Shown: positions 1 to 64,000 of the stretch, one piece after another
Layout: every line of letters begins with the position of its first letter
How positions within the stretch are numbered: position 1 is the first letter of the stretch
NCBI GenBank assembly: GCA_965198235.1
Contig: OZ240248.1
Span: 4,998,881-5,062,880 of the forward strand
Length of the DNA stretch: 64,000 nucleotides
Reading direction: 5' to 3'
Origin: Candidatus Poribacteria bacterium
GTDB taxonomy: Bacteria; Poribacteria; WGA-4E; WGA-3G
Notes under the pieces: model-generated
The model's database searches: none
Told to the model about the DNA's origin: nothing
What the model saw: only the letters and a program-made list of their open reading frames with translations
Translations under genes and position numbers: made by a program

Positions 1-702
1 CTCAAGCATGGCGGGATTGCTAATGAAGCCTCTGTTGAAATTGAGTGGATAGAAGCTGAAGCGCTGACAGAACATCCAAACCTTGATAGTGTTTTTCAGA
101 ACGCCGACGGGATACTGGTTCCAGGCGGGTTCGGCTATCGCGGGATTGAAGGGATGCTGGTTGCCGCACGATACGCCCGTGAAAATAAGATTCCGTATTT
201 GGGATTATGCCTTGGAATGCAGTGTCTGGTGATTGAGTTTGCTCGACACGTTGCGAAACTAAAAAAAGCAAACAGCACGGAAGTAGATAAAAAAACGCCT
301 TACCCTGTTATAGATTTGATGCTTAAACAGCACGCGATAGCTGACCTTGGAGCGACGATGCGCCTCGGAATTTATCCGTGTGTTCTCAAAGAAAACACCA
401 AAAGTTATGCCGCCTATCAACAACCAATTATTGTAGAGCGGCACCGTCATCGCTATGAATTGAATAACCAACACCGCTCACAATTAGAATCAGCGGGTCT
501 CTGTTTTAGTGGTCTGTCACCGGATGAGAGTCTTGTCGAAATTGCTGAGGTGACCGAACATCCCTGGATGGTAGGTTCACAATTTCATCCCGAATTTCAA
601 TCGAAACCACTTGCCCCGCATCCGCTTTTCCGAGATTTTATCGCGGCGGTGCTCTCCTGTCAATACAAAGTTAATCACCCAGAAGAGGAAGAGGAAGAAT
701 GA
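1..702 (+). CDS. pyrG: CTP synthase, C-terminal glutamine amidotransferase domain (5'-partial; frame open from base 1)
   Basis: Frame-1 translation from nt 1 reads LKHGGIANEASVEIEWI..GILVPGGFGYRGIEG..YLGLCLGMQ..HRHRYE..GSQFHPEF, the class-I GATase context typical of PyrG. Stop TGA 700-702 overlaps the next ATG (ATGA). Confidence 0.9.
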   Translation, partial: LKHGGIANEASVEIEWIEAEALTEHPNLDSVFQNADGILVPGGFGYRGIEGMLVAARYARENKIPYLGLCLGMQCLVIEFARHVAKLKKANSTEVDKKTPYPVIDLMLKQHAIADLGATMRLGIYPCVLKENTKSYAAYQQPIIVERHRHRYELNNQHRSQLESAGLCFSGLSPDESLVEIAEVTEHPWMVGSQFHPEFQSKPLAPHPLFRDFIAAVLSCQYKVNHPEEEEEE

Positions 703-1958
703 ACAACACTGCTACGGTGCACTCCCGTGCTTGGTACGGAGACGAGGAACTGACGCTGAATTTTCCGCCCGGTTGGAAAGTAGAGGTATTGGGTCCGAAA
801 GATGCTCCTGCGCTTTCTGATGCCCAAATTGAACGAGCATTTGCTGAACCCATCGGCACACCCCGAATTTCGGAACTGGCGAAAGGCAAGAACAGTGCCG
901 CTATTGTCGTGGATGACTTGAGCCGTCCGACGCCTGCTGCGACAGTTATTCCATTTCTCCTGCGTGAGTTAGTTTCGGCAGGTGTCCCGAAATCCGAGAT
1001 CCGATTTGTCGTCGGTGGCGGGTCACATCGTCCTCTCACTGATGAAGAGGTTGCGAAGAAGATAGGACCAGATGTTGCTGCTGAGTATGAAGCGACAAAC
1101 CACAATTTTATGGGTGGCGATTTACGTGCCTTAGGGAACCTTGATAACGGTATGCCTATCTATCTCGACCGCGTCGTTGCAGATGCGGATTTCAAGGTTT
1201 GTTTGGGTGGTATCTATCCACACGGTTCTGTCGGCTTCGGCGGTGGTGCGAAATTGGTCGTGCCGGGTATTGCGGGTTTCGCGACGATGTTCTATTTTCA
1301 TACCTTTTCACCGGGACGTGGGCACGCTGTAATTGAAAGACGGGGCAGTGAACCCGATCATCGCGATTTCTCCGAGGCGGTCGCTGCTGTTCTCGGTCTC
1401 GATGTTATCGCCAACGTTGCGCTCAATAGCCGTCGTGAAATTTGCGGGTTGTTTGTCGGTGATTTTGTGCAGGCGCACCGTAAGGGGGCACACTTCGCTT
1501 TGGACACTTACGGCACAGAGATACCGGAGGCGAGCCGAAAAGAGACGGATCTCGTTGTGCTTAACTGCTATCCGCTTGATAGCGATCCGATTCAAACGGG
1601 CAAGGCTATGTGGGCACTATCGCACTTTGAGAAGGCGTACAGGATGGCACTCAACCCCGCAAGTGATGGTATCTGCTACCATGGGTTGTTCGATCAGGTT
1701 GATTACGTCCGCTTCGTTCAGGAGAAGGCGGAAAGGACAGAATCTGAACTTCCTGCACCACAACTCGGAACTCAAGATCAACTGCACGTTTGGTCGGAAC
1801 ACTTTTTGGTAGACGATTTTTACAAGAAGCATCCCGGTGCGCTCCTCTTCCGAGATCTGGAGAAGTTGATTGCTTTGTTTGCAGAAAACCTCCCGTCACA
1901 AGCGAAGGTCGCTGTCCTACCATCTGCGGGGATTCAGGTGTTGGCACCGGAGAAATAA
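699..1958 (+). CDS. LarA-like nickel-pincer-dependent 2-hydroxyacid racemase/epimerase family protein (DUF2088)
   Basis: 419 aa. IVVDDLSRPTP, GGGSHRPL and IYPHGSVGFGGGAKLVVPGIAG resemble the LarA N-terminal domain and the His/Lys region that tethers the cofactor. Translationally coupled to pyrG. Confidence 0.7.
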   Translation: MNNTATVHSRAWYGDEELTLNFPPGWKVEVLGPKDAPALSDAQIERAFAEPIGTPRISELAKGKNSAAIVVDDLSRPTPAATVIPFLLRELVSAGVPKSEIRFVVGGGSHRPLTDEEVAKKIGPDVAAEYEATNHNFMGGDLRALGNLDNGMPIYLDRVVADADFKVCLGGIYPHGSVGFGGGAKLVVPGIAGFATMFYFHTFSPGRGHAVIERRGSEPDHRDFSEAVAAVLGLDVIANVALNSRREICGLFVGDFVQAHRKGAHFALDTYGTEIPEASRKETDLVVLNCYPLDSDPIQTGKAMWALSHFEKAYRMALNPASDGICYHGLFDQVDYVRFVQEKAERTESELPAPQLGTQDQLHVWSEHFLVDDFYKKHPGALLFRDLEKLIALFAENLPSQAKVAVLPSAGIQVLAPEK

Positions 1959-1964
1959 AGGCAG

Positions 1965-2501
1965 ATGCTTAAAGAAAGCACGACTATAAAATCCTTCCTC
2001 CAGAACATTAACGCCTTCCTGGGTAAGATTGAAACCGGTTTGCTGTGCCTTATTATCGCAATGATGTTAGGGCTCGCGATCCTCAAAGTCGTCATGCGCT
2101 ACGTATTCAGTGCAAGTCTATTGTGGAGCGACGTAATGCTTCAGCACCTAACCCTTTGGCTCTGCCTCTTGGGTGCTGCACTGGCTACTTGCGAAAAAAG
2201 GCACATCAGCATTGATGTGCTCAGCCGAGTCCTACCCGAAAATATCACGCGCTGGAGCAATCTTGTTGTTAATTGCCTCGCTTTAATTGTCGTTGGGATT
2301 TTAGCCTATTACGGCTTTATCTTTCTACAGGATGAACAATTGAGCGAGGCTGTATTAATTGGAAGTGTTCCTCTATGGTGGGCGAAGTCTATTATCCCAT
2401 ACGGTTTTGTCCTCATCGGCATCCATATGCTCCTTCAGATTGGCATCCATTTAACAGGGGGTAAACATGCTCCACGTACTGTCGAAGGAGAATCGGACTG
2501 A
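1965..2501 (+). CDS. TRAP transporter small permease (DctQ-like)
   Basis: 178 aa with four hydrophobic helices, placed immediately upstream of and overlapping (TGATG) the DctM-like gene. Confidence 0.75.
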   Translation: MLKESTTIKSFLQNINAFLGKIETGLLCLIIAMMLGLAILKVVMRYVFSASLLWSDVMLQHLTLWLCLLGAALATCEKRHISIDVLSRVLPENITRWSNLVVNCLALIVVGILAYYGFIFLQDEQLSEAVLIGSVPLWWAKSIIPYGFVLIGIHMLLQIGIHLTGGKHAPRTVEGESD

Positions 2502-3787
2502 TGGGCTTAATAATTGGCATTGGATTGGTGGGATTCGCGCTTTTCGGCGGTGCACTTTTCGCCTTACTGGGTGGGGCTTCGATTATCGGATACGCTACAG
2601 CGGGCGAACCGATTTCAACAATTCTGATCGATTTCAATCGGCTCACACGGAACTCGACTATTTTGATTATCCCGCTCTTCACTTTTGCGGGGTATATAGT
2701 CGCTGAAGGGAAGGCACCCCAACGGTTGGTTGCGTTTGCGCGCGCGAGTGTTGGTTGGCTACCGGGTGGTATTGCTGTCGTCGTGCTCTTTACGTGTGCG
2801 TTCTTTACAACTTTCACAGGTGCATCCGGCATAACGATTATCGCCCTCGGTGGATTGCTCTATCCAATTCTGCGGCAGACGTATAATGAAAGATTTTCAC
2901 TCGGCTTGGTGACGGCTTCTGGGAGTATAGGGTTGTTGTTTCCTCCGAGTGTCCCACTTATCCTTTACGCGATTATCGCCCAAGTCCGTATCGACAGGAT
3001 GTTCCTTGCAGGTATTTTCCCCGGGATTCTTATTCTCGTTATACTGAGCTTTTATAGTTGCGGGTGGAGTCTCTTCAAACGGACTGAGACAACTCCGTTT
3101 GATTGGAGAGTTTTCCTGCGAACGCTCTGGGAAGCGAAGTGGGAACTGCTGCTGCCGTTTATTGTGTTGGGTGGTATCGTATCCGGTAAAGTTACACTGG
3201 ACGAAGCGGCTGCGCTAACAGCTATCTATGCCTGTGTCGTGGAGGTTGGCATCCACCGTTCCATTTCGTTGAGAGTGTTGCCGCGTATCGTCAAAGAGAG
3301 TACGTTGCTTGTAGGCGCAATCCTCATCATTCTCGGTATCGCTTTAGGGTTGACAAACTACCTAATCACGCTTGACGTGCCTACGGCTGTCCTTGACTGG
3401 ATTCAGTCAACAACGGAAAGCCGCGTCATCACACTTATTGGGCTCAATATTTTCCTACTGATTGTTGGGTGTCTGATGGACATCTTTTCGGCGGTGATTA
3501 TTGTTGTGCCGTTGCTGCTTCCTATCGCTGAACAATTTGGTATTGACAAGGCGCATCTCGGTATTATTGTTTTAACGAACCTTGAAATCGGTTATTTGAC
3601 ACCGCCAGTCGGAATGAACCTGTTTATTTCAAGCATGAAGTTTGATCGGTCTGTCCTGTTGCTTTACCGCTCTGTGCTATTGTTCATTGCATTGCTGCTC
3701 GTAGCGCTCATATTGGTGACGTATGTCCCAGAGTTGAGTCTGTGGCTACCGGAAGCTCTTGGGAAAACATCTCAACCGCTTTTGTAA
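2501..3787 (+). CDS. TRAP transporter large permease (DctM-like)
   Basis: 428 aa polytopic membrane protein with the typical DctM length and motifs (LFTFAG.., GIIVLTNLEIGYLTPPVGMNLF). Confidence 0.85.
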   Translation: MGLIIGIGLVGFALFGGALFALLGGASIIGYATAGEPISTILIDFNRLTRNSTILIIPLFTFAGYIVAEGKAPQRLVAFARASVGWLPGGIAVVVLFTCAFFTTFTGASGITIIALGGLLYPILRQTYNERFSLGLVTASGSIGLLFPPSVPLILYAIIAQVRIDRMFLAGIFPGILILVILSFYSCGWSLFKRTETTPFDWRVFLRTLWEAKWELLLPFIVLGGIVSGKVTLDEAAALTAIYACVVEVGIHRSISLRVLPRIVKESTLLVGAILIILGIALGLTNYLITLDVPTAVLDWIQSTTESRVITLIGLNIFLLIVGCLMDIFSAVIIVVPLLLPIAEQFGIDKAHLGIIVLTNLEIGYLTPPVGMNLFISSMKFDRSVLLLYRSVLLFIALLLVALILVTYVPELSLWLPEALGKTSQPLL

Positions 3788-3803
3788 ATTCAGCAAAATA
3801 AAT

Positions 3804-3837
3804 AAGTCTGGTGATAGAATCACCAGACTTATTTTTA
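3804..3837. terminator. Intrinsic terminator between convergent genes
   Basis: Perfect 12-bp stem AAGTCTGGTGAT/ATCACCAGACTT (3804-3815 / 3819-3830) with loop AGA. It is followed by ATTTTT and preceded by an A-rich run, which fits bidirectional use. Confidence 0.65.
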
Positions 3838-3904
3838 ATATTTGTGCTGTAATAATACAGTTTGAATACCGGTATTCAGTAACAGGGCTGATTCAGCTGC
3901 AGAG

Positions 3905-4699
3905 TTATTTTCTTTCTTTCAGTTCACCCCATGTAACAGCCAGTTTTCCCGCCGCTTCGACATCCAAACTAATATCCATCATCTCGTTAATCTCATTTTC
4001 GTCAAGGGCACGTTGCCAAAATGAAATCTCGTCAATAATCCCCTCAGCACCGTTTGTCATCGCGACATATTTGATCGTTTCCCAACCGAATCTCGGTTTT
4101 TCATGCAGGGCAGGGAAGCCACCGGTAATTTTACGACTGTTCGCTGCTTCTTTACCGTCGATGTAGAGGAAGGGAACTTCACCGGCGAAATCCCATGTCA
4201 CAGCACAGTGAAACCACACATCTTTTTTGATGATGCCTGTCGGGTCGAATTCAATATCTTGCCAATCTGCGTCATCGGCGGCTTCAAAATAGAATCCGAA
4301 GTCTTCGGGGTTGATGTCAGCGTGATTCGCTCCCTTGGAGACGAAGAAGTAGATAGGTCCGAAACTGGCATCAAAGATGCGATAATCGTCGCCATCCTTG
4401 CCATCCCAATCCGGTTTGAACCAGAAGAGCAGACTGCCTGCCTCGGTGATAACGTTGGGGACTTCCATGAAAGCCTCTGCGCCTCTCAGGGAAATTCCGG
4501 CGGCATATTTGCCTTCGCCAGCCACCCATTTTGCCGCGCCGCTAAACGCTCCATCGTTTCCGTTACCTGTACCATCAATTGCTTTGTTTCCACTACCTTC
4601 GCCGATCCACAAGAGCAGATCCTTATCGCCGGGGATTCCTGCGAATGAAGAAGAGATGGCAAATACACTGATAAACAGAATCAAGTAAATCTGTCTCAT
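3905..4699 (-). CDS. Exported LamG-like (concanavalin A-like lectin) domain protein with C-terminal TTW-type tail
   Basis: Signal peptide MRQIYLILFISVFAISSSFA. LamG_3-like end IDEISFWQRALDENEINEMM. Tail ..AAGKLAVTWGELKERK. Confidence 0.7.
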   Translation of the reverse strand: MRQIYLILFISVFAISSSFAGIPGDKDLLLWIGEGSGNKAIDGTGNGNDGAFSGAAKWVAGEGKYAAGISLRGAEAFMEVPNVITEAGSLLFWFKPDWDGKDGDDYRIFDASFGPIYFFVSKGANHADINPEDFGFYFEAADDADWQDIEFDPTGIIKKDVWFHCAVTWDFAGEVPFLYIDGKEAANSRKITGGFPALHEKPRFGWETIKYVAMTNGAEGIIDEISFWQRALDENEINEMMDISLDVEAAGKLAVTWGELKERK

Positions 4700-4738
4700 G
4701 ACCTCTTATTAACCTCCCAATGTTCAAATTTTGAGAGG

Positions 4739-4767
4739 ATTGTAGCAGAAATCATAAATTAAGTCAA
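4739..4767 (-). promoter_or_regulatory. Sigma-70-like promoter for the LamG gene
   Basis: The minus strand reads TTGACT-17 nt-TACAAT (-35 at 4767-4762, -10 at 4744-4739), about 40 nt upstream of ATG 4699. Confidence 0.4.
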
Positions 4768-5021
4768 TTGCTTTTCTTTCGCTCTGTGGTTTCTTGTTCA
4801 GGAGATGTCTCTGGCGCAGCTTTCTGCGTCGCTCTCACAGCTCCTGCCCCGTGTAAGAGTCGTTTTGGAACTGGTTGTGGTTGCGATGATACTGGACTTA
4901 ATTTTGGACGGGGTCGAAACTGTGGAAGCGGTCCCGGTGGCTCGTAAGTCGTATGTATTGGGCGTTGGCCTATTGAATGCCCAATGACGTGTTCTCTGTT
5001 TTCAACGGGTTGCTCTTTCAT
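4764..5021 (-). CDS. Small Pro-rich hypothetical protein
   Basis: 85-aa ORF whose ATG overlaps the stop of the upstream gene (ATGA at 5018-5021). Low-complexity, Pro/Gln-rich, with no recognisable domain. Confidence 0.3.
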   Translation of the reverse strand: MKEQPVENREHVIGHSIGQRPIHTTYEPPGPLPQFRPRPKLSPVSSQPQPVPKRLLHGAGAVRATQKAAPETSPEQETTERKKSN

Positions 5022-5548
5022 ACAATCATATCTCCCATCTGTTGGTTCAACTTTTCTTGAACCTTCTGGCGGTGTCTACGCGTCAAAAGAAAATCGTCCT
5101 TTAGCATTTGCGAACCCACCAATAACCACTCTCGGTACTGTTCAAATGTGGTTTTGAATTGCTCTAATGGGAAGTCGGGATTGGCTTCCATTTCGTAGAT
5201 AAACCGCTCCAGATTGAGGCGTAAGCTCTTAAAATACTGCGCATTGTGACTCAAATCTGCGACACGGTCCGAAACCTTAAGAATAACATGCAGAAGTGCA
5301 AAAAAGGCAGCACATCCTGCGATGAGTAGCCACGTTACTTTTCCTGCTGGTGTGCCCCATGCCATCCATCCGACCATGACTGAGGCGATAGTGGCGACAG
5401 TCACGGTGCTTTTGATGACTCCGTCTACGGGTCTCCACATTTGAAGTGCTGAAGTCATGAGGCTTTCGGTGTAAGCAACGCGGTAGAAGGTTTCAAGTGA
5501 TGTCTGCCAGAGAAGGTCTTTCTGATAGTCTGCAGCTGTCCTGTCCAT
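5018..5548 (-). CDS. Two-TM membrane protein, possibly SLATT-like
   Basis: Start moved to the ATG at 5548, which is preceded by AAGGAG. It has an N-terminal helix, two adjacent TM helices (VTVATIASVMVGWMAWG / VTWLLIAGCAAFFALLHVIL) and a helical C-terminal part. The domain assignment rests on architecture only. Confidence 0.5.
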   Translation of the reverse strand: MDRTAADYQKDLLWQTSLETFYRVAYTESLMTSALQMWRPVDGVIKSTVTVATIASVMVGWMAWGTPAGKVTWLLIAGCAAFFALLHVILKVSDRVADLSHNAQYFKSLRLNLERFIYEMEANPDFPLEQFKTTFEQYREWLLVGSQMLKDDFLLTRRHRQKVQEKLNQQMGDMIV

Positions 5549-5798
5549 TATATGGATCTCCTTTGGGGAATGCATTCCGTTACAGTAGTAGGTACCTTGT
5601 GTGCAATCACATAGGTTTAATATGTTATTAGGTAACGAAAGAATTAGGAATTCGGTAACAGACTTTTTAATTTTCCTTGCGGTTAAATGAAGTGGGTCAG
5701 TACATTAACACCCTTCGCTTTAGAGTCGCCCTCCATTTCATTACGGGCTTGCGATCTTGGGCCAAGAAGACAGAGGAATAGTTTCGATCAATTCACGG

Positions 5799-6941
5799 TT
5801 ACACACGGTAATGCTTTAGCAGTTCCCAGTTCGGAACAAAGCCGATACCGGGGCGAGTTGGAACTGTGACATGTCCGTCGGATTCTAAAACCATCGTTGG
5901 GAGAAACATTTCGCCTCGTAATGGGTCAACGGCGGGCGGGTAATACTCTAACATCAAACCGTTATCTCGACTTGCAGCGATATGGATTTGCAATTCTTGT
6001 GCCCCGTGCGGGGCAATTGACTTTTCGGCTGTCAATGCTTCTTCTACGACCTGCAATGCCGGCTCATAGCCAGGGAGGATGGCGACATCCAGATTGAAAA
6101 CGTCCGCGCCTTCATAATCAATGAGGATTTGGAAATAGTGTAACCCGTATCCGTTTTCTCCGGTGGCAATTTGTATCCCATAATCTTGTGCTATTTCGCG
6201 CAGTGCCTTGTGTCCTCTGTAATCGTGGCTGTGGATTGGTTCTTCAAACCAGAAAATGTCGTTCGCCTGAAGCGCAGGAAGGCATTCGCACGCCTTTTCA
6301 ACCGACCATGCACAATTCGCGTCCACCATTAGGGTTGTATCGGGACCGACGGTTTCGCGGACCGCCTCAATCCGTTTGATGTCCATTTCAAGTCCTGCCT
6401 CTGGATCCCCAATCTTCATCTTGACTGCGGTAGCATTGAATTCGTTTATGTTGCGCGCCATTTCCTCGCGAAGTTCATCAAACCCCTTACCTCTACCGTA
6501 ATAGCCACCGGCAATGTATGTGCGGATACGTTCTTGCGTGCCGCCAAGTAGCGCGTGAACGGATTTTTCTTCTATTTTCCCGCGGATATCCCAACACGCT
6601 TGATTTATCGCTGCCAAAACCTGCGTATGATAGCCGCCGGGTCCGTAGATTTTGTAGTTCTCGGCTAACCGCGAGACGTAAGCCGTATCCGTTACATCGC
6701 GCCCAATCAAGGTGGGACGGAACAAATCTACAAACATTGGGAACAGATGGAGGGGACGGGTCGCAGCGGTTCCACCATTGAAGCCGTATCCGACTAAGGT
6801 GTCAATTCCATTTTGGGCGGTAACTTTTATCAGATGGAGCCTACCTTTATCGTAGACATGCATCCCGTTCCAAATCGGTGGCTTGTCCCATTCGTAAAGT
6901 TCGCTTTCAATGGCAACGATTTTGAAAGAGTGTGGAGGCAT
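5799..6941 (-). CDS. Enolase-superfamily enzyme (mandelate racemase/muconate lactonizing enzyme family, sugar-acid dehydratase-like)
   Basis: KMKIG (KxK), MVDAN, FEEP and TGEN metal-ligand motifs sit at the canonical spacing. 380 aa. Confidence 0.85.
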   Translation of the reverse strand: MPPHSFKIVAIESELYEWDKPPIWNGMHVYDKGRLHLIKVTAQNGIDTLVGYGFNGGTAATRPLHLFPMFVDLFRPTLIGRDVTDTAYVSRLAENYKIYGPGGYHTQVLAAINQACWDIRGKIEEKSVHALLGGTQERIRTYIAGGYYGRGKGFDELREEMARNINEFNATAVKMKIGDPEAGLEMDIKRIEAVRETVGPDTTLMVDANCAWSVEKACECLPALQANDIFWFEEPIHSHDYRGHKALREIAQDYGIQIATGENGYGLHYFQILIDYEGADVFNLDVAILPGYEPALQVVEEALTAEKSIAPHGAQELQIHIAASRDNGLMLEYYPPAVDPLRGEMFLPTMVLESDGHVTVPTRPGIGFVPNWELLKHYRV

Positions 6942-6947
6942 TATCTT

Positions 6948-8168
6948 TTACTGTCCCTCCGTTATTAGTGGCGGTTTTGCGGCGAAAATTGTCAAACGCA
7001 ATTCCTCGTCAAATAGTTCGTATAGAGGTGTTTTTCCGCTCAGGGTTTCGCTTTCGTTCAAGATGATGCCGACACCTTCCCCTCGGCGTTCTAAAAAATG
7101 TCGTCGAGTTACCTGTCTCCGCATGTTGTCGTCGAGTGTAATTTCCGAAAGCAGGCGTGCAAGGAGTTCGTTGCGTGTAGCTTGACTGTAGCGTAGGTTG
7201 TCTACCGTCACTGTATTTGCCAATGCTCCCGGTGAATAAAGTTCCAGTCGGTCATCAAACATAAACAGCCGTATTTTTGATCCCGTTTTTGAATAATCTC
7301 TATGCACAACGGCGTTGACGATCGCCTCAAACACGGCGCGCATGCTGTATTCGGGGTAATCTATTCTGCCGATGTCCTTTCGCGCGGCGACTGCATTGTA
7401 TCTTTCAACAAATCTCATGGTATTTATGATTTGTTGGTCCAATGGTCCCTTAAAGTCCTTAGCATCAAGTTGGTAATTCGCGTCCCTTTCCTTACTGAGA
7501 TAAAAAACGGCTTGGATGAAACTGTTGTAAAGGTAGTCATCAGGGGTATCATGACACATCAAGACACCGGCTACAGAGGCACGGATTTCCTGACCTTCCT
7601 TGACGAGCAGATGTCTTTTCAGCAGTAAGTCATCTATCTCATCTTCTGTGGCACCTTCTGTGATAAATCGTTGATAGAGGTCTTTCCTTAATGTGCCTTT
7701 ATGCGTGTTCGGCACGAACTGTTCATCGAAAGTGATAATACGCGCCTGCGATCGAGTTTGGAACAGCCGTGCTAACTGCTCGGTGGGCATTTCCCTTTTG
7801 CTACTTCCTTGGCGAACAAAGTAACCGTTAGAGGTTTTGTGGACAAACAGACTCCTCGGCACCTCTATTTTTAACAGATTTTTGTCATTAATCCGCAGTT
7901 TTTCTGTAAAGATGAGAACTATCGGATCAATGCTGTCTTGGCATATTTCGACGACTGCTTTCTCCACATCACCCAGTTCTTGCCGGTCAATCCCGATGAT
8001 TTCACCATCGTTATCAACTCCAATGAGGATCACCCCCCCTTTGGCGTTGGCAAAAGCGGCGATCTCGTCGGCCAGGCTATTTCTGTGCGGCAGCTCTCTT
8101 TTGAATTCAATCGTTGCATCTTCGCCGAGATATATTTTTTCTATGAGTTCAGTCAAACTGTCAAACAT
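6948..8168 (-). CDS. AlbA_2 (Schlafen-like) DNA-binding domain plus HATPase_c_4 (RecG-C-terminal-like) ATP-binding protein
   Basis: N-terminus GEDATIEFKRELP..IAAFANAKGGVILIGVDNDGEIIGI. C-terminus NAVVHRDYS..GSKIRLFMFDDRLELYSPGAL. Confidence 0.75.
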   Translation of the reverse strand: MFDSLTELIEKIYLGEDATIEFKRELPHRNSLADEIAAFANAKGGVILIGVDNDGEIIGIDRQELGDVEKAVVEICQDSIDPIVLIFTEKLRINDKNLLKIEVPRSLFVHKTSNGYFVRQGSSKREMPTEQLARLFQTRSQARIITFDEQFVPNTHKGTLRKDLYQRFITEGATEDEIDDLLLKRHLLVKEGQEIRASVAGVLMCHDTPDDYLYNSFIQAVFYLSKERDANYQLDAKDFKGPLDQQIINTMRFVERYNAVAARKDIGRIDYPEYSMRAVFEAIVNAVVHRDYSKTGSKIRLFMFDDRLELYSPGALANTVTVDNLRYSQATRNELLARLLSEITLDDNMRRQVTRRHFLERRGEGVGIILNESETLSGKTPLYELFDEELRLTIFAAKPPLITEGQ

Positions 8169-8230
8169 CGCTAATTATTCAGGAGTAGTGGACAATAGTG
8201 AACTATGCACCTTTAAATTGTGAGAAGAAT

Positions 8231-8292
8231 GGTTCGTAGTGAGGCGATTTATCGCCTCTATCAAGGCGCAATGAATTGCGCCACTACAAACA
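8231..8292 (+). repeat. Intergenic structured repeat, copy a (GGTTCGTAGT ... hairpin with ATGAAT centre ... ACTACAAACA)
   Basis: GGTTCGTAGTG-AGGCGATTTATCGCCT-..-GGCGCAATGAATTGCGCC-ACTACAAACA. Related to the copies at 18704-18782 and 38417-38490, with compensatory stem changes. Confidence 0.6.
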
Positions 8293-8578
8293 AATCCTAA
8301 TTTTAGACTGGACAGTCCAGTAGTGGTTCAATTCTGGAAGACAGAATAGACGCTGAATAGAACAGCATTCTTGGGCACGAGAAAGCCTTAGTCTTGCTGG
8401 TTTGCGTATGCAATTGCAATATTATAACACAAAAATCGGAAATGCGTGAATCCTAATTCGTTTTTCATTTTTTTTAAGCCTTTTTTTGTGAATTCAGTCT
8501 AAGGATTCATTATTTGTACCGAGCGCACGTTTTTTACGTTAAATTCCCGTAAATTGGAAGTGTTTAGAGGAGTTTGGA

Positions 8579-8800
8579 ATGTCGAAATTGACAAGGGAAA
8601 GTGTCGTAAAACTGGTAAATGTGAGAAAGACTGCCCTCTACAATGCGATGGGATGTCGGCACGGTAGTATTCACTATAGACGTTCAAAGTCGGAAAATAA
8701 TCGACATAGCAGCATTGCAACGCTCCTATGGTATGCTATCAGCGCGCTTCCCAGACGAAAATAATGGAAAGAAGCGAGGTTCGGAAACCCCGCTAACAAG
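8579..8800 (+). pseudogene. Frameshifted small HTH (excisionase/plasmid-type DNA-binding) gene remnant
   Basis: ORF 8579 gives MSKLTRESVVKLVNVRKTALYNAMG (HTH-like). The expected continuation ..GTVVFTIDVQSRKIIDIAALQRSYG is in another frame (ORF 8643-8900), which implies a 1-nt indel near 8645-8655. Confidence 0.35.
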
Positions 8801-8816
8801 TAGCGCAATGGGTTTG

Positions 8817-9497
8817 TCAATTCAGTGTTTCAATCCATTCACTGAGCACCCGTGCCATCTCTACGAAAACGTCTTCTTCCGTTTTGCGCGAGCGTTTTAG
8901 TACTTTGAACCCGTGATCCGCCGTATCCAGTAGATGTAAGGTCGCCTTGTCGCCAAGGTTTTCGCAGACTGGAGCTAACAGGTCGAGGACCGCCAATTTG
9001 TCGCGGGTACCGGACAGGAACAGCATCGGCACGGTAACATCGTCAAGATGCTCTGCGCGTTCCGTTCCCTCTCTTCCAGAAGGGTGTAGCGGGAAGGCGA
9101 AGAATACGAGACCTCGGACGTGTTCGATCGGGGCTTCTGCGGCTGTGAGCGAAGACATACGTCCACTATAGGAATGTCCCCCAACGAGAATTGATAAATT
9201 ATTGGCAGCCTCGTGTGCAGCTGCAACCGCAGATCGCACTGTTGCCAGAGCCACGGCTTGCGATTCCCTCCCACCGCCGCCACGTTCCATGTAAGGGAAC
9301 TGATAACGGAATGTGGCGATTCCTATATCTGCCAACCGTTCAGCGATTGTCTGGAGTGTTGAATGTCTCATAGTCGTACCTGCGCCGTGTCCGAGCACCA
9401 ACAGCCATTTCGCGTCGTCTGGAAGTATCAGTATTGAGGAGACCTCGCCTTTTTCTGGCGTTGCGATGAACTTCGATTCAATTGTTTCATAACTCAT
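8817..9497 (-). CDS. Alpha/beta hydrolase (COG3571/dienelactone-hydrolase-like)
   Basis: 226 aa. Nucleophile elbow GGHSYSG, LVLGHGAG near the N-terminus, and a C-terminal ADHGF His motif. Confidence 0.75.
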   Translation of the reverse strand: MSYETIESKFIATPEKGEVSSILILPDDAKWLLVLGHGAGTTMRHSTLQTIAERLADIGIATFRYQFPYMERGGGGRESQAVALATVRSAVAAAHEAANNLSILVGGHSYSGRMSSLTAAEAPIEHVRGLVFFAFPLHPSGREGTERAEHLDDVTVPMLFLSGTRDKLAVLDLLAPVCENLGDKATLHLLDTADHGFKVLKRSRKTEEDVFVEMARVLSEWIETLN

Positions 9498-9519
9498 TTT
9501 CTACACCTCTCAAATCAAA

Positions 9520-9792
9520 ATACTTGACATACTCCCACAACTAAAGCAGTGGGAGTCTGAGAGAATCCATCGCTTTTCTGTGTGGATTGTGGGGTTCCGA
9601 CTTCGGATGAAGCCTACGAAAGTTGCTTGCGATCACAAGTCTGACACCTTCTAACCCAAAGGTTGATGCCCCAACCTTGAGAATGTTTATCGCAGCGTTT
9701 ACGTCGCGATGATGTTTTCGTTTGCAACCGCTACACTGCCACTTGCGAACCTCTAAGTCTATCAGCATATTAACGTGGTTTTTATCCGGCAC
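9520..9792 (-). mobile_element. IS200/IS605-family TnpB C-terminal remnant with terminal hairpin
   Basis: The 83-aa ORF retains only the zinc-ribbon/RuvC-III end (RKWQCSGCKRKHHRDVNAAINILKVG). Downstream lies an 8-bp hairpin ACTCCCAC..GTGGGAGT (about 9521-9556). The N-terminal 300 aa or so are absent and the ORF abuts the phnZ-like stop. Confidence 0.7.
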
Positions 9793-10420
9793 TTAAACAC
9801 TGCTGCACAATATCTCGGTAGGTTTCTAATCCGACTGTCTTCAACCCTTTCACCTTTGCGAGATCGTCCCATCGCCGTAAGCTGAGCGCGTCTCGGAAAT
9901 GGGGGATCTGTTCAAAGGCGTTTCGCTCCTCATCCGACAGGATACCCCCTTGGAGTTTGAGACTCCTTTTTGATGCCTCGGATAACCCGTCATAGTAAGA
10001 TGCATCGGTTGTACACAAGTACCTTTTCGCCGGAACGTGCAGCCGGACCGGTGTTGTAACCGCTTCTGGAAAAAAGGGTTCCAGATACTGCGCGCCGACC
10101 TCCTCATGAGTCAGATCCGTGTCGAGAAAGGCTTTATCAGCATTATGTTCATCTAAGATGATATGCCCGATGTCGTGGAGTAATGCGCCCGTAATCAGCG
10201 TGGGACTTGCGTCGTTCCGATGTGCGAGGGCGGCGCATTGGAGCGCGTGCTCTAACTGCGTCACGACTTCATCGTAGAACGATTGCCCGCGTTTTTCCAT
10301 ATAACTGAACAGCGTGCCAATCTTTTGTTCTGCTGTCCCACTTCTCATTTTCTGCGCGAGACTTGGATCAATGTACTTTTCAATGTCGCTTGAAAGCAGA
10401 GATTTGTTATCAAAAGTCAT
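9782..10420 (-). CDS. phnZ: HD-domain phosphonate-degradation oxygenase (PhnZ-like)
   Basis: VVTQLEHALQCAALA..GALLHDIGHI HD motifs. About 210 aa. Overlaps and is co-oriented with a PhyH-family gene, the classic PhnY/PhnZ pairing. Confidence 0.6.
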   Translation of the reverse strand: MTFDNKSLLSSDIEKYIDPSLAQKMRSGTAEQKIGTLFSYMEKRGQSFYDEVVTQLEHALQCAALAHRNDASPTLITGALLHDIGHIILDEHNADKAFLDTDLTHEEVGAQYLEPFFPEAVTTPVRLHVPAKRYLCTTDASYYDGLSEASKRSLKLQGGILSDEERNAFEQIPHFRDALSLRRWDDLAKVKGLKTVGLETYRDIVQQCLSAG

Positions 10421-11195
10421 GATTCACCGATTTCCCTTGAAAATGTGCGATTTTGCTAATTTGTTTGTCCCGGTTTGAGCCATCTTTTGCGTATTGCAAG
10501 AAAGCCTGCCGTTTGTCTGCGTAATACTGCTCACGCCAGTCGCCTTGGGAACTGGCGTTGTAGGTGAGATAGATAATTCGTCTCGGTTGGTCTGAACGGT
10601 TTGTAGGACTCTTGTGCGGGATGTACGATCCGAAGAGGAGAATATCCCCCGGATCTGTCGGTACGGCGACCCACTCCATCGTCGAAGCGGTTTCAGGGGC
10701 GACACACCCCTTTTCGTCCAATGCGATGAACCCTTCTTGGTGTCTGCCTGCGGCAAAAGAGAGGCAGCCGCTTTCCGGAGTCGCTGAATCCACCGAAATT
10801 AGACAGGTGATATGGAAGTTGACGAACTCGTAAGCGGGCGCGTCCTGATGCGCCGCGTAGCCACCGCCGCCGGGATACTTGTAATTGATTTTCTCTTTGT
10901 AGAGCACCGCTGGTTCTTCCATCAACTCGGAAACGACATCTAACACTTTGCCACGCGTCACGGTGGCTTTCATACCGGTGTGGTACGGCACAAAATTTTC
11001 TGAACGAGAGAGTCGCGCACCATCCCGTGTAGATTCGTAGTGATGCATCCACTTATCGGGTGTCGGTTCCCAACCCGAAATTTCAGAGACCCACGCCTGT
11101 AGATCGTCCACCTCTTCAGTGGAGAAGAAGCCCAGAACTTTCAAGTAGCCGTTGGTTTTCCAATCTCGGTGGAGTTCGGAATTAAGGTAAGACAT
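10410..11195 (-). CDS. phnY: Phytanoyl-CoA dioxygenase-family Fe(II)/2-oxoglutarate hydroxylase (PhnY-like)
   Basis: PhyH-type sequence (GYLKVLGFFS.., YAAHQDAPAY, FGSYIPHKS). Start set to the ATG at 11195, which is preceded by GAGGA. The longer ORF to 11369 would overlap the neighbouring gene. Confidence 0.6.
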   Translation of the reverse strand: MSYLNSELHRDWKTNGYLKVLGFFSTEEVDDLQAWVSEISGWEPTPDKWMHHYESTRDGARLSRSENFVPYHTGMKATVTRGKVLDVVSELMEEPAVLYKEKINYKYPGGGGYAAHQDAPAYEFVNFHITCLISVDSATPESGCLSFAAGRHQEGFIALDEKGCVAPETASTMEWVAVPTDPGDILLFGSYIPHKSPTNRSDQPRRIIYLTYNASSQGDWREQYYADKRQAFLQYAKDGSNRDKQISKIAHFQGKSVNHDF

Positions 11196-11352
11196 AATCC
11201 TCTTCTTTGCGAATAATCCTGTTGTTCTGCAAGTATAGCGTGCAGGCACTCTTTTGTCAAATTTTAGGGGTTTTGGTGCGGATCCGTTCAAAAAGGAGTG
11301 CGCATGCGACCTCCCAAGGAGTTCGGAGGCCGCACCAATTGGATTAAGGAGT

Positions 11353-13152
11353 TTAATCTGGGTTGGCATTGAATTGGAGGACGTTCATCGTGTTGTCAAC
11401 TGCCATTTGGTAACTCCATCCACCTGTGTAGTCCCCTGAATGGACAGTTACGGTATTCCATCCTGCTTTCAGCGGTAATTCAACATAGGCTCTACCGGAA
11501 AACAGATGCTCTCCAGGTCTCGCTGCAGTACTCAACTCAACGCCGTTAATGAAGAGTCTGCCGAGGTTGCTTCCCCAACGGATTTCTGCAAAAACCTTCC
11601 GTGCGTCAGGGCTTTTGATGTGGGTTACCCCATAAGCGGATGCCCACTCAGGCTTATCAAAAACCCCATCCAAGTTAACGGATCCCGAATCAACGTGGTG
11701 TTCCTGCCACTGGATGTCTCCATGCTTCCCTTGGTAGGTTTTATCAGCAGACTTGTCGTATGTGGGTGGGATTTCAGCGACGAAATCCGACGGAACGATA
11801 TTCGATGCAGCAAGTTCCTCTGGAACATCAAGCCTGAAGGTACCAAGAAGCATCCAATCGGTGAGTTGCTGCATCACCGATGGTTCAACCGGATAAACCA
11901 TTTCGGTTCGCCGGTACAGTTGTTCACCACCGTACAGCACAGAATAGTCATAAATTGGCAAAGGCAGCAGTGCCTCCGATGCTGCAGAGAGAACAACACT
12001 TCCTGTCGCGTCCTGCCCGGGTTTGAGAACAAATGCAAGCTGATTTGGTGCTATTTGCCAGTTTTCACTTGAATGGAAAACGAGGTCGACCTCGACATCT
12101 TTTTCCAACTTATTTTTCAACGCGATTTCAAGTTTTCCATTAGAAGAGAGAAGTTCCGGTTCAATTTTAAGTTGAGACTTAAGTGTGATTAAATCTCTGA
12201 GTTTCTCTTTGAATTCAGCAGTTGAAAGGTCAGCAGAATAGATGTTTCCAGGTTCAACGATAGCGACATTAATTTCGTTTCCATCTACTGTCACGATACT
12301 GTAATGATCAAAGGCACCGTATTCCCGCACTTCTCGCTGTGTGAATCCACCACCTGTTGCGCCGAGTACGAAGTATCGCCGGTCGTTGCGCGTGTGCAAC
12401 GTCAAGTTATGATAGTGTCCAGCGAACACGGTGTATGCCCGATCGGCGAGTGCATCTTCAAATTGTGACCAGCCGGAGTCTTCATGTAGCCATGCCGGTT
12501 TGTGTAGCATGACGAAGGTATGGCGTACATCCTTGTGCTGCACTAATTTGTCCGTTATATATGCGATCTGGGCATCGCCAAACCATGTTCCTGTCCATCC
12601 CTCACTGTCTTCAGGTAGACTGTGTTTTTCTTCTGTGTTGAGTAGGAGAAATAGACAGCCTTTATAGGTAAATGCTGAATAGGTGCGTCCAAGATGTTTC
12701 TGCCAATAGTCGTACATCATCGGATTTGTAATATCGTGATTGCCCGGCAGCGGCAGAAATGGGACGATTAGATCGGATTCGTGTTGCCAGAATTCTTTCC
12801 ATTCCGTTTCGACCTGCGCCACGTCACTTGTATACCCTTGTATCAAATCCCCCACCATAATGGCGAAGTCGGGTTTCAGAACATTGATTTCATCGATTGC
12901 CCGGTCAAATATGTGCCACTTGTCGTAACCTCCTCCTGTTTTATCACCGATAATAGCGAAACTGAACTTGTCTGGATCGTCCGAGAATGGACGTTCAACG
13001 ATCGGCATTCGCTCTGGAAAATTGGGTGTTTGGGCGGTGACTATAGTGATAGTGCCAAGGATAAGGGCAAGGCATAAAACAAGGCCTGCTGCAATTTTAG
13101 CGAAACTTAACGATTTCCAAGATTGCGCCGTCTGTTTATACGTACGAAACAT
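11353..13152 (-). CDS. Membrane-anchored or exported calcineurin-like metallophosphoesterase with a large C-terminal beta-rich extension
   Basis: N-terminal hydrophobic anchor. Motifs FAIIGDKTGG, MVGDL, LPGNHD and FAGHYH. Confidence 0.8.
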   Translation of the reverse strand: MFRTYKQTAQSWKSLSFAKIAAGLVLCLALILGTITIVTAQTPNFPERMPIVERPFSDDPDKFSFAIIGDKTGGGYDKWHIFDRAIDEINVLKPDFAIMVGDLIQGYTSDVAQVETEWKEFWQHESDLIVPFLPLPGNHDITNPMMYDYWQKHLGRTYSAFTYKGCLFLLLNTEEKHSLPEDSEGWTGTWFGDAQIAYITDKLVQHKDVRHTFVMLHKPAWLHEDSGWSQFEDALADRAYTVFAGHYHNLTLHTRNDRRYFVLGATGGGFTQREVREYGAFDHYSIVTVDGNEINVAIVEPGNIYSADLSTAEFKEKLRDLITLKSQLKIEPELLSSNGKLEIALKNKLEKDVEVDLVFHSSENWQIAPNQLAFVLKPGQDATGSVVLSAASEALLPLPIYDYSVLYGGEQLYRRTEMVYPVEPSVMQQLTDWMLLGTFRLDVPEELAASNIVPSDFVAEIPPTYDKSADKTYQGKHGDIQWQEHHVDSGSVNLDGVFDKPEWASAYGVTHIKSPDARKVFAEIRWGSNLGRLFINGVELSTAARPGEHLFSGRAYVELPLKAGWNTVTVHSGDYTGGWSYQMAVDNTMNVLQFNANPD

Positions 13153-13500
13153 TTAATTTTCAGCCTCCTCTGAATGCGGGGTAAAGGTTCTCACTAATTT
13201 CCTTTGTTTCAACAGCGTCACGTGTTGAAAACTCTATCAATGCTGTGTCGGTGTCATGAAAATACGTCACTTTCACTGGGGTTCTCCCTTAAAATTCCTG
13301 TCGAAAAAGGCGTTATGAAGGATGCGGCATAAAAACCATCTCACTTTCAAAAAACGGGCATTTAGATTTTAAAGATAGGATAGAGTATCTACACAAATTG
13401 CGTGTATCTGCTGGCTGACGAGGTTTTCAACTTTGCCTTTTTCTACACAGTTCATGGAAGTGTCTGTAGCTACCACAGGCAACTACAGACATTCACTGCA

Positions 13501-14154
13501 TTAAATCGAAAAACTACCGACAAAGACGTTGTTCTCTGTGCCACTTTGCTGCCATGTCACCGGGAGGTGAGTGTCCTTATAGCGATAAACTTCGGATTTA
13601 CCGACAATGGCGTTCTGAATCGTTGTCAGCGGTTTGTACCAGATCTGATGGGGTTGTGTACATCCGGCACACGGATAGCGGTTGGCAGAAAGTTTGAGAA
13701 CTTCGCCAACGGTTACATCATATTTGGTGCCTTTTTTCGTGAATTCAATGGAAGCGGTCTGGGTCGCGACGACTCCGCCCAAAACATCAGCGTATTTCGT
13801 CGTGAGCATATCGCTGAGCGCGGCACGCTGTTCCGGCGTAGTGCTTGGATCCATGTACAGTACACTCTTACGGGTTTTGGTCTCGATTGCCAAGTTGTTT
13901 TTCGCACTAACGACGGCGACGACGGTTAGGTTCTCCAGCGAAACGTCATTCCAACTTCCATTCTGAACGTTCCAGACCAGGGTTGCCTCTCTGCCACCTT
14001 CCACATATTCGGCACCAAAGTGGCATGCCCCGACATAAACACTCGCAGAACGGGCTTCAATGTATTCGCCTTGCACAGTAGGTGATTCGGTCGCAAAAGC
14101 GAAACCTGCTATGAAGGTCAGCGCGAGTATTGTCAAAACAAAGATATTTCTCAT
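13501..14154 (-). CDS. Exported hypothetical protein (possibly DUF1326-like)
   Basis: Start at the ATG at 14154, after GGGAGA. Signal peptide MRNIFVLTILALTFIAGFAFA. The domain call is from memory of family architecture only. Confidence 0.5.
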   Translation of the reverse strand: MRNIFVLTILALTFIAGFAFATESPTVQGEYIEARSASVYVGACHFGAEYVEGGREATLVWNVQNGSWNDVSLENLTVVAVVSAKNNLAIETKTRKSVLYMDPSTTPEQRAALSDMLTTKYADVLGGVVATQTASIEFTKKGTKYDVTVGEVLKLSANRYPCAGCTQPHQIWYKPLTTIQNAIVGKSEVYRYKDTHLPVTWQQSGTENNVFVGSFSI

Positions 14155-14437
14155 CTTGATTTCTCCCTTTTTTTGGGGATTTACCTTACTAAACACAATA
14201 GTAACATTATAGCCATTTAACCTTAACCCTTATTATATCTTAAATAAATTAAAAAAGCAATCTTTTTTATAATTGTTTATTTACCCCATTTTTTATAGGA
14301 GGTTTGTGTTGAAAAGGTATTGATAGAAAATGTATAGGAAAGTCAGGACTAAATTTAAACGGATCATTACTATATTTTTCCTTACATCTGGGACGGTTAA
14401 AAGACCACACCTCCCTGGAATTAGGACTGAGGTAGCG

Positions 14438-15292
14438 TTATTTCCCGGCTTCCGCTAATAGGCGATGGAGCGTTCCGCCTAAAATCTCTGCTTTGTCTGC
14501 CTCTGGAATAAACGTACAGTGTGTTCGGAACGCCTCAAGCGCGTGTTGATAGGTCATAAAGTTCCGAACAACTGGGTAGTCGGACCCCCAACAGAGACGA
14601 CCGGGACCGAAGTGTTCATAGAGTGCGCGCACAATCCAGTGCGTATCTGATTGTGGATAATCCCACGAGACCTGTGAGACATAAGCGAAACCCGACATCT
14701 TGATATGAATGTTCGGCACGTTTCCCGATGCAAGCACCTGCTTGAGTTGTGGATACGGATACTCTTCACCGGCTCGCGCACCACCCATGTGATGGCACAG
14801 AAATGGCACAGTCGGGAACTGCGCTGCGAGTTTTCCGAGTGCCTCGTGCTGATGGCTTCCCATAGCGATGCTGGCGATTAGCCCTAATTCGGCGGTCGTT
14901 TGGAAGAAACGTTGCCCTTCCTCTGAAAAGAACCAACTCCCATCGTCATCACCTCTGAGATAGTGGGTATAGCCTTTGAGGGCGTACGCTTCCGCTGCAG
15001 TTTTCAATCGATCAGCTGCACCATCCGTATGATACGTCTCTGTCCATGAGCAGTCCACATCAGCGAATTGGATGAGCCGCTCAGGGTAGCGTTTGACGCA
15101 CGCTGCGACGTAATCGTTGTTTTCGGGGTTCCGATCGATGCGTGCGCAGATAAGCACAGCCCTGTCGATGTCGTGCAGATCCATTTCGTGGAGCAGTTGT
15201 TCAACCTTGCCACGGCTCTCATCATCAGGAACGGGCGGTTGATAGGGCCACCGGGGCCATGCGTGGGTATGTGAATCAATTATTATCGTCAT
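14438..15292 (-). CDS. Amidohydrolase-2 family metal-dependent TIM-barrel hydrolase
   Basis: IIDSHTHAWP at the N-terminus, HHMGG, and a WGSDYP C-terminal motif. Confidence 0.8.
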   Translation of the reverse strand: MTIIIDSHTHAWPRWPYQPPVPDDESRGKVEQLLHEMDLHDIDRAVLICARIDRNPENNDYVAACVKRYPERLIQFADVDCSWTETYHTDGAADRLKTAAEAYALKGYTHYLRGDDDGSWFFSEEGQRFFQTTAELGLIASIAMGSHQHEALGKLAAQFPTVPFLCHHMGGARAGEEYPYPQLKQVLASGNVPNIHIKMSGFAYVSQVSWDYPQSDTHWIVRALYEHFGPGRLCWGSDYPVVRNFMTYQHALEAFRTHCTFIPEADKAEILGGTLHRLLAEAGK

Positions 15293-15482
15293 TTCTCATC
15301 CTGTGCAGCACACTACACAAATGTCGCCCCGCTGGGGCTAAAGAGCATATATTCACAGCACATTCTATAGACGCCTTGAAAGGTATTTCCACCTGAGAAC
15401 GCGCTTCCTGTTGTGAAAAATACGTCCATTTTTCTAAAATTGACACCTATGGTGCGTTTGTCCCTCAACTCCGTTGGAATTT

Positions 15483-15902
15483 CTAAGGGCTTATAATGTA
15501 TTTTTGCTTAAGTGCTTCTATTTCTCGTGACAATTCTTCTATTTTTCTGTCTTGTGCCCGTTCGTTTTGTCCCCGCCACGCGATGATAATCTGCGGGATG
15601 CCTACAGTTACAACAATGAGAATTATGAGCGCGGATACGAATCCTATGACCAAGGTAAGCCGTTTGTCAAAACTCTCAAATTTGGTGTCAACATACCCTT
15701 TCATATTCAACTCGGATTTCGCTATTTCTTCTCTGAGCCGCGTCTCAGATGCAGCAATTTCTTTTCTGAGCTGCGTCTCAGATGCAGAAACCTCCTCTTT
15801 AACAATCAAACGAATTTTGTCAAGATCTTGAGAAGTTAAGTCCCCAACGGCGGATGGCACGATCACCAAAAATGCAGTATAGAAAAATATAGTAAATTTC
15901 AT
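15483..15902 (-). CDS. Coiled-coil protein with signal peptide and C-terminal TM helix
   Basis: Start at the ATG at 15902, after AAGGAG. Internal direct repeat ASETQLRKEI/ASETRLREEI. C-terminal TM LTLVIGFVSALIILIVVTVGI. Confidence 0.55.
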   Translation of the reverse strand: MKFTIFFYTAFLVIVPSAVGDLTSQDLDKIRLIVKEEVSASETQLRKEIAASETRLREEIAKSELNMKGYVDTKFESFDKRLTLVIGFVSALIILIVVTVGIPQIIIAWRGQNERAQDRKIEELSREIEALKQKYIISP

Positions 15903-16037
15903 CACAAACTCCTTTTTCACATATAGTACATCACATTTTTGGGACTTTGTCAACTTGAAATTTGATTTGGGGTCGGGGCTATTCGTTTTCAGCGGTCAGT
16001 AAGATCGCGAGCACAGCTCGCTCCTACAACAAACGGT

Positions 16038-17567
16038 TCACTTTAATCCCAGCATCAGGGCACCCAACTCTTGTTTGTTTGTTTCTGCAGGCTTCACAAC
16101 ACCGACAATTTTGCCATCGTACATCACTGCGATCCTGTCGCTAAGGTGAAGGAGTTCGTCTAATTCAGAGGAGACGAGTAAAACGGCTTTGGCGCGGTTA
16201 CGGGCATGAATAAGCCGTGTGTGGACGAATTCCGCTGCATGGATGTCTAAGCCTCGTGTTGGGTGCGCAGCAATGATAACTTCAGGATGTGCCTCTAACT
16301 CGCGCGCGACGACGACCTTCTGCTGATTCCCACCGGAAAGGGTCCGTATCGGATCTGTGATATCTCCAACACGAATTTGGTATTTGTCGAGGGCATTCAG
16401 TGCATACCGTTGAATTGATTTTCGCTGAAGCAGTTCATAGCGGCAGAATCGACTGTGTTTATGATGTCCGATGATGAAGTTATCGTCAATTCGGTCGTTC
16501 AAACTAATACCGTGTCGGTGTCTATCGGCGGGGACGTGCGCGATCGGTTCCCCGTTTAGCGTGAGCCTACCGCTATCAATCTGCCGTAACCCTGTCAGGA
16601 CCTGAACGAGTTCCATTTGTCCGTTCCCTTCCACGCCTGCTATGCCGACAATTTCACCGGGGAACACCTCAAGGTTAACTTCGTTGAGATGTCGTTTGTT
16701 GGACGCTCTATTTGTCAGGACCTTTTTCCATTTATGCCTTCTTATAACGTCAGAACCTCCAGTGAGTGTGACGTTTTCCAAACGGAGCAGAGGTGTTGCG
16801 CCTGTCGTCTGTTCTCGCGTCACAGAGGCAGGGATAACAGGTTCGCCGAGAATTATTTCCGCCAACGTTGCCGGATCGGTATCGTCGATCGGACAGGAGG
16901 CGACGGCTTGCCCGCGTCGCATTACCGTGACGGTGTCGGCGATTGCCATCACTTCATCGAGTTTGTGTGTGATGATAATGAGGCTTTTCCCTTCACTTTT
17001 GAGGTTGCGCATACAATTAAAAAGTCCTTCGACCTCTTGTGGTGCGAGCACGGCTGTCGGTTCATCCATGATGAGGATGTCTGCACCGTGGTAGAGGACT
17101 TTCAGGATTTCGGTGTGTTGTTGTGCACCAATCGGCAGAGATTCAACAGAGGTGTTCAGTGGTACATCGAAACCGAGCTGCGCTGCAAGCACTGCAATCT
17201 GTTCTCCTGCCTGTTGATAATCAAGGAGCGCACCAAATTTGCGAGGCTCTTTGGCAAGGACGATGTTTTGAAGAGCCGTGAAGACGGGAATGAGCGTGAA
17301 GTGCTGCTGGACCATTCCCAAACCGAGGTGCATCGCGCGCCGTGGCGAGGAGATAATTACGGCACGTCCATCGACGAAAATCTCGCCTGCATCGGGTTGA
17401 TACAGACCGTAGAGGATTTTCATCAGGGTAGACTTGCCTGCTCCGTTTTCGCCAACAATCGCGTGGATCTCACCCCGATGGAGCGTGAAATCTACAGCGT
17501 CGTTTGCCTGCACTTGTCCAAAATGCTTGCTGATGCCACGCATCTTGATGATTGGTGGATGTGTCAT
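16038..17567 (-). CDS. ABC transporter ATP-binding protein, duplicated ATPase (BMP/nucleoside-sugar type)
   Basis: Two ABC cassettes: GENGAGKST, LSGGNQQK and Walker B DEPT. Confidence 0.9.
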   Translation of the reverse strand: MTHPPIIKMRGISKHFGQVQANDAVDFTLHRGEIHAIVGENGAGKSTLMKILYGLYQPDAGEIFVDGRAVIISSPRRAMHLGLGMVQQHFTLIPVFTALQNIVLAKEPRKFGALLDYQQAGEQIAVLAAQLGFDVPLNTSVESLPIGAQQHTEILKVLYHGADILIMDEPTAVLAPQEVEGLFNCMRNLKSEGKSLIIITHKLDEVMAIADTVTVMRRGQAVASCPIDDTDPATLAEIILGEPVIPASVTREQTTGATPLLRLENVTLTGGSDVIRRHKWKKVLTNRASNKRHLNEVNLEVFPGEIVGIAGVEGNGQMELVQVLTGLRQIDSGRLTLNGEPIAHVPADRHRHGISLNDRIDDNFIIGHHKHSRFCRYELLQRKSIQRYALNALDKYQIRVGDITDPIRTLSGGNQQKVVVARELEAHPEVIIAAHPTRGLDIHAAEFVHTRLIHARNRAKAVLLVSSELDELLHLSDRIAVMYDGKIVGVVKPAETNKQELGALMLGLK

Positions 17568-17569
17568 CT

Positions 17570-18547
17570 CTACTGCCGTTCGTATGGGACAATAATGTCG
17601 CCCGAGATAATTTTCGCTTTAAATGCTTCGACCTGTTCCAAAATCTCGTCCGGGAGAAGGGCACGGTTGACATCATCAACGATGTACTCAACACCCCCCT
17701 CTTTAAGCCCGTAATTTTTCAAACCGCCAGAGAAATTCCCTTCTTGGACGCTCTTTATCGTCTCATAAACCGATATTTCCACGCCTTTGATAACACTCGT
17801 GAGGACTAAACCGGGGGCGAGGTTGTTACCGTTAGAATCGACCCAGATAATAGATTTTTGTGTCGCTTTTGCTGCCTCAAGAACACCCAGACCACTCGCA
17901 CCTGCAGCCGCAAGGATAATGTCAATTCCACGGTTGTATTGCGTGAGAGCGAGTTCTTTCGCTTTCGCTGGATCGTTGAATGCTTGCGGTGTAACACCTA
18001 CGTAATCCGCTACCAGTTCAAGATCGGGATTTGTTGCCTTAATACCGGCGCGATAGCCGATTTCAAAAGCCTCAACCAGCGGCACCTTCATCCCTCCGAT
18101 GAAACCTATCTGCTTTGTCTCTGTTTTCAACGCTGAAATGACCCCTGCGAGAAATGTGCCTTCGTGTGCTCGGTAGGTCAGCGAGGCGACGTTGGGTTGT
18201 TCTATGACTGCGTCGATAAGCGCGAACTTAACATCCGGGAAATCGCTTGAGACACGATTCATCGGTTCTTGAAAAAGGAAACCGACCCCGATGATAAGAT
18301 CGTATTTCAGTTTCGCGAGCCTGCGGAGCGTCAACTCGGTATCTGTGCTGAGGCTTGGGGTAACCTCTGTGAGTTTAAATCCCCATTCGTCTTCTGCTTT
18401 TTTCGCGCCTGCGTAGGCGGCATCACAGAATGAGAGATCGCCGCGCCCGGTGACATCGTAGATGAGACCGACTTTCAGTGCCGCGGATGCCGTTTCTATC
18501 ATAGCAAAGCATACGATAAAAAGTGTGATTAAAATCCTTATACGCAA
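17570..18547 (-). CDS. BMP-family (Med/PnrA-like) ABC transporter substrate-binding protein
   Basis: Signal peptide, then KVGLIYDVTGRGDLSFCDAAYAGAKKA, typical of the BMP family. 3 nt upstream of the ATPase gene. Confidence 0.85.
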   Translation of the reverse strand: MRIRILITLFIVCFAMIETASAALKVGLIYDVTGRGDLSFCDAAYAGAKKAEDEWGFKLTEVTPSLSTDTELTLRRLAKLKYDLIIGVGFLFQEPMNRVSSDFPDVKFALIDAVIEQPNVASLTYRAHEGTFLAGVISALKTETKQIGFIGGMKVPLVEAFEIGYRAGIKATNPDLELVADYVGVTPQAFNDPAKAKELALTQYNRGIDIILAAAGASGLGVLEAAKATQKSIIWVDSNGNNLAPGLVLTSVIKGVEISVYETIKSVQEGNFSGGLKNYGLKEGGVEYIVDDVNRALLPDEILEQVEAFKAKIISGDIIVPYERQ

Positions 18548-18703
18548 AATGTTTTCCTTTCTAATTCCGTAGTTCTATGATGGAGAGAGCCTAAGACTAT
18601 CTCAATACTATTTAACATACACGATAATTGGGTCAAATGCAAGTGTTATTGTGGTTCTAATGCCCTTGTGAAGCTATTTGGTTTTTCATACTTCAAGTTA
18701 GTC

Positions 18704-18782
18704 GGTTCGTAGTAGGGAAACCATTCATTGCCCGTTATACACAGTTTTAGAACGTGCGATGAATCGCACGACTACAAACACA
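18704..18782 (+). repeat. Intergenic structured repeat, copy b
   Basis: GGTTCGTAGTAGGGAAACCATTCATTGCCC..GAACGTGCGATGAATCGCACGACTACAAACACA. 33 nt are identical to copy c. Confidence 0.6.
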
Positions 18783-19051
18783 TTCCCTCGTAGTCTGAAA
18801 ACTATTTATTATCTGTTAATTCCGAGCAATCCGATACGCGGAAGAGTCGGGGTTAGAAACCCCTCCCACAAGGTATTAAAATGTCCAAGTAATTCTATAT
18901 TTTACTATAAATACCCTAACATTCTTGAAGTTAATGTTGACTTTTTTGATTTTTAACGTTATTCTATTTGTAGGATTTCTGCTATCACTACGATGACAGA
19001 AATGTATCGACAAGTTCTAAATTGTATTGACGGAAAACAGGAGGAGAAGAT

Positions 19052-19735
19052 ATGAGAATGGCTATTAGATTCTCAAAGTTAATCGTCTTGAATCTCATCG
19101 TGCTTTTGGGGGTCGCGTTTTCGCTACCAACTTTCGCAGGCACCCAATTGTGGGACTTTGAGGAAAAGCACGATGACTGGAAAGTCGCGAACGGAAATTG
19201 GGAAATCAAGGGCGGTATCTACCAACTCGAAAGAGGCGGTAGAGCCGAACATTCTCTCGTCGGCGAAGAGGACTGGGACGACTACACCGTCGAAGCCAAG
19301 ATCCGGATGGACGAAGGCAATTGGGCAGGCTTAATCTTTCGAGCACAAAGTGAGCATGAGTATTACATCTACTACCTGAACGTTCCGAACAACAAGTCTG
19401 AGCTTTGGCGGCATAACAAAGGGGCGTGGGATTCGCGTGTCGCGATTACCAGTAATATTCCCGCCACTAAAAAAGTGAAGATAGAGAACGAAGAGTGGTA
19501 TGATGTTAAAGTAATCGTTGAAGACGGTATCTTCCAACTGCATATCAACGGTGAACTTCAGAGTGAACAGAAAGACGATGCCTACAAAACCGGCAAGATC
19601 GGTGTGTGGGGATGGGAAACCGCCGCGAGTTTTGATGATGTCACTATTACCGGCGATAATGTCATAGATACCCTTGCCGTTGATGCGAATCACAAGCTCG
19701 CAACAACATGGGGTCGCCTCAAACGGGTCTATTAA
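19052..19735 (+). CDS. Exported DUF1080/LamG-like jelly-roll protein with TTW-type tail
   Basis: Signal peptide. W..W.V..G.W...GIY, FRAQSE..YY.YYLN and FDDVTITG. Tail NHKLATTWGRLKRVY. Confidence 0.75.
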   Translation: MRMAIRFSKLIVLNLIVLLGVAFSLPTFAGTQLWDFEEKHDDWKVANGNWEIKGGIYQLERGGRAEHSLVGEEDWDDYTVEAKIRMDEGNWAGLIFRAQSEHEYYIYYLNVPNNKSELWRHNKGAWDSRVAITSNIPATKKVKIENEEWYDVKVIVEDGIFQLHINGELQSEQKDDAYKTGKIGVWGWETAASFDDVTITGDNVIDTLAVDANHKLATTWGRLKRVY

Positions 19736-19886
19736 TTTTCGGTAAAGTTCAGCCTCAGAAGTTTTCTACACGAAAACCTTGTTGAAGACTTTTGAGGCAA
19801 CCTTAATTTGGGCTTGTAGCCACGCTTAAGCATTTTCAAAGCGGTCTTCGGACAGGTTATCAAATATGGTTAGAAGGAGTGGTTTG

Positions 19887-20555
19887 ATGAAATATCTTTT
19901 TTCAATCGTTGTAAGTTGGTGTTTTCTCGTACTCGTAGCCTCCTTCGCTTTTGCGGGAGAGCAAGTATGGTCATTTGAAGCGGATGCAGACGACTGGGAA
20001 CCTGCTAACGGTTCTTGGAGTATTGAAGATGGCATTTATAAACTCGCCAAAGGCGGTAGAGCCGAGCACTCTCTCGTCGGTGACGCTGAGTGGGAGGACT
20101 ACACTGTTGAGGCGAAGGTTCGGCTTGATGAGGGAAATTGGGCAGGTGTTGTGTTTCGCGCCCAAAGCGAGATGGAATACTATGTTTACTATCTCAATGT
20201 CCCGAATAACAAAACTGAGCTATGGCGACATAAGACAGGGGCATGGGACGCTCGTGACAAGATCGGCGAACTCGCCGGAGCTAACATAACTGTCGCGAAC
20301 GGCGAATGGTTTGACATGCGAATCGTCTTAGAAGGCACTTCGATGAAACTCTGGATTAACGGTGAAGACCAGGGTGAACTTAAGGATGAAACCGGTGCTG
20401 GATACCCCGCCGGGCAAGCCGGTGTCTGGGCGTGGGAAACTGCCGCGAGTTTTGATGATGTCACGGTCTCTGGAGACGCTATCGTCGGTCTTACTCCGGT
20501 GGAGCCGCAGGATAAATTGGCGACGACATGGGGACGTATTAAACAACGTTTTTAG
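19887..20555 (+). CDS. Exported DUF1080/LamG-like jelly-roll protein with TTW-type tail (tandem paralog)
   Basis: Start at the ATG at 19887, after AAGGAG. About 60% identical by eye to the previous gene. Tail QDKLATTWGRIKQRF. Confidence 0.75.
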   Translation: MKYLFSIVVSWCFLVLVASFAFAGEQVWSFEADADDWEPANGSWSIEDGIYKLAKGGRAEHSLVGDAEWEDYTVEAKVRLDEGNWAGVVFRAQSEMEYYVYYLNVPNNKTELWRHKTGAWDARDKIGELAGANITVANGEWFDMRIVLEGTSMKLWINGEDQGELKDETGAGYPAGQAGVWAWETAASFDDVTVSGDAIVGLTPVEPQDKLATTWGRIKQRF

Positions 20556-22442
20556 GTGGTGTTTCCATTTCACCGCTGGGACGGTAGCAAGTGGTACGGA
20601 AACTTTCCTATTACACAGTCGTGTTGGTGGTGCTTGTCATGTGCTACCTTACCTTCTGGCAAGTTCCGAGCGCGTTCTGCCAAGAAAGTAGGTCCTGACG
20701 ACATCACAGCACAGATTCGTGCTTATAAGGCGGAGCTGGCTGTTGATAGTGCTCAGGTTAAAACTCGACTGCAGCTCGCGAAAGTGTATCTCCAAATTGA
20801 GGCTTACACGGGAGCAGTTGACGAGTATCATCGAGTCATAGCATTGATGGAAGCGAAGGCAGTTCCGGGAAGCGAAGAGATTGGGCACAACTCAGATATT
20901 TCCGCCGCCTACTACGGTTTGGGGTTGGCATATACCGGACTCGAAAAATTTGAAGACGCCGTAACTGCATATCAGCGTGCCATTGGGTTCGTTCCCGATT
21001 GGGCATATACACATGCAGCTTTGGCGAGTGCTTACGCGAACATGCACCGTTACGCCGAAGCACTCGACGCTTACAAAGTGGCGAACGCTTTGGACCCGAA
21101 CGATGAGATGATTCATCATCAACTCGGGAATGTCTATAGCAAACGTGGCGAACGTTCAGCAGCGATGCAGCATCAGCAACGTGCGATTGCCATTTCACCG
21201 GAATTCGCGGCTGCGCACTATCAGTTAGGGCTCCTCTACGCACAAGAAAAACGGTGGACTGACGCGATCGCGTCGTATCGGACCGCGTATGCACACGATG
21301 AGACGTTAGTTGAGGCACTCTATAATCTTGCACAGGCATCCCTTCGCGCTGGGAATGCATCGGCAGCGCGTGAGCAGATGGCACTCTTTGAGGAACGAAA
21401 AGCCGCCCTGATACCTCTGCACCAGTTGCGAGGCGCGTTGCAGCGGACGCAAGATACAAGTGAACGCGCCCAGATTCTCACCAACATTGCGAGGCTTTAT
21501 CTCAAAAACGGGTTTTACGAGAAAGCAGTCTGGGAGTACCAAAAAGCACTTGGGATGAACGCACAACTTGCACCTGCTCACAACGGCTTGGGTATCGCTT
21601 ATACGATGCTTGAGAAATACTCGGAAGCCGTTACTGCACAGCAGAAAGCGTTGGCACTCCAACCGAATTTCGCGAAGGCATACGCTGGACTCGGTTTAGT
21701 ATATTTCAGGCAGAATAAGGCAGAATCCGCACTGGAACATTACCGACACGCAGTCGCTTTGGAGCCCCAATTTTTGGAGGCGAATCTGAAGATTGGAATA
21801 ATTCTGCTGAATCAGAAGCGTTATGCGGAGGCAATTGATACGTATCTGGCAATCCTTGAAATTAAGCCCGACGATCCTGAGATATACCACAACTTGGGAT
21901 TATGCTATGCGCATCAGGCGAAAGCTGCACGTGACACGCGCCGATCTCCTGAAGATTTGACGGTTTCTGCATTGGAGGCACTTGAAAAGGCGGTTGCGCT
22001 TTCGTTATCTGACACCGATAATTCAAACGAGGCGGAGCAATTACCTATTCAGCCCCCGTTTTTGACGGAGACCTACTATCTCATCGGTGAACTTCAAGCG
22101 AGTCAAGGGGATTTTGATGCGGCGGAGACAGCTTACCTAACGTCCGGCTTGCCGAAGGCGTATCATGCCCTTGCACAGTTAAGGGCAAAGTTTGCAAAGA
22201 AAAATAAAGAAAACGGCAAACGTGGTGTGGATTTAGAAACCGCTCGGCGTTATGTTCAGGAAGCTATCCGCTTGGATCCGAACGTCGCGAGTTATTACAA
22301 TACGCTCGCCCTCATTGATTTTCGGCGCGGCGATCATTCACAGGCAGAGAAAGCGATCCGAAAAGCGTTGGAACTTGAACCGGAAAATCGAAACTATCAA
22401 CAGGGGTTAAAACAGATTTCTGGTAAATTAATGGCTGATTAA
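20556..22442 (+). CDS. Tetratricopeptide-repeat protein (true start uncertain)
   Basis: Repeated A..Y..LG..Y...g....A...Y..Al.l.P 34-aa units run throughout. The GTG at 20556 directly abuts the previous stop, and the first 40 codons or so look non-coding. Confidence 0.7.
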   Translation: MVFPFHRWDGSKWYGNFPITQSCWWCLSCATLPSGKFRARSAKKVGPDDITAQIRAYKAELAVDSAQVKTRLQLAKVYLQIEAYTGAVDEYHRVIALMEAKAVPGSEEIGHNSDISAAYYGLGLAYTGLEKFEDAVTAYQRAIGFVPDWAYTHAALASAYANMHRYAEALDAYKVANALDPNDEMIHHQLGNVYSKRGERSAAMQHQQRAIAISPEFAAAHYQLGLLYAQEKRWTDAIASYRTAYAHDETLVEALYNLAQASLRAGNASAAREQMALFEERKAALIPLHQLRGALQRTQDTSERAQILTNIARLYLKNGFYEKAVWEYQKALGMNAQLAPAHNGLGIAYTMLEKYSEAVTAQQKALALQPNFAKAYAGLGLVYFRQNKAESALEHYRHAVALEPQFLEANLKIGIILLNQKRYAEAIDTYLAILEIKPDDPEIYHNLGLCYAHQAKAARDTRRSPEDLTVSALEALEKAVALSLSDTDNSNEAEQLPIQPPFLTETYYLIGELQASQGDFDAAETAYLTSGLPKAYHALAQLRAKFAKKNKENGKRGVDLETARRYVQEAIRLDPNVASYYNTLALIDFRRGDHSQAEKAIRKALELEPENRNYQQGLKQISGKLMAD

Positions 22443-22527
22443 ACACACGACGTAGAGTGAAATTGACAGATTTTCTTGGTTACGAAAAAGCGCACTTATC
22501 TGAAAGTAGAAGATAGAAAGGATTCGC

Positions 22528-23973
22528 ATGGCATACGACAGTCTCGCAGAGTTTGTCAAAACCTTGGATCGAGCAGGCGAACTCAAACGGATTAAAACAA
22601 TTGTATCACCGGACTTGGAAATCGCTGAAATCACCGACCGGGTGAGTAAAGCAGAGGGTCCCGCGCTTCTCTTTGAAAAGGTTGAAGGCAGTCGAATGCC
22701 GCTCCTGATTAATACTTACGGCTCTTATCAGCGAATGGCGATGGCACTCGGTGTCGATGATCTCGGGCAGATTGCGGCGGAAATTGAGGGTATGATTAAA
22801 TTGGGACCGCCGGATTCCCTTCTCGATAAAATAAAAATTCTCCGACTGCTATCGCAATTGACGAACTTCCCTCCCAAGACGGTGAAAAAAGGCGCGTGTC
22901 AAGAGGTCGTCCTTACCGGTGAGGAGGCATCCTTAGATATATTGCCGCTCATTAAATGCTGGCCCCTTGACGCAGATAAATACATCACCTTACCCCAGGT
23001 TTTCACGCATAGCCTTAAAACGGGTCAACGTAACGTTGGTACATATCGTTTACAGAAAATAACGCCGCACGCTTTAGCGATGCATTGGCAAATTCACCAC
23101 GATGGTGCCGCACATCATCGTGAATATCGGCAAGCGGTGCAACAGATGCCCGTCGCAATCGCACTCGGCGGAGATCCAGTGATGTCTTATATCGGCACAG
23201 CACCTCTTCCATCTGGGATTGATGAACTCCTATTCGCGGGGTTTCTCCGAAAATCGAATGTGCAGATGGTGCCTGCCAAGACGATTGATATGCTCGTGCC
23301 TGCAGATGCGGACATCGTGATTGAAGGGTACATTGAGCCAAATGAAACCTGTATAGAAGGACCCTTCGGCGACCATACGGGATTTTATTCCTTGGCAGAT
23401 GAGTACCCGCTCCTTCACATCACGGCGATTACGCACCGTAAAAATCCCATCTATCAGACGATCATCGTCGGTAAACCGCCGATGGAGGATTGCTACATGG
23501 GTAAGGCGACTGAGCGGATCTTCATGCCGTTGATTAAAACGCAGCTGCCAGAACTCGTCGATATGAATCTACCTTTGTTTGGTGTATTTCACAATTTTGC
23601 CCTGATTTCTATTGACAAACGCTACCCGTACCAGGCAAAGAAGATTATGCACAGCTTGTGGGGGCTTGGGCAGTTAATGTTTAGCAAAATTATCATCGTT
23701 GTTGATAAAGAGGTTAACGTTCAGAATGTCGAAGAGGTGCTTTTTTATGTCGGCAGCAATGTCGATCCAAAAAGGGATGTGACGATTGTCGAGGGACCTG
23801 TCGATGTGCTGGATCACGCCGCACCACTTATGGGTGCGGGATCGAAGATGGGCATTGATGCAACAACGAAATGGGCGGAGGAAGGGTATCAACGCGAGTG
23901 GCCTCAGGAGATACTAATGTCTGACGAGGTGATTGCGTTGGTCGATGAAAAGTGGAAAAAATACGGTTTTTAA
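22528..23973 (+). CDS. UbiD-family (prenyl-FMN-dependent) decarboxylase, menaquinone/futalosine-associated type
   Basis: 481 aa. LRDFI-type N-terminus (LAEFVKTLDRAGELKRI), GTYR.Q and GDHTGFY motifs. Confidence 0.85.
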   Translation: MAYDSLAEFVKTLDRAGELKRIKTIVSPDLEIAEITDRVSKAEGPALLFEKVEGSRMPLLINTYGSYQRMAMALGVDDLGQIAAEIEGMIKLGPPDSLLDKIKILRLLSQLTNFPPKTVKKGACQEVVLTGEEASLDILPLIKCWPLDADKYITLPQVFTHSLKTGQRNVGTYRLQKITPHALAMHWQIHHDGAAHHREYRQAVQQMPVAIALGGDPVMSYIGTAPLPSGIDELLFAGFLRKSNVQMVPAKTIDMLVPADADIVIEGYIEPNETCIEGPFGDHTGFYSLADEYPLLHITAITHRKNPIYQTIIVGKPPMEDCYMGKATERIFMPLIKTQLPELVDMNLPLFGVFHNFALISIDKRYPYQAKKIMHSLWGLGQLMFSKIIIVVDKEVNVQNVEEVLFYVGSNVDPKRDVTIVEGPVDVLDHAAPLMGAGSKMGIDATTKWAEEGYQREWPQEILMSDEVIALVDEKWKKYGF

Positions 23974-23993
23974 TTTATTGCTTCTGGGCCGCT

Positions 23994-24024
23994 CTCCATT
24001 ACATTACGAGCGGGTTTCTGGTTA
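23994..24024 (+). repeat. MITE-like family, left-end fragment
   Basis: CTCCATTACATTACGAGCGGGTTTCTGGTTA matches the left end of the element at 57890. Confidence 0.45.
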
Positions 24025-24177
24025 AATCTATACTGGATTTGGGAATTTTGACGTTCCTTCGAGAAAACATGAAACCCTTAGCCTGCAACAACGGCGCGGG
24101 CGGATTTGAGAAACATGCGCAATGGACATAACGATCATTGTTTAACCGCAAGGAAAATTAAAAAAAGGAGTAAAGCC

Positions 24178-25248
24178 ATGGGAGAAACGATTTACGATGT
24201 TGCGGTGATTGGCGCGGGACCCGCTGGCGCGCAAGCGGCGGTTTCAGCGAGCCATCAAATGCGGCATGTTTTGGTGCTGCACTCAGGAAAGGTAAGTTTT
24301 AGTCGGGGTCGCGCTTACTGGTCAAAGTCCGTAGAGATTGAAGATGCTCCGGTCTTTCCCGGTATTATTGGACCTCACTTTGCGAAGGAACTCATGAAAT
24401 GGATGGAGAGCCGACCTGTCCTCGATTTCATGCTGGGTTCGGAGAAACGCAAGACTGGTATTGATATACGCGATGGAATGGTCACGAAACTCACACGGAA
24501 CGGCGACCTATTTGAAGTCGAAGCATCCGCAAAAACGCTGAAACAAAATACACCTCCGGAGATGGCATCTTTTAAATCTCGCACCGTCGTTGTTGCCGCT
24601 GGATTTGATGATAAGTGGCCCGATATTGAGTTTGAACCGGATGCTGAGCGTTTATATAAACAGTATGTTACGGTATTTCGCTATGCAGGCAACCGAAAAG
24701 GGTGGCACGTCTGTATCCGTTGTGATGGACATCTGCATGTCAACGAGCATCTTGCGCTCCTCGGTGTTGGGGACTACATCTACGAGGCAGCGATTGGGGC
24801 ACAGGATTTTACAGATAAAATTACAATTCTAACAAACGGCAGACCGCATGGTATGTCACCACCTGTGTTGGAGCAGGTAAAGGCACGTAAAATTAATATC
24901 ATTGAAACAAAGATTAAACGGCATATTGGTGAAAAAACGAATCTCTTGGGATTTGAGATGGTTGATGGGAGCGAATTGTTTTTCCACGGTTTCCTCGTTG
25001 ATGAAGGACTCATCCCGAACACAAAGTTTCTCGAGGGGTGGGATTATCAGAGAGATGAGGAAGGCTTAATTGTCGCAAACGAGGATATGCAGATGTTGGA
25101 TAGCAATGGGGAGCCGATTCCTGGACTCTTTGCCGCAGGCGACATCATATCTGGCGAGCGAAACTTGATCGCGACTGCGTTCGCACTCGGACAGGAGGCG
25201 GGCTTGTCAGCATCAGACTCCTTGCGTCAATGGAATTTCCCAGATTAG
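24178..25248 (+). CDS. FAD-dependent pyridine-nucleotide-disulfide oxidoreductase (thioredoxin-reductase-like, CxxC = CIRC)
   Basis: Start at the ATG at 24178, after AAAGGAG. DVAVIGAGPAGAQAA dinucleotide-binding motif, CIRCDGH, and GLFAAGD at the C-terminus. Confidence 0.75.
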   Translation: MGETIYDVAVIGAGPAGAQAAVSASHQMRHVLVLHSGKVSFSRGRAYWSKSVEIEDAPVFPGIIGPHFAKELMKWMESRPVLDFMLGSEKRKTGIDIRDGMVTKLTRNGDLFEVEASAKTLKQNTPPEMASFKSRTVVVAAGFDDKWPDIEFEPDAERLYKQYVTVFRYAGNRKGWHVCIRCDGHLHVNEHLALLGVGDYIYEAAIGAQDFTDKITILTNGRPHGMSPPVLEQVKARKINIIETKIKRHIGEKTNLLGFEMVDGSELFFHGFLVDEGLIPNTKFLEGWDYQRDEEGLIVANEDMQMLDSNGEPIPGLFAAGDIISGERNLIATAFALGQEAGLSASDSLRQWNFPD

Positions 25249-25266
25249 GAGGCAGGCACAGGAATA

Positions 25267-28146
25267 ATGCAAAACGAGCAAAAAGATACTGTCTATATTA
25301 TTGATACGCACGCCGAAATATTTCGGGCGTATTACGCGATTCGTAGCGGATTGACGAGCAGCATCACCGGCGAGGCGACACATGCTGTGTTCGGGTTCGC
25401 TGGCACGCTTATTAGGATCTTGACGCAACTTCAGGCAAAATATATTGTCGCTGCGATTGATACACCGGGTAACACGTTTCGCAATGAACTTTATTCGGAA
25501 TACAAGGCGAATCGCTCTCCAGCACCTGATGATCTGGTGACACAGATTCATCGCATTCTGGAGCTGCTTGAGGCATTTGGTATCTTGACGCTCGGTAGAC
25601 CTGAATTGGAAGCGGATGACATCATCGCCTCTGTCACTCAGGCAATACTTGACGATCCGCAGGCATCTGATGTTGATGTCTCTATTATTTCTAAAGACAA
25701 AGACCTTGAACAGTTGCTCGGCGATCGGGTCACAATGCTTGATCTCCATAATGATAAGATTATCGATGTTCGGTCGCTGTGGGAAACGAAAGGCATAAAA
25801 CCTTCCCAGGTTGTTGATACCCTCGCCTTGATGGGAGATACTTCGGACAATGTACCGGGTGTTGAGAAAATCGGCTTGAAAACAGCGGCACAATTGATTC
25901 AGCAGTACGGTTCCGTTGAGGGTATTTTTCAGAACATCAATGAAATTAAAGGGAAGCGTCGCGAAAATTTGGAGAAGGCGCGTTCACAACTCGACCTTTC
26001 ACGAGAACTTGTAACCTTGAAGCGATATGCGGCTTTGGACTTCTCCATAGAGCAAGCACGGGTCAAACCACTTGATCTCCAGAAGATCCTCCCACTGTTC
26101 CAACAGTTAGAACTCAAGCGTTATGAGCAAGTTGTGACGGAGCTTGCGGGTGGAAAGTCTGCGTCCGCTGCTGCGCCTACGCCTGCAACGCGCAAGGAAC
26201 GGGTTGCGGAGTTAGCACAGAAAACGGATGCCATTTTGGACAAAGGCGACTACGGGACCGCTGAAACAGGGGACTATTCGGCGATCGTTACCCTCGACCA
26301 ACTGAAAGATCTCGTTGACACCCTATCCGCACAGGAGATTATTAGTTTTGATACTGAAACGGATGGCTTGGAACGTGAGGCGATGCTGTGTGGGTTAAGT
26401 TTCTCATGGAAACCGAAGCACGGCGTTTACGTGCCGGTTCGCTCGCCTCAACCTGAAGATCATTTAGATACCGATACCGTGCTTTCGGCACTTAAGCCGA
26501 TTTTGGAGAACCCCGCGCTATCAAAATGTGGGCATAATCTGAAGTTTGATGCCGGCATTCTTATCAGGAACGGTGTTAAACTCCAAGGGGCTGTTTTCGA
26601 TACGCTGCTCGCAAGTCAGTTAGTTGACGCGCGGACACCCTCCCACAACCTTGATACGTTGGCGTTGCTCCATTTAGAGCACAAGATGATCTCTTTTGAG
26701 GAACTAACAGCAGATCCGGGCGATGCGACGTCTGCTGACGAAGTGACGAATTTAGGTGGACTGTTTGAGGTGGAGGCAGGACAGCAGAAAACAATTGATG
26801 AAGTGCCATTGGAACAAGCCGCAATTTACGCCGCAGAGGATGCTGACATTACCCTCCGACTCTATTATTTCCTTACGCCAAAACTTGATGGGATGGGCAT
26901 CACGGCATTAGCGCGTGATATAGAGTCACCGCTCGCACCTATTCTCGCTGAAATGGAATATAACGGTATCGTTTGCGATAAGGAGGAACTCAGACGCCAA
27001 AGCAGTGTGATTAGCGAACTCGTTGATGCCCGGCAAAAGGAGATTCACGGAATCGTCGGATATCCGTGTAATATTGATTCACCGAGACAACTCGCGCAAG
27101 TGCTGTTTGATGAACTCGGTTTCAAACCCGTGAAACGGACGCGAGGCGGCAAGATTTCCACAGATGTGACTGTGTTAGAGGCACTCTCTCTGAGAGAGGA
27201 TATCAACGATCCGAAGACCAGCGTTCCACGTTTAATAATTGAGTACCGCCAATTCCGTAAGTTACAGAGTACTTATCTCGCTCAACTCCAGAATGCTGTT
27301 GACCCAAAAACAGAGCGTATCCACACACATCTTTATCAGTTAACAACAGCCACAGGGCGTTTGAAGTCCGACCACCCCAATCTACAGAACATTCCTGTCC
27401 GAACCGAGATTGGAAGGCAATTGCGACGTGCGTTCAAAGCACCCGATGGGCATCAGTTAATCTGTGCAGATTATTCACAGATTGAGCTTCGCATTCTCGC
27501 ACACTTTAGCGAAGATGAAAGTTTAATCGAGACATTCACCCAAGATTTGGATATCCATACAGCAGTTGCTTCGCAAGTGTTTGAGGTCCCGGCTGCCTCG
27601 GTTACGCGTGAACTTCGTGATAAGGCGAAAACTATCAATTTTGGTATCATTTACGGGGTTTCGCCAACAGGTCTCTCACGTCGGATTAAAGGGATGCGTG
27701 TAAAGGAAGCGGCTGCGCTTATTGATGATTATAAAACGCGTTTTCCGGGGATAGATCGGTTTCTGCAGCAGTGTGTCCAGCAGGCATCGGATCACGGGTA
27801 TGTTAGCACGCTCACCGGCAGGCGACGAGCAATTCCTGAAATCTATGCCACTAACCGTAGTCGGCGAAGCCTTGGCGAACGGTTGGCAATCAATACGGTA
27901 GTGCAAGGTTCTGCTGCAGATTTAATGAAGGCGGCGATGGTCCAGGTGCAGCGTCGTATTGATAAGGATAGACTTCCCTTGAAAATGCTTCTACAGATTC
28001 ATGATGAGTTAGTGCTTGAAACGCCAGAGGCACTCGCGGCGGCGCATGCCGCAATCGTCTGTGAAGAGATGGAGAATGCGATGTCGCTTCGGGTACCGCT
28101 TCGGACAGCAGCAGGAATCGGAGATAATTGGATGATCGCGAAGTGA
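25267..28146 (+). CDS. polA: DNA polymerase I
   Basis: 959 aa. 5'-nuclease domain, 3'-5' exonuclease region (FDTETDGL) and polymerase motifs (DYSQIELR, QGSAADL, QIHDELV). Confidence 0.95.
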   Translation: MQNEQKDTVYIIDTHAEIFRAYYAIRSGLTSSITGEATHAVFGFAGTLIRILTQLQAKYIVAAIDTPGNTFRNELYSEYKANRSPAPDDLVTQIHRILELLEAFGILTLGRPELEADDIIASVTQAILDDPQASDVDVSIISKDKDLEQLLGDRVTMLDLHNDKIIDVRSLWETKGIKPSQVVDTLALMGDTSDNVPGVEKIGLKTAAQLIQQYGSVEGIFQNINEIKGKRRENLEKARSQLDLSRELVTLKRYAALDFSIEQARVKPLDLQKILPLFQQLELKRYEQVVTELAGGKSASAAAPTPATRKERVAELAQKTDAILDKGDYGTAETGDYSAIVTLDQLKDLVDTLSAQEIISFDTETDGLEREAMLCGLSFSWKPKHGVYVPVRSPQPEDHLDTDTVLSALKPILENPALSKCGHNLKFDAGILIRNGVKLQGAVFDTLLASQLVDARTPSHNLDTLALLHLEHKMISFEELTADPGDATSADEVTNLGGLFEVEAGQQKTIDEVPLEQAAIYAAEDADITLRLYYFLTPKLDGMGITALARDIESPLAPILAEMEYNGIVCDKEELRRQSSVISELVDARQKEIHGIVGYPCNIDSPRQLAQVLFDELGFKPVKRTRGGKISTDVTVLEALSLREDINDPKTSVPRLIIEYRQFRKLQSTYLAQLQNAVDPKTERIHTHLYQLTTATGRLKSDHPNLQNIPVRTEIGRQLRRAFKAPDGHQLICADYSQIELRILAHFSEDESLIETFTQDLDIHTAVASQVFEVPAASVTRELRDKAKTINFGIIYGVSPTGLSRRIKGMRVKEAAALIDDYKTRFPGIDRFLQQCVQQASDHGYVSTLTGRRRAIPEIYATNRSRRSLGERLAINTVVQGSAADLMKAAMVQVQRRIDKDRLPLKMLLQIHDELVLETPEALAAAHAAIVCEEMENAMSLRVPLRTAAGIGDNWMIAK

Positions 28147-28150
28147 TAGT

Positions 28151-28176
28151 CCCCCGAATGAATTCAGGGGTTTTGT
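28151..28176 (+). terminator. Intrinsic terminator after polA
   Basis: CCCCGAAT-GA-ATTC(A)GGGG stem-loop followed by TTTTG, 5 nt after the polA stop. Confidence 0.55.
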
Positions 28177-28217
28177 ATCAGAAAAGCAATAAAATTATTC
28201 AACAGATAAAATTAATA

Positions 28218-28246
28218 TTGACAAGTGATATAAAATGTGATATAAT
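28218..28246 (+). promoter_or_regulatory. Perfect-consensus sigma-70 promoter (TTGACA-17-TATAAT)
   Basis: -35 at 28218-28223, a 17-nt spacer, and -10 at 28241-28246. About 365 nt upstream of the RRM-protein ATG. Confidence 0.5.
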
Positions 28247-28610
28247 TTAGTGTAAATTTGTTTAAGGGAAATGTGGATAGTGTCCGCTGGCAAAGTTACG
28301 AGTAGTGTTTTGACAGTGTTACGGTTTGGAACCGAAACATGCTCATTGTAAGTGTGACAAGGCTTCCAACAAGAGATTGATGAGAGTTAATTTTTGCCAA
28401 TCTTTGCATTATGGGCATTGCGTGCAATGTCCGGCTACGCTTGCTGCCAAATTTCTGCCTTTGAAAATGCTGACAGTGCTCAGTTTTCTCATTTTCCCGT
28501 ATTTCTATTCCCTATTCTGGTTTTTTGAGAGAGATCGGTTCGCGTGAATGTATCGGTTGTCTTCGTGATGCTGGGTTAGGGTACATATAATTTCTAAAAG
28601 GAGAAACGAG

Positions 28611-28901
28611 ATGAATATCTACGTTGGCAACGTGCCTTATGCGGCCACGGAAACCGACCTCGAAGAGCTCTTCGGTGAGTATGGTCCGGTTGCTACTGCT
28701 ACGATTATCCGTGACCGGTACGATGGTCGCTCCAAAGGGTTTGGCTTCGTTGAGATGGAAAACCAAGAGGATGGCGAGCGAGCGATAGAAGCGTTGGATG
28801 GCCAAGAGATGATGGGACGTCCGTTGAAAGTCAACCCCGCACGCCCTCGCGAGCAACGCCGCGAGCCCCGTCGGTATGACGACGCGGACAGGAATATGTA
28901 G
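28611..28901 (+). CDS. RRM-type RNA-binding protein
   Basis: MNIYVGNVPY (RNP2), KGFGFVEM (RNP1) and an Arg-rich tail. Preceded by AAGGAG. Confidence 0.9.
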   Translation: MNIYVGNVPYAATETDLEELFGEYGPVATATIIRDRYDGRSKGFGFVEMENQEDGERAIEALDGQEMMGRPLKVNPARPREQRREPRRYDDADRNM

Positions 28902-29148
28902 TCTGTTTCGTAACAATTTCAATGCAGCTCCGATTGTATAAACAGTTGGAGTTGGATTGGGAAAGTGTCGCGATGGGATGGAAACTATTATTTTGCGTCC
29001 TGCCGCGCTGATAAATTTTGCCCCGGTTTTGGATTTGTTTTCTCTAAACGAGTCTTGAACCGGGGTTTATCCGTTTAATATTGACATAGGACGGGTTGGG
29101 ATACAGCGATGAGTGCCGCTCCGTCAGCCCGTCCTGCGCTAAAATTGC

Positions 29149-29919
29149 TTAGTATTCTTTCCGCTTGAGGATGCCCCAAGTTACTGCGATTTTCCCTGCG
29201 GGTTCTACCGCAACCCCTAAGGCAGTCAAACCGTTATTCATAATATCAGCAATATCGGCATCAGTCAAAGGCGAGTGGAAGAGACCGACTTCGTCCATTG
29301 CCCCTACGAACCAATTGCCATTCGGATCCCAAACGCCACACCCGCCGATATTCACGTTGAAATCGGATCTGCCGTGATTGGACCACTTCCCGTTTTTTGT
29401 GGTAGGATTGCCATCGATGTAAACCTTCGTGAATTCTTGGGAAGCCACAGCGGCAACATGGTGCCACTCACCCGGTGGATGCTCGTATGGATTATTATTA
29501 ATACCGGCTGAGGGGGTCCATAGCGAAACGGTACCAGGGTCAATAAAACCGAATTCCGGTGAATCGTTCTGCCCAATTAATCCGATGCGATTCTCGGTGA
29601 TAGTTCCCGGTTTTATCCACGCAACAACCGTGAATTCCTTCTTGCCGTTAAGAAGTTTTTTGTTTGTGTTGACACAGCTGCCATCAAATGCTAAAGCACT
29701 ACCGAATCGTCCATCCACCCAAATGGGTGCGTTAACAATCGTTCCATGGTTATTGTTTCCTGAGGAGTCCATCGCTGTGCTTCCGCCCGCTTCGTCGAAC
29801 AGCCAAAGACCGACAACACTGCTCGGGTCAATTTCGGCACTACTACTGTTCACGGTAACGAGACTGATCGCCATCAGCCCTAAACTAAACAGGATAAATG
29901 TTAAAGCGTTAAATTTCAT
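29149..29919 (-). CDS. Exported LamG-like domain protein with TTW-type tail
   Basis: Signal peptide. LWLFDE..A.DSSGN.NHG, typical of LamG_3, and MDEVGLFHSPLTDADI. Tail PAGKIAVTWGILKRKEY. Confidence 0.7.
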   Translation of the reverse strand: MKFNALTFILFSLGLMAISLVTVNSSSAEIDPSSVVGLWLFDEAGGSTAMDSSGNNNHGTIVNAPIWVDGRFGSALAFDGSCVNTNKKLLNGKKEFTVVAWIKPGTITENRIGLIGQNDSPEFGFIDPGTVSLWTPSAGINNNPYEHPPGEWHHVAAVASQEFTKVYIDGNPTTKNGKWSNHGRSDFNVNIGGCGVWDPNGNWFVGAMDEVGLFHSPLTDADIADIMNNGLTALGVAVEPAGKIAVTWGILKRKEY

Positions 29920-30239
29920 TTGAATCCTCTCACTTTCTTTAGAGATTTGCCGCGCTGCAACGCGGACTGTTTCGTGGCACTACTCCACTGTCTGTCAAAC
30001 TATCGGCGCATGTTGATCGCCTGATGTTCCGCGCAAGGTTAGAAATAGGCATTAAATATATTTTGACATATTTTGCATTAAAATGCAAGTTTTTTTTCTG
30101 AACACGCTATTTTACCATTGTAGCAGACATGCACAATAATTATCAAACGAAATTAATTCAATTGTTTTCAGTTCGCTATGGGATACTTTAGTAAACGAGC
30201 GAATCGAGATTATAGACTTTACCTATAAGCAGTTTTGTT

Positions 30240-31244
30240 TCACTGAATTTCCACGCTCACGCCAACGGCTTTGCGAACCTTCGCCAGAATTGGTATCGCG
30301 ATATCTCGTGCTTTTTCCGCCCCCTTTTCGAGTATTTTATCCAACTCATCAGGACTGTCCATTAACGCATTATACCGATCGCGTTGCTCGGAAAAGGTAG
30401 CCTCCAGCAACTCAAACAGTTCCTGTTTCATTGCACCGTAGGCGAGTCCGCCCTCAAGATAGAGTTGTCGCTTCTCAGCGACGGCATCCACATCCGCGAG
30501 ATGACGATAGATCGCAAAGATGCTACATTCGTCTGGGTCTTTGGGATCTTCTGGACGCTTGGAATCGGTTACAATGCGCCTGACAGGTTTGCGCACTTGG
30601 TTAGAAGGTGCGAAGATCGGGATGACGTTGTTATAACTTTTACTCATCTTTCTGCCGTCGATTCCGGGGATAGTCATCACCTCTTCCCGAATTACGGCTT
30701 CCGGAATCGTCAAAACGTCGCCATAATTTTTGTTGAAAGTCAAGGCAACATCGCGTGTAATTTCGAGGTGTTGCTGCTGGTCAAGCCCGACTGGCACAAT
30801 GTGTGTCCCGAAAAGGAGAATGTCCGCTGCCATCAAAACCGGATAGGTGAAGAGTCCTGCATTAATGTTCTTATCCTCTTCACGTCCGGCTGCAATGTTG
30901 TCGTCAACGATCGCTTTGTAGGCGTGTGCGCGGTTGAGCAAGCCCTTCGTTGTGAAACACGCCAACACCCACGCCAACTCGAATACCTCCGGAACATCCG
31001 ATTGACGGTAGAAAATCACCTCATCTGGGTTTAACCCCAATGCCAACCACGTCGCAGTTGCTTGGTGGGTTAAATGCACTAACTGTTTCTTGTCCTTTAC
31101 GGTGGTGAGCGCGTGGTAATCTGCGATAAAGTAAAGTGCTTGATATCTTTCCGCGAGTTCCAGTGCTGGTTTGATCATACCGAGGTAGTTCCCAATGTGC
31201 GGCTGTCCTGTTGGTTTGATTCCAGTTAATGTAATCTGTTTCAA
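30240..31244 (-). CDS. trpS: Tryptophan--tRNA ligase
   Basis: TGIKPTGQPHIGNYLG (HIGH-type) and KMSKS. 334 aa. Confidence 0.95.
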   Translation of the reverse strand: MKQITLTGIKPTGQPHIGNYLGMIKPALELAERYQALYFIADYHALTTVKDKKQLVHLTHQATATWLALGLNPDEVIFYRQSDVPEVFELAWVLACFTTKGLLNRAHAYKAIVDDNIAAGREEDKNINAGLFTYPVLMAADILLFGTHIVPVGLDQQQHLEITRDVALTFNKNYGDVLTIPEAVIREEVMTIPGIDGRKMSKSYNNVIPIFAPSNQVRKPVRRIVTDSKRPEDPKDPDECSIFAIYRHLADVDAVAEKRQLYLEGGLAYGAMKQELFELLEATFSEQRDRYNALMDSPDELDKILEKGAEKARDIAIPILAKVRKAVGVSVEIQ

Positions 31245-31308
31245 TTCTCTGCCATCCTCCTTTATGGATATAATTTTATTTTATTATAACCCGCTTGGGC
31301 TTATATAT

Positions 31309-32139
31309 TTAATCAAACCTCTGAATTACGACGGGATCGCCCCACTTTAAGCCCAAACCTTCTTTAGCGTTCCCACCATTTATAGCAATTTCTAACAACC
31401 CACAGCTTCCGATGATTGCCAGAGGTTTGCCGACTCCAGATTCAGCGTAAGCACGGTTCAGCCGATTAAGTCTCGCACTTCCAACTCTGATTTCATATAT
31501 AGGCATCTTTCCCGTAGACGCGCTTTCTAAGCGAGCAATTGCGGTTTCCGATATATTTGTTATTGCATTCCCAAATCTGTCAATTTTAACAATCTGCCCT
31601 GTCAGTGTATGACCGGAGAGTTCTGGCACTTGAATCGGTAGTTGAACGAGGGTTTGCACCGGCGGACCGATGTCATTAAGCAATACACCGAGCGATAAGT
31701 GTGCTGCAACGGGCGCGAAGATATCCCTACCGTGGAATGTGTTGCTTACTTCTGACAAATAGTACGTACTGTTTTGAATCGCCACGGAATCTATGGGTTG
31801 TTCCCCTTCGTTCTCAACACTATGCAATAGATAACTCAGCACGCCATTGTCGGGACAGACGAAAAATGCGCTGTCTGTTTGGCAAACTATTGCCTGTCGA
31901 TCACTCCCTACACCCGGATCAACTACGATGATATGAATCGTTCCTTTTGGGAAGTAGTTGTAGGCAGCATAAATTGAGAAAGCCGCTTCGTAGATATCTT
32001 GTGGTGGAATGGCGTGTGTGAGGTCAACTATCTGTGCATTCGGATTAATACTGAGGATGACCCCCTTCATGATTCCGACATAAGTATCGATTGTGCCGAA
32101 GTCGGTTGTTAGCGTGATGATACGAGGTGATTCGTTCAT
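31309..32139 (-). CDS. S-adenosyl-L-methionine hydroxide adenosyltransferase family protein (DUF62)
   Basis: IITLTTDFGTIDTYVGIMKGVI, VVDPGVGS and HGRDIFAP motifs. Confidence 0.85.
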   Translation of the reverse strand: MNESPRIITLTTDFGTIDTYVGIMKGVILSINPNAQIVDLTHAIPPQDIYEAAFSIYAAYNYFPKGTIHIIVVDPGVGSDRQAIVCQTDSAFFVCPDNGVLSYLLHSVENEGEQPIDSVAIQNSTYYLSEVSNTFHGRDIFAPVAAHLSLGVLLNDIGPPVQTLVQLPIQVPELSGHTLTGQIVKIDRFGNAITNISETAIARLESASTGKMPIYEIRVGSARLNRLNRAYAESGVGKPLAIIGSCGLLEIAINGGNAKEGLGLKWGDPVVIQRFD

Positions 32140-32142
32140 TGG

Positions 32143-32943
32143 TTACAGGTTTGCTTGCATCCAAGCGAAACTTTTTCGTTGACCTGTGCCGTCGTTTTCT
32201 CTGCCTTCATACTCACAGCACCAGACGCCGTCATAGCCTGCTTCTCTCAGACAGCGGATTGCTTTTGCCAGGTCTATTTCACCTTCACCGAGTGCCTCGC
32301 CGCGGTAATTGCCACGTGAACCCGTCCCGTCTTTCAGATGCGTGTGCAATGTATAAGGGGCGACGATCTCGTAATATCTGCCCACGGTTTCTAAATCATG
32401 ACCCGCCCAACGGTAATTCATCGTGTCCATATTCGCACCGACATATTTGGAACCGACCCGTTCAAAGAGCTCTACCTGCAAGTCACCGTCATTTGTAACG
32501 ATACCGTGGTTGTCCACTGCCAGGTAGACCTCATCACGTTCAGCGAATTCAAGGCATCGTGTCAGGCATCCAGCCATTGCTTCAACCCACCGACTTTCTG
32601 GGACAGCATCTTTTGCGGAGCCACCTTCAGTGCGGAGAACTGAGGTGCCGAGGCGTGTCGCAAGTCCCGATATGCGTTCCATCCGGGCAACTTGGGAGCG
32701 AATGGTTTCCTCTTCCAACACAACGAAATCGTTCCCCGCAGCAAGTGCGGAGACTTGTAAACCGTAACCTTCAACCTGTGCTCTCACGGCTTCCGCATTT
32801 TGTTCAGGATTCGCGACATCCGAGTTCCATACGTCGCCAATCTGGAGCTCGACGTAGCCGAACCCTGTTTCACTGGTAAATTTCAGAAAATCGTCAAGTG
32901 ATTTACTTGCGTAGTTGTAATGGATAAGTCCTAATTTTGGCAT
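32143..32943 (-). CDS. Sugar phosphate isomerase/epimerase (xylose-isomerase-like TIM barrel)
   Basis: 266 aa. AP-endonuclease-2/XylI-like pattern (GFGYVEL.., LAVDNHG, HLKD, CCEYEG). Confidence 0.8.
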   Translation of the reverse strand: MPKLGLIHYNYASKSLDDFLKFTSETGFGYVELQIGDVWNSDVANPEQNAEAVRAQVEGYGLQVSALAAGNDFVVLEEETIRSQVARMERISGLATRLGTSVLRTEGGSAKDAVPESRWVEAMAGCLTRCLEFAERDEVYLAVDNHGIVTNDGDLQVELFERVGSKYVGANMDTMNYRWAGHDLETVGRYYEIVAPYTLHTHLKDGTGSRGNYRGEALGEGEIDLAKAIRCLREAGYDGVWCCEYEGRENDGTGQRKSFAWMQANL

Positions 32944-33070
32944 AAATTTATCTGCTCCCCTTTGAGTAACCGGATCCCATAAGATCAGTTAAAAACCGCT
33001 CTTATCGTGTGTGGCTAACCGCTGACTGCTGATAGTTCTCACTGCGAAGCATGCTGACAGCTAAAAAGAC

Positions 33071-33099
33071 TTGCATCAATTTAGTTGTTATGCTATAAT
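33071..33099 (+). promoter_or_regulatory. Near-consensus sigma-70 promoter (TTGCAT-17-TATAAT)
   Basis: -35 at 33071-33076 and -10 at 33094-33099. About 100 nt upstream of the mqn radical-SAM gene. Confidence 0.45.
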
Positions 33100-33202
33100 A
33101 CCTTTACTGAGGAATAAGTGTCAAGCAATTTTTCACTTTCTATAGCAAGTTTTGGCTTGCAAACTTCGTGGGAAAATGGAGAACCGATTAGGATAAAAAA
33201 TA

Positions 33203-34339
33203 ATGGAGAACTATAGTCGTTTTACGGACCCCAAGTTGCCTGAAATCTATGAGAAGGTCAAGGCAGAACAACGACTCTCCTTTGAGGAGGGGGTCGCGCT
33301 TTATGAAAGCCCGGATATTACAGGGGTTGGATTTATAGCGAATCATGCCCGTGAACGTCTAAATGGAAACGTCGCTTACTATAACATCAACCAGCATATT
33401 GATTATTCAAATGTCTGTATTCTACACGCCCGGTGCCATTTTTGTGCTTTTGCCCGAAAAAATATGCAAACGGAAGGGGCGTGGGAAATGAGTGTTGATG
33501 AATTTTTAGACAAGGCGATGTATTCTATAGGGCACGGATGCACTGAGATTCACAGTGTTGGTGGGTTACATCCTAAATTACCTTTCGATTACTATTTAGA
33601 CATCATCCGCGGACTCAAGGAACGGATGCCACAGGTACACCTCAAATTCTTCACAGCTGTTGAAATCCATCACTTTTCGCGTATCTTTAAAATGTCGATA
33701 GAAAAAGTTTTAGCCGAATTACGGGATATAGGTTTGGATTCATTGCCCGGCGGTGGTGCTGAAATATTTGCGGAAGAAACGCGCGAGAAGATTTGCCCAG
33801 GAAAACTGAGTGCAGAAGGATGGCTGGAGGTTCACGACATCGCACACCGTCTCGGTATTCCCACAAATGCAACGATGCTTTACGGGCACCTTGAGACAAA
33901 CGAGGATAGAGTAGATCATTTCATTCGGTTGCGGGAGCAACAGGATAAGTCCGGTGGTTTCGTGACGTTCATTCCACTTGCGTTTCATCCTGCCAACACT
34001 CGCATGGCGTATCTACCCTCGACGACGGGTCTGACCGATCTTCGGAACATCGCCGTTGCACGTTTGATGCTCGATAACCTGCCGCACATTAAAGTTTACT
34101 GGATTATGACCGGCTTGAAAACGGCACAGGTCGCACTCCGTTTCGGGGCTGACGATATTGATGGCACTGTAACCGAGGAAAAAATTACACACATGGCGGG
34201 AGCGGACACGCCAGAGGCTGTTTCCGTTTCAGCACTAACACACCTCATTGAGGAGGCTGGCTTCGTCCCTGTTGAGCGTGATACACTTTACAATGAGATC
34301 ATTCGAGAGGGGAATCAGTGGTACAGAAAAGCCGCTTAA
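33203..34339 (+). CDS. Futalosine-pathway radical SAM enzyme (MqnE aminofutalosine synthase / MqnC-type; not resolved)
   Basis: CILHARCHFCAF cluster motif, GGLHP, and about 378 aa. Adjacent to mqnA. Confidence 0.8.
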   Translation: MENYSRFTDPKLPEIYEKVKAEQRLSFEEGVALYESPDITGVGFIANHARERLNGNVAYYNINQHIDYSNVCILHARCHFCAFARKNMQTEGAWEMSVDEFLDKAMYSIGHGCTEIHSVGGLHPKLPFDYYLDIIRGLKERMPQVHLKFFTAVEIHHFSRIFKMSIEKVLAELRDIGLDSLPGGGAEIFAEETREKICPGKLSAEGWLEVHDIAHRLGIPTNATMLYGHLETNEDRVDHFIRLREQQDKSGGFVTFIPLAFHPANTRMAYLPSTTGLTDLRNIAVARLMLDNLPHIKVYWIMTGLKTAQVALRFGADDIDGTVTEEKITHMAGADTPEAVSVSALTHLIEEAGFVPVERDTLYNEIIREGNQWYRKAA

Positions 34340-35157
34340 GGGTTGGCGCAGTCTCGTTTCTGAACACCAAACCGCTCATTTATTCCCTTTTGAACGAAGA
34401 AGTCCAAACGGATATTGCGCTGAGTGTTGATGTGCCAAGCCGCGTTGCGGCACTTTTAAGCAAAGGTGAGCTGGATGTTGGGTTAATTCCGATTGTTGAA
34501 TATTTTCGTGCGAATCCTTCGCATACGTCTTACTGCATTTTACCAGATATATCAATTGCGTCTCACGGAAGGGTGAAAAGTATCCAACTATTCAGTCGCG
34601 TTCCGATTCCAGAGATTCGACGTATTGGACTCGATACGAATTCCCGGACATCTATTGCGCTGCTTAAGATCCTACTCGCTGAGAAGTATCAAATCTCTCC
34701 AGCGTTCACAACTTGTAGACCAACAGTAAATCCAAAGACTGCCCTTCAAAATCGCCAAGATCCGCCTTTTGATGCAATCCTTCTCATCGGAGACGCAGCA
34801 CTCAGACACTTCGGTTCAACTGAATACAGTATGGACCCCGGTGAGGTGTGGTATAAGTTCACGGGTTTACCGTTCGTTTATGCCTGTTGGGTTGCCAGGA
34901 CGGAAGCGCATCTCGGTGATTTACCGGAGTTACTCCTTAAATCAAAGGCACATGGTATCGCACGAATCCCAGAAATCGCACGGATTGAGGCGCAAAAGCT
35001 TGGTTTGCCCGAGAAACTCTGCAGCCATTATTTGCAACATCATATCAAATATGACTTGGACGAATCTGCGATTAAAGGTCTTGAACTTTTTTATAAGTAT
35101 GCTGTGAAGAACGATCTTGCGCCGCCGTGTCGTCGTCTGTCTTTTGCGTCTAGTTGA
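34318..35157 (+). CDS. mqnA: Chorismate dehydratase (menaquinone via futalosine, step 1)
   Basis: LRVGAVSFLNTKPLIYSL, and a periplasmic-binding-protein-like length of 279 aa. GTG start overlaps the upstream gene. Confidence 0.8.
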   Translation: MVQKSRLRVGAVSFLNTKPLIYSLLNEEVQTDIALSVDVPSRVAALLSKGELDVGLIPIVEYFRANPSHTSYCILPDISIASHGRVKSIQLFSRVPIPEIRRIGLDTNSRTSIALLKILLAEKYQISPAFTTCRPTVNPKTALQNRQDPPFDAILLIGDAALRHFGSTEYSMDPGEVWYKFTGLPFVYACWVARTEAHLGDLPELLLKSKAHGIARIPEIARIEAQKLGLPEKLCSHYLQHHIKYDLDESAIKGLELFYKYAVKNDLAPPCRRLSFASS

Positions 35158-35170
35158 AAGGGGGCGGAAA

Positions 35171-35671
35171 ATGGAAGCCGTTGAAGAAGCCACTCGCGAT
35201 ACAGAGTTCGCAAAGCAGTTTGAAGATTATCTCAAAAGTTGTGGACTCCGTTTGACCCAAAAGCGATTGGACATTTTAAACCAGGTCTTTGACTATCCCG
35301 GACATTTTCAGACAGAGGACCTTCTGGTGCAGATGCGTCGAAACGGCTATCTGGTGTCGCGTCCGACGATCTATCGGACGTTGCCGCTGCTGGTAAGAAG
35401 TGGACTGCTGACAGAATTTATCGATGCACAGAAGAACACTCGTTATGAGAGTATTCATTCACTTCGGGAGCATGCGCATCTTATCTGTCTTCGGTGTAGT
35501 CAGATTGTTGAGTTTAAAGAACCGCAAATTGATGCGTTGCAGAAAGCGGTGTGTGAAGCGCACGACTTTAAAGCCGTGCGCTTCCGTAATGAAATAATTG
35601 GTTATTGTGCTGAATGCCAAGCAGAATTAGAGCCAAGGACACCTGATAAAGACGACGAAACTACTGCTTGA
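35171..35671 (+). CDS. Fur-family metalloregulator
   Basis: Start at the ATG at 35171. LRLTQKRLDILNQVF winged helix, HAHLICLRCSQIVEF, and a CAEC second CxxC. Confidence 0.85.
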   Translation: MEAVEEATRDTEFAKQFEDYLKSCGLRLTQKRLDILNQVFDYPGHFQTEDLLVQMRRNGYLVSRPTIYRTLPLLVRSGLLTEFIDAQKNTRYESIHSLREHAHLICLRCSQIVEFKEPQIDALQKAVCEAHDFKAVRFRNEIIGYCAECQAELEPRTPDKDDETTA

Positions 35672-35916
35672 GCCGACTCCACGTTGTGGTTAGCAATCCA
35701 TCCGGATGCACCGGCAAAGTCTTTTCGTCGGCTTTCTCGTAGTCTTCATCCGTAGGTTGATATTCCAGGTCACTGGACCAGCAGAAAACATCGTACTGGA
35801 CCTGGAGCGAACTCTGCCGTGTCCATATCATCATGACGTTCTCACCGTCTTGTAAATGGCTGGACCAGCAGAAGACAGAGGGTTAAACCGAGCGTTAATT
35901 GGAATCTCTGAAGCAT
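35661..35916 (-). pseudogene. Decayed small secreted-protein gene carrying the TTW-type tail
   Basis: The ATG at 35916 (after AAGGAG) gives MLQRFQLTLGLTLCLLLVQPFTRR-stop. A +1 frame continues ..VFCWSS..MMIWTRQ..DVFCWSSDLEYQ..HPDGLLTTTWSRLKQ-stop at 35661. Its 3' end overlaps the fur-family stop by 11 nt. Confidence 0.3.
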
Positions 35917-35984
35917 TATGCATTCTCCTTCATTTGTTTTGAGTCAGTTTAAACGAATTAAGGGAGATTGTAAACTTTAAAAAT

Positions 35985-36013
35985 TTGACAATCGTCTGGA
36001 AATATCGTATAAT
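35985..36013 (+). promoter_or_regulatory. Perfect-consensus sigma-70 promoter (TTGACA-17-TATAAT) upstream of the Fe-S genes
   Basis: -35 at 35985-35990 and -10 at 36008-36013, about 68 nt upstream of ATG 36081. Confidence 0.5.
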
Positions 36014-36080
36014 TGCAAAAACAGGTTTCTTTCTAATAAAATTATAGACGTGCCTTCTTCTGCGATGCGGGAAATGTCCC

Positions 36081-36461
36081 ATGTATACGCCACAGGTGAC
36101 CGAACATTACGAAAACCCGCGCAATATCGGAACTATCGTCGATGCTGATGGCACTGCCAGTGTCGGTTCTCCGGCTGACGGTGAGATGATAAAACTGACA
36201 CTCAAAATATCGAATGACGTGATCGTTGCAGCGAAATTTCGAGCCTTCGGTTGCCCTACCGCTATCGCGAGTGCTTCGATCCTCACTGAACTGATTATAG
36301 GCACTCAGGTCCCGGAGGCATTGGAAATTACTGCTGTGCAGCTTTCTGATGCGTTGGGAAGACTGCCGCTGGATAAACAACGTTACGCGAACACTGCTGA
36401 AAAAGTCCTAAAAATGGCAATTGCTGATTTTCTGTCCAAGAAGGAGGGGCAGTCATCATGA
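36081..36461 (+). CDS. IscU/NifU-N-like protein lacking two of the three cluster-ligand cysteines
   Basis: HYENPRNIG and FGCPTAIASAS are conserved. GAPACGD has become GSPADGE, and LPPVKIHC has become LPLDKQRY. Confidence 0.8.
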   Translation: MYTPQVTEHYENPRNIGTIVDADGTASVGSPADGEMIKLTLKISNDVIVAAKFRAFGCPTAIASASILTELIIGTQVPEALEITAVQLSDALGRLPLDKQRYANTAEKVLKMAIADFLSKKEGQSS

Positions 36462-36787
36462 TTACTGTCACAGAATCTGCCGCGCAAAAAGCGGTCGCTC
36501 TCATTAGCCACAGTGAAGCTCCAGCTGAATCCGAACTCGGCTTGCGGATGCAGGTTATCGGCGGTGGATGCTCCGGTTTCCAATATAATCTTGAGCTTGG
36601 TGCCGCGAAAGGGACCGACAAAGTTTTTGAATTTCACGGCTTGAAAGTTTTCATCGATCCTCGTAGTACGCTCTATCTCGCAGGCTCGGTACTCGACTAT
36701 AACGATGGGTTGATGGATTCAGGCTTTAAAATAACAAATCCGAACGCTAAAAATACATGCGGTTGTGGTGAGTCGTTTAGCGTTTAA
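36458..36787 (+). CDS. IscA/HesB-family iron-sulfur cluster insertion protein
   Basis: 109 aa. GGGCSGF..NPNAKNTCGCGESF C-terminal signature. ATGA overlap with the upstream gene. Confidence 0.9.
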   Translation: MITVTESAAQKAVALISHSEAPAESELGLRMQVIGGGCSGFQYNLELGAAKGTDKVFEFHGLKVFIDPRSTLYLAGSVLDYNDGLMDSGFKITNPNAKNTCGCGESFSV

Positions 36788-36923
36788 CTGGTTTGGTCTG
36801 TTCTGCAGCAGATAACCGGTTTTTAAAATATCGATCTCCGTTCAAGCGCGCCTGAAAGTTTCTATGGCTTTACAAGCGCGCTTTTCGGTAATTGGGTATC
36901 CCAATAGATTTCATTCGTTGGTG

Positions 36924-38270
36924 TTACACCCACGAAGATCCTAACTCGTGCACCTTCAATGATACTATAGTTACTGGATTTCCCTCCGTGTAGATTCCGA
37001 TATCTGCGTTCTCCTGATCTGGGAGGAAATAGGATGTCATTGAGAGCTTACCATCGTCTCCGAATGCTTCGATAGAAATACGGTCGACTAAAATTTGCAA
37101 GCGGATTTTCCCATTTTGTGGCGCGAGGGGTCCGCTCTTTTCTAAGAATGTTAGTTGCTGCGATTCAACATCGTAACGGACATCCTGCCCGCGAATTTTG
37201 AAACCAACGGCGGTAGCATCGTTCAGGGCTATTTCAGCACGGATGTCGAACAACTCACCCGTCAGTCCAGAAAGCGGATCTTCATCCGGCTTGAGCGGGA
37301 GATCGCTCCACGCGTGCGTATACATGTGGATATTTTCGATCTCTGAGACCGGTTCTCGATGTAGACGTATACCTTCTGGAGTCGTCCGAAGGGTCAACTT
37401 GCACGGAAAGCTCATCTGTTGATTAAAAGGCATATCCGGTGGGTTACTGCCACTCATCCAAGCGATTTGAATACGTCTGCCATCGGATTCTGGGACATCG
37501 CTCCATGTTTGCGCTGCATAGAAGTTGGCACCGTAGTCAGAGCGTTGTGCGTCCCTTTCCGGAGTAAAGGTCGTTCCATCGAAATTACCGACGTAATATT
37601 TCCCTGCCGCACCCCAGAAAACCCATTTGGTATTATCGGGATCACCGTCAACGGGAAGCTCAAAGATGTCGGGGCATTCTGTGTCGGGAATCTGTAAGTC
37701 GGATAACCGTGTCCACTCCTTAAGGTTTGTCGAACCGAATAAGGTGTAGTCATTTTGGTCAAGATAGAGAGCCATCACCCACTTTTGCGTCGGTTCGTGC
37801 CAGATCACCTTGGGGTCGCGGTTACTCCCGACAAGATGTTCAATCACGGGATTCCCTTCATATTTTGTCCAACTTCGTCCGCGATCGTTGCTGTAGGCGA
37901 TACTTTGTGTAAATGGAACCTCTTTCGGAGCGTGGCTGCCTGCCGACGTGTAAAAATTGACGAGTACCGCCTCGTCGCCGGTCTGAAAACCACCGGTATT
38001 CTTCCAGTCCACGACACCAGAGCCGGAGAAGATTGTACCGAGTTCATCTGGATGGAGGGCATGCGGAAGTTGCTTCCAGTGGACGAGGTCTGTGCTGACA
38101 GCGTGTCCCCAGGTCATATTGCCCCAATCGATACCGGATGGGTTGTGTTGGAAGAAGAGGTGAAATTCGCCTTTGTAGTGGATTAAACCGTTCGGGTCGT
38201 TAGTCCAATTGGTTTTCGGTGTAAAGTGGAACTGTGGACGATACGCTTCCTTGTAAGCCGTTTGAATCAT
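36924..38270 (-). CDS. Glycoside hydrolase family 32 (fructan/sucrose beta-fructosidase)
   Basis: WTNDPNGL (nucleophile Asp), RDP, and an EC(P)D-type motif (TECPDIFEL). Confidence 0.9.
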   Translation of the reverse strand: MIQTAYKEAYRPQFHFTPKTNWTNDPNGLIHYKGEFHLFFQHNPSGIDWGNMTWGHAVSTDLVHWKQLPHALHPDELGTIFSGSGVVDWKNTGGFQTGDEAVLVNFYTSAGSHAPKEVPFTQSIAYSNDRGRSWTKYEGNPVIEHLVGSNRDPKVIWHEPTQKWVMALYLDQNDYTLFGSTNLKEWTRLSDLQIPDTECPDIFELPVDGDPDNTKWVFWGAAGKYYVGNFDGTTFTPERDAQRSDYGANFYAAQTWSDVPESDGRRIQIAWMSGSNPPDMPFNQQMSFPCKLTLRTTPEGIRLHREPVSEIENIHMYTHAWSDLPLKPDEDPLSGLTGELFDIRAEIALNDATAVGFKIRGQDVRYDVESQQLTFLEKSGPLAPQNGKIRLQILVDRISIEAFGDDGKLSMTSYFLPDQENADIGIYTEGNPVTIVSLKVHELGSSWV

Positions 38271-38416
38271 TAACTATTTCCTTTCCGTTTTGAAAATGTA
38301 AAGAGATACGCGCCTTTTTCGCTGTTTTGCACACTATTCTATGCATGTTTTTTATTTTGTCAAGTGTGCCTTCTTGTTCTTTGAGACCATTTAGTCTTCC
38401 CTATTATAAGCCCAAC

Positions 38417-38490
38417 GGTTCAGGGAAACTATTTATTGCCAATCAACACGCATTAAGGAACGTGCGATGAATCGCACGACTACAAACACA
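38417..38490 (+). repeat. Intergenic structured repeat, copy c
   Basis: GGTTC-AGGGAAACTATTTATTGCC..GAACGTGCGATGAATCGCACGACTACAAACACA. Lacks the GTAGT of copies a and b. Confidence 0.6.
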
Positions 38491-38645
38491 CTCGACGGAT
38501 AGCCTCTAATCCGCTGACCTTTGTGAAGGTGCATCCGAAAATGTGTATGAGTGGTAAAATTGAATCACTTTACTTACCCGACACTTTTCGCGGTAAAATT
38601 TCCGTGGAACCTGAAGCGGAATAGCTGCAGTAACGGAGGCAGATA

Positions 38646-40187
38646 GTGATAAACCTTTGTAATGTCCTAAATAGTTCGATACGTCTACAGGTGCAGGCAC
38701 ATTGGGAACCGATTGCGGATTCTACGTTTCGTATGCACAAGACATCGCCAGAACACGTTGAACTCTTCGATCTGTCACCAAACCATCCTGTCAAAGAATA
38801 CAGGACAGACGCTTTCAAGGCATTTCTTCCGTCATCAACTGTAGGGGTGGGTGATGTTTGGGAACTTGATCCGAACAGTGTTGTCTCTTTCCTGCGCCAG
38901 TTTCATTCCGGTGTGACCACACCCGTATATCACGGTGCGGAGGGTGCGTTCGCCTGCTTACGTGCTTTTTCGTCAGTTTACGCTGAGATTGTTTTCCGAA
39001 TTCATGCGGACTTCACGTTGGAAAGCGTCGCTTATGAGAAGTGGCGTGCCGCCAACGCCTCGGAGGACGACGATAATAAATCCCGTTTTGTCCCCTCCCA
39101 TTTCGTCGGACGATTGTTAATCAATTTGAAAGAAGGAACGGTTCGGGTGTTTTCGCTCTATCTGCCGGCACGCAATAGTAACGTTGTCATCAGTGCTTTT
39201 GGCGGTATTGATATGGTTTATGTGCCGCGTATGGAACTCCTCGCTACGGACGAGACCGACAAAGACGAGATCGCGTGGGATGCTGCTATTACAACGGAAG
39301 AGGCACACCGGATGTTGGAATTGAAGTTCTATAAATTCGCTGAGATTGATTGGCTACCGATTGATGAGGCAGTTGCACAGGCGAAAGCGACCAATCGTCC
39401 GATCCATGCAATCCTCGTCTGGGGGTGTTTAGACGATGAATCCTGCTGAGCGAACGGCAAATATTTGAGGGCGGGTCCGCTCTCCGATTCAGAAGTGATA
39501 ACAACGCTCAACGAGAAGTTTGTCAATACATGGGTGCTCCTCCGGGAATTGCCAGAACTAATAGGTGGTGCGAAAGGCGAGGCGGTCAGCCTCGTCGCAA
39601 AAGAGATAAAACGCCACTACACTGACTCTGTAGATATTCTGGCACTCACCCCCGATGCGGAAGTTATCATGCATCAGCCGGAGATGGCTCTACCGTACAG
39701 GAACCAGGCGCAAGCGTATCTAAAAGTGTTACAGCATGCTGTGGACGCATTTGAAGGGAGACGCACCCGTGTAGGCAACGCGTCAAAATTAGATCGGAAC
39801 CCGATCAGCTTGGGGACGGAGTTGATGGAGGTTTTACACGTTTTTAGCACATCCGACACCAATACCCCGACTTACACAGTTATTGAAATTGATACGACAC
39901 CGTTTGAACGCGGTGGGATCCTCCACATTGAAATACATGTGGGTGAGAACAGGTTGGCAGGAACGTTTGAATTGTTTGATGCAGATACCGAAATTTCTAC
40001 AAAAAATGATGAAGATGAAACTCTGGATGGTGCATGGAACGTTTCATCCGGTGGTGTAGGGCACATCTTTCACGATTTTAGTCGGGGTCGGCGTTTCAAG
40101 TTAGTCGCTACAGGGGCAAACAACCAAAAGAGTGTTTCCAATGCTTTTCTGGCACGTGTCTCTATCGTCCCACCGTTTGAAAAATAG
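38646..40187 (+). CDS. Candidate selenoprotein A: unknown N-domain, thioredoxin-like fold with C-U motif (TGA 39447-39449 read as Sec), beta-rich C-domain
   Basis: ORFs 38646-39449 and 39465-40187 share a frame and are separated only by one TGA. The junction reads ..PIHAILVWGCLDDESC-U-ANGKYLRAGPLSDSEVITTLNEKFVNTWV. The second half has no SD or ATG. GTG start after GGAGG, and no signal peptide. Confidence 0.6.
39467..39484 (+). promoter_or_regulatory. SECIS-like hairpin 17 nt downstream of TGA (locus A)
   Basis: GAGGGCG-GGTC-CGCTCTC: 7 bp including one G-U pair, with apical loop GGUC. Confidence 0.45.
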
Positions 40188-40314
40188 CCCATATTATTCC
40201 AACCTACCTGTCAACGCGTGCCTGCCTATCTACGTTTCTATGAAATACATGCCGAATCGGTGGTGTTGTGTCTGTTCTATTAGGTTTGTGTCCGATTTTC
40301 CCTGATTTTTTGAA

Positions 40315-40357
40315 GAATTAGGCAACTTTCTTGTCCGTTACCCGCGTCACTATATAT
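40315..40357 (+). promoter_or_regulatory. ECF-type promoter motif P1 (GAATTAGGCAAC-N18-CGTCACTATATAT)
   Basis: AAC ends at 40326 and CGTC is at 40345-40348. About 120 nt upstream of the PD40 gene. Confidence 0.5.
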
Positions 40358-40477
40358 TGATATGGGAATCTACGCGAACAGAAACTTTCCGCGGGGAGGG
40401 TGTTTACATAGATATTTCCCGTAATTTAGTGTCGGGTAAAATCAAACATCAAGACTCATTTTAGTAGGAGGCACCCT

Positions 40478-41518
40478 ATGAAACATAAGTCGGTTTCTCC
40501 TTTTTTAGGAGTTGGAGGCTGCACCAAATTTCTAATATTCAGTTATGCTATCAGTGCCCTACTCATGTTCAGCGGCAGCACTGCTGTATGGGCAAAAGCC
40601 CCGGAGACAGCGAAAATTACATTTATGTCAAAGCGGGACGGTAACGCTGAGATCTATATCATGAACCCCGACGGGAGTGAGCAAGTCAATCTCACCCAAC
40701 ATCGTGCAGCCGATTATACACCAGCCTGGTCGCCAAACGGGAAACAGATATTGTTCAGCTCAGATCGAGATGGAATTTTTGATTTGTATCTTATGGACGC
40801 AGATGGCACAAATGTCCGGAAGGTGTTCGCAAGCAGCAAATACAGATGGGAGCCTGCCTGGTCGCCCGATGGTAAACGAATTGCCTATGCACAAGGAGAT
40901 CCAGGAAAGGCAAAACTACAGTTTGGGTTACGATTTGTCCCTTACGCCGATCTCACACTTTACATCGCAACACTAAATGGAGACTCCGTTGAGAAATTGA
41001 CGGATGGATTTGGTCCGAGTTGGTCTCCTGATGGACACGAGATAGCCTTTGTGGTGGGTGGTCGCAAAAGTACACTACTGGGTATTTACGACTTGAGGAA
41101 ACGTTCCCAAAAAACGCTCATCTCAAAGAAGATGCCGTGGATATTTGATCCCAGCTGGTCTGCACAGGGTGACAGAATAGCTTTCGCGAAACTCGAGGGT
41201 GCTGCGTTTGATGCACAAGGTTTTCTTAGGTTTAAGAAGGGTACGATTTACACCATAGATAGTGCTGGGGGTGGACTTCATCAGATTACCGACGAGAACT
41301 CTTCTGACCCAACCTGGTCCCCAGATGGCAGCGAACTCATTTACAACTCTCGGGTGGGTTTTTCGCAACTCTTCAGAACGGGCTTGAACGGCGACAATCC
41401 AACACAACTGACGCATGACGGAAGTAATTTGAGTCCAGATTGGTTTGACCCCTTTTATAGCGTTTCGCCGTCGGCGCAATTGTTAACGACGATGTGGGGA
41501 AAAATCAAAGTGGATTAA
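40478..41518 (+). CDS. Exported PD40/TolB-like beta-propeller protein with TTW-type tail
   Basis: Signal peptide. Repeated (P)xWSPDG/NG blades. Tail [15 protein letters not shown]. Confidence 0.8.
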
Positions 41519-41607
41519 GTTAACTATAAATCGTTCCAGATTCAGGGCAGTGAATGCCTTTTGCTTCCAATTGTCAAAATTTATTCCCAGATTTTCATTT
41601 TTTTTCA

Positions 41608-41650
41608 GAATTAGGCAACCGTTTTTCCGATCCTCCGCGTCACTATATAT
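41608..41650 (+). promoter_or_regulatory. ECF-type promoter motif P2
   Basis: GAATTAGGCAACC..CCGCGTCACTATATAT. AAC ends at 41619 and CGTC is at 41638-41641 (18-nt spacer). Confidence 0.5.
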
Positions 41651-41714
41651 CAACACGATATTTGTGTGACAAATTTTGGAAGATTCAAATGACTCCATAG
41701 GAGGAAGCGAAAAC

Positions 41715-42536
41715 ATGTTACGGACATTTACTGCTGCTTTTTCGAGTGTCATTATGCTATTGCTGGCAGCTTCTGCCAACGCGGGTTTGGATGAAGATCT
41801 CGTTTTTTATCTGACCTTTGATAACGTTAAAAATCAGACGATTATTGATGAATCTGGCAATGGTCTTGATGCAGAAATACTTGAGCATGTCGAGATTGTC
41901 AAGGGTAAATATGGAGATGCAATCCGTCTTAAAGGTCAAAGCGGGGATTGCGTTAATATCCCTGCTCAAGAGAAATTGAAAGTTATAGGCGAGATAACAA
42001 TGATGGCATGGATTTATTCTCCAGAAACATGGAACAACGAGAAGATGCATTGGCTGGAAAAAGATTGTCATTTCGTTGTTCCGATTGGTTGGGCGCACTG
42101 TTACGGTATCGCTGGTGTTGATGTCGGTAACGGACCAGAAATCTTTTTGTTTTTGGGATCACAGGTAGAGGGGAAATGGGACCGGCAGGAGTTCAGAACT
42201 CCACATAAAATGGGCGAAAAAAAATGGCATCACGTTGTCGGAAGTTACGATGGCGAAACCATGAAAATCTATGTGGATGGTACAGTCATAGGGGAAGAAA
42301 AGAAAAAATTCAATTTCTTTGGAGACAATGACGCGGACGTTCGGATCGGATGTGCAAAAGATGTCCCCCACCTTACATTCACAAACGGCTCTATTGATGA
42401 AGCTGCGGTCTGGCAACGAGCACTGAGTGATGATGAAATTAAACAAGCCATGACAGGGAACTTTCTCGCTGTTTCGCCGAGCGATAAAGTGGCGACGACT
42501 TGGGCGGATATGAAAAGAAGAGCAGTCGTTCCTTAA
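41715..42536 (+). CDS. Exported LamG-like domain protein with TTW-type tail
   Basis: Start set to the ATG at 41715 by comparison with the paralog at 43790 (RBS AGGAGGA). LVFYLTFDNVKNQT..DESGNG and IDEAAVWQRALSDDEIKQAM. Tail SDKVATTWADMKRRAVVP. Confidence 0.75.
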   Translation: MLRTFTAAFSSVIMLLLAASANAGLDEDLVFYLTFDNVKNQTIIDESGNGLDAEILEHVEIVKGKYGDAIRLKGQSGDCVNIPAQEKLKVIGEITMMAWIYSPETWNNEKMHWLEKDCHFVVPIGWAHCYGIAGVDVGNGPEIFLFLGSQVEGKWDRQEFRTPHKMGEKKWHHVVGSYDGETMKIYVDGTVIGEEKKKFNFFGDNDADVRIGCAKDVPHLTFTNGSIDEAAVWQRALSDDEIKQAMTGNFLAVSPSDKVATTWADMKRRAVVP

Positions 42537-42579
42537 CGGCTACCTGCAAAGTCAGAATTTCCCCATAAAGGAATGTAGG

Positions 42580-43602
42580 ATGAAAACAATACGGTTGTTA
42601 GTTTTTGCCATATTGAACATATTGATGCTGAACGTAAGCGTTTGCCTCGCTTTCGCAACAGCACCCACAACCGCCAAAATTCTGTTCACCTCTTCACGGG
42701 ACGGCAATTATGAGGTCTACATCATGAATCCGGACGGTAGTGAACAGGTGAATTTAACACAACATCGCGCAAATGATTTTCAAGCCGTATGGTCCCCCAC
42801 TGGGGAGCAGATTCTTTTTGTCTCCGATCGCGATGGCGGCATCCGAGACTTGTATCTGATGGACCCCAGTGGATCCAATGTCCGACGCGTTTTCACGAGG
42901 AAACGAAAGTCTTATAGGGATTCTCCGACGTGGGCACCCGATGGCAACCAGATTGCTTACGTACACCTGAATTGGAACGGTGTCAGGTTCCATATCTACG
43001 TTGCAATCTTGGGTAAACAAAAAGAGGAACACCTCGTTGAGGGTAGACGTCCGACGTGGTCACCCGATGGAACGAAAATAGCATATATGTCTTATATTGT
43101 AGATACCTGCCGAATTGCTCTTATTGACCCCCACACACGAAGGCAAAAACACCTCCTATCGAGGAAAGCAACGCCTTGGCAAAATCATCCATTTTGGTCG
43201 GCTACGGGGAGCAAACTCGCTTTTTCTTGGAATAAGAATCCGTTACCGCGCCTTTTGCCGGGTGATCGTTTCCCATCCGTATGGCTGGATAAGGAGACAA
43301 TCTATATTGTGAACAGCGACGGGACCGATCTCCGAGAACTTCTGGATGAAGCTGGGCCCAGAGCACAGTATCCAGTGTTGTCGCCAGACGGGAAAGAGGT
43401 ACTTTATACACAAGAAATTAAGGGTCGCCTACAAATTTTCAAACTTGATGTACACAGTGCCACTCGGGCACAGTTGACAAATATCGGGCGAGTCTTTGAG
43501 GCGAATTTCGGAGGGGATTGGTTCGATCCTGTGTATTCGTTGCCTGTTTCGCCACAATCGCGACTGCTAAGCACAGTATGGGGAAAAGTAAAAAAGAAAT
43601 AG
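42580..43602 (+). CDS. Exported PD40/TolB-like beta-propeller protein with TTW-type tail (paralog)
   Basis: Signal peptide and WSP(T/D)G repeats. Tail QSRLLSTVWGKVKKK. Confidence 0.8.
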   Translation: MKTIRLLVFAILNILMLNVSVCLAFATAPTTAKILFTSSRDGNYEVYIMNPDGSEQVNLTQHRANDFQAVWSPTGEQILFVSDRDGGIRDLYLMDPSGSNVRRVFTRKRKSYRDSPTWAPDGNQIAYVHLNWNGVRFHIYVAILGKQKEEHLVEGRRPTWSPDGTKIAYMSYIVDTCRIALIDPHTRRQKHLLSRKATPWQNHPFWSATGSKLAFSWNKNPLPRLLPGDRFPSVWLDKETIYIVNSDGTDLRELLDEAGPRAQYPVLSPDGKEVLYTQEIKGRLQIFKLDVHSATRAQLTNIGRVFEANFGGDWFDPVYSLPVSPQSRLLSTVWGKVKKK

Positions 43603-43682
43603 TGTCATAGGTAGAATCACCATGAAACTGCTGTGTTATGCACGTTTTCCGCTTTGTGTATCATATTTTCTTTATGTTTGCA

Positions 43683-43725
43683 GAATTAGGCAACCGTTTT
43701 GTCTGTCTCCCGCGTCATTATATAT
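43683..43725 (+). promoter_or_regulatory. ECF-type promoter motif P3
   Basis: GAATTAGGCAACC..CCGCGTCATTATATAT. CGTC is at 43713-43716 with an 18-nt spacer. The downstream leader is nearly identical to that after P2. Confidence 0.5.
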
Positions 43726-43789
43726 CGATACGATAGCTGTGTGACAAATTTTAGAAAGTTCAAATGACTCTATAGGAGGAACAGAAAAC

Positions 43790-44611
43790 ATGTTACGGAC
43801 ATTTATTGCTGCTTTTTCGAGTGTCGTTATACTGTTGTTGGCAGCTCCTGCCAACGCAGGTTTGAATGAGAAACTCGTTTTTTATCTGACGTTTGATAAT
43901 GTTAAAGATCAGACAGTTGTTGACGAATCTGGGAATGGTCAGGACGCAGAGATACTTGAGAACACCGAGATTGTCAGGGGCAAATATGGGAATGCCATTC
44001 ATATTACAGATGATGGTCAGGATTGCGTCAGTATTCCTTCTCAGGAAAAACTGAAAATTACAAGCGAAATAACAATGATGACCTGGATTTATTATCAAGA
44101 AACATGGAAAGGCAAAAGGATGTTGCATTGGCTTGATAAAGGCTGCCATTCGGGAGACGGTTGGGCTGGAACTTACGGTATCGGCAGTTCCGATATCGGT
44201 AACGGACCAGAGATTGTGTTGTTTTTCGGGTCGCGGGAGAAACAGGGGATTACGGACCGGCATGAATTCGCAGTTCTACACAAAATGGGTGTTCAAAAAT
44301 GGCATCATGTTGCTGGGAGCTACGATGGGAAAACCATGAAAATTTATTTAGATGGTAAAGTCATAGGTGCGGAAAAGAAGAATTTCAATCTCTTTGGTGG
44401 TAATAACGTGAACCTCAGGATCGGATGCGCAAAAAACAGCCCGCAGTATGCATTTGCCAACGGTTCTATTGACGAAGCCGCAGTCTGGCAACGAGCATTG
44501 AGTGATGATGAAATCAAGCAGGCGATGGTAGGGGACTTCCTCGCTGTTTCACCGAGTGATAAAGTTGCAACGACTTGGGCGGATGTGAAAAAGAGGATGA
44601 TAGCCCGTTAG
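43790..44611 (+). CDS. Exported LamG-like domain protein with TTW-type tail (paralog of 41715-42536)
   Basis: About 70% identical by eye to 41715-42536. Tail SDKVATTWADVKKRMIAR. Confidence 0.75.
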   Translation: MLRTFIAAFSSVVILLLAAPANAGLNEKLVFYLTFDNVKDQTVVDESGNGQDAEILENTEIVRGKYGNAIHITDDGQDCVSIPSQEKLKITSEITMMTWIYYQETWKGKRMLHWLDKGCHSGDGWAGTYGIGSSDIGNGPEIVLFFGSREKQGITDRHEFAVLHKMGVQKWHHVAGSYDGKTMKIYLDGKVIGAEKKNFNLFGGNNVNLRIGCAKNSPQYAFANGSIDEAAVWQRALSDDEIKQAMVGDFLAVSPSDKVATTWADVKKRMIAR

Positions 44612-44724
44612 CGGGTTTCTGGAAAGTGAGAATGCTATCACCCTTATTGATGCTTCAAAATCCTGTAAGTGATAATGAAGCGGAATATTTAAGCATTGTT
44701 ATTTAAGGTATGTGCACCTTTGCA

Positions 44725-44767
44725 GAATTAGGCAACCGTTTTGTTTGTTCCCCGCGTCACTATATAT
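44725..44767 (+). promoter_or_regulatory. ECF-type promoter motif P4 (upstream of the selenoprotein B / ECF sigma unit)
   Basis: GAATTAGGCAACC..CCCGCGTCACTATATAT. CGTC is at 44755-44758 with an 18-nt spacer. The following GAATCTACGCGAA is shared with P1. Confidence 0.45.
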
Positions 44768-44908
44768 CGAGATTAGAATCTACGCGAAGAACAACTTTTT
44801 GTATAAGTGTTGTTTGCGTAGAATGTTCTTGTTAATTGCTATAACGTGAGTTCAATATGAGAAATTGGTTCACTATATAGGTCGTGTTGAACAAAAAGGG
44901 ACATAACA

Positions 44909-45037
44909 CCCAAGATGCATATTTTGCTCCGTAGGAGCAACATGTCTATAGCAGTCGTCCGACACGACGTTTCCGCGCCGTAGGTGCGGTATGTAGTATC
45001 ACCAGAGATAGCTCCGCTGGGAGTGCGAGTACTTGGG
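44909..45037 (+). repeat. Cluster of four short GC-rich hairpins enclosed by CCCAAG/CTTGGG
   Basis: GCTCC-GTA-GGAGC (44926-38), GTCGT-ccgac-ACGAC (44954-68), CCGCGCC-GTA-GGTGCGG (44973-89), GCTCC-gctg-GGAGT (45011-24). The outer pairing is 44909-14 with 45032-37. Confidence 0.4.
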
Positions 45038-45186
45038 CATCGGGTTTTCTATTCTCACTGCGAAGCAATAGTACTGCTCTGGAGCGATGGAATTTGTCCG
45101 TCACCTGCTTGGAATAGGCGTGATATATCCTGTCGAATCTTTCTAATCTTTATGTCAACTCCACGTTACTATAAGGAGATTTGAAG

Positions 45187-46866
45187 ATGAAAATCTTAAC
45201 CGTTGGGTTTCTTATTCTGGTAATGATGAGTGGAGTGCTGAATGCCGATAACCACTCAACAACTCACAACAAAATTACACTGAACCTTGACGGGACCCCA
45301 GAAGTATCTGTCAAAGGCTTCATTGCTCCGATTGAATATACACAATACAATTTCCATGTGGAGTGGGATGAACTGGCAAATCTGCGGGTTGCTGAGCCGG
45401 AGAAGCGGTATTCTGCATCGGTTTTCCATGCCTTTCTGCCCTCCGAAGCGGTTTCTGTAGGCGATCTCTGGCAGATTGAGGAAGAGGGGGTGCTAGAATT
45501 ACTAAGGCAACTGAACCCCAATCCGAGGCTGGACCTGGACATCAATATGGGAGATTCCCGTGGACTGTGGGCATGTCTGCGCGCCTACAATGATGAATTT
45601 GCTAAGATTGTGTTCCGCATCCATGCAGAATTCGTCTTAAACGATGGTCGGTTCACTCCATCTCAGTTTACAGGACATCTTGTTATTGATCGAATTAGAG
45701 AGAGGATTGCCTCCTTCAAGATGTATGTTCCTGAAGGTGTACTGAATTTTGATGTCGGGCGAAACAGTATCGGAGCTATAGATGTCGGTTTTTGCCCGCA
45801 AATGGAACTCCGTGCTAAGGCACCAGAAGTGGTATCGGACATCAAGTTTGCGGAGTCCATCACCCAAGAAGCGGCTGAGCGGGTGCTGATACTGCGTTTC
45901 TACAGATCGCAACAAATCAACTGGGTGTCTCTGGAAGAAGCGTTAGAGACGGCACCGGCGCAACGAAAACCTGTTCATGTTGTTTCGATAGATGGACCGC
46001 TTGCGGATGAGTCGTGCTGAGGGAGTGGCAAAACTCTGAGGGCAGTTGTCCTCTCTGACGATAAAATTATAGAGTTCTTGAACGAAAACTTTGTTAACAC
46101 ATGGGTGCCGAATTCTGAATTAGGGCGCGTCTCCAGTTTGCGGGAGCCGATTGACAAGAGACGCGAGCGCGAAGGTAAAACGTTTGACACAAGCCACGCC
46201 TTGGCACAAGCAATTATAAAGGGTTGGAAAGAGGGGTCGCCTGTGGATTGTCTGGTTATCTCGCCGGAGTTTGAAGTGATGGGTAGGCAACCTGTCAACG
46301 AAATCGGGTGGTCCAACGGAGTAGCATTTTACATGAATTTCCTCCAAGAGTCCTTAGAGGGGAAACTACCAGGGTTCGGTGAGGCCGCCTCGAAACCTTT
46401 ACCGAAACCTAGTTCAGAGTCTTACTCTGGATTAGGTGCTGTTGTGCCAGAGGATTTAAAAGTTATACTCACCCGTGAAAAGCCCCAGCAGGAAGTTCTC
46501 AGCATTTTCCGGACACCAGAATCCGGCTATCAAGATTATACTGTCGTTGAAATTGATACGACAGCGTTTAAAGGCGGCGGTATGCTTACTATTGATATCT
46601 TAGTAGGAAGTGCTGAATCCAAAGGCTCGTTCGATCTTTATGATGGTGACACTGAACTTCCAACACAAGGTATGCCTCGCGGCGCGCTTACCTCTGCGTG
46701 GGATGTTCCTCCCGGTAAAAGAGGAACAATCAAGTATCGTTTTGACCGGGGTAAAGTTTTTAAGTTAGGAGCTACAGGCAGTTGGTTCAGTAAGGAAGGG
46801 AACATCAACGCTTTTCTCGCTACAATTTCTGTAGCCCCTATGGCGAAAGAAAGTAACGAACATTAA
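45187..46866 (+). CDS. Candidate selenoprotein B (exported): unknown N-domain, thioredoxin-like fold with C-U motif (TGA 46018-46020 read as Sec), beta-rich C-domain
   Basis: ORFs 45181-46020 and 46078-46866 share a frame with only one TGA and no other stop between them. The junction reads ..PVHVVSIDGPLADESC-U-GSGKTLRAVVLSDDKIIEFLNENFVNTWV. ATG at 45187 after AAGGAG. Signal peptide MKILTVGFLILVMMSGVLNA. Confidence 0.6.
46038..46053 (+). promoter_or_regulatory. SECIS-like hairpin 17 nt downstream of TGA (locus B)
   Basis: GAGGGC-AGTT-GTCCTC: 6 bp including one G-U pair, with G and U in the apical loop. Same offset from the TGA as in locus A. Confidence 0.4.
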
Positions 46867-46962
46867 CGCCACTTCCATGCTAATGTGTCTCCCAAAAAAG
46901 TCTGCCCAGCATGGAATATTATTATAGCGTCTAATGAAGTTATCCCGTTCTGGAGGTAACGA

Positions 46963-48291
46963 ATGAAAAACGACGATGTCGAATTAATTCAAGGCAGTCT
47001 TATAGGCGATGAAAAAGCCTTTGCGAAGTTGGTGAGAAAATACCAGAAGCAGGTTCACGCACTCGCGTGGCGGAAAGTAGGCGATTTCCACATCGCTGAA
47101 GAGATTACGCAGGATACCTTTTTAAGGGTTTATAAGAAACTGGCAACGCTGAAGGATCCGCATCGTTTTGCAGGATGGCTTTATAGAATCGCTGCACGCC
47201 AATGCCATGCCTGGCTCAGAAAGAAACGGATGCAAACGCAATCGCTTGAAGACACAGACATCGAACTGATAGAGGGAGGGACGTATTCTCAATACATTGC
47301 CGAGGAGCAGGAGAAAGCTGCGGTAGATGCGCAACGCGATATTGTCCAAAGGTTACTCGCTCGGCTGCAGGAAAGTGAACGCACTGTCGTCACACTCCAC
47401 TACTTCGGGGAGATGACCTGTGAAGAGATTAGCCGATTTTTGGGTGTATCAGAGAGTACCGTTAAGAGTCGGCTCCGCCGTGCGCGGCACCGCTTAAAGA
47501 AGGCGGAACCCATGATCCGAGAGGCACTGGAAGGCTTCCAAGTTAGGGCGAATCTCACCGAGAATATCATGCAAGAAATTGCCCGTATCAAACCTACTCC
47601 ACCGCCCAGTGGTAAACCGTTTGTGCCGTGGACAATTGCCGCCTCAACCCTTGTTCTCGTTGTGATGGCACTTGGAGCAAGTAGTCAGTACTTAACACGT
47701 TTCCAACAACCTTACAATTTTGATGCCACATCCGAAATGACAGTAGAACTCATTGACACGCCTATGGTTCTGAATCTCGCATCGAAACCGGATGTGCGGA
47801 CCCAAGCCGGTAAATCTGTGACACCGAGTAAAGGCGACGGACATACCCCGAGCACAAATCAATCAGAATATGTGCCGAGATTTCTTTCTGCCCAAGCAAA
47901 GAACGTCGTGCTTGATAATAAACAGCCTTCGCAGGATGTTTTGAGCATTTTCCAAACACCGGCGGCGGGCTATCAAGACTACACTGTCATTGAGATTGAT
48001 ACGACGGCATTTAAAGATGGCGGCACGGTCACTATCGACCTTTGGATTGGGAGCGCAGAGGCTGCTGGTGCTTTCATTCTGTTTACAAGCGACAGCGAAA
48101 TCCCCACAGACAGTATGCCTAAGGTTATACTCACCTCAGCATCAGGAATCATACCCGGTAAATCAGGGCGGATCACGCACCGTTTTGACGAAGGCACACG
48201 CTTTAAGTTAGGAGCTACCGGTAATTCGTTCAGTGGGGAAGGGAAGGTCAATTCCTTTCTCGCAAAAATCTCTATAGACGCTACGTTGTGA
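46963..48291 (+). CDS. ECF sigma factor fused via one TM helix to an extracytoplasmic domain homologous to the selenoprotein C-domain
   Basis: Region 2 (ITQDTFLRVYKKL..FAGWLYRIAARQCHAWLRKK) and region 4 (ERTVVTLHYFGEMTCEEISRFLGVSESTVKSRLRRARHRLKK). TM helix WTIAASTLVLVVMALGASS. C-terminal ..DVLSIFQTPAAGYQDYTVIEIDTTAFKDGG..FKLGATG..NSFLAKISI parallels 46490-46850. Confidence 0.8.
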   Translation: MKNDDVELIQGSLIGDEKAFAKLVRKYQKQVHALAWRKVGDFHIAEEITQDTFLRVYKKLATLKDPHRFAGWLYRIAARQCHAWLRKKRMQTQSLEDTDIELIEGGTYSQYIAEEQEKAAVDAQRDIVQRLLARLQESERTVVTLHYFGEMTCEEISRFLGVSESTVKSRLRRARHRLKKAEPMIREALEGFQVRANLTENIMQEIARIKPTPPPSGKPFVPWTIAASTLVLVVMALGASSQYLTRFQQPYNFDATSEMTVELIDTPMVLNLASKPDVRTQAGKSVTPSKGDGHTPSTNQSEYVPRFLSAQAKNVVLDNKQPSQDVLSIFQTPAAGYQDYTVIEIDTTAFKDGGTVTIDLWIGSAEAAGAFILFTSDSEIPTDSMPKVILTSASGIIPGKSGRITHRFDEGTRFKLGATGNSFSGEGKVNSFLAKISIDATL

Positions 48292-48630
48292 TAATCTTAA
48301 TCCGCGAACTTGTATTGAAACTTTCGCAACTCCTGCCTAATCGCTGTATTTCTCGTTCTGCCGTTTTCTCTCCACTTATTTGACAAAAGGTAAACCCTCC
48401 AGCTCGTCCTACGTTTTAACTTTCCAATATACCGCCAGTAGAATCATTTGTACACTTTGAATCGCAGGAAATCTATGAGGAAATCCCACGAACCTGTATG
48501 TATGAGTTGATTCATGGTATAATTCTACCAATAAATTCGTTTGTCCAAATTTAATCTACATAGGACTTACACAAACACGGATGTCTGGGACTACAAGTGA
48601 GCCTGATTTTTACGTTTTTTCTGAACTTAT

Positions 48631-48658
48631 GCAACCCTTTCACCAGCAAATTGCGTCA
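48631..48658 (+). promoter_or_regulatory. Diverged ECF-type promoter motif P5
   Basis: GCAAC-N18-CGTCA with the same AAC-to-CGTC spacing (48636-48653), about 105 nt upstream of ATG 48768. The flanks are not conserved. Confidence 0.3.
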
Positions 48659-48767
48659 TTTAACAATGACTAACAATGACAAACGGTAGAATTTATCGGA
48701 CAAACAGTGCAATAAACCGAAGAATGGGGACATAGTGCCAAAGTCCTACTCTCCTAAGGAGAAAGCA

Positions 48768-50612
48768 ATGTTAAAGAAATGTTTACCCTTATGCTTCACC
48801 GTGTCGATATTTCTGATAATCCTTCTATTCGCCACTTTCAATGTGGTAGAAGCCCTACCAGATTCATCTAAGGTATCCGAATCGGCACCCGTAGATACAC
48901 CTTCTCAAAAATCTGAAAGCGCACCAGTTCCTGTTCCAGACAACAGTGTTCTGAACCTAATTCCTGAAAAAGCATTAGGCGTTATCTACTGTCCGAGTCT
49001 GCTGGAATTGGATAACAGAATTAACAAGATAGTAACTGAGCTCTCCCCTCAAATCGAGGTCCCCGATGTATCTATGCAGATTTTGAAGAGTATTTTCGGA
49101 GATGCGTTTGAAAGTTTAGCCGATTTTGAAGAAATTGGGTTGGATTTGAACCAAGATTTCGCGGTCTTCATTACCAGTTTGCAGCCACTGCATCTCTCGG
49201 CACTGGGGCATCTAACGGGTCCTAAGGCAATGAAACAGATAATTGAAGCCGAAGGCGGCACACCCTCGCAATATAAAGGCGTAACCTATTGGAGTGCCAG
49301 CGAAGGTAATAAGAGTTTTGCTATTTTGGAGAATATCCTCGTTTTTTCAACGCCTCGCGGGATTTGTGAGAACGTTATTGATACCTATAACGGAGCGGGG
49401 TATGCTATCACACAGAACCCAAATTACACCACTTTTCTTATAGATATTTTGGAGGGTGACGATCAAGTGGGGGTGTGCGTTGATGTTGAAGCCATTATTG
49501 CCACCTTCGATAGTCTGCCTGAAGAGGAATTGGAGTCAATAGTAAACGCTCTCCAAGATGGGGATCCGATATCCAAGTCAATTGCATCCTTCCTTGAAGA
49601 TATACCTGGAGAGGAAATAGGAAGCATTGAGCAGTTCCGATCAATAAACGTCCGGCTGGAGGTAGAGGGAACCGGTGTGCAAATTAAGCCGTCCGTGAAA
49701 TTCAGAAGCGATAGTGAATTTCTGAAAGTCTTGGAAGAAAGGTCTGGTGAATTAACTTTCCTCGACGAACTCCCAAATCGTGCAGCTATGAATGGTGCCG
49801 TTCAAGGTTGCCCACAGTTGCTGGTTGAGCTGAGTAGGTTCTGGTTAGATACTCTTCCCACGGTAACTCCAGAACAACAGGCGCAGCGGGATTTGCTCCT
49901 CAAACAGGTGAAAGATTTTCATGAATCTCTTGCAGATCGATGGAGGGTTTCTTTCGGTTTTGAGGATACGCTTTTACCGACTTATCTGTTTATCTATGAA
50001 CTGAAAGATGAACAGGCTGCCAGGGTCTATATGGATGAGGTGTTTCTGGAACATCTCAGCGATCAAGACGCTTATGCAGGTAAGTCGATCATGCACAACC
50101 GCGTTGAAATTAAAAGTTACATCTTTCCTGATCTCACAGAGGGGCTTCCAGAGGAATTGCCCGAAGAAATCTCTGGTTTGTTGCCCACCAAATGGCACTG
50201 GTATTATGCATTTACCGAAGGGCAGCTCCTTTTCGCAACGGGTACAGGTCCAGAATCAATTCAAATGGCACTTGATAGGAAAGCAGGAAACGAGGCGAAA
50301 TTTTCTGAGCATCCGAGTTATCAAAAACTCGTCGACATATTAGGGACTGACTCCAACATCTTCTGTGCGATATCTCCAGCCATCGCGGCTAAAAACTCTT
50401 TGCCGATGTTTGGGAAGATGGATCCGGACAATGCCGCGGTAATGCAAATACTGGCAGGGATATTCATGAGTCTCCCTGAGAACTATAGTATCGGTTTTTC
50501 CGCCAAAAGAACGGACAATAGCATTGATGCGAAACTGCTCATTGACCTTGGTGACTTCAAGCAGCTTATACAAATGATGGAAATGATGGCTCAAATGAGG
50601 CAGAGGCAATAG
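48768..50612 (+). CDS. Membrane-anchored or exported hypothetical protein (about 614 aa)
   Basis: Start at the ATG at 48768, after AAGGAG. N-terminal hydrophobic helix, then a Ser/Pro-rich linker with the repeat SESAPV. No domain I can name confidently. Confidence 0.6.
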   Translation: MLKKCLPLCFTVSIFLIILLFATFNVVEALPDSSKVSESAPVDTPSQKSESAPVPVPDNSVLNLIPEKALGVIYCPSLLELDNRINKIVTELSPQIEVPDVSMQILKSIFGDAFESLADFEEIGLDLNQDFAVFITSLQPLHLSALGHLTGPKAMKQIIEAEGGTPSQYKGVTYWSASEGNKSFAILENILVFSTPRGICENVIDTYNGAGYAITQNPNYTTFLIDILEGDDQVGVCVDVEAIIATFDSLPEEELESIVNALQDGDPISKSIASFLEDIPGEEIGSIEQFRSINVRLEVEGTGVQIKPSVKFRSDSEFLKVLEERSGELTFLDELPNRAAMNGAVQGCPQLLVELSRFWLDTLPTVTPEQQAQRDLLLKQVKDFHESLADRWRVSFGFEDTLLPTYLFIYELKDEQAARVYMDEVFLEHLSDQDAYAGKSIMHNRVEIKSYIFPDLTEGLPEELPEEISGLLPTKWHWYYAFTEGQLLFATGTGPESIQMALDRKAGNEAKFSEHPSYQKLVDILGTDSNIFCAISPAIAAKNSLPMFGKMDPDNAAVMQILAGIFMSLPENYSIGFSAKRTDNSIDAKLLIDLGDFKQLIQMMEMMAQMRQRQ

Positions 50613-50747
50613 GTTCGTTCTGATTCGGCTGACGATGTTACCCTGGGATTTACGCAGATTAGTGTTATACACTTTACTCTCGCTGGCGAGGTGTTTTTGC
50701 TGGGGTGTTTCTCTCGCCTACCAGTAGAAGGAAATTTCGATTCCCGA

Positions 50748-53700
50748 TTAGAGTTCTGCACTGACCGTCATTTCCAAGCGGTGTTCGGGTTTCCGCTGTT
50801 TTGTGGAGAGTAAGCGGTAATTGAGCCGAAGCAGAAGGTCGGTAAATTTTCGCAGTCTGTAATCTGCGGTTGTGCGGACTTCGTGGCTGATGCCTTCGTA
50901 GAAAGTGTACTGTGCAAAGGGTATGCCACCCTTACTCTCGCCATAGCCGAGTTTATAGTTGACATCAATGCGTCCTTTACCAATAAGACTATACGTGAGG
51001 CGATTTTCAAATGAGAAGGTCCGCGTTCTGGCTTCTGGCTCCTCGTCAAGCTGCTCCTTGTCAATTGTACGATTATATCCTCCGATACCGCTCCATCGCA
51101 CGGAATTGCTGAGTTCATATCGGAGGCTCAATTCAGTCGTCTGCTCAAATTGGCGTAGGTCTGAGATAGGCGTTGATGGAAGGTCTCCCCTGTTCGTTAT
51201 AGTCTCGGTTTCCTGAGTGAGTTCTTCCACTTGGAGTTGACTGTATTTCTCAGTTTCCCGGCGTTGTTCCCAGTTTACACCGAGGGACATACGTTGCGTT
51301 GGGTTCACGGAGAGACCGACATCCCATGTCCTGTGCCGCCTGTGGCGTTCTTGATTATTAATCCGACGATTGAGGGTCTCGCCAACACGAAGGTTGAACT
51401 CGAAACTGAATGCTGGTGATGGCGAGAATTCGAGGCGATGGTGTTGATTCAACCGACCAAAAAGCGTTTCTGAGCCTTGTAGACTTTGGAGCAGATAGAG
51501 GGACACCGCCTCCTCTACCTCCTGTTCCTCGGTCAGCCACAGGCGCGTTTGACCTCTGAGGGCATTTAGAAACCATTCTAAGCGAGACAGGCGTGGGCTT
51601 CGTGCCGCGATTGTGTTGGATAAAGATGGTGTTTGTTGATTCCCTTCTTGGGTAGATGATGACCGAGTCGGGCGCAAGCTATCACGTTTCAACATTGATT
51701 CACGATGCTGTTGTTGTCTTGCTCTGGCACGCCGTGTGAAAAACTGGCGGGGTTGAAAACGCACTCGGAATTCTGCATCTACCGCTGTTGTCGGTTTATC
51801 ACCCACATTTTGATAAATCTTGACATAAGTGCCCTCCTCGGGATCCTCTACGTAGTGCAGGTCATCCAACTTTACGTAGTATCCTTCACCGGGTTGAAGC
51901 AGAACACCAGTGTGTGGATGGATGTCGGTATAGACTTCGCGGCGTTGGCTTGTTAGTTTTTTGTCTAATTCATAGGCGATTTCTATATCAATTGCCCGAC
52001 TGAGTGGTGTGAGCTGGAGATTGACATCCGCGAGTTGCGTCGTTGTATTCGCACCGAGATCGGTGTGTGCTTTCAACATCCGGCGCGCAATGTTTGCTGT
52101 CAGATTCACCCCTCCGTTGAGAAAGGATTGTTGTTGTGAAAGGACGCCTACCTTCCAAGTCCGTGCTGTGGTATTTCGCTGCCAATCCGACAAACCGATA
52201 GGCTCATCATCAACAGTAAGCAACGGTTCTTTAGCAAAAGCCTCCTCAAGTTCATAACTGGTGTTCAAAGATACCCAGTTGAAATCAGCGAGGTCAATAC
52301 GTCCAGTTGCGCGGTTCCGCTTTCGGTTGAGCGTAGCATTACGCGCCTCGCTCGACTCCACTCTTCCCAGTGTTCCTATAATTCTGAATGGACCGAGAGG
52401 ATACGACAGATTACCTTCTTGACGTGACTTCTGTAGCGATTGTGTCCTTGTTGAATCTGCCCCCTCCATCCGGGAACTGCTACGATAGTCGTCCCAACGG
52501 AGATTCGGCAACCTCTTCAGTAATTGCGTTCCTGCAGACGTGCTCTGTTCCGACTCTACTGAATTCTTCTCTTGTCCAATTATAGGCAGCGTGCTTTCCC
52601 GCGTGAGGGTAGGGCTAACTCGTCCACTACCTAAACGCCGGTTGAAGTTGACCCCCCAGTTGAAATTGTTGCGGATCGTTGCGTTTGCAGTAGGTAAAAC
52701 TTCTGTTTCATCTGTGGTCGCGGTGGCCTCCTGAACGGTTCCCTCGCGTTCTGGGTCTTTCTCTTCGCTCCTACCGACTCCCGCGTCAACCTCCAGCCAA
52801 CCTGTGGGAATCATTCGGATGTCGAAGTTCATGGTTCTCTCATCTTGGGAAGTTCGCGGGCTGCCCGCTGTGTCGAGCAGGAACGCATCATCAAATCCCT
52901 CTGTGGCGTATTGTGTTTCGTAACGGGAGCGGGAACGGTTGCTGCTTGCGGCACCCACAGGCACGAAGTTAGCATCCATCGACCGTATGTCGAGGTTTGT
53001 GGTCAGTTTAGGACGCAGCTGATCCGTCCATGTTGCAAAGTCCCAATCGGCATAGCCGATCAGTTTCCACGCCCGACTTACCTCTTTCCGATCGACAGCA
53101 GAGTAGGTATTTTTATCAAGATTACTATAGGCGAATTCGCCTTGAATCCACGCCTGTTCTGTAACGTTCAGACGACTCTCCAGTCCCCATACAGTATGCT
53201 TTTGTGGTGGTATGAGGGGCGATTCGTCTTCCTTAGGATTAAGGATGTTTTGGCGAAGTGCCTCCAGTTCTACATCTTCAAACGTGATTAGAGACTGTTC
53301 TGGTTGATTCAGATCTGCTTCAACAGCGTAGGACGCTCCAAAAGTTAAACGTTCACCCGGCAGTGTGAAGACGCTGCTAAGTCCGTAAAGATTCTGTTGA
53401 TACGCCCGATCTTCCGGGATGTATTCAAAGTCGATCCGAATCACATCGTTGCTCGTTATGAGATGCTTACTGTTAAACTCGACAATTGGGTCTCCATATT
53501 CGCGGATGATGTAATCATTGTTTTCGCCGCGCCGCATCCTTTCACCGTTCAGCCAAACGATTTCACTGCCTGCTTTTACAAGGACGTATTGTCCATCAAC
53601 TGTGAGTCGATATTCACTGCGTCCTTCCTCACCGCGCAGGACTAAACTTGTAGACTGGCCCTTCGGAATGGCAGTCGGAATGAAGTGAAAGTCCACCCAT

Positions 53701-54545
53701 TTGAAATCGCCTTCAACCTGTACCCCCTCTAATGCGCGTGGAAAAAAAATAAACTCTGATGCCCCGAGCGAACCTTCAAAGTCTCCTAAAGTCCCCCTCA
53801 TGTTCGGATGCGTAATACGAATCAATTTCTGATCGATGTCCTGAATATTTTCGGTTGTGCCTTCGGGTTGGATAGGCAAATCTTGGTCGGATAGCAGTGC
53901 CAAGACGGTGATATTTTCAGAGGCTTTACCTTCTACATTGACGCGGAGTTCTTGATTCGGCGACACGCCACGCCCACTTCCAACTGAAATACCGAATGTT
54001 TGACTTCCAGACACCTCTAATTGAGATGCGCCATCGCTCGTAGAGGGGATACCCCCGAGTTCGCCGAAAGGTTGTCCGGGCTGTCTTTCGGATTCGTCCA
54101 TTGTGGAAGGCTCGCGAGTCATTTCTATCTGTGGATTCTGCTCACCGTAAAGGTCGCGTTTATAGACCTGTTTAATCGCGAACGGCAATGTCCGGTAGGT
54201 TATCTTAAGTTTAGACGGTTTGTCTGTAGGTGGCTCGGTAGTTGTGCGCTTACCTAAAGTGATTTTACCCAAATAGAAATCGATCTGATAGTCAACACCT
54301 CGCACGAGTACTTTTCCATCTGCTTCTGTTATCCGCTCGCTGTTTGGAAGGATCGGCGGGTACTTCACCGTAAAGTCTTGCTCTCCTGCTTCCAGTGCAA
54401 CGGACTCCGTCTTCTGGAGGACGGAAAAGGTGGGAAGTTCAAGGACTTTGGTTTCATCGTTAGGGGATTTTTGAACTGTACTACCGAGACGTGGTAGCAG
54501 CACACACAAACAGAAGGAAACAAGGAAAAGGAGTGGGATACGCAT
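50748..54545 (-). CDS. Very large exported protein, probable outer-membrane beta-barrel (function unknown)
   Basis: 1265 aa. Signal peptide MRIPLLFLVSFCLCVLL. Long stretches of alternating-polarity beta-strand-like sequence rich in Y/R/N/T/L. Confidence 0.6.
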   Translation of the reverse strand: MRIPLLFLVSFCLCVLLPRLGSTVQKSPNDETKVLELPTFSVLQKTESVALEAGEQDFTVKYPPILPNSERITEADGKVLVRGVDYQIDFYLGKITLGKRTTTEPPTDKPSKLKITYRTLPFAIKQVYKRDLYGEQNPQIEMTREPSTMDESERQPGQPFGELGGIPSTSDGASQLEVSGSQTFGISVGSGRGVSPNQELRVNVEGKASENITVLALLSDQDLPIQPEGTTENIQDIDQKLIRITHPNMRGTLGDFEGSLGASEFIFFPRALEGVQVEGDFKWVDFHFIPTAIPKGQSTSLVLRGEEGRSEYRLTVDGQYVLVKAGSEIVWLNGERMRRGENNDYIIREYGDPIVEFNSKHLITSNDVIRIDFEYIPEDRAYQQNLYGLSSVFTLPGERLTFGASYAVEADLNQPEQSLITFEDVELEALRQNILNPKEDESPLIPPQKHTVWGLESRLNVTEQAWIQGEFAYSNLDKNTYSAVDRKEVSRAWKLIGYADWDFATWTDQLRPKLTTNLDIRSMDANFVPVGAASSNRSRSRYETQYATEGFDDAFLLDTAGSPRTSQDERTMNFDIRMIPTGWLEVDAGVGRSEEKDPEREGTVQEATATTDETEVLPTANATIRNNFNWGVNFNRRLGSGRVSPTLTRESTLPIIGQEKNSVESEQSTSAGTQLLKRLPNLRWDDYRSSSRMEGADSTRTQSLQKSRQEGNLSYPLGPFRIIGTLGRVESSEARNATLNRKRNRATGRIDLADFNWVSLNTSYELEEAFAKEPLLTVDDEPIGLSDWQRNTTARTWKVGVLSQQQSFLNGGVNLTANIARRMLKAHTDLGANTTTQLADVNLQLTPLSRAIDIEIAYELDKKLTSQRREVYTDIHPHTGVLLQPGEGYYVKLDDLHYVEDPEEGTYVKIYQNVGDKPTTAVDAEFRVRFQPRQFFTRRARARQQQHRESMLKRDSLRPTRSSSTQEGNQQTPSLSNTIAARSPRLSRLEWFLNALRGQTRLWLTEEQEVEEAVSLYLLQSLQGSETLFGRLNQHHRLEFSPSPAFSFEFNLRVGETLNRRINNQERHRRHRTWDVGLSVNPTQRMSLGVNWEQRRETEKYSQLQVEELTQETETITNRGDLPSTPISDLRQFEQTTELSLRYELSNSVRWSGIGGYNRTIDKEQLDEEPEARTRTFSFENRLTYSLIGKGRIDVNYKLGYGESKGGIPFAQYTFYEGISHEVRTTADYRLRKFTDLLLRLNYRLLSTKQRKPEHRLEMTVSAEL

Positions 54546-54692
54546 TATAAGTTATCGGCGTGTTAGCCGTCGGCTGTCAGGTCGAGTTGCTGTGCAACCC
54601 TTTCCGCTGTCAGCAAGAGATTCTTGTGGTCGTTGCGAAAGTTGGGCATGCAACACGCTGATCGCCGATAGCCGACTGCTGAAAGCCAAAAA

Positions 54693-55745
54693 CTATTTTT
54701 TACGAAAAACTTGGAATACCTTTATGTTATTCGCTTCGGCATCACTCACAAAGACACGTCCGGTCTTTGAGACTGCGATGCCAGCTGGCTCTAAAAGCGC
54801 GGCGGCACTGAATTCTGTGATGCTTCTACCACCAGGTGCAAAAACTTGAATACGCCGGTTGCCGCTGTCCGTTACATAGAGATAATTCCATTCGTCTAAG
54901 GCGATACACTTCGGTTCCCGCAGTTGTCCAAGTGCGTCGCCTTCGCCACCCCACATGTCAATAGGGTTACCACTGAAGTCGTATTTTTTTATGAGATGAT
55001 TGCCAGTATCAATGACGTAAACATTACCGTGAGCATCAACATCCAGATCTGTCGGGTTCCAGAGTTGTTCACTGCCATTCCCGAAGCTTCCTCGTGCGAC
55101 AACGGGAACGCCTGCGACATTGAATTCAATCCAGCGGTGATTGCCAGTATCAACGACATAAACCTCACCATTCCGTCCGATACCGATACCTTCGGGGCGG
55201 TCAAGCAGAACATCATCTACACTCTCACTGAGTGGATAAAAAATCCGGTCGACGAAATTACAGTATTGCACCCGATTGTTACCCGTGTCTGCTACATAGA
55301 GGCGGTAACTTCTTTGAAAACTCAAGGCTATATCTGTAGGGTGATCGAACTCCCCTGTCTGCCATCCACGACTTCCGAATTCTATGATGAAATGCCCGGC
55401 ATCGTCAATCACTTGCACCCGATTGTTACCCGCATCGGCGATGTAGATTCTGTCTTCTTCATCTATGGCAAGCCCTAACGGTGTCCGAAATTCGCCCGCT
55501 CCTTGCCCGGTCCTACCGAGCGTTTCGATGTAACGAATACCCAATATAGGGGGTGCCTGCCGTTCACGGTTCGAGGGGAGGATTTCAACCGGGGTTTTTG
55601 ATAGGGGTTTTTGATAGAGGTTTTTGATAGGGTGTTTCCTCTGCGGATTTCCCCGTGCAACTTCGCCTTCGGGTAGGGTGCAACTCAAACAGAGCACAAG
55701 GAGGAGGGAACCGAGACCTCTAAGGATTTTTAATTTATTGCTCAT
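54693..55745 (-). CDS. NHL-repeat beta-propeller lipoprotein
   Basis: Lipobox-like LVLCLSC. Six repeats of the type IY(V)ADTGNNR(I)QV(F). ATG at 55745 after GGAG. Confidence 0.8.
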   Translation of the reverse strand: MSNKLKILRGLGSLLLVLCLSCTLPEGEVARGNPQRKHPIKNLYQKPLSKTPVEILPSNRERQAPPILGIRYIETLGRTGQGAGEFRTPLGLAIDEEDRIYIADAGNNRVQVIDDAGHFIIEFGSRGWQTGEFDHPTDIALSFQRSYRLYVADTGNNRVQYCNFVDRIFYPLSESVDDVLLDRPEGIGIGRNGEVYVVDTGNHRWIEFNVAGVPVVARGSFGNGSEQLWNPTDLDVDAHGNVYVIDTGNHLIKKYDFSGNPIDMWGGEGDALGQLREPKCIALDEWNYLYVTDSGNRRIQVFAPGGRSITEFSAAALLEPAGIAVSKTGRVFVSDAEANNIKVFQVFRKK

Positions 55746-55810
55746 GGTCACTGCTCCAAATGTAAAGCATTCTCACTGCGAAGCAAAATTATGCCATTTA
55801 AGGCATAATT

Positions 55811-55915
55811 TCATTCCGCAACGGTTTTTGGGGCACTCCAACCTGCTCCAGGTGCTCAAAGGGTTCTGACTTCACCAAACACCATCGTGAAACGAAGTGG
55901 AACGATGCTCAGAGG
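55811..55915 (+). repeat. MITE-like intergenic repeat family member
   Basis: TCATTCCGCAACGGTTTTTGG ... CACCATCGT-GAAACGAAGTGGA-ACGATGCTCAGAGG. The whole spacer 55751-55934 is homologous to 60296-60475. Confidence 0.5.
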
Positions 55916-55934
55916 CACATAATTAAAAATATGT

Positions 55935-56651
55935 TTAGCCTCGTTGCACTTTAAACTTGAAAACGAAAGTTGTTTGTTGTTCATTGAAATCACTTGTGAC
56001 TCTCGGTACAATGATTCGCAAGCTGCTATATTTAATGCTTCGCTTACGGAAATAGAGGAAGAATCTCGCGTGTTGTCCGGGCATCACGGTTGTTTTCTCA
56101 AGGTCTGCTCTGGGGAGTACTGCTGGATCGCCTTGTATTCTAATCGCCTTATCCCATCGGAACACTTCCGCACCGAATTCGGGTGGCAACTTCGGTCTGA
56201 AGTTCTTTTTTAGGTAAAAGGATTCCTGTGATTTATCAATTGGCTTCGTAACGCTTCCCGTGCCATCAAGCATCTGGCAATCCTTCTTTTTGAAGGATAT
56301 CCAGTGGTCGGTTCCATTGAAGATAAAGATGCCGAACGCATCAACCACCTTCACATCGTTTAGTGGCACTGCCATTGCTTTCACGCCGTTTTTGACATAA
56401 CCAACAGTACCCGTCTGCGGCATGATATGAGCATCCGGGTCGAACACAGGGACAATCATCTCTGGCTGGAAGGTATCTTTGAGGAAATCTGGGACCTCTG
56501 GGACCTTCAAGCAGTTCAGCGGGATTAGTGCTAAACAGAGCACCGCTAAAATCTCTAAGACATGCACTCGAAGCAGGTCTACGATCTTCGCGTTCCTTCG
56601 GTTTTCGGATTGAGTGTTTAAAGTTCGCAACAGACCTATCTTATTTTTCAT
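55935..56651 (-). CDS. Hypothetical membrane-anchored or exported protein
   Basis: 238 aa with an SD (GGAG) and the N-terminal hydrophobic segment ILAVLCLALIPLNC. No recognisable domain. Confidence 0.55.
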   Translation of the reverse strand: MKNKIGLLRTLNTQSENRRNAKIVDLLRVHVLEILAVLCLALIPLNCLKVPEVPDFLKDTFQPEMIVPVFDPDAHIMPQTGTVGYVKNGVKAMAVPLNDVKVVDAFGIFIFNGTDHWISFKKKDCQMLDGTGSVTKPIDKSQESFYLKKNFRPKLPPEFGAEVFRWDKAIRIQGDPAVLPRADLEKTTVMPGQHARFFLYFRKRSIKYSSLRIIVPRVTSDFNEQQTTFVFKFKVQRG

Positions 56652-56721
56652 TTGTGATCTCCATAGTTACAAATTTTTCCGTGGCATGTTGTAGGAGGGG
56701 TTTATAACCCCGAATTCCTTG

Positions 56722-57867
56722 CTACAATGCCGGTTTTTTACCTTTAAGGGCGAGCATCGCAGCACCCACAATGCCTGCATCGTTTCCGAGGTGTGCCTTT
56801 ATGATCTTCATCCGCGCTGGAATATCCATAGCACGTTTGGAAAGTTCAGCCCGGATGGGCTCAAAGAGAAGTTTTTCACCAGCTTCCGCTATACCACCCC
56901 CGATGATTGCAATTTGTGGGTTGAGAATATGCGCTATTGAGGTGAGGGCAACGCCTATATATCGTCCTGTTTCAGCAAAAACCTCCATTGCGACTCTGTC
57001 ACCCGCCTGTGCCGCCTCCGCTATTTGCCGTGGTGTTAGTGCTATTCCATTCTTCATTGCTTTCGCTAAAATCGTAGACCGTCCTGTTTCTATTTTCTCC
57101 TGCGTCCGTTCAACGATGTTTTTCGCGCCAGCATAAGCCTCAAGACAACCTTGATTACCGCACCCACAGTAACGCCCGTTGGGTTCAACGACAGTATGCC
57201 CAAGTTCGCCTGCAGTATTTTGACTTCCATGGTAAACTTGCCCGTCGATCACGACTCCTCCACCTACGCCTGTGCCGAGCGTTAATGCGACGATGTTTTT
57301 GTATCCAACACCGGCACCGTGACGAAGTTCACCCAGTGTCATCGCATTCACATCGTTGTCCATGCCCCTTAATATAAGTTTGTACTTCCTGCGCAAGCCT
57401 ATAGAGGCTTGCGGGACAATACTATGAGTTTGTGAGTTATCATTTGCGGCTGTCTTCGGAAGGTGTAACTTCGCCAATTCAGCATTCACATAACCGACAA
57501 GTGGGATGTCACTCCAACCGGGGAAATTAGGTGAGAAGTGGACAACTCCTGTTTCAGCAATGATAAGTCCAGGTGCCCCCAGTCCAATCCAAATCTCGCT
57601 TGTATCATCGTGATTTTCAGATTCTTTCGCGCTGCTTAAAGGACGTTGTGGTGCTTTGCCTAATTTTGATATGACTTGTGCATCCGCAGTTTCTGCTTTC
57701 ACAAGAACTTGATGAACGGCTTCCGCAATTCGAGCTGCTACTACTTTGGGACCTCCTACTTCAACATCTGTAGGGAGCACGACACGGCAAGAAACATCGC
57801 CTACTGATGAAACTAACCCAGCCTTGATATCCGTTCCGCCAAGATCGACGCCAATACTATATTCCAT
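56722..57867 (-). CDS. ROK-family glucokinase with two insertions
   Basis: IGVDLGGTDIK, NDVNAMTLGE, GTGVGGG, GELGH and the CGCGNQGCLE zinc motif. Extra segments fall at about residues 55-90 and 140-172. Confidence 0.85.
   Translation of the reverse strand: MEYSIGVDLGGTDIKAGLVSSVGDVSCRVVLPTDVEVGGPKVVAARIAEAVHQVLVKAETADAQVISKLGKAPQRPLSSAKESENHDDTSEIWIGLGAPGLIIAETGVVHFSPNFPGWSDIPLVGYVNAELAKLHLPKTAANDNSQTHSIVPQASIGLRRKYKLILRGMDNDVNAMTLGELRHGAGVGYKNIVALTLGTGVGGGVVIDGQVYHGSQNTAGELGHTVVEPNGRYCGCGNQGCLEAYAGAKNIVERTQEKIETGRSTILAKAMKNGIALTPRQIAEAAQAGDRVAMEVFAETGRYIGVALTSIAHILNPQIAIIGGGIAEAGEKLLFEPIRAELSKRAMDIPARMKIIKAHLGNDAGIVGAAMLALKGKKPAL
57391..57420. repeat. 30-nt palindromic element inside the ROK CDS (identical copy at 62376-62405)
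   Basis: GCGCAAGCCTATAGAGGCTTGCGGGACAAT with the 8-bp stem GCAAGCCT/AGGCTTGC. Translated on the minus strand as IVPQASIGLR. Confidence 0.8.
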
Positions 57868-57889
57868 TTTTTTATTTTAATTTATCATG

Positions 57890-58055
57890 CTCCATTACAT
57901 TCCGCAGTGGTTTCTGGTTAATTCCAACGCAATTAAGGATATGTACGTTTGTAGGAGCGAACTCCAACTCGCGAGTTCCTTAAAAGCGTACGCAGCACCC
58001 GTCGCGTCGGTATTGACCAAACACCATCGTGGAATGTAATGGAACGATGCCCAGG
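57890..58055 (+). mobile_element. MITE-like element with 13/14-nt terminal inverted repeats
   Basis: Left end CTCCATTACATTCC (57890-57903) against right end GGAATGTAATGGAA (58031-58044). The right TIR forms the loop of a CATCGT/ACGATG hairpin. Confidence 0.5.
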
Positions 58056-58065
58056 AACTTAATAA

Positions 58066-59352
58066 TTAAAAAAAGAAAACTTGTGCGCCGTCACTGACAT
58101 TACAGAGATAAATTTCAGGTTCAATACCGGTGTGTTTGTGGTACTCCGTCGTCACGAGCGTTTGGAACGTTTCTAAAACGTTTCTATGAACGATGTTAAC
58201 TGTGCATCCACCAAAACCCGCACCCGTCATTCGGCTCCCAATTACGCCTGTGATGCTACGGGCAATGTCGGTAAGCCAATCTAACTCACTACAACTGACT
58301 TCGTAATCATCTCGAAGCCCGTCGTGCGACGCGTTCATGAGTCTACCGAATTGTATCAGCGATTCGTTTGTCTCTTCTACCGTTTGTAGGTGTCGCGTCT
58401 TAAGCACAGCAACCGCATCTAATACACGGGTATTTTCCTCAATCACATATCGACACCTTTTTTGTGTTAACGCAGGAAGTTCTTCTTCATATTTTTTGAA
58501 ATCTGTTAGCGTAATGTCCCGAAGTGAAGAGATGTCGGGGAACCATTGTTTAAGGATAGCAACCCCTCTTTCACATTCCGCGCGGCGTTTATTGTATTCA
58601 GAAGCGGCAAGTTCGCGTTTTACCTTCGTATTACAAATAGCAATACAATGCGTTGCCAAGTTGAGTGGGACATGTTCGTGTTCAAGCGAGCGGCAGTCCA
58701 GAAACAGTGCTTGATTTTCCTGTCCCATCAACGAGATCGTCTGGTCCATGATACCACACTTAACACCAACAAATTTGTGTTCTACCTGTTGGCACAACGC
58801 CGCGATTTCTTTGTTGTTAATTTCTAATTGTGGCGCGCTTTCGGGTGTTCCGGACACAGAACTGGCGGTTAAAAAAGTAAGCGCGGTCGAGACTGAAAGT
58901 GCCGCTGAAGAACTCAGACCGGCACCAATCGGCACATCACCTGTGATGACAGCATCTATTCCTGATACTTTTTTGCCTGATGTTTGTAGGAGGGACGCAA
59001 CCCCGATGAGATAATGGCTCCATGCTGGAGCGTGATGTTGAATAGAAGGAAGCGTATCCAGACGGAATTCGTAAGAGTCGTTAACATCTAAAGCATGTAA
59101 CCTGACACGTCCATCAGGTCTCTTCCGAGCAGCGATGTTGAGATATTTATCAATCGCCACTGGAAACACATAACCGTCGTTGTAATCTGTATGTTCGCCG
59201 ATGAGGTTCACTCTGCCGGGGGCGGATACAACAAATGCGGATGTGCTACCGAAGATTTCTTTAAATTTCTGGTTGGTGAAGGAAACGCGCTTAGATCTGC
59301 TTTCAGAGACACCTATATTGTTCGGATCGTCGCGCAAAATGTTTTTTTTCAT
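58066..59352 (-). CDS. galK: Galactokinase
   Basis: GRVNLIGEHTDYNDGYVFPVAI, GAGLSSSAA and TGAGFGGC. Start at either the ATG at 59352 or the TTG at 59370. Confidence 0.9.
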   Translation of the reverse strand: MKKNILRDDPNNIGVSESRSKRVSFTNQKFKEIFGSTSAFVVSAPGRVNLIGEHTDYNDGYVFPVAIDKYLNIAARKRPDGRVRLHALDVNDSYEFRLDTLPSIQHHAPAWSHYLIGVASLLQTSGKKVSGIDAVITGDVPIGAGLSSSAALSVSTALTFLTASSVSGTPESAPQLEINNKEIAALCQQVEHKFVGVKCGIMDQTISLMGQENQALFLDCRSLEHEHVPLNLATHCIAICNTKVKRELAASEYNKRRAECERGVAILKQWFPDISSLRDITLTDFKKYEEELPALTQKRCRYVIEENTRVLDAVAVLKTRHLQTVEETNESLIQFGRLMNASHDGLRDDYEVSCSELDWLTDIARSITGVIGSRMTGAGFGGCTVNIVHRNVLETFQTLVTTEYHKHTGIEPEIYLCNVSDGAQVFFF

Positions 59353-59372
59353 ATTTCTAACTATGGCCAAAT

Positions 59373-59477
59373 GCCCATCGTTCCTCTACAGAGATTTCAC
59401 CCCTACCGGGTTAGAACCCTTCTTACAGTTCAGTCCCGTTTGAAATTGACCAGAAACCTGCCCGAAATGTAATGGAG
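59373..59477 (-). repeat. MITE-like family member, inverted orientation
   Basis: The minus strand reads CTCCATTACATTTCGGGCAGGTTTCTGGT ... GGAACGATGGGC, with ends matching the element at 57890. Confidence 0.45.
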
Positions 59478-59539
59478 GGCAGCGCGAAGGCCAATTATTT
59501 AAAAACCTGAAACGTAGTGGTAGACAGCGCGAAGGCTCA

Positions 59540-60259
59540 TCATTTAAAGAATTTCAGAAATAATCCCAACGTACTTGGCAGTTCCTCACGAGGGATATAA
59601 CAATCAACACTTAGGTCAGGTTCAACGTCTTTTTCCGATAGTGATGGCTGTGTCAGAAGTTGTTCTTCTGGGGCATGCAGCGCGGGTTGTAAATTCGGTG
59701 ATGCTGGTTTTTTAGCAGGGGCTGTACCTTCCGCGATAACCAGTTCGCCGACAGGGAGATACGTCGCCAGTGGATATACTTCCGTTTCAGTTAAAACAGT
59801 GATATGAGGAAGTGGTGTATCTGCTAATCGCTCCATCTGCATCGTTAAGTAGGTGGTTTCTGCCAAAGCTGCTCGCGGTCCGTCCGGTTGGCACGCGACG
59901 ATCGTAATCAATGGAATCTGTTTTTGTAAGGCACTTTCAATCGCTGTGAGAAAAAAGGATGCATTGAGCTCTGCAGGGATTACATCTATATCTGCGATGA
60001 ACAGACAGGCTGGGTGCCCTGAAAGCATTCCTTCAGCAATAAGTCCGGATTCCTTAGTGGATCTGGTTTCTGTTGTTGGCAAGTCATCGAGTAAATATTC
60101 AAGCCGTTTTTCAGCGAGGAGCGGGAACAGCGCACCGCAATATGAGCAGATATAAAGGTTCCGTTCAAGTTCGTTTTTGAAAGCGAACTCTTGGCACCCG
60201 GTGCATTTGTGCCATAGACTGGTGTTTTCTTCAAGGTCTTTGGAGATATGCGTTTCCAT
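59540..60259 (-). CDS. Truncated, catalytically degenerate AccD-like (carboxyltransferase beta) protein
   Basis: N-terminal zinc ribbon W.KC.GC..(x)..ELERNL..C..C as in AccD. The crotonase-like core is recognisable (PLITIV.., LPHITVLTE), but the GGSMG and SGGARMQE glycine motifs are absent. 239 aa. Confidence 0.6.
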   Translation of the reverse strand: METHISKDLEENTSLWHKCTGCQEFAFKNELERNLYICSYCGALFPLLAEKRLEYLLDDLPTTETRSTKESGLIAEGMLSGHPACLFIADIDVIPAELNASFFLTAIESALQKQIPLITIVACQPDGPRAALAETTYLTMQMERLADTPLPHITVLTETEVYPLATYLPVGELVIAEGTAPAKKPASPNLQPALHAPEEQLLTQPSLSEKDVEPDLSVDCYIPREELPSTLGLFLKFFK

Positions 60260-60347
60260 TTTTTTAACGTTTTTCTAACTATGGGAATCTGGGCGTTGCT
60301 CCAAATGTAAAGCAAAGACAAATTATGCCATTTAAGGAAACCTAATT

Positions 60348-60454
60348 TCATTCCGCAACGGTTTTCATCTAAGTTATAAGCCTGTCTTAGGTTTCAAAAG
60401 GTTTTTAACTTAACCAGACACCATCGTGAAACGAAGTGGAACGATGCTCAGAGG
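60348..60454 (+). repeat. MITE-like intergenic repeat family member
   Basis: TCATTCCGCAACGGTTTTC ... CACCATCGTGAAACGAAGTGGAACGATGCTCAGAGG. The last 36 nt are identical to 55880-55915. Confidence 0.5.
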
Positions 60455-60475
60455 TCCAATAAATTAAAAAACAGT

Positions 60476-60841
60476 TCAAGTCCGTATGATTCCAGCTATC
60501 GCTTCTGCTTCCGTATCATAGCAGTCAAAAATTGTCATCAATTTTGCCATGACGATAAGACTTCTGACGTTGCCACCGAGGTTCAAGAGGACTATGTTCC
60601 CTTCGTTGCGTCGGATGGTGGTATGAGAGGCGACAAGCACTCCTAAGCCGGAACTATCCATCATCTGGACCCGTTCCATGTTTAAAATTATGTTGAATTT
60701 TTCCCCAGGCTCCCCTTCGCTATCAGCTACTTGAATCTGTTGATGAATGATGTCTTTGAGAGCTAAGACATCTACTCCAATAACTTTCCCCTCAATATCT
60801 AAAATTGTAATGCTACCTTTGTGTCGAAGGTTGACTTGCAT
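60476..60841 (-). CDS. STAS-domain anti-sigma-factor antagonist (RsbV/SpoIIAA-like)
   Basis: 121 aa with the MDSSGLGVLV phosphorylatable-Ser motif. Confidence 0.85.
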   Translation of the reverse strand: MQVNLRHKGSITILDIEGKVIGVDVLALKDIIHQQIQVADSEGEPGEKFNIILNMERVQMMDSSGLGVLVASHTTIRRNEGNIVLLNLGGNVRSLIVMAKLMTIFDCYDTEAEAIAGIIRT

Positions 60842-61092
60842 AGAAATACCTTAAAAGTTTAAATTACTCCCAACCCTGAGAGGACAATTCCGGTTCTCGG
60901 TTCCCTGGATATTCCTCTATAAAGAGGGTTCAATGCTTTCCCACATTGTGCTACTGAAGGACAATTTATAGATTCTTAACGCTTGAGCCCTATGTGGGAA
61001 AAGGCTTAGATATAGTGATAAGAGGCATCTTACGCCTCTTTACTCGTTTGGTTAGAGTCGCGAAATCCACGTAAATCCGAGCGTAGATGTGA

Positions 61093-61836
61093 CTATGGTT
61101 CTGGAATCCCCTTATATTTGACCATTTTGATGATAGTCCCGTTATTTTCGTAAGTTACAGAGTCCATGCAGGCTTCCATCAAAAATAGTCCTCTACCACT
61201 GCTTTTGAGCAAGTTTTCCGGGTCGAGGGGATCGGCGACTTCCTTGCGTGTGAATCCATCGCCTTCGTCCTCGATGACGATCTCAAGTTTACCCTCGGCA
61301 AGAGTGAATTCGATGGTCGCTTTTTTAATTGGATTTTCTTTATTGCCGTGTTTGATCGCGTTTGTACCCGCTTCAATGACAGCAAGGTTAATCTGTTCTT
61401 GGATGTCCTCTGTGAAATCTGTCTCTTTCAGAATCTCGGTGACAACAACGTCGAGTAGGTAAACATGTTGCATTGAACTTGGGAGAGAAAGTCTAATAAT
61501 TCGTTCAGTTCCAGTTTCTTTGCGCGTAGACTCCTCACCCTCGTCCTCAGTGGCAATGGTTAATCGGTTTTCAGCAAAAATCAGCTGAAAAGTCGTTTGT
61601 TCTTCCGGATCCTCTTTATTGCTGTGCTTGGTCGCGTTTGTACCCGCTTCAATGACAGCAAGGTTAATCTGCTCTTGGATGTCCTCTGTGAAATCTGCCT
61701 CTTTCAGAATCTCGGTGACAATGACTTTGAGTAGATCAACATGTTGCATTGAACTTGGGAGAGAAATCGTAATAACCTGTTCAGTTCTCTCGCCCACGTT
61801 TGAAGCTCCTTCTCTGCACACTTGGGTGTTTTCCAA
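61093..61836 (-). CDS. RsbW/SpoIIAB-like anti-sigma serine kinase with tandem duplication of its N-terminal half
   Basis: LSLPSSMQHV..VTEILKE.DFTEDIQEQINLAVIEAGTNA.KH.NKE occurs twice. Only the second copy continues into DEGDGF and GRGLFLM (G-boxes). Confidence 0.8.
   Translation of the reverse strand: MENTQVCREGASNVGERTEQVITISLPSSMQHVDLLKVIVTEILKEADFTEDIQEQINLAVIEAGTNATKHSNKEDPEEQTTFQLIFAENRLTIATEDEGEESTRKETGTERIIRLSLPSSMQHVYLLDVVVTEILKETDFTEDIQEQINLAVIEAGTNAIKHGNKENPIKKATIEFTLAEGKLEIVIEDEGDGFTRKEVADPLDPENLLKSSGRGLFLMEACMDSVTYENNGTIIKMVKYKGIPEP
61338..61789. repeat. 276-nt-period tandem duplication inside the RsbW-like gene
   Basis: 61338-61513 and 61614-61789 are nearly identical, for example GCGTTTGTACCCGCTTCAATGACAGCAAGGTTAATCTG(T/C)TCTTGGATGTCCTCTGTGAAATCTG. 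Confidence 0.85.
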
Positions 61837-62132
61837 GGGCAGCTACAAGGCAGGGCTTGAAAATAGTCCTACCTTAGTGGCTATCGGCTTTCAGCCTTCG
61901 GCTATCAGCGGGTCCGCTGACGGCTGATTGCTGGCGGCTGACTGTACTTTTTAGCATGTTTTGGTATCATTAAGATTTATTATACCATAGTTTTTCCTGA
62001 AAAAACTTGCCAAAAATGTTAAGATATTCTACAGTAAGTGTAACAAACTTGTGATGGGATGCGTGCATGGTTTCCGCATCCAAGTAACTCTGAAACGGGT
62101 TCGGCTATGGCTATAGCCGAACCCCTCCTAAT

Positions 62133-63407
62133 TTAAATATTTCGCTTGACAATAATTAATGCTCTGTCGTCATGGGGATTTGTGCTTCCACTAAACAGTG
62201 TTAGATCGTTAACAACCACCTCACATAACGCTGATGCTGACAATCCCGTGTTTTTGGAAATACAGGCGGCAAGCCTATCTCCACCGTAGAAGCTATCCAT
62301 TGGTATTGTATTTCGGAGCACGTCCGCATCCACTGCACTCGTAGAGGCTTTCTGGTTTTTACTGAAAACTGACTGGCGCAAGCCTATAGAGGCTTGCGGG
62401 ACAATGTTTCCAGTTTCCGTTTCGGTAATACCATCCGTATAGAAAACAAGAATATCGCCGGGAGACAAAGAACAGATGGCACTTGAAAACGTCGCTTCCT
62501 CAAATGCGCCTATCAACATGCCTTCTGTTTTTAAGACCCCCATCTCGCTGGTATTCTTCCAGTGGAATGGATAACAGTGCCCTCCATTTGAATACGTGAA
62601 GGTCGAATTCGCTATGTCCAATATACCGTAAACCATTGTTGCGAACAAATCTGCTTCGGTGTCACGGACCACTAAATCATTAATCCGTTTGAGGATTGAC
62701 GCAGGGGTGTCTTCCTCATGGCAGAGTAAGCGGAGTGCAGTTCGAACCATCACCATCAACAGTGCCGCAGGAATACCGTTGCCCTTTACATCACCGAGAA
62801 CGAGTCCGACCTGTGTTTCATTCAACGGGATGAAATCATAGAAATCACCAGAGACGGACGTTGAACTTTGGAGCAGAGTTGCGATGTCAAAACCTTCAAG
62901 ATTTGGTGCTTGTTCAGGTAATAATTTTTTTTGAATAGCGGCGGCGGCTTGAAGATGTCCAGCGAGTTGTTGCAACCCTTCTTCGCTGAACTTGTCTCCC
63001 ATCGCATGCATTAACGGGTTGATATATTTGATGGGACGAGTTCTACCTAAAACAGCTTCAACCCGCGCGGTTAACTCGCGTAGGTCAAACGGTTTCGTGA
63101 TATAATCGTCTGCGCCGGTATCCAAACCGAGGACTTTATCTTCTGTCTGTCCACGGGCAGTCACTAAAATGACCGGAACGTTTTTTGTATCTTCTATATT
63201 TTTTAGTTCTTCAATGACCTCGAAGCCGTTTTTATGTGGCATCATCACATCGAGAAGAATAAGATCCGGGGGGTTCGCACATGCGCTCTGCACTGCACTC
63301 TCACCATCGTTTGCTGTTCGTACGTTGTAGCCCTCCGGTTCAAGGCTCATTTTTAGCAATTCAAGGATGTCAAGATCGTCATCAACAATTAAAATCGTTT
63401 CAGCCAT
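62133..63407 (-). CDS. Response-regulator receiver fused to a PP2C/SpoIIE phosphatase (RsbU-like)
   Basis: Start at the ATG at 63407. ILIVDDD..DLILLDVMMP..PVILVTA receiver, and GDFYDF..GDVKGNG..FYTDGITE PP2C motifs. Confidence 0.85.
   Translation of the reverse strand: MAETILIVDDDLDILELLKMSLEPEGYNVRTANDGESAVQSACANPPDLILLDVMMPHKNGFEVIEELKNIEDTKNVPVILVTARGQTEDKVLGLDTGADDYITKPFDLRELTARVEAVLGRTRPIKYINPLMHAMGDKFSEEGLQQLAGHLQAAAAIQKKLLPEQAPNLEGFDIATLLQSSTSVSGDFYDFIPLNETQVGLVLGDVKGNGIPAALLMVMVRTALRLLCHEEDTPASILKRINDLVVRDTEADLFATMVYGILDIANSTFTYSNGGHCYPFHWKNTSEMGVLKTEGMLIGAFEEATFSSAICSLSPGDILVFYTDGITETETGNIVPQASIGLRQSVFSKNQKASTSAVDADVLRNTIPMDSFYGGDRLAACISKNTGLSASALCEVVVNDLTLFSGSTNPHDDRALIIVKRNI
62376..62405. 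repeat. Second copy of the 30-nt palindromic element, inside the PP2C domain CDS
   Basis: Identical to 57391-57420 and again read as IVPQASIGLR within an extra segment after FYTDGITETETGN. Confidence 0.8.
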
Positions 63408-64000
63408 TTTTCCTCTTTTCCAACGGAACAAAAAACTGGAAGTTGCTCCCTCGTCCATTCTCTCCCGTGTCCACCCATAATCGCCCACCGTGTGCTTCGA
63501 CTATCCCTGCGGCAATTGAGAGTCCTAAGCCCGTGCCGCTTTGTGGTTTTCGTGCTTGGACACTTCCGAGTTGTCGGAACTTATCAAAGACCTTTTCTCT
63601 ATCTTCAGGGGGAATTCCTGGACCCGTATCAATGACTTCAACATGGAATCCATCGGTTGCGCTCCCATTTTGCAGAGATTTTGATATTCTTATTGTTACC
63701 TTCCCGTCATCTGGTGTGAATTTAATTGCGTTTCCAATGAGGTTAATAAAAATTTGCCCAATCCGGTCTGCATCCCCAATCATTGGAGGTAGATTAGATT
63801 GTGCCTCAAAAAACAGAGAAACAGCTTTCTCGTCTGCTTGTGGACGAAGTTCCTCGATTCGCCGTTTGGCTATCCTGCCTATTTGTACCTGCTCTTGCTT
63901 CATCTCAACACGTCCTGCTTCAATTCGAGAGATGTCGAGTAGGTCGTTAATAAGAGCGGCGAGCCGTTTCGACTGGCGATGGGCACGGCTTAAGCTTTCG
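63400..64000 (-). CDS. Sensor histidine kinase, C-terminal part (5' end beyond the window)
   Basis: The frame is open to nt 64000 (..LINDLLDISRIEAGRVEM..). HATPase_c N/G boxes NLIGNAIKFT, DTGPGI and GTGLGLSI. Overlaps the RR gene by 8 nt. Confidence 0.85.
   Translation of the reverse strand, partial: ESLSRAHRQSKRLAALINDLLDISRIEAGRVEMKQEQVQIGRIAKRRIEELRPQADEKAVSLFFEAQSNLPPMIGDADRIGQIFINLIGNAIKFTPDDGKVTIRISKSLQNGSATDGFHVEVIDTGPGIPPEDREKVFDKFRQLGSVQARKPQSGTGLGLSIAAGIVEAHGGRLWVDTGENGRGSNFQFFVPLEKRKNG

Follow-up and report, generated by a model that had tools for sequence, protein, structure and literature searches.

The proteins of Poribacteria, a phylum of sponge symbionts, include many exported proteins of unrelated fold that close with a common tail of 18-20 residues, recognisable by the signature V-x-P...K-L-x-T-T-W-G-x-[LI]-K. 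The tail is strictly C-terminal and coupled to signal peptides, is modular across protein families, and as a peptide is under purifying selection. It is absent from curated libraries and matches no described signal. A sorting or docking tag read in trans is the most likely reading; the tail is probably a phylum-specific modular C-terminal tag on Sec-exported proteins, serving in sorting, anchoring or docking. The 64-kb window (the whole stretch of DNA analysed) belongs to a genome of Candidatus Poribacteria. Its initial annotation had proposed such a modular tag, and its proposal is supported by the position and modularity of the tail, by its enrichment at C-termini and by its location outside the domain folds.

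Tail genes of the window and conservation of the peptide

The window contains eight intact ORFs and one deletion remnant that end in the tail (Table 1). Translation of the ORFs reproduced exactly all eight C-termini quoted in the initial annotation, and all eight ORFs start, as it had stated, with Sec-type signal peptides, which are hydrophobic N-termini with AxA-like cleavage sites (helices 2-18 and 2-24 in the AF2 models described below). The tail had also been assigned to three different domain families of unrelated folds. The modularity stands, but because LamG_3 and DUF1080 share the concanavalin-like sandwich, the window ORFs represent two folds, and a third family comes from the decayed ORF. 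This ORF does carry the tail and end at 35661 as described; however, it lies on the minus strand and is a remnant of an internal deletion, with its stop codon at 35661-35663. Its in-frame C-terminal 57 codons occupy 35661-35834, and a signal-peptide fragment is located near 35916 in another frame. The intact member of the family from which it derives is P0246.

Table 1 Tail-carrying genes of the window and the adjoining TPR gene.
Feature	Position	Strand	Tail or context
LamG_3 secreted protein, 264 aa	3905..4699	-	tail VEAAGKLAVTWGELKERK at 3908-3961
DUF1080/3keto-disac_hyd (CBM66-like) secreted protein, 227 aa	19052..19735	+	tail VDANHKLATTWGRLKRVY at 19679-19732
DUF1080/3keto-disac_hyd secreted protein, 222 aa	19887..20555	+	tail VEPQDKLATTWGRIKQRF at 20499-20552
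TPR protein	20556..22442	+	start abuts stop codon of DUF1080 pair
LamG_3 secreted protein, 256 aa	29149..29919	-	tail VEPAGKIAVTWGILKRKEY at 29152-29208
Deletion and frameshift remnant of 233-aa secreted family	35661..35916	-	tail VHPDGLLTTTWSRLKQ at 35664-35711
PD40 (TolB-like) beta-propeller secreted protein, 346 aa	40478..41518	+	variant 18-residue tail at 41462-41515
LamG_3 secreted protein, 273 aa	41715..42536	+	tail VSPSDKVATTWADMKRRAVVP at 42471-42533
PD40 beta-propeller secreted protein, 340 aa	42580..43602	+	tail VSPQSRLLSTVWGKVKKK at 43546-43599
LamG_3 secreted protein, 273 aa	43790..44611	+	tail VSPSDKVATTWADVKKRMIAR at 44546-44608

The tails of the window follow the pattern [LF]-x-[AP]-V-[ED]-[PA]-x2-3-K-L-[AT]-T-T-W-G-x-[LI]-K and continue for 1-8 residues. 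The overall consensus is [LF]-[LT]-[AP]-V-[ED]-[PA]-x-[GD]-K-L-[AT]-T-T-W-G-x-[LI]-K; the 2-4 residues behind it are mostly polar or basic, and the end is net basic (+0.7). Of 173 tails, 146 extend 2-4 residues beyond the final Lys. The motif given in the initial annotation describes the sequence correctly, but the conserved region begins further upstream than it had indicated, at [LF]-[LT]-[AP]-V-[ED]-[PA]. In both PD40 tails the LTTxWG core is set one residue farther from V-x-P, and the Lys at -5 is missing; orthologues of these two proteins carry the canonical ..PQLLTTTWGEVKKK. In orthologue alignments, the V, P, K, L, T, T, W, G and K of the tail reach a conservation of at least 0.9, with 0.4-0.7 in the linker and 0.2 in the last three residues. 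The tail was kept in 118 of 120 homologues of DUF1080 and in 117 of the best 120 homologues of the PD40 protein 42580..43602.

Codons at synonymous sites vary freely among the nine copies of the window, which indicates that selection acts on the tail peptide, and the DNA downstream of the copies is not conserved. These observations refute a DNA or RNA repeat at the 3′ ends of genes. That the tail is an artefact or non-protein feature of any kind, either such a repeat or the last beta-strand of a domain, is extremely improbable; its recurrence is the one point in favour.

Position, carriers and taxonomic range

In a six-frame search of the window, the loose expression W[GAS].[LIVM]K matched 11 times, and nine of these matches were the described tails, each at a distance of 1-6 residues from a stop codon. 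In the 119 independently fetched 8-kb stretches (among the matches listed) together with the window, 175 of 177 motif matches lay no more than 12 residues from a stop, so that the C-terminal enrichment that the initial annotation had expected is borne out. Complete ORFs (median length 260 aa) were ended by 151 of the matches; 136 of these ORFs had an N-terminal hydrophobic signal, the rest being fragments, and none of the 151 had a true lipobox. The tail has no transmembrane segment, as had been claimed: the maximum Kyte-Doolittle value of a 15-mer in the last 30 residues averaged 0.35 and peaked at 1.47.

After removal of signal peptide and tail, blastp clustering of the tail proteins from the listed stretches and the window yielded at least 19 sequence clusters. 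Their Pfam assignments include LamG_3, 3keto-disac_hyd (DUF1080/CBM66), CBM9_1, F5_F8_type_C, DUF3108_like, PD40, Kelch and LTD (giants), while at least eight clusters had no Pfam match; the tail was also found on a metalloprotease-ankyrin protein. For the most part, the carriers are lectin-like and have a single domain.

When 185,579 species genomes (596 Gb) were scanned with a DNA pattern for K-L-[AT]-T-T-W-G-x-[LIMF]-K, at least 119 stretches were returned, against about 13 chance matches calculated. Among the 119 listed, 108 were labelled Poribacteria and eight ‘uncultured bacterium’. A Synechococcus stretch among the matches listed was a chance match without the tail. Judged on this pattern, the tail appears restricted to the phylum Poribacteria, although divergent versions may occur elsewhere. 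In the eight window proteins, no NCBIfam model (including those for PEP-CTERM, the T9SS CTD and other sorting signals) matched over the tail at E ≤ 1, and no Pfam match fell on it; this agrees with the earlier statement that it fits no named signal. There was also no match to the tail in the PDB, and no paper with the tail motif strings was found in the literature.

The strict C-terminal position, the near-constant spacing of 2-4 residues between the invariant Lys and the C-terminus and the export of the cargo would also suit a handle for degradation, maturation or attachment, either as a degron recognised by a tail-specific (PDZ) protease of the periplasm or through covalent linkage of the invariant Lys to peptidoglycan as in Lpp. 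However, PDZ proteases and Lpp-type L,D-transpeptidases read the extreme C-terminal residues, where conservation of the tail is lowest, Lys is the last residue in only 19 of 173 tails, and it is hard to see why perhaps dozens of conserved proteins under purifying selection should carry a constitutive degron. We consider such a handle very unlikely.

Location of the tail outside the fold

AF2 models were made for the DUF1080 protein 19887..20555 and the PD40 protein 42580..43602 from alignments of 63-64 sequences. In the former, the ConA-like sandwich spans residues 24-196 with pLDDT >90, and the tail (residues 203-222) is detached with pLDDT 31-43. In the latter, a closed propeller extends to about residue 318 with pLDDT >90, and the tail (residues 322-340) is likewise detached with pLDDT 41-42. 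The confident domains thus stop 6-8 residues ahead of the detached tail in both models. The low pLDDT shows only that the tail is unpacked on its own domain, and is no indication of partner binding. The Pfam models also reach their ends before the tail begins, the LamG_3 match at residue 224-243 of 256-273 and the 3keto-disac_hyd match at residue 194-200 of 222-227, and the chains of the CBM66 homologue in the PDB end at the domain end (residue 194-200). The tail therefore follows the globular domain and is not part of it. It does not represent the final strand of a shared domain, because it is detached in the models and the Pfam models end earlier; these boundaries place it outside two different folds, and its presence in at least 19 clusters agrees with this.

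Across the W-G-x-I of the tail, AF2 placed a short low-confidence helix. This helix, together with the i, i+4, i+7 spacing of L(-4), W(0) and L/I(+3), the invariant Trp with Lys on its flanks and the net basic end (+0.7), is what would be expected of a membrane or LPS anchor without specificity. Such an anchor would be a short amphipathic segment, cationic and with a Trp, that occupies the interfacial region of either the inner or the outer membrane, as the C-terminal amphipathic helices of PBP5/6 do, and would need no dedicated machinery. Nevertheless, the 11-mer core does not exceed shuffled sequences in hydrophobic moment, either as a helix (0.325 vs 0.275 ± 0.14) or as a strand (0.305 vs 0.271), its mean hydrophobicity is about zero, and Thr-Thr-x-Gly forms helices poorly. 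T-T-W-G and the distant V-x-P hardly vary across unrelated families, as is typical of peptides that a protein pocket recognises rather than of those that bind lipid generically. Such an anchor is therefore unlikely.

Comparison with known systems and candidate partners

Like the PEP-CTERM/exosortase, LPXTG, GlyGly-CTERM, MYXO-CTERM and PGF-CTERM signals, the tail occurs at the extreme C-terminus, probably in many copies per genome, on signal-peptide proteins that are otherwise unrelated, and is lineage-restricted. Its upstream V-E-P and basic end resemble the V-P-E-P signature and basic end of PEP-CTERM. However, the small CTERM signals have a transmembrane helix, in place of which the tail has about 10 mixed residues (K-L-A-T-T-W-G-x-L-K) between signature and basic end, and its strongest conservation is not limited to the leading motif but lies in this middle stretch. 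Of the eight attributes that Haft lists for small C-terminal sorting signals, the tail shows 1, 2, 6 and 7 and partly 3, 5 and 8, but it lacks the transmembrane helix that defines all known signals of this type; the analogy therefore covers its architecture only in part. Having no membrane-spanning segment, the tail cannot be a substrate of an intramembrane enzyme of the sortase type, and therefore its machinery must differ from all named CTERM systems.

The T9SS CTD (TIGR04183/TIGR04131) shares with the tail the combination of a Sec signal and a C-terminal signal without a transmembrane helix, and both occur on many unrelated cargo proteins, often beta-rich, carbohydrate-binding or propeller. 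The CTD is, however, a folded Ig-like domain of 70-100 aa, whereas the tail is an unstructured peptide of 18-20 aa, and neither model matched the eight window proteins at E ≤ 1. T9SS-CTD-like matches on poribacterial WD40 proteins were reported without Por machinery, and the secretion route was left unexplained (Kamke et al. 2014, PMC3909097). Short linear peptides also include the CsgA N22 curli signal and the OMP beta-signal, which direct proteins in the periplasm to an outer-membrane machine. N22 is N-terminal, unlike the tail; the beta-signal is the last barrel strand with an aromatic end, whereas tail cargo consists of soluble domains and an aromatic residue (F, Y or W) closes only 25 of 173 tails.

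For the tail as a sorting or docking tag, we infer recognition in trans, a role in sorting, anchoring or docking and possibly cleavage of the tail. The N-terminal signal peptide would carry the protein over the inner membrane, after which the globular domain would fold and the flexible tail, outside the fold, could be recognised in extended form, as a linear peptide, by an envelope factor acting in trans. Through this factor the protein may be retained, anchored or docked on the cell surface or in the envelope, or alternatively be passed on for export across the outer membrane. Comparison with the PEP motif of PEP-CTERM suggests that the V-[ED]-P element may serve as a processing site.

A related possibility, which overlaps with this explanation and which we consider rather unlikely, is that the function is complex assembly rather than sorting or anchoring, the tail being a docking tag of the mini-dockerin or PTS1 type for multiprotein complexes. 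Dockerin-cohesin pairs of the cellulosome and PTS1-PEX5 likewise place a common C-terminal module on diverse cargo, although dockerin folds into a Ca-binding domain of about 70 aa and PTS1 is a tripeptide at the very end, where the residues of the tail are variable. The putative partners would be repeat proteins encoded beside tail genes, namely secreted FG-GAP/UnbV_ASPIC beta-propeller and/or TPR proteins. Nine of 12 FG-GAP/UnbV_ASPIC genes (cluster c4) directly adjoin a same-strand tail gene, against a background of 93/629 genes (15%; binomial p = 5e-6), and these c4 genes, whose identity to one another is only 36-47%, adjoin four different tail families; of the TPR genes (cluster c7), 6/11 are adjacent to tail genes (p = 0.002). 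Because the loci were selected for tail genes and several are orthologous, these p-values overstate independence, and about 5-6 independent contexts lie behind the counts. This neighbour enrichment suggests that recognition by repeat proteins, as in PTS1-PEX5, is possible. Binding of extended C-terminal peptides is common among TPR and propeller domains (PEX5-PTS1, HOP-EEVD, BamD-OMP C-terminus), and the cargo consists almost wholly of binding modules. On the other hand, TPR and ASPIC/UnbV pairs exist in phyla without the tail, and most tail genes, including seven of nine in the window, have no c4 or c7 neighbour. The window TPR gene 20556-22442, directly after the DUF1080 pair, belongs to c7, a family found repeatedly beside tail genes in other Poribacteria; its product is a weak candidate partner, with an N-terminus that is not a clear signal peptide. 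If the tail does dock in this way, interchangeable lectin-like modules would be mounted on a common scaffold.

Tails in the window and their relation to the folded domains

Eight intact genes and one remnant in the window encode the C-terminal peptide that we call the TTWG tail, after its core K-L-x-T-T-W-G-x-[LI]-K. Translation of the nine ORFs reproduced all the C-termini quoted in the initial annotation, and each of the eight intact proteins has, as had been stated there, an N-terminal signal peptide, recognizable as a hydrophobic, AxA-terminated N-terminus. A loose six-frame search of the 64-kb window for W[GAS].[LIVM]K returned 11 matches, nine of which were these tails, 16–21 aa long and with a stop codon one to six residues away. 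The ORF previously described as decayed indeed carries a ninth copy and is a remnant on the minus strand (stop codon 35661-35663). Its last 57 codons are in a different frame from the signal-peptide fragment near position 35916, and an intact 233-aa homologue of its family (P0246) exists elsewhere. An exact-sequence lookup of the LamG_3 protein at 3905-4699 found no record.

Positions of the tail genes and of the other features discussed in the text
Feature	Stretch	Position	Strand
LamG_3 protein with tail	window	3905-4699	-
DUF1080 protein with tail	window	19052-19735	+
DUF1080 protein with tail	window	19887-20555	+
TPR gene	window	20556-22442	
ORF overlapping the RRM_1 gene	window	28512-28922	-
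RRM_1 gene	window	28610-28900	+
LamG_3 protein with tail	window	29149-29919	-
Remnant with tail	window	35661-35916	-
GH32 fructosidase	window	36924-38270	-
Segment varying between strains	window	38270-41700	
Counterpart of this segment	L003	8695-9136	
First paralogous gene set	window	38646-40187	
DESC-family gene, first set	window	38646-39449	
NAFLA-family gene, first set	window	39465-40187	
PD40 protein with tail	window	40478-41518	+
LamG_3 protein with tail	window	41715-42536	+
PD40 protein with tail	window	42580-43602	+
LamG_3 protein with tail	window	43790-44611	+
Second paralogous gene set	window	45181-48291	
DESC-family gene, second set	window	45181-46020	
NAFLA-family gene, second set	window	46078-46866	
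ECF sigma factor	window	46963-48291	
Lamin-tail (LTD) giant with tail	L022	4279-7182	+

Among the nine copies, synonymous codons for the conserved tail residues vary and the DNA 3′ of the stop codon is unrelated. Therefore, it is the peptide that is conserved rather than a repeat in DNA or RNA, and a DNA-level repeat at gene ends is ruled out by the synonymous variation. Pfam assigned the eight intact ORFs to LamG_3, 3keto-disac_hyd (DUF1080) or PD40 repeats, with the profile stopping several residues ahead of the tail, even where it is matched through to its last positions (LamG and DUF1080).

A simpler explanation, already considered in the initial annotation, is that the motif forms the last strand of a common domain. 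In an AlphaFold2 (AF2) model of the DUF1080 protein 19887-20552, built on a 64-sequence alignment, the sandwich (residues 24-196) has pLDDT above 90 and the tail (residues 203-222) is detached, with pLDDT of 31-43. A PD40 protein (42580-43599) was modeled as the likeliest case of a C-terminal “velcro” strand; its propeller is closed by a ...GGDWFDP strand (residues 309-315), and residues 322-340 have pLDDT of 41-42. Both models rule out a last or velcro strand. The PDB homologues of the DUF1080 protein, levanase CBM66 chains 4b1l and 4azz, align up to query residue 194, with the chain end at most two residues beyond. As modeled, the tail is not part of the domain. These closest solved relatives of the DUF1080 pair are fructan-binding modules, and the window also encodes a GH32 fructosidase; together, this hints that some tail-bearing modules may bind fructans.

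In orthologue alignments, the V, P, K, L, T, T, W, G and K of the tail were conserved at 0.9 or more, the preceding linker at 0.4-0.7 and the last three residues at about 0.2. A degron or a handle for linkage to peptidoglycan is a very improbable role for the tail: these would be read by PDZ proteases or Lpp-type transpeptidases at the extreme C-terminus, but that is its least conserved part.

Distribution and cargo families

A genome scan covered 185,579 species (one genome each, 596 Gb) and used a degenerate DNA pattern for K-L-[AT]-T-T-W-G-x-[LIMF]-K, of about 36 bits and with a calculated chance expectation of about 13 hits. At least 119 stretches matched. Among the matches listed, 108 stretches were labeled Poribacteria, eight “uncultured bacterium”, and one each Synechococcus, Pseudomonadota and Deltaproteobacteria. 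The Synechococcus match is a chance hit with no nearby stop; the Pseudomonadota stretch has genuine tails and the Deltaproteobacteria stretch a genuine tail, both on short MAG contigs. Tail-bearing stretches ranged from 35% to 65% GC among the matches listed, indicating a deep diversity of tail carriers within the phylum. Genuine tails without a Poribacteria label were found in L100 (“uncultured bacterium” SRP200020_co5_420), L109 (“Deltaproteobacteria” Meg22 bin, 3.8-kb contig) and L044 (“Pseudomonadota” RHO2_bin_21); in L100, a bin of 64.6% GC, the tail ends two Kelch proteins. Either these are mis-binned or unlabeled poribacterial contigs, or the tag reaches a high-GC lineage or beyond the phylum. 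Barring such differently labeled bins, the distribution is consistent with confinement of the tail to one phylum, Poribacteria. A scan of viral contigs for the tail gave one match, which was unrelated.

Homologue searches gave a similar picture. The best 120 homologues each of the DUF1080 and PD40 proteins were 53-96% identical and came from Candidatus Poribacteria wherever the source gives a name, and the tail was kept in 118 and 117 of them, respectively. Identical proteins, encoded in the gene order of the window, occur on contigs of the ENA assembly ERZ25067264. A search with the 45-aa C-terminal ends matched only fragment proteins of 43-79 aa, which points to the phylum and not to breadth. 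An exhaustive HMMER profile retained upstream LamG-end columns (IDEVRIWNRAL..EI), and the 6,120 proteins that it matched at E ≤ 0.001 are not a tail count; because these columns were kept, its best 150 hits were giant proteins with multiple LamG domains, aligned to profile positions 8-40 instead of the tail.

The initial annotation had expected the motif to be enriched at protein ends. This was borne out: of 177 protein-level matches among the matches listed and the window, 175 lay at most 12 residues from the stop, and 151 ended complete ORFs with a median length of 260 aa. An N-terminal hydrophobic signal, called by a hydrophobicity heuristic and AF2 helices and not by SignalP, was found in 136 of these 151 ORFs, the other 15 being fragments, and none of them has a genuine lipobox. 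The logo of 173 unique tails reads [LFAV]-[LTF]-[AP]-V-[ED]-[PA]-x-[GD]-K-L-[AT]-T-T-W-G-x-[LI]-K. The core is thus as first described, and the motif reaches further upstream than had been given, to [LFAV]-[LTF]-[AP]-V-[ED]-[PA]. The search pattern partly determines logo positions −5 to +4, counted from the invariant Trp; it determines neither the upstream V-[ED]-[PA] nor the length constraint. Mostly, three residues come after the final Lys (two to four in 146/173 tails), and their net charge is +0.7. Artefact explanations of the tail are refuted.

Several tails occur per genome. Besides the nine in the 64-kb window, three separate 8-kb stretches each came from OZ246958.1 and OZ246979.1 among the matches listed, and the density away from the ascertained hits was 4-10 non-exact tails per Mb, a rough lower-end indicator. 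With signal peptide and tail removed, 142 proteins from the matches listed and the window fell into 19 blastp clusters. By Pfam assignment of cluster representatives, LamG_3 is by far the largest cargo group; the others are 3keto-disac_hyd, CBM9_1, F5_F8_type_C, DUF3108_like, PD40, Kelch and LTD, and eight or more clusters lack any Pfam family. A protein of about 400 aa with a HEIGHNFGLND metalloprotease motif and ankyrin repeats also bears the tail. In two giant secreted proteins with lamin-tail domains, one of 968 aa encoded on L022 and one of 1681 aa encoded on the L112 minus strand, the TTWG tail comes directly after a final Ig-like domain of about 95 aa (LPVELSxFRP...VVYYYQIEDVSLDG...). 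Therefore, the tag is not confined to small single-domain proteins.

Comparison with known C-terminal signals

Haft (bioRxiv 10.1101/2023.06.07.544157) has published the attributes of small tripartite C-terminal sorting signals. The tail shares with them the C-terminal location (175/177 matches among those listed and the window), many copies per genome (nine in 64 kb, and multiple stretches of single chromosomes), an N-terminal signal peptide on most members (136/151 by the heuristic, same set), and member pairs that are otherwise dissimilar (19 clusters with differing or no Pfam families). A leading signature motif is partly developed, with V in 161/173 tails, P or A in 152/173, and E or D at the start. 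The terminal cluster of two to five basic residues is likewise partly represented, by the invariant Lys at +4 and by R or K as last residue in 72/173 tails, with no true Arg cluster. Where homologues of other lineages are concerned, in which such signals are absent or different, multi-lineage Pfam models and the PDB CBM66 chains stop before the tail, and the best 120 hits are tail-bearing close relatives. The clear difference is the strongly hydrophobic TM-length segment, which the tail lacks, as had been noted initially: the highest-scoring 15-mer of the last 30 aa had a Kyte-Doolittle value of 0.35 on average and 1.47 at most, and the most invariant block, K-L-x-T-T-W-G-x-[LI]-K, sits where a tripartite signal has its TM helix. 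Judged by Haft's attributes, the tail appears to work like a sorting signal.

Other C-terminal elements resemble it less. The OMP beta-signal is a terminal beta-barrel strand with an aromatic residue at the extreme C-terminus, whereas tail cargo consists of soluble sandwiches and propellers and an aromatic residue (F, Y or W) closes only 25/173 tails. Encapsulin and BMC cargo-targeting peptides are terminal and located on cytoplasmic cargo without a signal peptide, whereas the tail goes with Sec-type signal peptides in 136/151 ORFs of the matches listed and the window. The C-terminal amphipathic-helix anchors of PBP5/6 type have a high helical hydrophobic moment and low sequence conservation. 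In contrast, the tail is near-invariant across families and has a moment of 0.325 against 0.275 ± 0.14 for shuffles. Generic binding to the membrane or to LPS is an improbable role, and an amphipathic anchor in particular is unconvincing because the moment is no higher than in shuffled controls. The T9SS C-terminal domain (CTD) is a folded, Ig-like domain of 70-100 aa matching TIGR04183 or TIGR04131; the tail, with 18-21 aa, has about a quarter of this length and is unstructured in AF2. Kamke et al. 2014 (PMC3909097) reported T9SS-CTD-like hits on poribacterial WD40 proteins, found no Por structural genes in poribacterial SAGs, explicitly remarked that the poribacterial secretion pathway was missing, and left the secretion route open.

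The NCBIfam library includes curated HMMs for PEP-CTERM, GlyGly-CTERM, MYXO-CTERM, T9SS type A/B and further sorting signals. Neither NCBIfam (E ≤ 1) nor Pfam matched the tail on the eight window proteins, in line with the initial view that it lies outside the named signals. Tests for the defining TM helix or folded CTD showed neither, and the tail therefore belongs to no named family. A PDB profile search with the tail gave noise only (E of 0.7 or worse), and literature searches with motif strings and on Poribacteria more broadly gave no relevant paper; neither the curated libraries nor the literature searched describe the tail. Within the 64-kb window, there was no gene of sortase, exosortase, rhombosortase or myxosortase type.

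Genomic neighbours and possible function

The tail genes of the window lie among housekeeping genes (DNA polymerase I, UbiD, tRNA synthetase, ABC transporter and Fe-S assembly) and do not make up a dedicated island. For neighbour analysis, all ORFs that reach 120 aa in the listed stretches and the window were clustered, and adjacency was counted as immediate and on the same strand. Nine of 12 secreted FG-GAP/UnbV_ASPIC genes in this set adjoin a tail gene, against a background of 93/629 (p = 5e-6). They occur beside four different tail families, with a mutual identity of only 36-47%. TPR genes adjoin a tail gene in six of 11 cases in the same set (p = 0.002); that of the window begins at the stop of the second DUF1080 gene, and the N-terminus of its product shows no clear signal peptide. 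The recurring orders are “tail gene(s), TPR” and “TPR, FG-GAP/ASPIC, tail gene(s)”. Ten stretches (L065, L088, L095, L024, L033, L051, L105, L114, L090 and L073) have operon-like cassettes of a TPR gene, an FG-GAP/UnbV_ASPIC (CRTAC1-like) gene and one to three small tail proteins of different families. The two neighbour families are suggestive candidates for machinery partners of the tail; the enrichment is only suggestive because the stretches were picked for tails, several are orthologous, and most tail genes have no such neighbours.

Together, the data are consistent with a modular, trans-recognized C-terminal tag on exported proteins. The most likely mechanism, and one we consider probable, is a sorting, anchoring or docking role in which the tail would be read by an envelope factor. 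The main variant, a cellulosome-like docking onto repeat-protein partners, seems rather unlikely. We tentatively suggest that the TTWG tail could be the first short, linear, TM-less C-terminal envelope-sorting or anchoring signal, which new, Poribacteria-confined machinery would read and which would display or dock dozens of lectin-like modules per cell (LamG, CBM9, CBM66-like, discoidin, Kelch and PD40) by one tag.

Among uncultivated sponge symbionts, Poribacteria rank with the most abundant and widespread, and the many “eukaryote-like” and carbohydrate-binding proteins that they secrete are regarded as mediators of interaction with the host matrix. If the suggestion is true, one-tag display could account for the way in which these dominant symbionts present “eukaryote-like” binding proteins in the absence of both a T9SS and a known sortase system. 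Bacterial C-terminal sorting signals as now known would come to include a short TM-less peptide, implying a mechanism other than sortase, exosortase, rhombosortase or T9SS. Carried by a large share of these proteins, the tag would allow candidates for the surface or secreted proteome to be listed by sequence alone and provide a query for phylogenetic profiling toward the machinery. Being short and portable, it could also serve surface display or affinity docking.

Strain-level structural variation was seen around the PD40/LamG tail cluster. In L003, a related ENA contig, a GH32 gene is directly followed by LamG, PD40 and LamG tail genes, whereas the window has about 3 kb extra, comprising a DESC-family gene, a NAFLA-family gene and a second PD40 tail gene. 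The GH32 fructosidase of the window has no signal peptide. Two paralogous gene sets flank the cluster. The first protein of each has a signal peptide and ends in ...DDESC or ...ADESC, and the second ends in ...NAFLA.[IV]S[IV]; an ECF sigma factor, whose C-terminal extension is of the “NAFLA” family, closes the second set. Pfam found nothing but sigma regions in both sets; together, they may form a regulatory sigma/co-sigma module serving the tail cluster. Elsewhere in the window, a 96-aa RRM_1 RNA-binding protein is encoded as called in the matching ENA contig L001, and the minus-strand ORF overlapping it, a longest-ORF call, is probably spurious.

Follow-up and report, generated by a model that had tools for sequence, protein, structure and literature searches.

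Within a 64,000-nucleotide stretch of a Candidatus Poribacteria genome (contig OZ240248.1; hereafter, the window), two open reading frames share the same frame and are separated only by a TGA and five sense codons. Does this TGA end one protein shortly before another begins, or is it read as selenocysteine (Sec) within a single longer chain? The best overall explanation of our data, to which we assign a probability of about 0.88, is that this region, which we call Locus A, is one gene in which UGA is recoded to Sec by means of a SECIS element, yielding a 513-residue thioredoxin-fold protein of an unannotated family.

Locus A reads as a single gene

The upstream frame of Locus A (38646–39449, on the plus strand, as are all features of Locus A and Locus B given below) encodes 267 residues with the C-terminal end ..VWGCLDDESC and then meets TGA at 39447–39449. 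The downstream frame (39465–40187) lies in the same register, and the gap between them consists of the TGA and the five codons ANGKY (39450–39464), which are intergenic to gene callers yet protein-coding. Read through, the fused product comprises 267 + 1 + 245 = 513 residues. The GTG at 38646 is a real start codon, preceded at a distance of 6 nt by the Shine-Dalgarno sequence GGAGG (38635–38639), and no Shine-Dalgarno-like motif is found upstream of the TTG at 39465. An earlier sequence-only reading of this DNA had described the two same-frame ORFs, the intervening TGA with its five sense codons, and a downstream half with a TTG start and no Shine-Dalgarno sequence; reading the sequence again, we find all of these statements to hold.

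We annotate a single selenoprotein gene at 38646–40187, with 513 codons, a predicted Sec at codon 268, and a TAG stop. This call combines the read-through translation, the conservation of the junction in 89 of 90 cases, and the existence of full-length Cys-form homologs, and the sequence evidence strongly supports one gene rather than two.

Conservation of the UGA junction among relatives

The 90 junctions compared draw on 80 Poribacteria genome loci, the other family gene of the window (Locus B), one MAG of Planctomycetes, and another MAG of high GC. The codon that follows ..ESC is TGA in 89 of these, which derive from dozens of MAGs, the single-cell genome WGA-3G, and genomes of 47–71% GC, and TGG in one. 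Directly before it, the residue equivalent to Cys267 (TGC at 39444–39446 in Locus A) is Cys in 90/90 junctions, with the codon TGC in 87/90. The in-frame peptide is kept on both flanks of the UGA, with the consensus ..D(D/A)ESC-U-xxGKx(L/F)RxxxLS..LN..FVN. The five codons after the TGA are themselves preserved as protein in the pattern x-x-G-K-x, in which Gly+3 and Lys+4 each occur in 89/90 junctions; the Lys+4 codon is AAA in 89/89. Consistent with a recoding site at this point, all of the ~90 database homologs of the N-terminal part terminate in ..ESC, and those of the C-terminal part mostly start at (M/L)RAGPLS.

Full-length homologs with Cys aligned to the TGA exist as single chains, as would be expected of a Sec position. 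Two were found: P0266, a 410-residue polypeptide that reads ..DESC-C-GSGK.. and carries TGT at the TGA position, and P0227, which carries TGC. Two further relatives, L012 and P0130, have the Trp codon TGG instead, so that the sequences seen comprise 89 Sec, 2 Cys, and 2 Trp forms. Taken together with the conserved hairpin described below and the continuity of coding across the junction, the retention of TGA in 89/90 cases and the Cys homologs bear out the central claim of the sequence-only reading, and the assignment of UGA 39447–39449 as selenocysteine within a 513-residue protein is strongly supported by comparative sequence data.

Could the UGA instead be recoded to another residue, either Cys by a SelB-dependent tRNA(ReC)-type tRNA or Trp by near-cognate suppression? 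That tRNA(ReC) can read UGA plus SECIS as Cys is documented, and some Sec-using MAGs encode such tRNAs (PMC13582414); moreover, the occurrence of TGG in two relatives and Cys in two others indicates that the site can, at least on occasion, accommodate either residue. We nevertheless consider such recoding quite improbable. Were the residue Cys, one transversion to TGC or TGT would suffice to encode it without special machinery; that TGA is kept at 89/90 junctions speaks against Cys. The available text of that source mentions no tRNA(ReC) for its Poribacteria entry (PMC13582414). As for Trp, P0130 has lost the conserved GK as well, which suggests decay of this homolog rather than equivalence of Trp.

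A genuine stop, giving polypeptides of 267 and ~240 residues that assemble a split thioredoxin-like domain after re-initiation at TTG 39465, is the form in which gene callers and the NCBI annotation present all relatives. A TTG does stand at codon +6 in 71/90 junctions. Against this arrangement, the five codons between TGA and TTG are conserved as protein, and in 17/90 junctions codon +6 is not a start at all; in these the next start lies 16–61 codons downstream, within conserved secondary-structure elements. Only 9/90 junctions have a Shine-Dalgarno-like motif before codon +6. The natural Cys forms are single chains, and, judging from the structural model described below, the split would sever the thioredoxin fold between β1 and α1. 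The sequence-only reading had named two separate genes with their own ribosome-binding sites as the arrangement that would speak against it, and the relatives, with their kept junction peptide, do not have that arrangement. We regard two polypeptides as extremely improbable. Finally, one base change in TGC, TGT, or TGG would suffice to place a nonsense mutation in a Cys or Trp codon, and MAG assemblies are not free of errors. Yet the idea of a pseudogene, or of a mistake in assembly or sequencing, is effectively refuted by purifying selection on both flanks and by the presence of TGA in 89 independent junctions from the range of sources given above.

A conserved SECIS-like hairpin follows the UGA

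The Sec reading is further strengthened by the RNA downstream of the codon. The sequence-only reading had pointed to a SECIS-like hairpin after the TGA, and this element proves to be both stable and conserved, with compensatory changes and frozen synonymous sites. In Locus A the hairpin GAGGGCG-GGTC-CGCTCTC (39467–39484) begins 17 nt past the TGA, has a 7-bp stem (GAGGGCG/CGCUCUC) capped by the loop GGUC, and is contained in the minimum free energy (MFE) fold. All 87 junctions that we folded form a stem of at least 6 bp, with its start 20 nt from the U of the UGA. The 24-nt hairpin windows of the family have a mean energy of −10.1 kcal/mol, compared with −2.2 ± 2.2 kcal/mol in 3,029 same-size control windows from other parts of the same genes, and only 0.6% of these controls reach −10 kcal/mol. 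The complete 71-nt segment is no more stable than shuffled sequences (z = −0.19).

Conservation within the stem is apparent at the levels of pairing and codon choice. Stem positions are paired in 91.6% of cells, compared with 36–62% in slid controls, part of the stem being dictated by Ala-Gly-Pro codons, and compensatory changes include G-C to C-G, C-G to U-A, and G-C to A-U exchanges in either direction. Several synonymous sites are frozen: Gly+9 is GGT in 78/78 sequences, Leu+11 is CTC in 88/89, Pro+10 is CCG in 58/61, and Arg+7 uses AGR only; neighboring codons for Gly, Leu, and Pro show entropies of 1.6–2.5 bits. The hairpin is even nucleotide-identical in genomes of 69–71% GC at ~38% protein identity. 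In the two Cys forms the hairpin is weaker (−7.4 and −7.6 kcal/mol) and the loop U is lost; one of them retains a 6-bp stem remnant, so Sec and Cys forms differ only partly in structure, in a comparison with n = 2.

In the published bSECIS model, the loop lies ~16–37 nt from the UGA. In this family the apical loop begins 24 nt after the UGA and reads GGUC, AGGU, or AGUU, with G and U kept throughout. Bacterial SECIS elements are described as stem-loops shortly 3′ of the UGA whose small apical loop includes a G (PMC1088965), and the family hairpins have this form. Neither a gathering-threshold Rfam scan of the full window nor a permissive one of 39380–39580 matched a SECIS family, a result that is uninformative because Rfam covers bacterial SECIS elements poorly.

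An extended SECIS (39447–39510) may enclose this hairpin, in which an outer helix would pair UGAGCG (39447–39452), including the UGA itself, with the downstream CGCUCA (39505–39510). Its positions are paired in 91.7% of cells and Leu+20, in the same region, is CTC in 88%. We propose the outer helix only tentatively because its pairs are mostly invariant, one being broken in 38/82 sequences, and thus provide little evidence of covariation.

By analogy with E. coli fdhF, decoding of UGA 39447–39449 as Sec would follow the standard bacterial route. The hairpin at 39467–39484 would act as the SECIS and recruit SelB-GTP-Sec-tRNA(Sec) while the UGA occupies the A site. The pattern of conservation that such a mechanism predicts is the one observed in the family.

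TGA use in the window and the Sec machinery

Global recoding of TGA is excluded by its use as an ordinary stop elsewhere in the window, as the sequence-only reading had maintained for pyrG and polA. The CTP-synthase-type GATase domain ends at TGA 700–702, the DNA_pol_A profile ends at 380/381 of PolA, three residues ahead of TGA 28144–28146, and 15 of the 51 long open frames in the window terminate in TGA.

Genes for Sec decoding would be expected elsewhere in the genome. ARAGORN found no tRNA-Sec in the window or in 60 related loci, and tblastn searches with E. coli SelA, SelB, and SelD found no selA, selB, or selD in the window or in 80 related loci (1.6 Mb). Such a lack is expected by chance because these are single loci in genomes of ~5.5 Mb. 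Candidatus Poribacteria WGA-3G, from which one locus of the family (L057) derives, is recorded with SelA = 2, SelB = 1, and SelD = 1 by COG counts (Table S4 of PMC5649159), and Poribacteria appear in a list of phyla that possess Sec-type hydrogenases (PMC13582414).

The predicted Cys-Sec dyad lies in a modelled thioredoxin-fold domain

The predicted product would consist of an N-terminal β-rich domain, a domain of the DsbH/DUF255/Thioredoxin_7 type, and a C-terminal domain of ~125 residues. The N-terminal domain (approximately residues 1–214; 38646–39287) has no Pfam or NCBIfam match. Its counterpart in P0266 is modelled at pLDDT above 90, and a Foldseek search with that model returned no PDB neighbor (best E = 0.19). 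The C-terminal domain (39801–40184), which contains ..YTVIEIDTTPFERGGILHIEIHVG.., likewise has no Pfam match and is common to Locus A, Locus B, and many otherwise dissimilar proteins.

The central domain (approximately residues 215–385; 39288–39800), which bears Cys267-Sec268, is assigned to the thioredoxin fold from weak Pfam matches and from the AF2 model and Foldseek matches of a homolog. The Pfam Thioredox_DsbH match (E = 5e-4, 20.4 bits) falls below the gathering cut-off of 27, and among 21 family members examined 6 match PF03190 and 5 match PF13899 at E ≤ 0.1. By sequence, the domain is a distant relative and not a Pfam member of PF03190/PF13899. The AF2 model was built for residues 245–410 of P0266, which is the Cys-form homolog and not the window protein, from an alignment without N-terminal tails; it has a pLDDT of 84, a pTM of 0.80, and the topology β-α-β-α-β-β-α. 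The loop bearing the dyad is modelled at pLDDT below 50. Foldseek matched this model, with a probability of 1.00, to 7tkv (3.3e-5), 3ira (4.1e-4), and 3ph9 and 2ju5 (both 4.6e-4); thioredoxins follow, and the top matches are thioredoxin-fold proteins without exception. The DUF255/Thioredoxin_7-type fold put forward from the sequence alone is thus supported by structural matches, AGR3 at 4.6e-4 among them, and the model supports placing the domain closest to the DsbH/DUF255/AGR group.

Within this fold, Cys267-Sec268 would sit between β1 and the first helix, the usual site of CxxC. No CxxC or CxxS motif is present at the N-terminus of α1, and the motif there is C-U-(A/G)-x-G-K. A single weak profile alignment to 3ira (E = 0.49) pairs U with the first Cys of CHWC and Gly with the second, hinting that these are the equivalent positions. 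Ahead of the predicted β3, where thioredoxin folds carry a cis-Pro, most Sec forms have L(T/S)P, and the two Cys forms have Ser or Lys in place of the Pro. Because the dyad appears to occupy the CxxC site with Gly at the position of the second Cys, the chemistry is likely to involve either a vicinal selenenylsulfide/selenol-thiol couple or a lone selenolate nucleophile aided by the adjacent thiol. The protein may accordingly serve as a thiol-disulfide or peroxide oxidoreductase.

A second family member and its ECF sigma neighbor

Several paralogs of the family occur per Poribacteria genome, and members are also found in Planctomycetes. Locus B (45187–46866) encodes a signal peptide followed by the same three-domain layout. 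Its in-frame UGA, also a predicted Sec codon, is at 46018–46020 within the junction peptide ..PLADESC-U-GSGKTLRAVVLS.., and its SECIS-like hairpin GAGGGC-AGUU-GUCCUC (46038–46053) starts at the Locus A offset, 20 nt from the U of the UGA. This hairpin variant is present in 11 other junctions.

An ECF sigma factor gene (46963–48291, plus strand; Pfam Sigma70_r2, Sigma70_r4, and Sigma70_ECF) begins 97 nt 3′ of Locus B, and an ECF sigma factor is fused to or less than 1.5 kb away from 13 of 88 family genes. We reject such a link for Locus A, as the association is seen solely in subfamilies with a fused factor and in genes of the Locus B type. The fusions hint that selenium redox chemistry and envelope signalling may be linked. 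One could imagine a thioredoxin-fold redox module with a vicinal Cys-Sec pair as its only center, almost obligately selenium-dependent and rich in paralogs, that in one branch either is joined to an ECF sigma factor through a transmembrane segment or lies beside the gene for one, and serves there as an extracytoplasmic, selenium-based redox sensor controlling transcription. We consider this proposal doubtful; if true, it would be the first signalling system of the sigma/anti-sigma type with a selenocysteine sensor.

Implications for the prokaryotic selenoproteome

No NCBIfam model matched the family, one spurious match aside, and the family is absent from the 119 families of the 2026 prokaryotic selenoprotein inventory. 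We predict from its sequences that it is a previously undescribed selenoprotein family, by which that selenoproteome would grow. In public annotation its members are cut at the TGA and entered as two hypothetical proteins, and recognition of the recoding would restore over 150 genes from Poribacteria and relatives. Three features set the family apart: a predicted adjacent pair of Cys and Sec in a thioredoxin fold from which the second Cys of CxxC is missing, near-exclusive use of Sec, and several paralogs per genome. Together, these point to a substantial selenium demand in widespread sponge symbionts. The family also offers a natural system in which to compare vicinal selenenylsulfide and CxxC chemistry within one fold.

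Comparison with known selenoproteins and thioredoxin-fold proteins

At the RNA level, the closest model is the E. coli fdhF SECIS, whose apical loop is GGUC. Both are hairpins within the ORF, 3′ of the UGA, with G and U in the loop. Unlike fdhF, we find no bulged U in the upper stem here, and the stem is family-specific and without an Rfam match.

At the protein level, the family resembles the bacterial thioredoxin-fold selenoproteins (Sec-Trx, Sec-Grx, thiol:disulfide interchange protein, and DsbA/DsbG-like proteins) in its in-frame UGA, SECIS-like hairpin within the ORF, Sec at the redox motif, and Cys homologs (PMC13188914). It differs from these UxxC-type proteins in having C-U-x-x-G, with no Cys three residues downstream and a vicinal Cys upstream, and in its N-terminal domain of 215 residues without known relatives, its variable C-terminal domains, and its lack of an NCBIfam match. 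Typical thioredoxin-fold selenoprotein families are said to be Cys-dominated, whereas this one is Sec-dominated, with 89 Sec versus 2 Cys forms among the sequences seen. The sole listed prokaryotic selenoprotein with a Thioredoxin_7-type fold is the Trx7/PDZ selenoprotein (NF041199; Thioredoxin_7; CxxU) from GOS metagenomes (PMC13188914, PMC9312934). Unlike Locus A with its C-U motif, that protein has Sec at the second Cys and a PDZ domain; NF041199 gives no match to the fused Locus A protein at E ≤ 1, and a CxxU motif is absent from the latter.

The nearest structural neighbors are DUF255/Thioredox_DsbH proteins and AGR2/AGR3 (7tkv, 3ira, 2ju5, and 3ph9), with weak profile matches that extend across the junction. 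These proteins are Cys-only, however, with CxxC (CxxS in AGR), and the present family has a loop insertion of ~6 residues (LDDES) ahead of the dyad.

The adjacent Cys-Sec pair itself recalls the C-terminal GCUG of mammalian thioredoxin reductase (TrxR), as the sequence-only reading had remarked. In TrxR this pair forms an eight-membered selenenylsulfide ring. The adjacency is indeed shared, but the resemblance is one of analogy rather than homology. TrxR carries GCUG at the extreme C-terminus of a pyridine-nucleotide disulfide oxidoreductase, while the dyad of Locus A is internal (267–268 of 513) and its protein has no flavoprotein domain. The CU dyad is also on record for several bacterial families (PMC13188914), and the CU-motif selenoproteins SaoL, SaoC, HgcA, CopZ-like form 2, and KCU-star share the adjacent Cys-Sec. 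The folds that carry the dyad in TrxR and in these proteins (a flavoprotein C-terminal tail, MerB-like, corrinoid, and ferredoxin-like) are unrelated to the one predicted here, and the likeness of Locus A to all of them would be a chemical one only.

Conservation of an in-frame UGA and of coding across it

Locus A, a candidate selenoprotein gene, consists of two open frames in the same reading frame, separated, as the sequence-only reading described, by one TGA and five sense codons (ANGKY). The upstream frame (38646–39449, + strand) begins at a GTG, before which a GGAGG can be read in the sequence (38635–38639, +), and ends ..ILVWGCLDDESC-TGA; the downstream frame extends from TTG 39465 to TAG 40185–40187 (+). 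Read-through yields a product of 513 residues (267 + 1 + 245) that lacks a signal peptide. We estimate a probability of roughly 0.88 that this UGA is recoded as selenocysteine (Sec, U) in a single thioredoxin-fold protein, on the strength of the conserved TGA, the continuity of coding across it, a covarying hairpin, and natural Cys forms. TGA is otherwise an ordinary stop in the window, as had been proposed: a CTP-synthase-type amidotransferase domain terminates at TGA 700–702, TGA 28144–28146 lies three residues past the end of a DNA polymerase I match, and 15 of 51 long open frames close with TGA. Locus A is flanked by a GH32 hydrolase gene on one side and by PD40 and Laminin_G_3 genes on the other; the interval 40478–44611, between Locus A and a second family member, Locus B, holds two tandem copies of a gene pair, PD40 beta-propeller first and Laminin_G_3 second.

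Protein databases queried with the read-through product, Cys standing in for U, returned ≈76 relatives of 280 to 300 aa whose match is confined to the first 52% of the query. All inspected short relatives terminate in ..D(D/A)ESC except P0069, which diverges ≈15 residues before that end. A second set of homologs starts MRAGPLSS..LLNTHFVNVWVLL and corresponds to the downstream half as delimited by gene callers; homologs with a named source are annotated as hypothetical proteins of Candidatus Poribacteria. We took 80 related loci from 149 confirmed matches, nearly all titled Poribacteria MAGs and often with two to four copies per genome. Adjacent paralogs form tandem arrays in L020, L024, L027, and L030 (two junctions each) and in L034 (three), and dispersed copies coexist with such arrays on one chromosome (e.g., three in OY764016.1). 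One relative, P0002 (374 aa), carries an internal deletion joining the first third of the N-domain directly to the region past the Sec site; gene decay or a chimeric assembly may explain it.

Of the 87 junctions in these loci, 86 have TGA directly after the Cys and one has TGG; with Locus B, one Planctomycetes MAG, and one further high-GC MAG added, TGA occupies the homologous codon in 89 of 90. Insertion of Cys at the UGA by a tRNA(ReC)-type tRNA is a minor alternative, against which counts the retention of TGA although TGC is one mutation away. Two separate genes meeting at the TGA, each with its own ribosome-binding site, is an untenable reading. In 17 of 90 junctions, codon +6 (counted from the TGA), the supposed TTG start, is TTC, TTT, CTG, or TTA, and the next possible start lies 16 to 61 codons further downstream; just 9 of 90 have an SD-like motif before codon +6; and the frame beyond the TGA stays open in the 87 junctions, with the conserved pattern (A/G)(N/S/T)GKx(L/F)R(A/T/V)(G/V)(P/V)LS...LN..FVN.

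A SECIS-like hairpin at a fixed distance from the UGA

Recoding of the UGA as Sec was first proposed together with a hairpin, GAGGGCG-GGUC-CGCUCUC (39467–39484, +). It does lie within the minimum-free-energy fold, but shuffled versions of the whole 71-nt segment fold equally well (z = −0.19), and the single fold of the Locus A segment therefore proves nothing. Among homologs, a stem of 6 bp or more starts 20 nt from the first UGA base in 87 of 87 junctions, with the loop GGUC in 59, AGGU in 17, and AGUU in 11. The 24-nt hairpin window averages −10.1 kcal/mol in these junctions, compared with −2.2 ± 2.2 kcal/mol for 3029 windows of equal length from other parts of these genes, 0.6% of which reach −10. 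In an 82-sequence alignment, 91.6% of cells in the 7-bp stem are paired, against 36 to 62% when the whole structure is slid. Two-sided changes occur at three pairs (G-C to or from C-G in five sequences, C-G to or from U-A in two, and G-C to or from A-U in 25), and the peptide varies with them (RAGP, RTGV, RAVV, RVGP). The 3' arm is displaced by two nucleotides in the subclass ..GAGGACAGGUGUCCUC.., and the structure is conserved more than its register. No Rfam family matched the Locus A hairpin.

Synonymous sites over the element are likewise frozen. Gly +9 is GGT in 78 of 78 (codon entropy 0 bits; other invariant Gly, 1.6–2.0), Leu +11 is CTC in 88 of 89 (0.09; other Leu, 1.7–2.5), Pro +10 is CCG in 58 of 61 (0.33; other Pro, ≈2.0), and Arg +7 is AGR only (0.93), with CGN at Arg −17 and +32. 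The stem-loop is nucleotide-identical in genomes of 69 to 71% GC at ≈38% protein identity. Codon choice is also frozen beside the UGA (codons −1 to +4; 39444–39461), with Lys +4 AAA in 89 of 89 (0 bits; other Lys, ≈0.9), Cys −1 TGC in 87 of 90, and Ala +1 GCG in 49 of 51, suggesting that sequence context or spacing is required in addition to the hairpin. A tentative outer helix would pair UGAGCG with CGCUCA (39505–39510), although it barely varies. By analogy with the established E. coli model, the hairpin would be bound by SelB-GTP-Sec-tRNA(Sec), which would deliver Sec at the UGA.

Cys and Trp forms

Exhaustive HMMER searching from the C-terminal half, extended by a search seeded with one match, recovered two full-length, single-chain homologs with Cys at the TGA position. 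P0266, a complete protein of 410 aa that carries a signal peptide, has codon TGT at the site (..LCDESC-C-GSGKALRAGPLS..), and P0227 has TGC. Both retain the peptide RAGPL with changed codons and lack the loop U, and their 24-nt windows fold less stably, at −7.4 and −7.6 kcal/mol. This contrast with the putative Sec forms is supportive and just partial (n = 2), since one Cys form retains a 6-bp remnant, attributable to Ala-Gly-Pro codons. Two further relatives, L012 (10805–10807) and P0130, have Trp (TGG). The L012 hairpin is intact, which suggests that its TGG arose recently or is a miscalled base; in P0130, the Gly-Lys normally conserved past the site is missing as well.

Sec machinery

No tRNA-Sec, selA, selB, or selD was present in the window or in 1.6 Mb of related loci, a scope too small to bear on the question. 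ARAGORN reported no tRNA gene of any kind in L001 to L060 (≈1.2 Mb), below bacterial expectation, which may be a property of its multi-source mode. According to PMC13582414, Poribacteria are among the phyla with Sec-type [NiFeSe] hydrogenases. Ca. Poribacteria WGA-3G, not the window's genome but the source of the TGA-containing locus L057, is listed with SelA = 2, SelB = 1, and SelD = 1 (Table S4, PMC5649159).

Fold and domains

The proposed thioredoxin-like fold of Thioredoxin_7/DUF255 type was supported by a structure model, with Pfam matches across the junction remaining sub-threshold (Thioredox_DsbH, E = 5e-4, 20.4 bits versus a cut-off of 27; Thioredoxin_7 likewise). We modeled the domain of the natural Cys form P0266, not the window protein (pLDDT 84, pTM 0.80), and obtained a beta1-alpha1-beta2-alpha2-beta3-beta4-alpha3 topology in which the dyad-bearing loop is the sole uncertain part. 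Foldseek matches are thioredoxin-fold proteins, the DsbH/DUF255/AGR group first (7tkv, E = 3.3e-5; 3ira, 4.1e-4; 3ph9 and 2ju5, 4.6e-4) and classical thioredoxins next. The placement of U at the first Cys of CxxC and Gly at the second agrees with a profile alignment to 3ira (DUF255) among PDB sequences, where they fall on the two Cys of CHWC, but that alignment is weak (E = 0.49) and the loop is uncertain in the model. From their position and chemistry, Cys267 and Sec268 would form the redox centre, cycling between the selenol/thiol and a vicinal selenenylsulfide, the latter proposed in view of the Gly that replaces the second Cys of CxxC.

The N-terminal beta-rich domain (P0266 residues 35–290, modeled at pLDDT >90; homologous to 38646–39287) is matched by neither Pfam nor NCBIfam, and Foldseek gave no PDB neighbor (best E = 0.19, TM <0.15). 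A C-terminal domain of ≈120 aa (39801–40184 and 46480–46863; ..YTVxEIDTTxF..GGxLxIxIxVG..FxLxDG..), with no Pfam family, is shared by many proteins of 200 to 900 aa in the representative library that are otherwise dissimilar (e.g., P0143, P0155). In certain paralogs (e.g., L053, L057, and L065), whose C-terminal halves are represented by P0077 and P0083, TPR-like repeats and an AhpC/TSA-redoxin domain follow the Sec domain; the redoxin domain has SGFC or NGFC in place of CxxC, and its single Cys could partner the C-U dyad.

Locus B and an association with ECF sigma factors

Locus B (45187–46866, +), 5 kb downstream of Locus A, encodes a signal peptide and the same C-terminal domain. Its TGA (46018–46020, +) lies in the junction ..PLADESC-U-GSGKTLRAVVLS.., followed by a variant hairpin, GAGGGC-AGUU-GUCCUC (46038–46053, +). 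An ECF sigma gene (46963–48291, +) begins 97 nt after Locus B. ECF sigma is fused through a transmembrane segment or lies within 1.5 kb in 13 of 88 family genes, versus ≈6% expected from gene density, and the association is limited to particular subfamilies, Locus A excluded. Cases include the window gene, L049, L063, L067, L079, and L080 (starting near 9059), and L026, L029, L033, L037, and L058. When fused, ECF sigma is N-terminal with the transmembrane segment between (a 576-aa N-terminal part; also P0071 and P0074); when unfused, its gene lies 100 to 440 nt downstream.

Comparison with known selenoprotein families

None of the 119 prokaryotic selenoprotein families in a 2026 inventory is a thioredoxin fold with a CU dyad (PMC13188914). 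The nearest entry, a Trx7/PDZ protein with CxxU (NF041199; PMC13188914, also PMC9312934), differs in Sec position and architecture, and an NCBIfam search gave no NF041199 match to the Locus A protein. As our literature search also found no paper tying Poribacteria to this family, we class it as a new selenoprotein family, selenoproteins as such being well known. CU dyads are known just in unrelated folds, namely SaoL, SaoC, HgcA, a CopZ-like form, and KCU-star (PMC13188914), and the likeness of Cys267-Sec268 to the GCUG centre of thioredoxin reductase is chemical only.

What the first reader, a model, noticed from the sequence alone, without database searches (positions are those of the whole stretch)
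38646..50612. Candidate undescribed envelope module: Sec-thioredoxin-like proteins, a TM-fused ECF sigma, and PD40/LamG exported paralogs under a shared promoter
Gene order (all on the + strand): selenoprotein A | P1 PD40 | P2 LamG-PD40 | P3 LamG | P4 selenoprotein B-ECF sigma | (P5) large exported protein. The paralog pairs (2 Sec proteins, 2 PD40, 2 LamG) indicate a duplicated cassette. The sigma shares a domain with the Sec proteins. The PD40 and LamG members all carry the TTW-type C-terminal tail. Inference: this is a self-regulating extracytoplasmic system in which a selenium-dependent redox protein is coupled to a sigma factor and to a set of tailed surface or periplasmic proteins. It could be a redox or envelope-stress response, or a maturation system for the tailed proteins. 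I know of no described system with this composition. The functional link is hypothesis only.
Basis: inference. Interest (0 to 1): 0.85.

Follow-up and report, generated by a model that had tools for sequence, protein, structure and literature searches.

The report
Sigma-factor-linked bacterial Selenoprotein N cluster
This sponge-symbiont (Poribacteria) gene cluster is real and conserved: its two selenocysteine proteins are bacterial relatives of animal Selenoprotein N, the human muscle-disease protein, and they are genetically tied to a membrane-anchored sigma factor that probably switches the cluster on.

Summary
All eight + strand genes, both in-frame TGA codons, the three paralog pairs, the domain shared with the sigma factor and the repeated promoter-like motif are present.

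The cluster is conserved across Candidatus Poribacteria. In related loci, 39 of 39 full-length copies of this sigma factor lie directly downstream of a Sec-family gene. 136 of 138 family copies keep Cys-TGA followed by a hairpin. The motif GAATTAGGCAAC-N18-CGTCA recurs upstream of the same gene families in other genomes.

They are homologues of animal Selenoprotein N (SELENON): BLASTP E 1e-37, hhalign 99.8%, identical SCUGSG[K/R] motif.

A separate Cys-Cys clade (Planctomycetes-like; taxonomy not established) also sits next to ECF sigma genes. Direct sigma-TM-SelN fusions exist in both Cys and Sec forms.

Best reading: an ECF-sigma-controlled envelope redox sensing and repair module. The PD40 and LamG genes are variable accessories. 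The TTW tail is a phylum-wide tag, not specific to this module.

I found no paper describing bacterial SelN homologues or this linkage. The biochemical function is inferred.

The parts
38646..40187 (+). SelN-like selenoprotein A (513 aa read through TGA). It has no signal peptide and no ECF motif upstream. Domains in order: N-domain, thioredoxin-like domain with the Cys-Sec dyad, C-terminal beta-sandwich (39828-40166).
   Evidence: (BLASTP against wombat SelN, E 1e-37)
39447..39449 (+). Sec codon (TGA) of protein A, in the motif DDESC-U-ANGK.
39467..39484 (+). bSECIS-like hairpin of A: GAGGGCG-GGUC-CGCUCUC.
40315..40358 (+). ECF-type promoter P1: GAATTAGGCAAC-N18-CGTCACTATATAT.
40478..41518 (+). 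PD40 (TolB-like beta-propeller) protein 1, with a signal peptide and a TTW tail.
41608..41651 (+). ECF-type promoter P2, serving LamG_1 and PD40_2 (43-nt gap between the two genes).
41676..42536 (+). LamG (Laminin_G_3) protein 1. The likely true start is ATG 41715. Signal peptide and TTW tail.
42580..43602 (+). PD40 protein 2, with a signal peptide and a TTW tail.
43683..43726 (+). ECF-type promoter P3.
43790..44611 (+). LamG protein 2, with a signal peptide and a TTW tail.
44725..44768 (+). ECF-type promoter P4, serving the SelN-like B and sigma operon. Its leader is unusually long, about 420 nt.
45181..46866 (+). SelN-like selenoprotein B (561 aa read through TGA), with a signal peptide. Domains in order: N-domain, thioredoxin-like domain with SCUGSGK, C-terminal beta-sandwich (46462-46833).
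46018..46020 (+). Sec codon (TGA) of protein B.
46038..46053 (+). bSECIS-like hairpin of B: GAGGGC-AGUU-GUCCUC.
46963..48291 (+). Membrane-anchored ECF sigma factor. Sigma-2 spans 47029-47229 and sigma-4 spans 47338-47502. One TM helix lies at 47629-47685. The periplasmic C-domain at 47905-48276 is homologous to the SelN-like C-domains.
48630..48659 (+). Variant promoter P5 (TGCAAC-N18-CGTCAT). The same variant lies upstream of the DUF3352 gene in L006, L013 and L034.
48735..50612 (+). DUF3352 protein (625 aa) with an N-terminal hydrophobic anchor. It is syntenic downstream of the sigma gene in 8 related loci and in L076.

Best explanation
This is a conserved, lineage-wide ECF-sigma module of Candidatus Poribacteria. 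Its core is a sigma factor plus bacterial homologues of Selenoprotein N.

Shown:
- The sigma factor has cytoplasmic sigma-2 and sigma-4 regions, one TM helix, and a periplasmic beta-sandwich domain of about 125 aa.
- The same domain ends the SelN-like proteins.
- A SelN-like gene always directly precedes the sigma gene on the same strand.
- An ECF-type motif (-35 GGCAAC, -10 CGTC) precedes PD40_1, LamG_1-PD40_2, LamG_2 and the SelN-B-sigma operon. A variant precedes the DUF3352 gene.
- The SelN-like proteins carry a Cys-Sec dyad at the canonical thioredoxin-fold active-site position, decoded through a bSECIS-like hairpin.

Inferred:
- A periplasmic signal, most likely oxidative or thiol stress or a shared ligand, is sensed through the C-domain and/or the exported SelN-like B protein.
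- The sigma factor is then released, probably by regulated proteolysis as in IutY (ECF243).
- It transcribes its own operon (positive autoregulation) together with the exported PD40, LamG and DUF3352 genes.
- SelN-like B uses its selenenylsulfide-forming Cys-Sec pair to reduce oxidised cysteines of envelope proteins. This parallels animal SelN acting on SERCA2 in the ER lumen.
For: Sec decoding:
- 136 of 138 family copies have Cys-TGA.
- A conserved hairpin follows, with fixed synonymous codons (Leu CUC in 117/119; Arg only AGG/AGA) and 13 compensatory A-U pairs.
- Cys-Cys homologues exist, and animal SelN has U at the same site.

SelN homology:
- BLASTP against wombat SelN gives E 1e-37 for protein A and 4e-29 for protein B.
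- hhalign gives probability 99.8%, E 7e-28, 31% identity over 247 columns.
- The hagfish hit P0384 is named 'Selenoprotein N' by UniRef.
- The motif SCUGSG[K/R] is identical; human U462 and R466 fall in it.

Fold:
- The dyad lies between a strand and a helix of a thioredoxin-like domain.
- Foldseek matches that domain to Thioredox_DsbH structures 7tkv and 3ira.

Linkage:
- 39/39 adjacency in Poribacteria.
- Locus L076, found by searching with the sigma factor, is syntenic with the window.
- In the Cys-Cys clade, 4/4 contexts have an ECF sigma gene directly upstream.
- Fusions exist: P0256 (sigma-TM-SelN, Cys form) and P0330 (Poribacteria-type sigma-TM-SelN ending at the Sec codon).

Promoter:
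- Four exact copies in the window against 0.18 expected.
- 112 copies on the gene strand against 12 on the other strand in 1.4 Mb of related loci. They lie upstream of SelN-like, PD40 and LamG genes.

C-domain as a sensor module: it also occurs on a BlaR1-type M56 transducer and on a PD40-S9 peptidase.

Precedent for TM-fused ECF sigma factors released by proteolysis: PMC8999054.
Against: - There is no expression or biochemical data. Promoter use by this sigma factor is inferred from the motif type and its position.
- SelN-like A has no signal peptide and no motif.
- Many family members, the tandem arrays, lack signal peptides, the sigma gene and the motif. The family is therefore not purely periplasmic or sigma-controlled.
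- No anti-sigma domain or site-1/site-2 protease gene was found in the cluster. Only about 40 aa separate sigma-4 from the TM helix.
- Three other Cys-type or divergent homologues show no adjacent sigma gene.
- The N-domain has no structural match, so the substrate is unknown.
- Sec-machinery genes and tRNA-Sec were not observed; none lie in the window.
Confidence: 0.55

Rival explanations
1. The SelN-like protein encoded next to the sigma gene is mainly the periplasmic redox sensor, acting as a co-sensor or functional anti-sigma partner rather than an effector. The redox state of its Cys-Sec dyad, or its C-domain pairing with the sigma factor's homologous C-domain, would gate proteolytic release of the sigma factor.
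For: - In the Cys-Cys clade and in L001/L002, the SelN-like gene sits directly downstream of the sigma gene, the usual anti-sigma position.
- In the fusions, the SelN domain occupies the periplasmic sensor position.
- The sigma factor and its neighbour share a C-domain.
- Animal SelN is described as a sensor with a redox output.
Against: - There is no sign that the sigma C-domain co-evolves with its neighbour's. The nearest Sec-type C-domain comes from the same locus in only 1 of 40 cases.
- The family is expanded far beyond one copy per sigma gene.
- This reading is compatible with the best explanation and does not exclude it.
Confidence: 0.25
2. The genes are simply co-located. The region would be a hot spot of paralog expansion, and the repeated motif a passenger of segmental duplication rather than a working regulon.
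For: - The LamG genes and their upstream regions are recent duplicates.
- The PD40/LamG content varies between genomes from none to several genes.
Against: - The motif precedes non-homologous genes (PD40, LamG, SelN-like).
- Conservation is confined to about 45 nt with diverged flanks.
- The motif persists across many genomes with a strong strand bias, 112 against 12.
- The sigma-SelN linkage recurs in a second, separate clade and as gene fusions.
Confidence: 0.1
3. The cluster is a maturation or sorting system for proteins carrying the TTW tail.
For: All four PD40/LamG proteins of the cluster carry the tail.
Against: - The tail is also on unrelated proteins far from any such cluster. Examples are window genes 19052-19735 and 19866-20555, and many genes in related loci, including a 1614-codon reading frame.
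- 16 of 39 sigma-containing loci have no PD40/LamG gene.
- The SelN-like proteins, the sigma factor and the DUF3352 protein lack the tail.
Confidence: 0.05

Closest known systems
Selenoprotein N (SELENON/SEPN1) of animals
   Same: - Significant sequence homology over the N-domain core and the thioredoxin-like region.
- Identical SCUGSG[K/R]-TLR motif, with Sec directly after Cys.
- A hairpin directly downstream of the UGA: SRE in animals, bSECIS-like here.
- An extracytoplasmic or luminal location for the exported members.
- In the sigma fusions, the same N-in, single-TM, SelN-domain-out topology as the type II ER protein.
   Different: - No EF-hand and no type II anchor in the window proteins, which have a signal peptide or none.
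- An extra C-terminal beta-sandwich domain.
- Bacterial Sec decoding.
- Many paralogs per genome, including signal-peptide-less (presumably cytoplasmic) tandem arrays and a Gly variant.
- Linkage to an ECF sigma factor.
- The substrate cannot be SERCA2.
ECF sigma factors with a fused transmembrane and extracytoplasmic C-terminal extension (IutY/ECF243; SCO4117/ECF52; ECF48 and ECF53)
   Same: Sigma-2 and sigma-4 only, followed by a TM helix and an outside domain. There is no separate anti-sigma gene. An AAC/CGT-type promoter and a likely autoregulated operon.
   Different: - No recognisable anti-sigma or zinc-finger domain between sigma-4 and the TM helix.
- The sensor domain is a Pfam-unassigned beta-sandwich shared with neighbouring selenoproteins.
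- The ECF group was not assigned.
- Release by proteolysis is untested.
Bacterial SECIS (SelB-dependent UGA recoding)
   Same: An in-frame UGA is followed 17 nt later by a 6-7 bp G+C-rich hairpin. Its 4-nt loop contains G and U (AGGU, AGUU or GGUC) and is conserved across 119 distinct sequences.
   Different: No Rfam family matched. SelB binding and the Sec machinery were not examined.
Bacterial pre-peptidase C-terminal / collagen-binding-type beta-sandwich domains (ColH CBD 3jqw; C-domain of Tk-SP; PliG)
   Same: Fold-level resemblance of the shared C-domain: Foldseek E 3e-5, TM 0.65 normalised to the target. Like a PPC domain, it occurs at the end of a secreted peptidase (P0287).
   Different: No sequence-level match to any Pfam family. 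Here the domain also serves as the outside domain of a sigma factor and of a BlaR1-type transducer.

Membership tests
Selenoprotein N family | Sequence homology to animal SelN beyond the active-site motif | tested here: met
   BLASTP of window protein A against wombat P0358: E 1e-37, 28.7% identity over 349 aa; protein B: E 4e-29. hhalign: 99.8%. The profile also hits hagfish 'Selenoprotein N' P0384.
Selenoprotein N family | SCUG redox motif with Sec directly after Cys | tested here: met
   Protein B has SCUGSGK. Protein A has SCUANGK. 136 of 138 copies have Cys-TGA. The human motif and residues U462 and R466 come from PMC12839072.
Selenoprotein N family | Type II ER membrane anchor and luminal EF-hand | tested here: not met
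   There is no EF-hand Pfam hit. Protein B has a cleavable-type signal peptide and protein A has none. These are features of the animal architecture, so the window proteins are homologues, not orthologues with the same architecture.
Selenoprotein N family | Redox activity on oxidised cysteines of a partner protein | not testable with these tools
   Only the position of the dyad at the thioredoxin-fold active site is seen.
ECF (group 4) sigma factor with a fused membrane-spanning extension | Sigma-2 and sigma-4 regions without sigma-3 or sigma-1 | tested here: met
   Pfam Sigma70_r2 at residues 23-89, Sigma70_r4_2 at 126-178, plus Sigma70_ECF. NCBIfam sigma70-ECF scores 98.8 bits against a cutoff of 42.9.
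ECF (group 4) sigma factor with a fused membrane-spanning extension | C-terminal extension with a TM helix and an outside domain | tested here: met
   A hydrophobic stretch at residues 223-241 has a 19-residue Kyte-Doolittle mean of 1.98. A 124-aa domain follows and is 60% identical to the C-domain of the exported SelN-like B.
ECF (group 4) sigma factor with a fused membrane-spanning extension | Anti-sigma domain in the extension and activation by regulated proteolysis | tested here: inconclusive
   No anti-sigma or zinc-finger family was detected, and only about 40 aa lie between sigma-4 and the TM helix. Proteolysis is not testable here.
ECF (group 4) sigma factor with a fused membrane-spanning extension | Autoregulated operon with an AAC(-35)/CGT(-10) promoter | tested here: inconclusive
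   The motif is present upstream of the SelN-B-sigma operon and is conserved in other genomes. Its use by this sigma factor is not shown.
Bacterial SECIS-dependent selenoprotein gene | Conserved in-frame UGA with coding conservation on both sides, and Cys homologues | tested here: met
Bacterial SECIS-dependent selenoprotein gene | Hairpin shortly downstream of the UGA with G/U in the apical loop, under selection | tested here: met
   Pairs 21-36 to 26-31 form in 101-119 of 119 sequences. Synonymous codons are fixed and there are 13 double changes at pair 24-33. Single-sequence fold z-scores are weak, -1.1 and -0.1.
Bacterial SECIS-dependent selenoprotein gene | Presence of selA, selB, selD and tRNA-Sec in the genome | not tested
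   None lie in the 64-kb window. Whole genomes could not be scanned.

The most novel reading that the evidence does not exclude
The SelN domain is an ancient extracytoplasmic redox-sensing and repair module of bacteria that feeds ECF sigma signalling. Animal Selenoprotein N derives from such a bacterial gene, possibly through a symbiont-to-early-animal transfer or the reverse. The SEPN1 'Sec redefinition element' hairpin just after the UGA would then be the surviving bacterial SECIS. This would give the first family in which the proposal that SRE elements derive from bSECIS (Mariotti et al. 2015, PMC4561486) can be tested position by position.
Probability: 0.3. Interest if true: 0.88.

Novelty: new variant of a known kind. 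Interest (0 to 1): 0.77.

Why it matters
SELENON mutations cause SEPN1-related myopathies. Even so, the protein has no solved structure in the PDB copy searched, no Pfam model, and only a partly understood biochemical role.

This cluster shows a large bacterial SelN family. It has Sec, Cys and Gly variants, exported and signal-peptide-less (presumably cytoplasmic) forms, and a hard-wired link to a transcription factor. That gives three things:
- tractable proteins for structure and enzymology;
- a genetic read-out, sigma activity, for what the SelN domain senses;
- comparative data on which residues matter.

It also adds a sensor domain type to ECF sigma signalling. It reveals an unusually large single-family selenoproteome in sponge symbionts. 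And it makes the proposed origin of eukaryotic SRE hairpins from bacterial SECIS elements directly testable.

Tried and rejected
- Rfam on the whole window found nothing, and ARAGORN found no tRNA or tRNA-Sec.
- Pfam and NCBIfam on the Sec proteins gave only a sub-threshold Thioredox_DsbH hit. The isolated N-domain and C-domain gave nothing even at E 10.
- A PDB sequence-profile search found no relative.
- Foldseek with the N-half model found no credible match (best E 0.013, TM below 0.2). The CorA (4bz4) hit from the full-length model (TM 0.41) did not recur, so I do not treat it as informative.
- I tested whether the 'G' at the Sec site in full-length homologues came from translating TGA with an alternative genetic code. 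It is a real GGC codon.
- I tested for concerted evolution between the sigma C-domain and its neighbour's. There was none (1 of 40), and in a crude NJ tree the sigma C-domains are not cleanly monophyletic.
- The generic sigma-70 promoter and terminator scan was uninformative: 21 sites found against 18.9 expected.
- A metagenome scan for the strict motif found nothing. The 17-mer scan gave mostly chance hits, and the 8 true motif copies all lie in cluster-type loci. No new regulon members emerged.
- Literature searches for Poribacteria plus selenoprotein, for bacterial SelN homologues and for Poribacteria plus ECF sigma returned nothing relevant. Haft & Tolstoy 2025 could not be read.

Full report
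**1. What is in the sequence**

The region 38646-50612 holds eight + strand genes. Two of them are interrupted by a single in-frame TGA with good coding sequence on both sides. These are 38646-40187 (TGA at 39447-39449...WGCLDDESC-TGA-ANGKYLRAGPLS...) and 45181-46866 (TGA at 46018-46020...GPLADESC-TGA-GSGKTLRAVVLS...).

Pfam and NCBIfam confirm the other assignments:
- two PD40/TolB-like propellers;
- two Laminin_G_3 proteins;
- an ECF sigma factor (sigma-2, sigma-4) with a long C-terminal extension;
- a DUF3352 protein.

A versus B gives 35% identity over 542 aa. The PD40 pair gives 43% and the LamG pair 69%. The last ~124 residues of the sigma factor are 60% identical to the C-terminal domain of protein B and 42% identical to that of protein A.

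The sigma factor has one hydrophobic helix at residues 223-241, between sigma-4 and that domain. PD40_1, PD40_2, LamG_1, LamG_2, protein B and the DUF3352 protein have N-terminal hydrophobic signal or anchor sequences. Protein A does not, and no upstream frame supplies one.

**2. The shared promoter**

A 45-nt block, TTTGnAGAATTAGGCAAC-N18-CGTCAyTATATAT, occurs four times: upstream of PD40_1, LamG_1 (PD40_2 follows after 43 nt), LamG_2 and protein B. The looser pattern is expected 0.18 times in the window. A variant, TGCAAC-N18-CGTCAT, precedes the DUF3352 gene. From general knowledge, a -35 ending in AAC and a -10 CGTC are the hallmarks of ECF promoters. Protein A has no such motif, and neither does its orthologue in L076.

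**3. Are the TGAs selenocysteine?**

Homologues in the protein database are almost all split exactly at this point. N-halves end ...DE[AS]C and C-halves start at ...LRAGVLSDD.

In 75 related loci plus the window, 136 of 138 family copies have Cys-TGA. Two have Cys-GGC, a real Gly codon.

Downstream of the TGA there is a conserved hairpin at positions 21-26/31-36, GAGGGC-AGGU/AGUU-GUCCUC. In A-type genes it is a 7-bp version with a GGUC loop. Synonymous choices are frozen: Leu CUC in 117 of 119 sequences, and Arg only AGG or AGA. There are 13 compensatory G-C to A-U changes at one pair.

The profile search of 1.84 billion representatives found 744 relatives. Most N-halves end exactly at the Cys. 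There are also bona fide Cys-Cys homologues (DESC-C-GSGK). Sec is therefore well supported, although the Sec machinery itself was not examined.

**4. Identity of the selenoproteins**

The same search returned animal proteins:
- P0358, wombat, with an EF-hand;
- P0332, Nematostella;
- P0348, a mussel, with an EF-hand;
- P0384, hagfish, named 'Selenoprotein N' by UniRef.

Direct BLASTP of window protein A against the wombat protein gives E 1e-37, and protein B gives 4e-29. hhalign of the Poribacteria profile against it gives 99.8% probability and 31% identity over 247 columns. The alignment spans the conserved blocks ACLxA, (V/A)FRIHAEF, F(T/C)PSQFTG, PQMEL, the active site and LNExF(V/I)(N/S)TW.

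Published SelN features match: a SCUG motif reminiscent of the GCUG of thioredoxin reductase, U462 and R466 within SCUGSGR, and a hairpin (SRE) just after the UGA (PMC12839072). The window proteins read SCUGSGK and SCUANGK. They are bacterial members of the Selenoprotein N family, with a different architecture: no EF-hand, no type II anchor, and an added C-terminal domain.

**5. Structure**

AlphaFold2 of the Gly-variant homologue P0001 (mean pLDDT 78.7) shows three domains. The C-[U/G] dyad sits between a beta-strand and the N-terminus of a helix of a thioredoxin-like domain, the canonical active-site position. Foldseek matches that domain to Thioredox_DsbH structures (7tkv, 3ira). It matches the C-domain to the ColH collagen-binding domain (TM 0.65 on the target), PliG and the Tk-SP C-domain. 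The N-domain, modelled from protein B (pTM 0.75), has no credible PDB match. Neither the N-domain nor the C-domain hits Pfam, and no PDB chain is related by sequence.

**6. Conservation of the neighbourhood**

The genome scan found 384 coding stretches, and all 73 retained loci are Candidatus Poribacteria. Mapping the window proteins onto them gives several results:
- Every one of 39 full-length sigma-plus-C-domain genes is directly preceded, on the same strand, by a SelN-like gene (gaps 3-512 nt).
- The sigma gene is followed by the DUF3352 gene in 8 loci and by a shorter paralogous sigma gene in 14.
- Loci such as L015-L018, L032 and L034 reproduce the window order, with varying numbers of PD40, LamG and SelN-like genes.
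- 16 of the 39 loci have no PD40 or LamG gene.

A locus reached independently through the sigma protein (L076) has the same chromosomal context, GH32 | A | PD40 | B | sigma | IS | DUF3352 | 1290-aa gene. The sigma factor itself is 79-95% identical across many genomes.

The motif recurs 112 times on the gene strand against 12 on the other strand in 1.4 Mb of loci, upstream of SelN-like, PD40 and LamG genes. A TATGCAAC variant lies upstream of the short sigma genes and the DUF3352 gene.

A second kind of locus holds tandem arrays of 2-6 SelN-like genes. These have no sigma gene, no motif and no signal peptides.

**7. Linkage beyond Poribacteria**

In a separate Cys-Cys clade, all four contexts examined have an ECF-type sigma gene of 242-342 aa directly upstream on the same strand. 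The clade consists of unnamed metagenomic contigs. Neighbouring genes carry families I know as typical of Planctomycetes, such as SBP_bac_10, but the taxonomy is not established.

Two proteins are outright fusions:
- P0256 is sigma-2/sigma-4, a TM helix and a SelN-like Cys-Cys domain.
- P0330 is a Poribacteria-type sigma factor, a TM helix and an A-type SelN domain whose reading frame stops at the Sec codon.

Three more distant homologues show no adjacent sigma gene.

The C-domain also occurs twice on a BlaR1-type M56 transducer from a Planctomycetota MAG, and once at the end of a PD40-S9 peptidase. It therefore behaves as a mobile extracytoplasmic module.

**8. Mechanism**

Shown: the homology, the dyad position, the recoding signals, the adjacency, the fusions, the shared domain and the conserved ECF-type motif.

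Inferred: the membrane-anchored sigma factor is activated from the periplasm and released. Proteolytic release is the documented route for the sigma/anti-sigma hybrid IutY and is predicted for ECF48, ECF52 and ECF53 (PMC8999054). The freed sigma factor would then drive its own operon and the exported accessory genes. The exported SelN-like protein would reduce oxidised cysteines in the envelope, by analogy with SelN acting on SERCA2 luminal cysteines hyperoxidised by ERO1-derived peroxide. The SelN-like partner may also be the sensor; this is rival 1. The gene order in the Cys-Cys clade and the fusions favour some sensory role. I found no co-evolution of the sigma C-domain with its neighbour's.

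**9. What is not part of the core**

The TTW tail ([VL]xPxxKLxTTWGxIK close to the C-terminus) is on all four PD40/LamG proteins. It is also on two 3-keto-disaccharide-hydrolase-like proteins elsewhere in the window and on many unrelated proteins in other loci. It is a phylum-wide tag of unknown function, so a dedicated 'tail maturation' role for this cluster is unlikely.

**10. Novelty**

The parts are of known kinds: an ECF sigma factor with a fused sensor, the SelN family, bSECIS recoding, and PD40 and LamG proteins. The following appear undescribed:
- bacterial SelN homologues;
- their large expansion in sponge symbionts;
- their conserved coupling to ECF sigma factors in two separate clades.

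The full-text searches returned nothing on these. A 2026 review of prokaryotic selenoproteomes does not mention SelN. NCBI names the proteins 'hypothetical'. This absence of evidence is limited to the open-access library available here.

I rate the finding a new variant of a known kind, with high interest. The reasons are the link to a human disease protein of unclear mechanism, and the chance to test whether the SEPN1 SRE hairpin descends from a bacterial SECIS, a hypothesis raised for SRE elements in PMC4561486.

Noticed in passing
window 19052-19735 and 19866-20555 (+); also many genes in L003-L059: A C-terminal tail of the form [VL]xPxxKL(A/T)TTWGx(I/L)K, followed by 0-10 residues, ends many unrelated exported Poribacteria proteins. 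Examples are 3-keto-disaccharide-hydrolase/LamG-like proteins, PD40 proteins, LamG proteins and a 1614-codon reading frame. It looks like a phylum-wide sorting or anchoring signal. No NCBIfam CTERM model matched it.
   Followed up: partly
L036, L038, L047, L050, L067, L070, L073 (for example L036 4842-11560): Tandem arrays of 2-6 SelN-like genes, each with Cys-TGA. They lack signal peptides (they start METLxNKITLNLD...), the sigma gene and the promoter motif. Some are interleaved with free-standing C-domain genes. Single genomes therefore encode at least six selenoproteins of this one family.
   Followed up: partly
L001 10001-11674 and L002 6422-8095 (protein P0001 class): A full-length paralog class has Gly (a real GGC codon) in place of Sec while keeping the neighbouring Cys (DEAC-G-ASGK). 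It sits directly downstream of a sigma-plus-C-domain gene. It may be a redox-inactive or single-Cys regulatory variant.
   Followed up: partly
window 44760-45180 and 40350-40477: The leader between promoter P4 and the start of protein B is about 420 nt, against about 120 nt in most related genomes. Its first ~150 nt resemble the PD40_1 leader, including ...GA(T/G)TAGAATCTACGCGAA.... No Rfam family matched. It may be a shared 5' UTR element or a decayed insertion.
   Followed up: no
L003, L010-L012, L019-L026, L064 (for example L011 15163-16089): One or more shorter paralogous ECF sigma genes follow the main sigma gene. They share the sigma-plus-TM part but not the C-domain. They are preceded by a variant motif (GAATTATGCAAC...CGCGTCACTATA), the same variant class that precedes the DUF3352 gene. 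This suggests a sigma cascade or a second specificity.
   Followed up: no
window 50748-54545 (-): A 1265-aa protein with an N-terminal signal-like sequence has no Pfam or NCBIfam hit. It converges on the DUF3352 gene and is syntenic in L076 (1290 aa).
   Followed up: no
window 33203-36787 (+) and 36924-38270 (-): The upstream context consists of menaquinone (futalosine-type) genes, a 184-aa ORF (FUR in syntenic L076), NifU-like and HesB/IscA-like Fe-S assembly genes and a GH32 fructosidase. The order is the same in L076, so the cluster has a fixed chromosomal site in this lineage.
   Followed up: partly
proteins P0329 (Planctomycetota MAG) and P0287: The ~125-aa beta-sandwich C-domain also occurs twice on a BlaR1-type M56 signal-transducing peptidase and once at the end of a PD40 plus S9 peptidase. 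It is an unnamed mobile extracytoplasmic domain family.
   Followed up: partly
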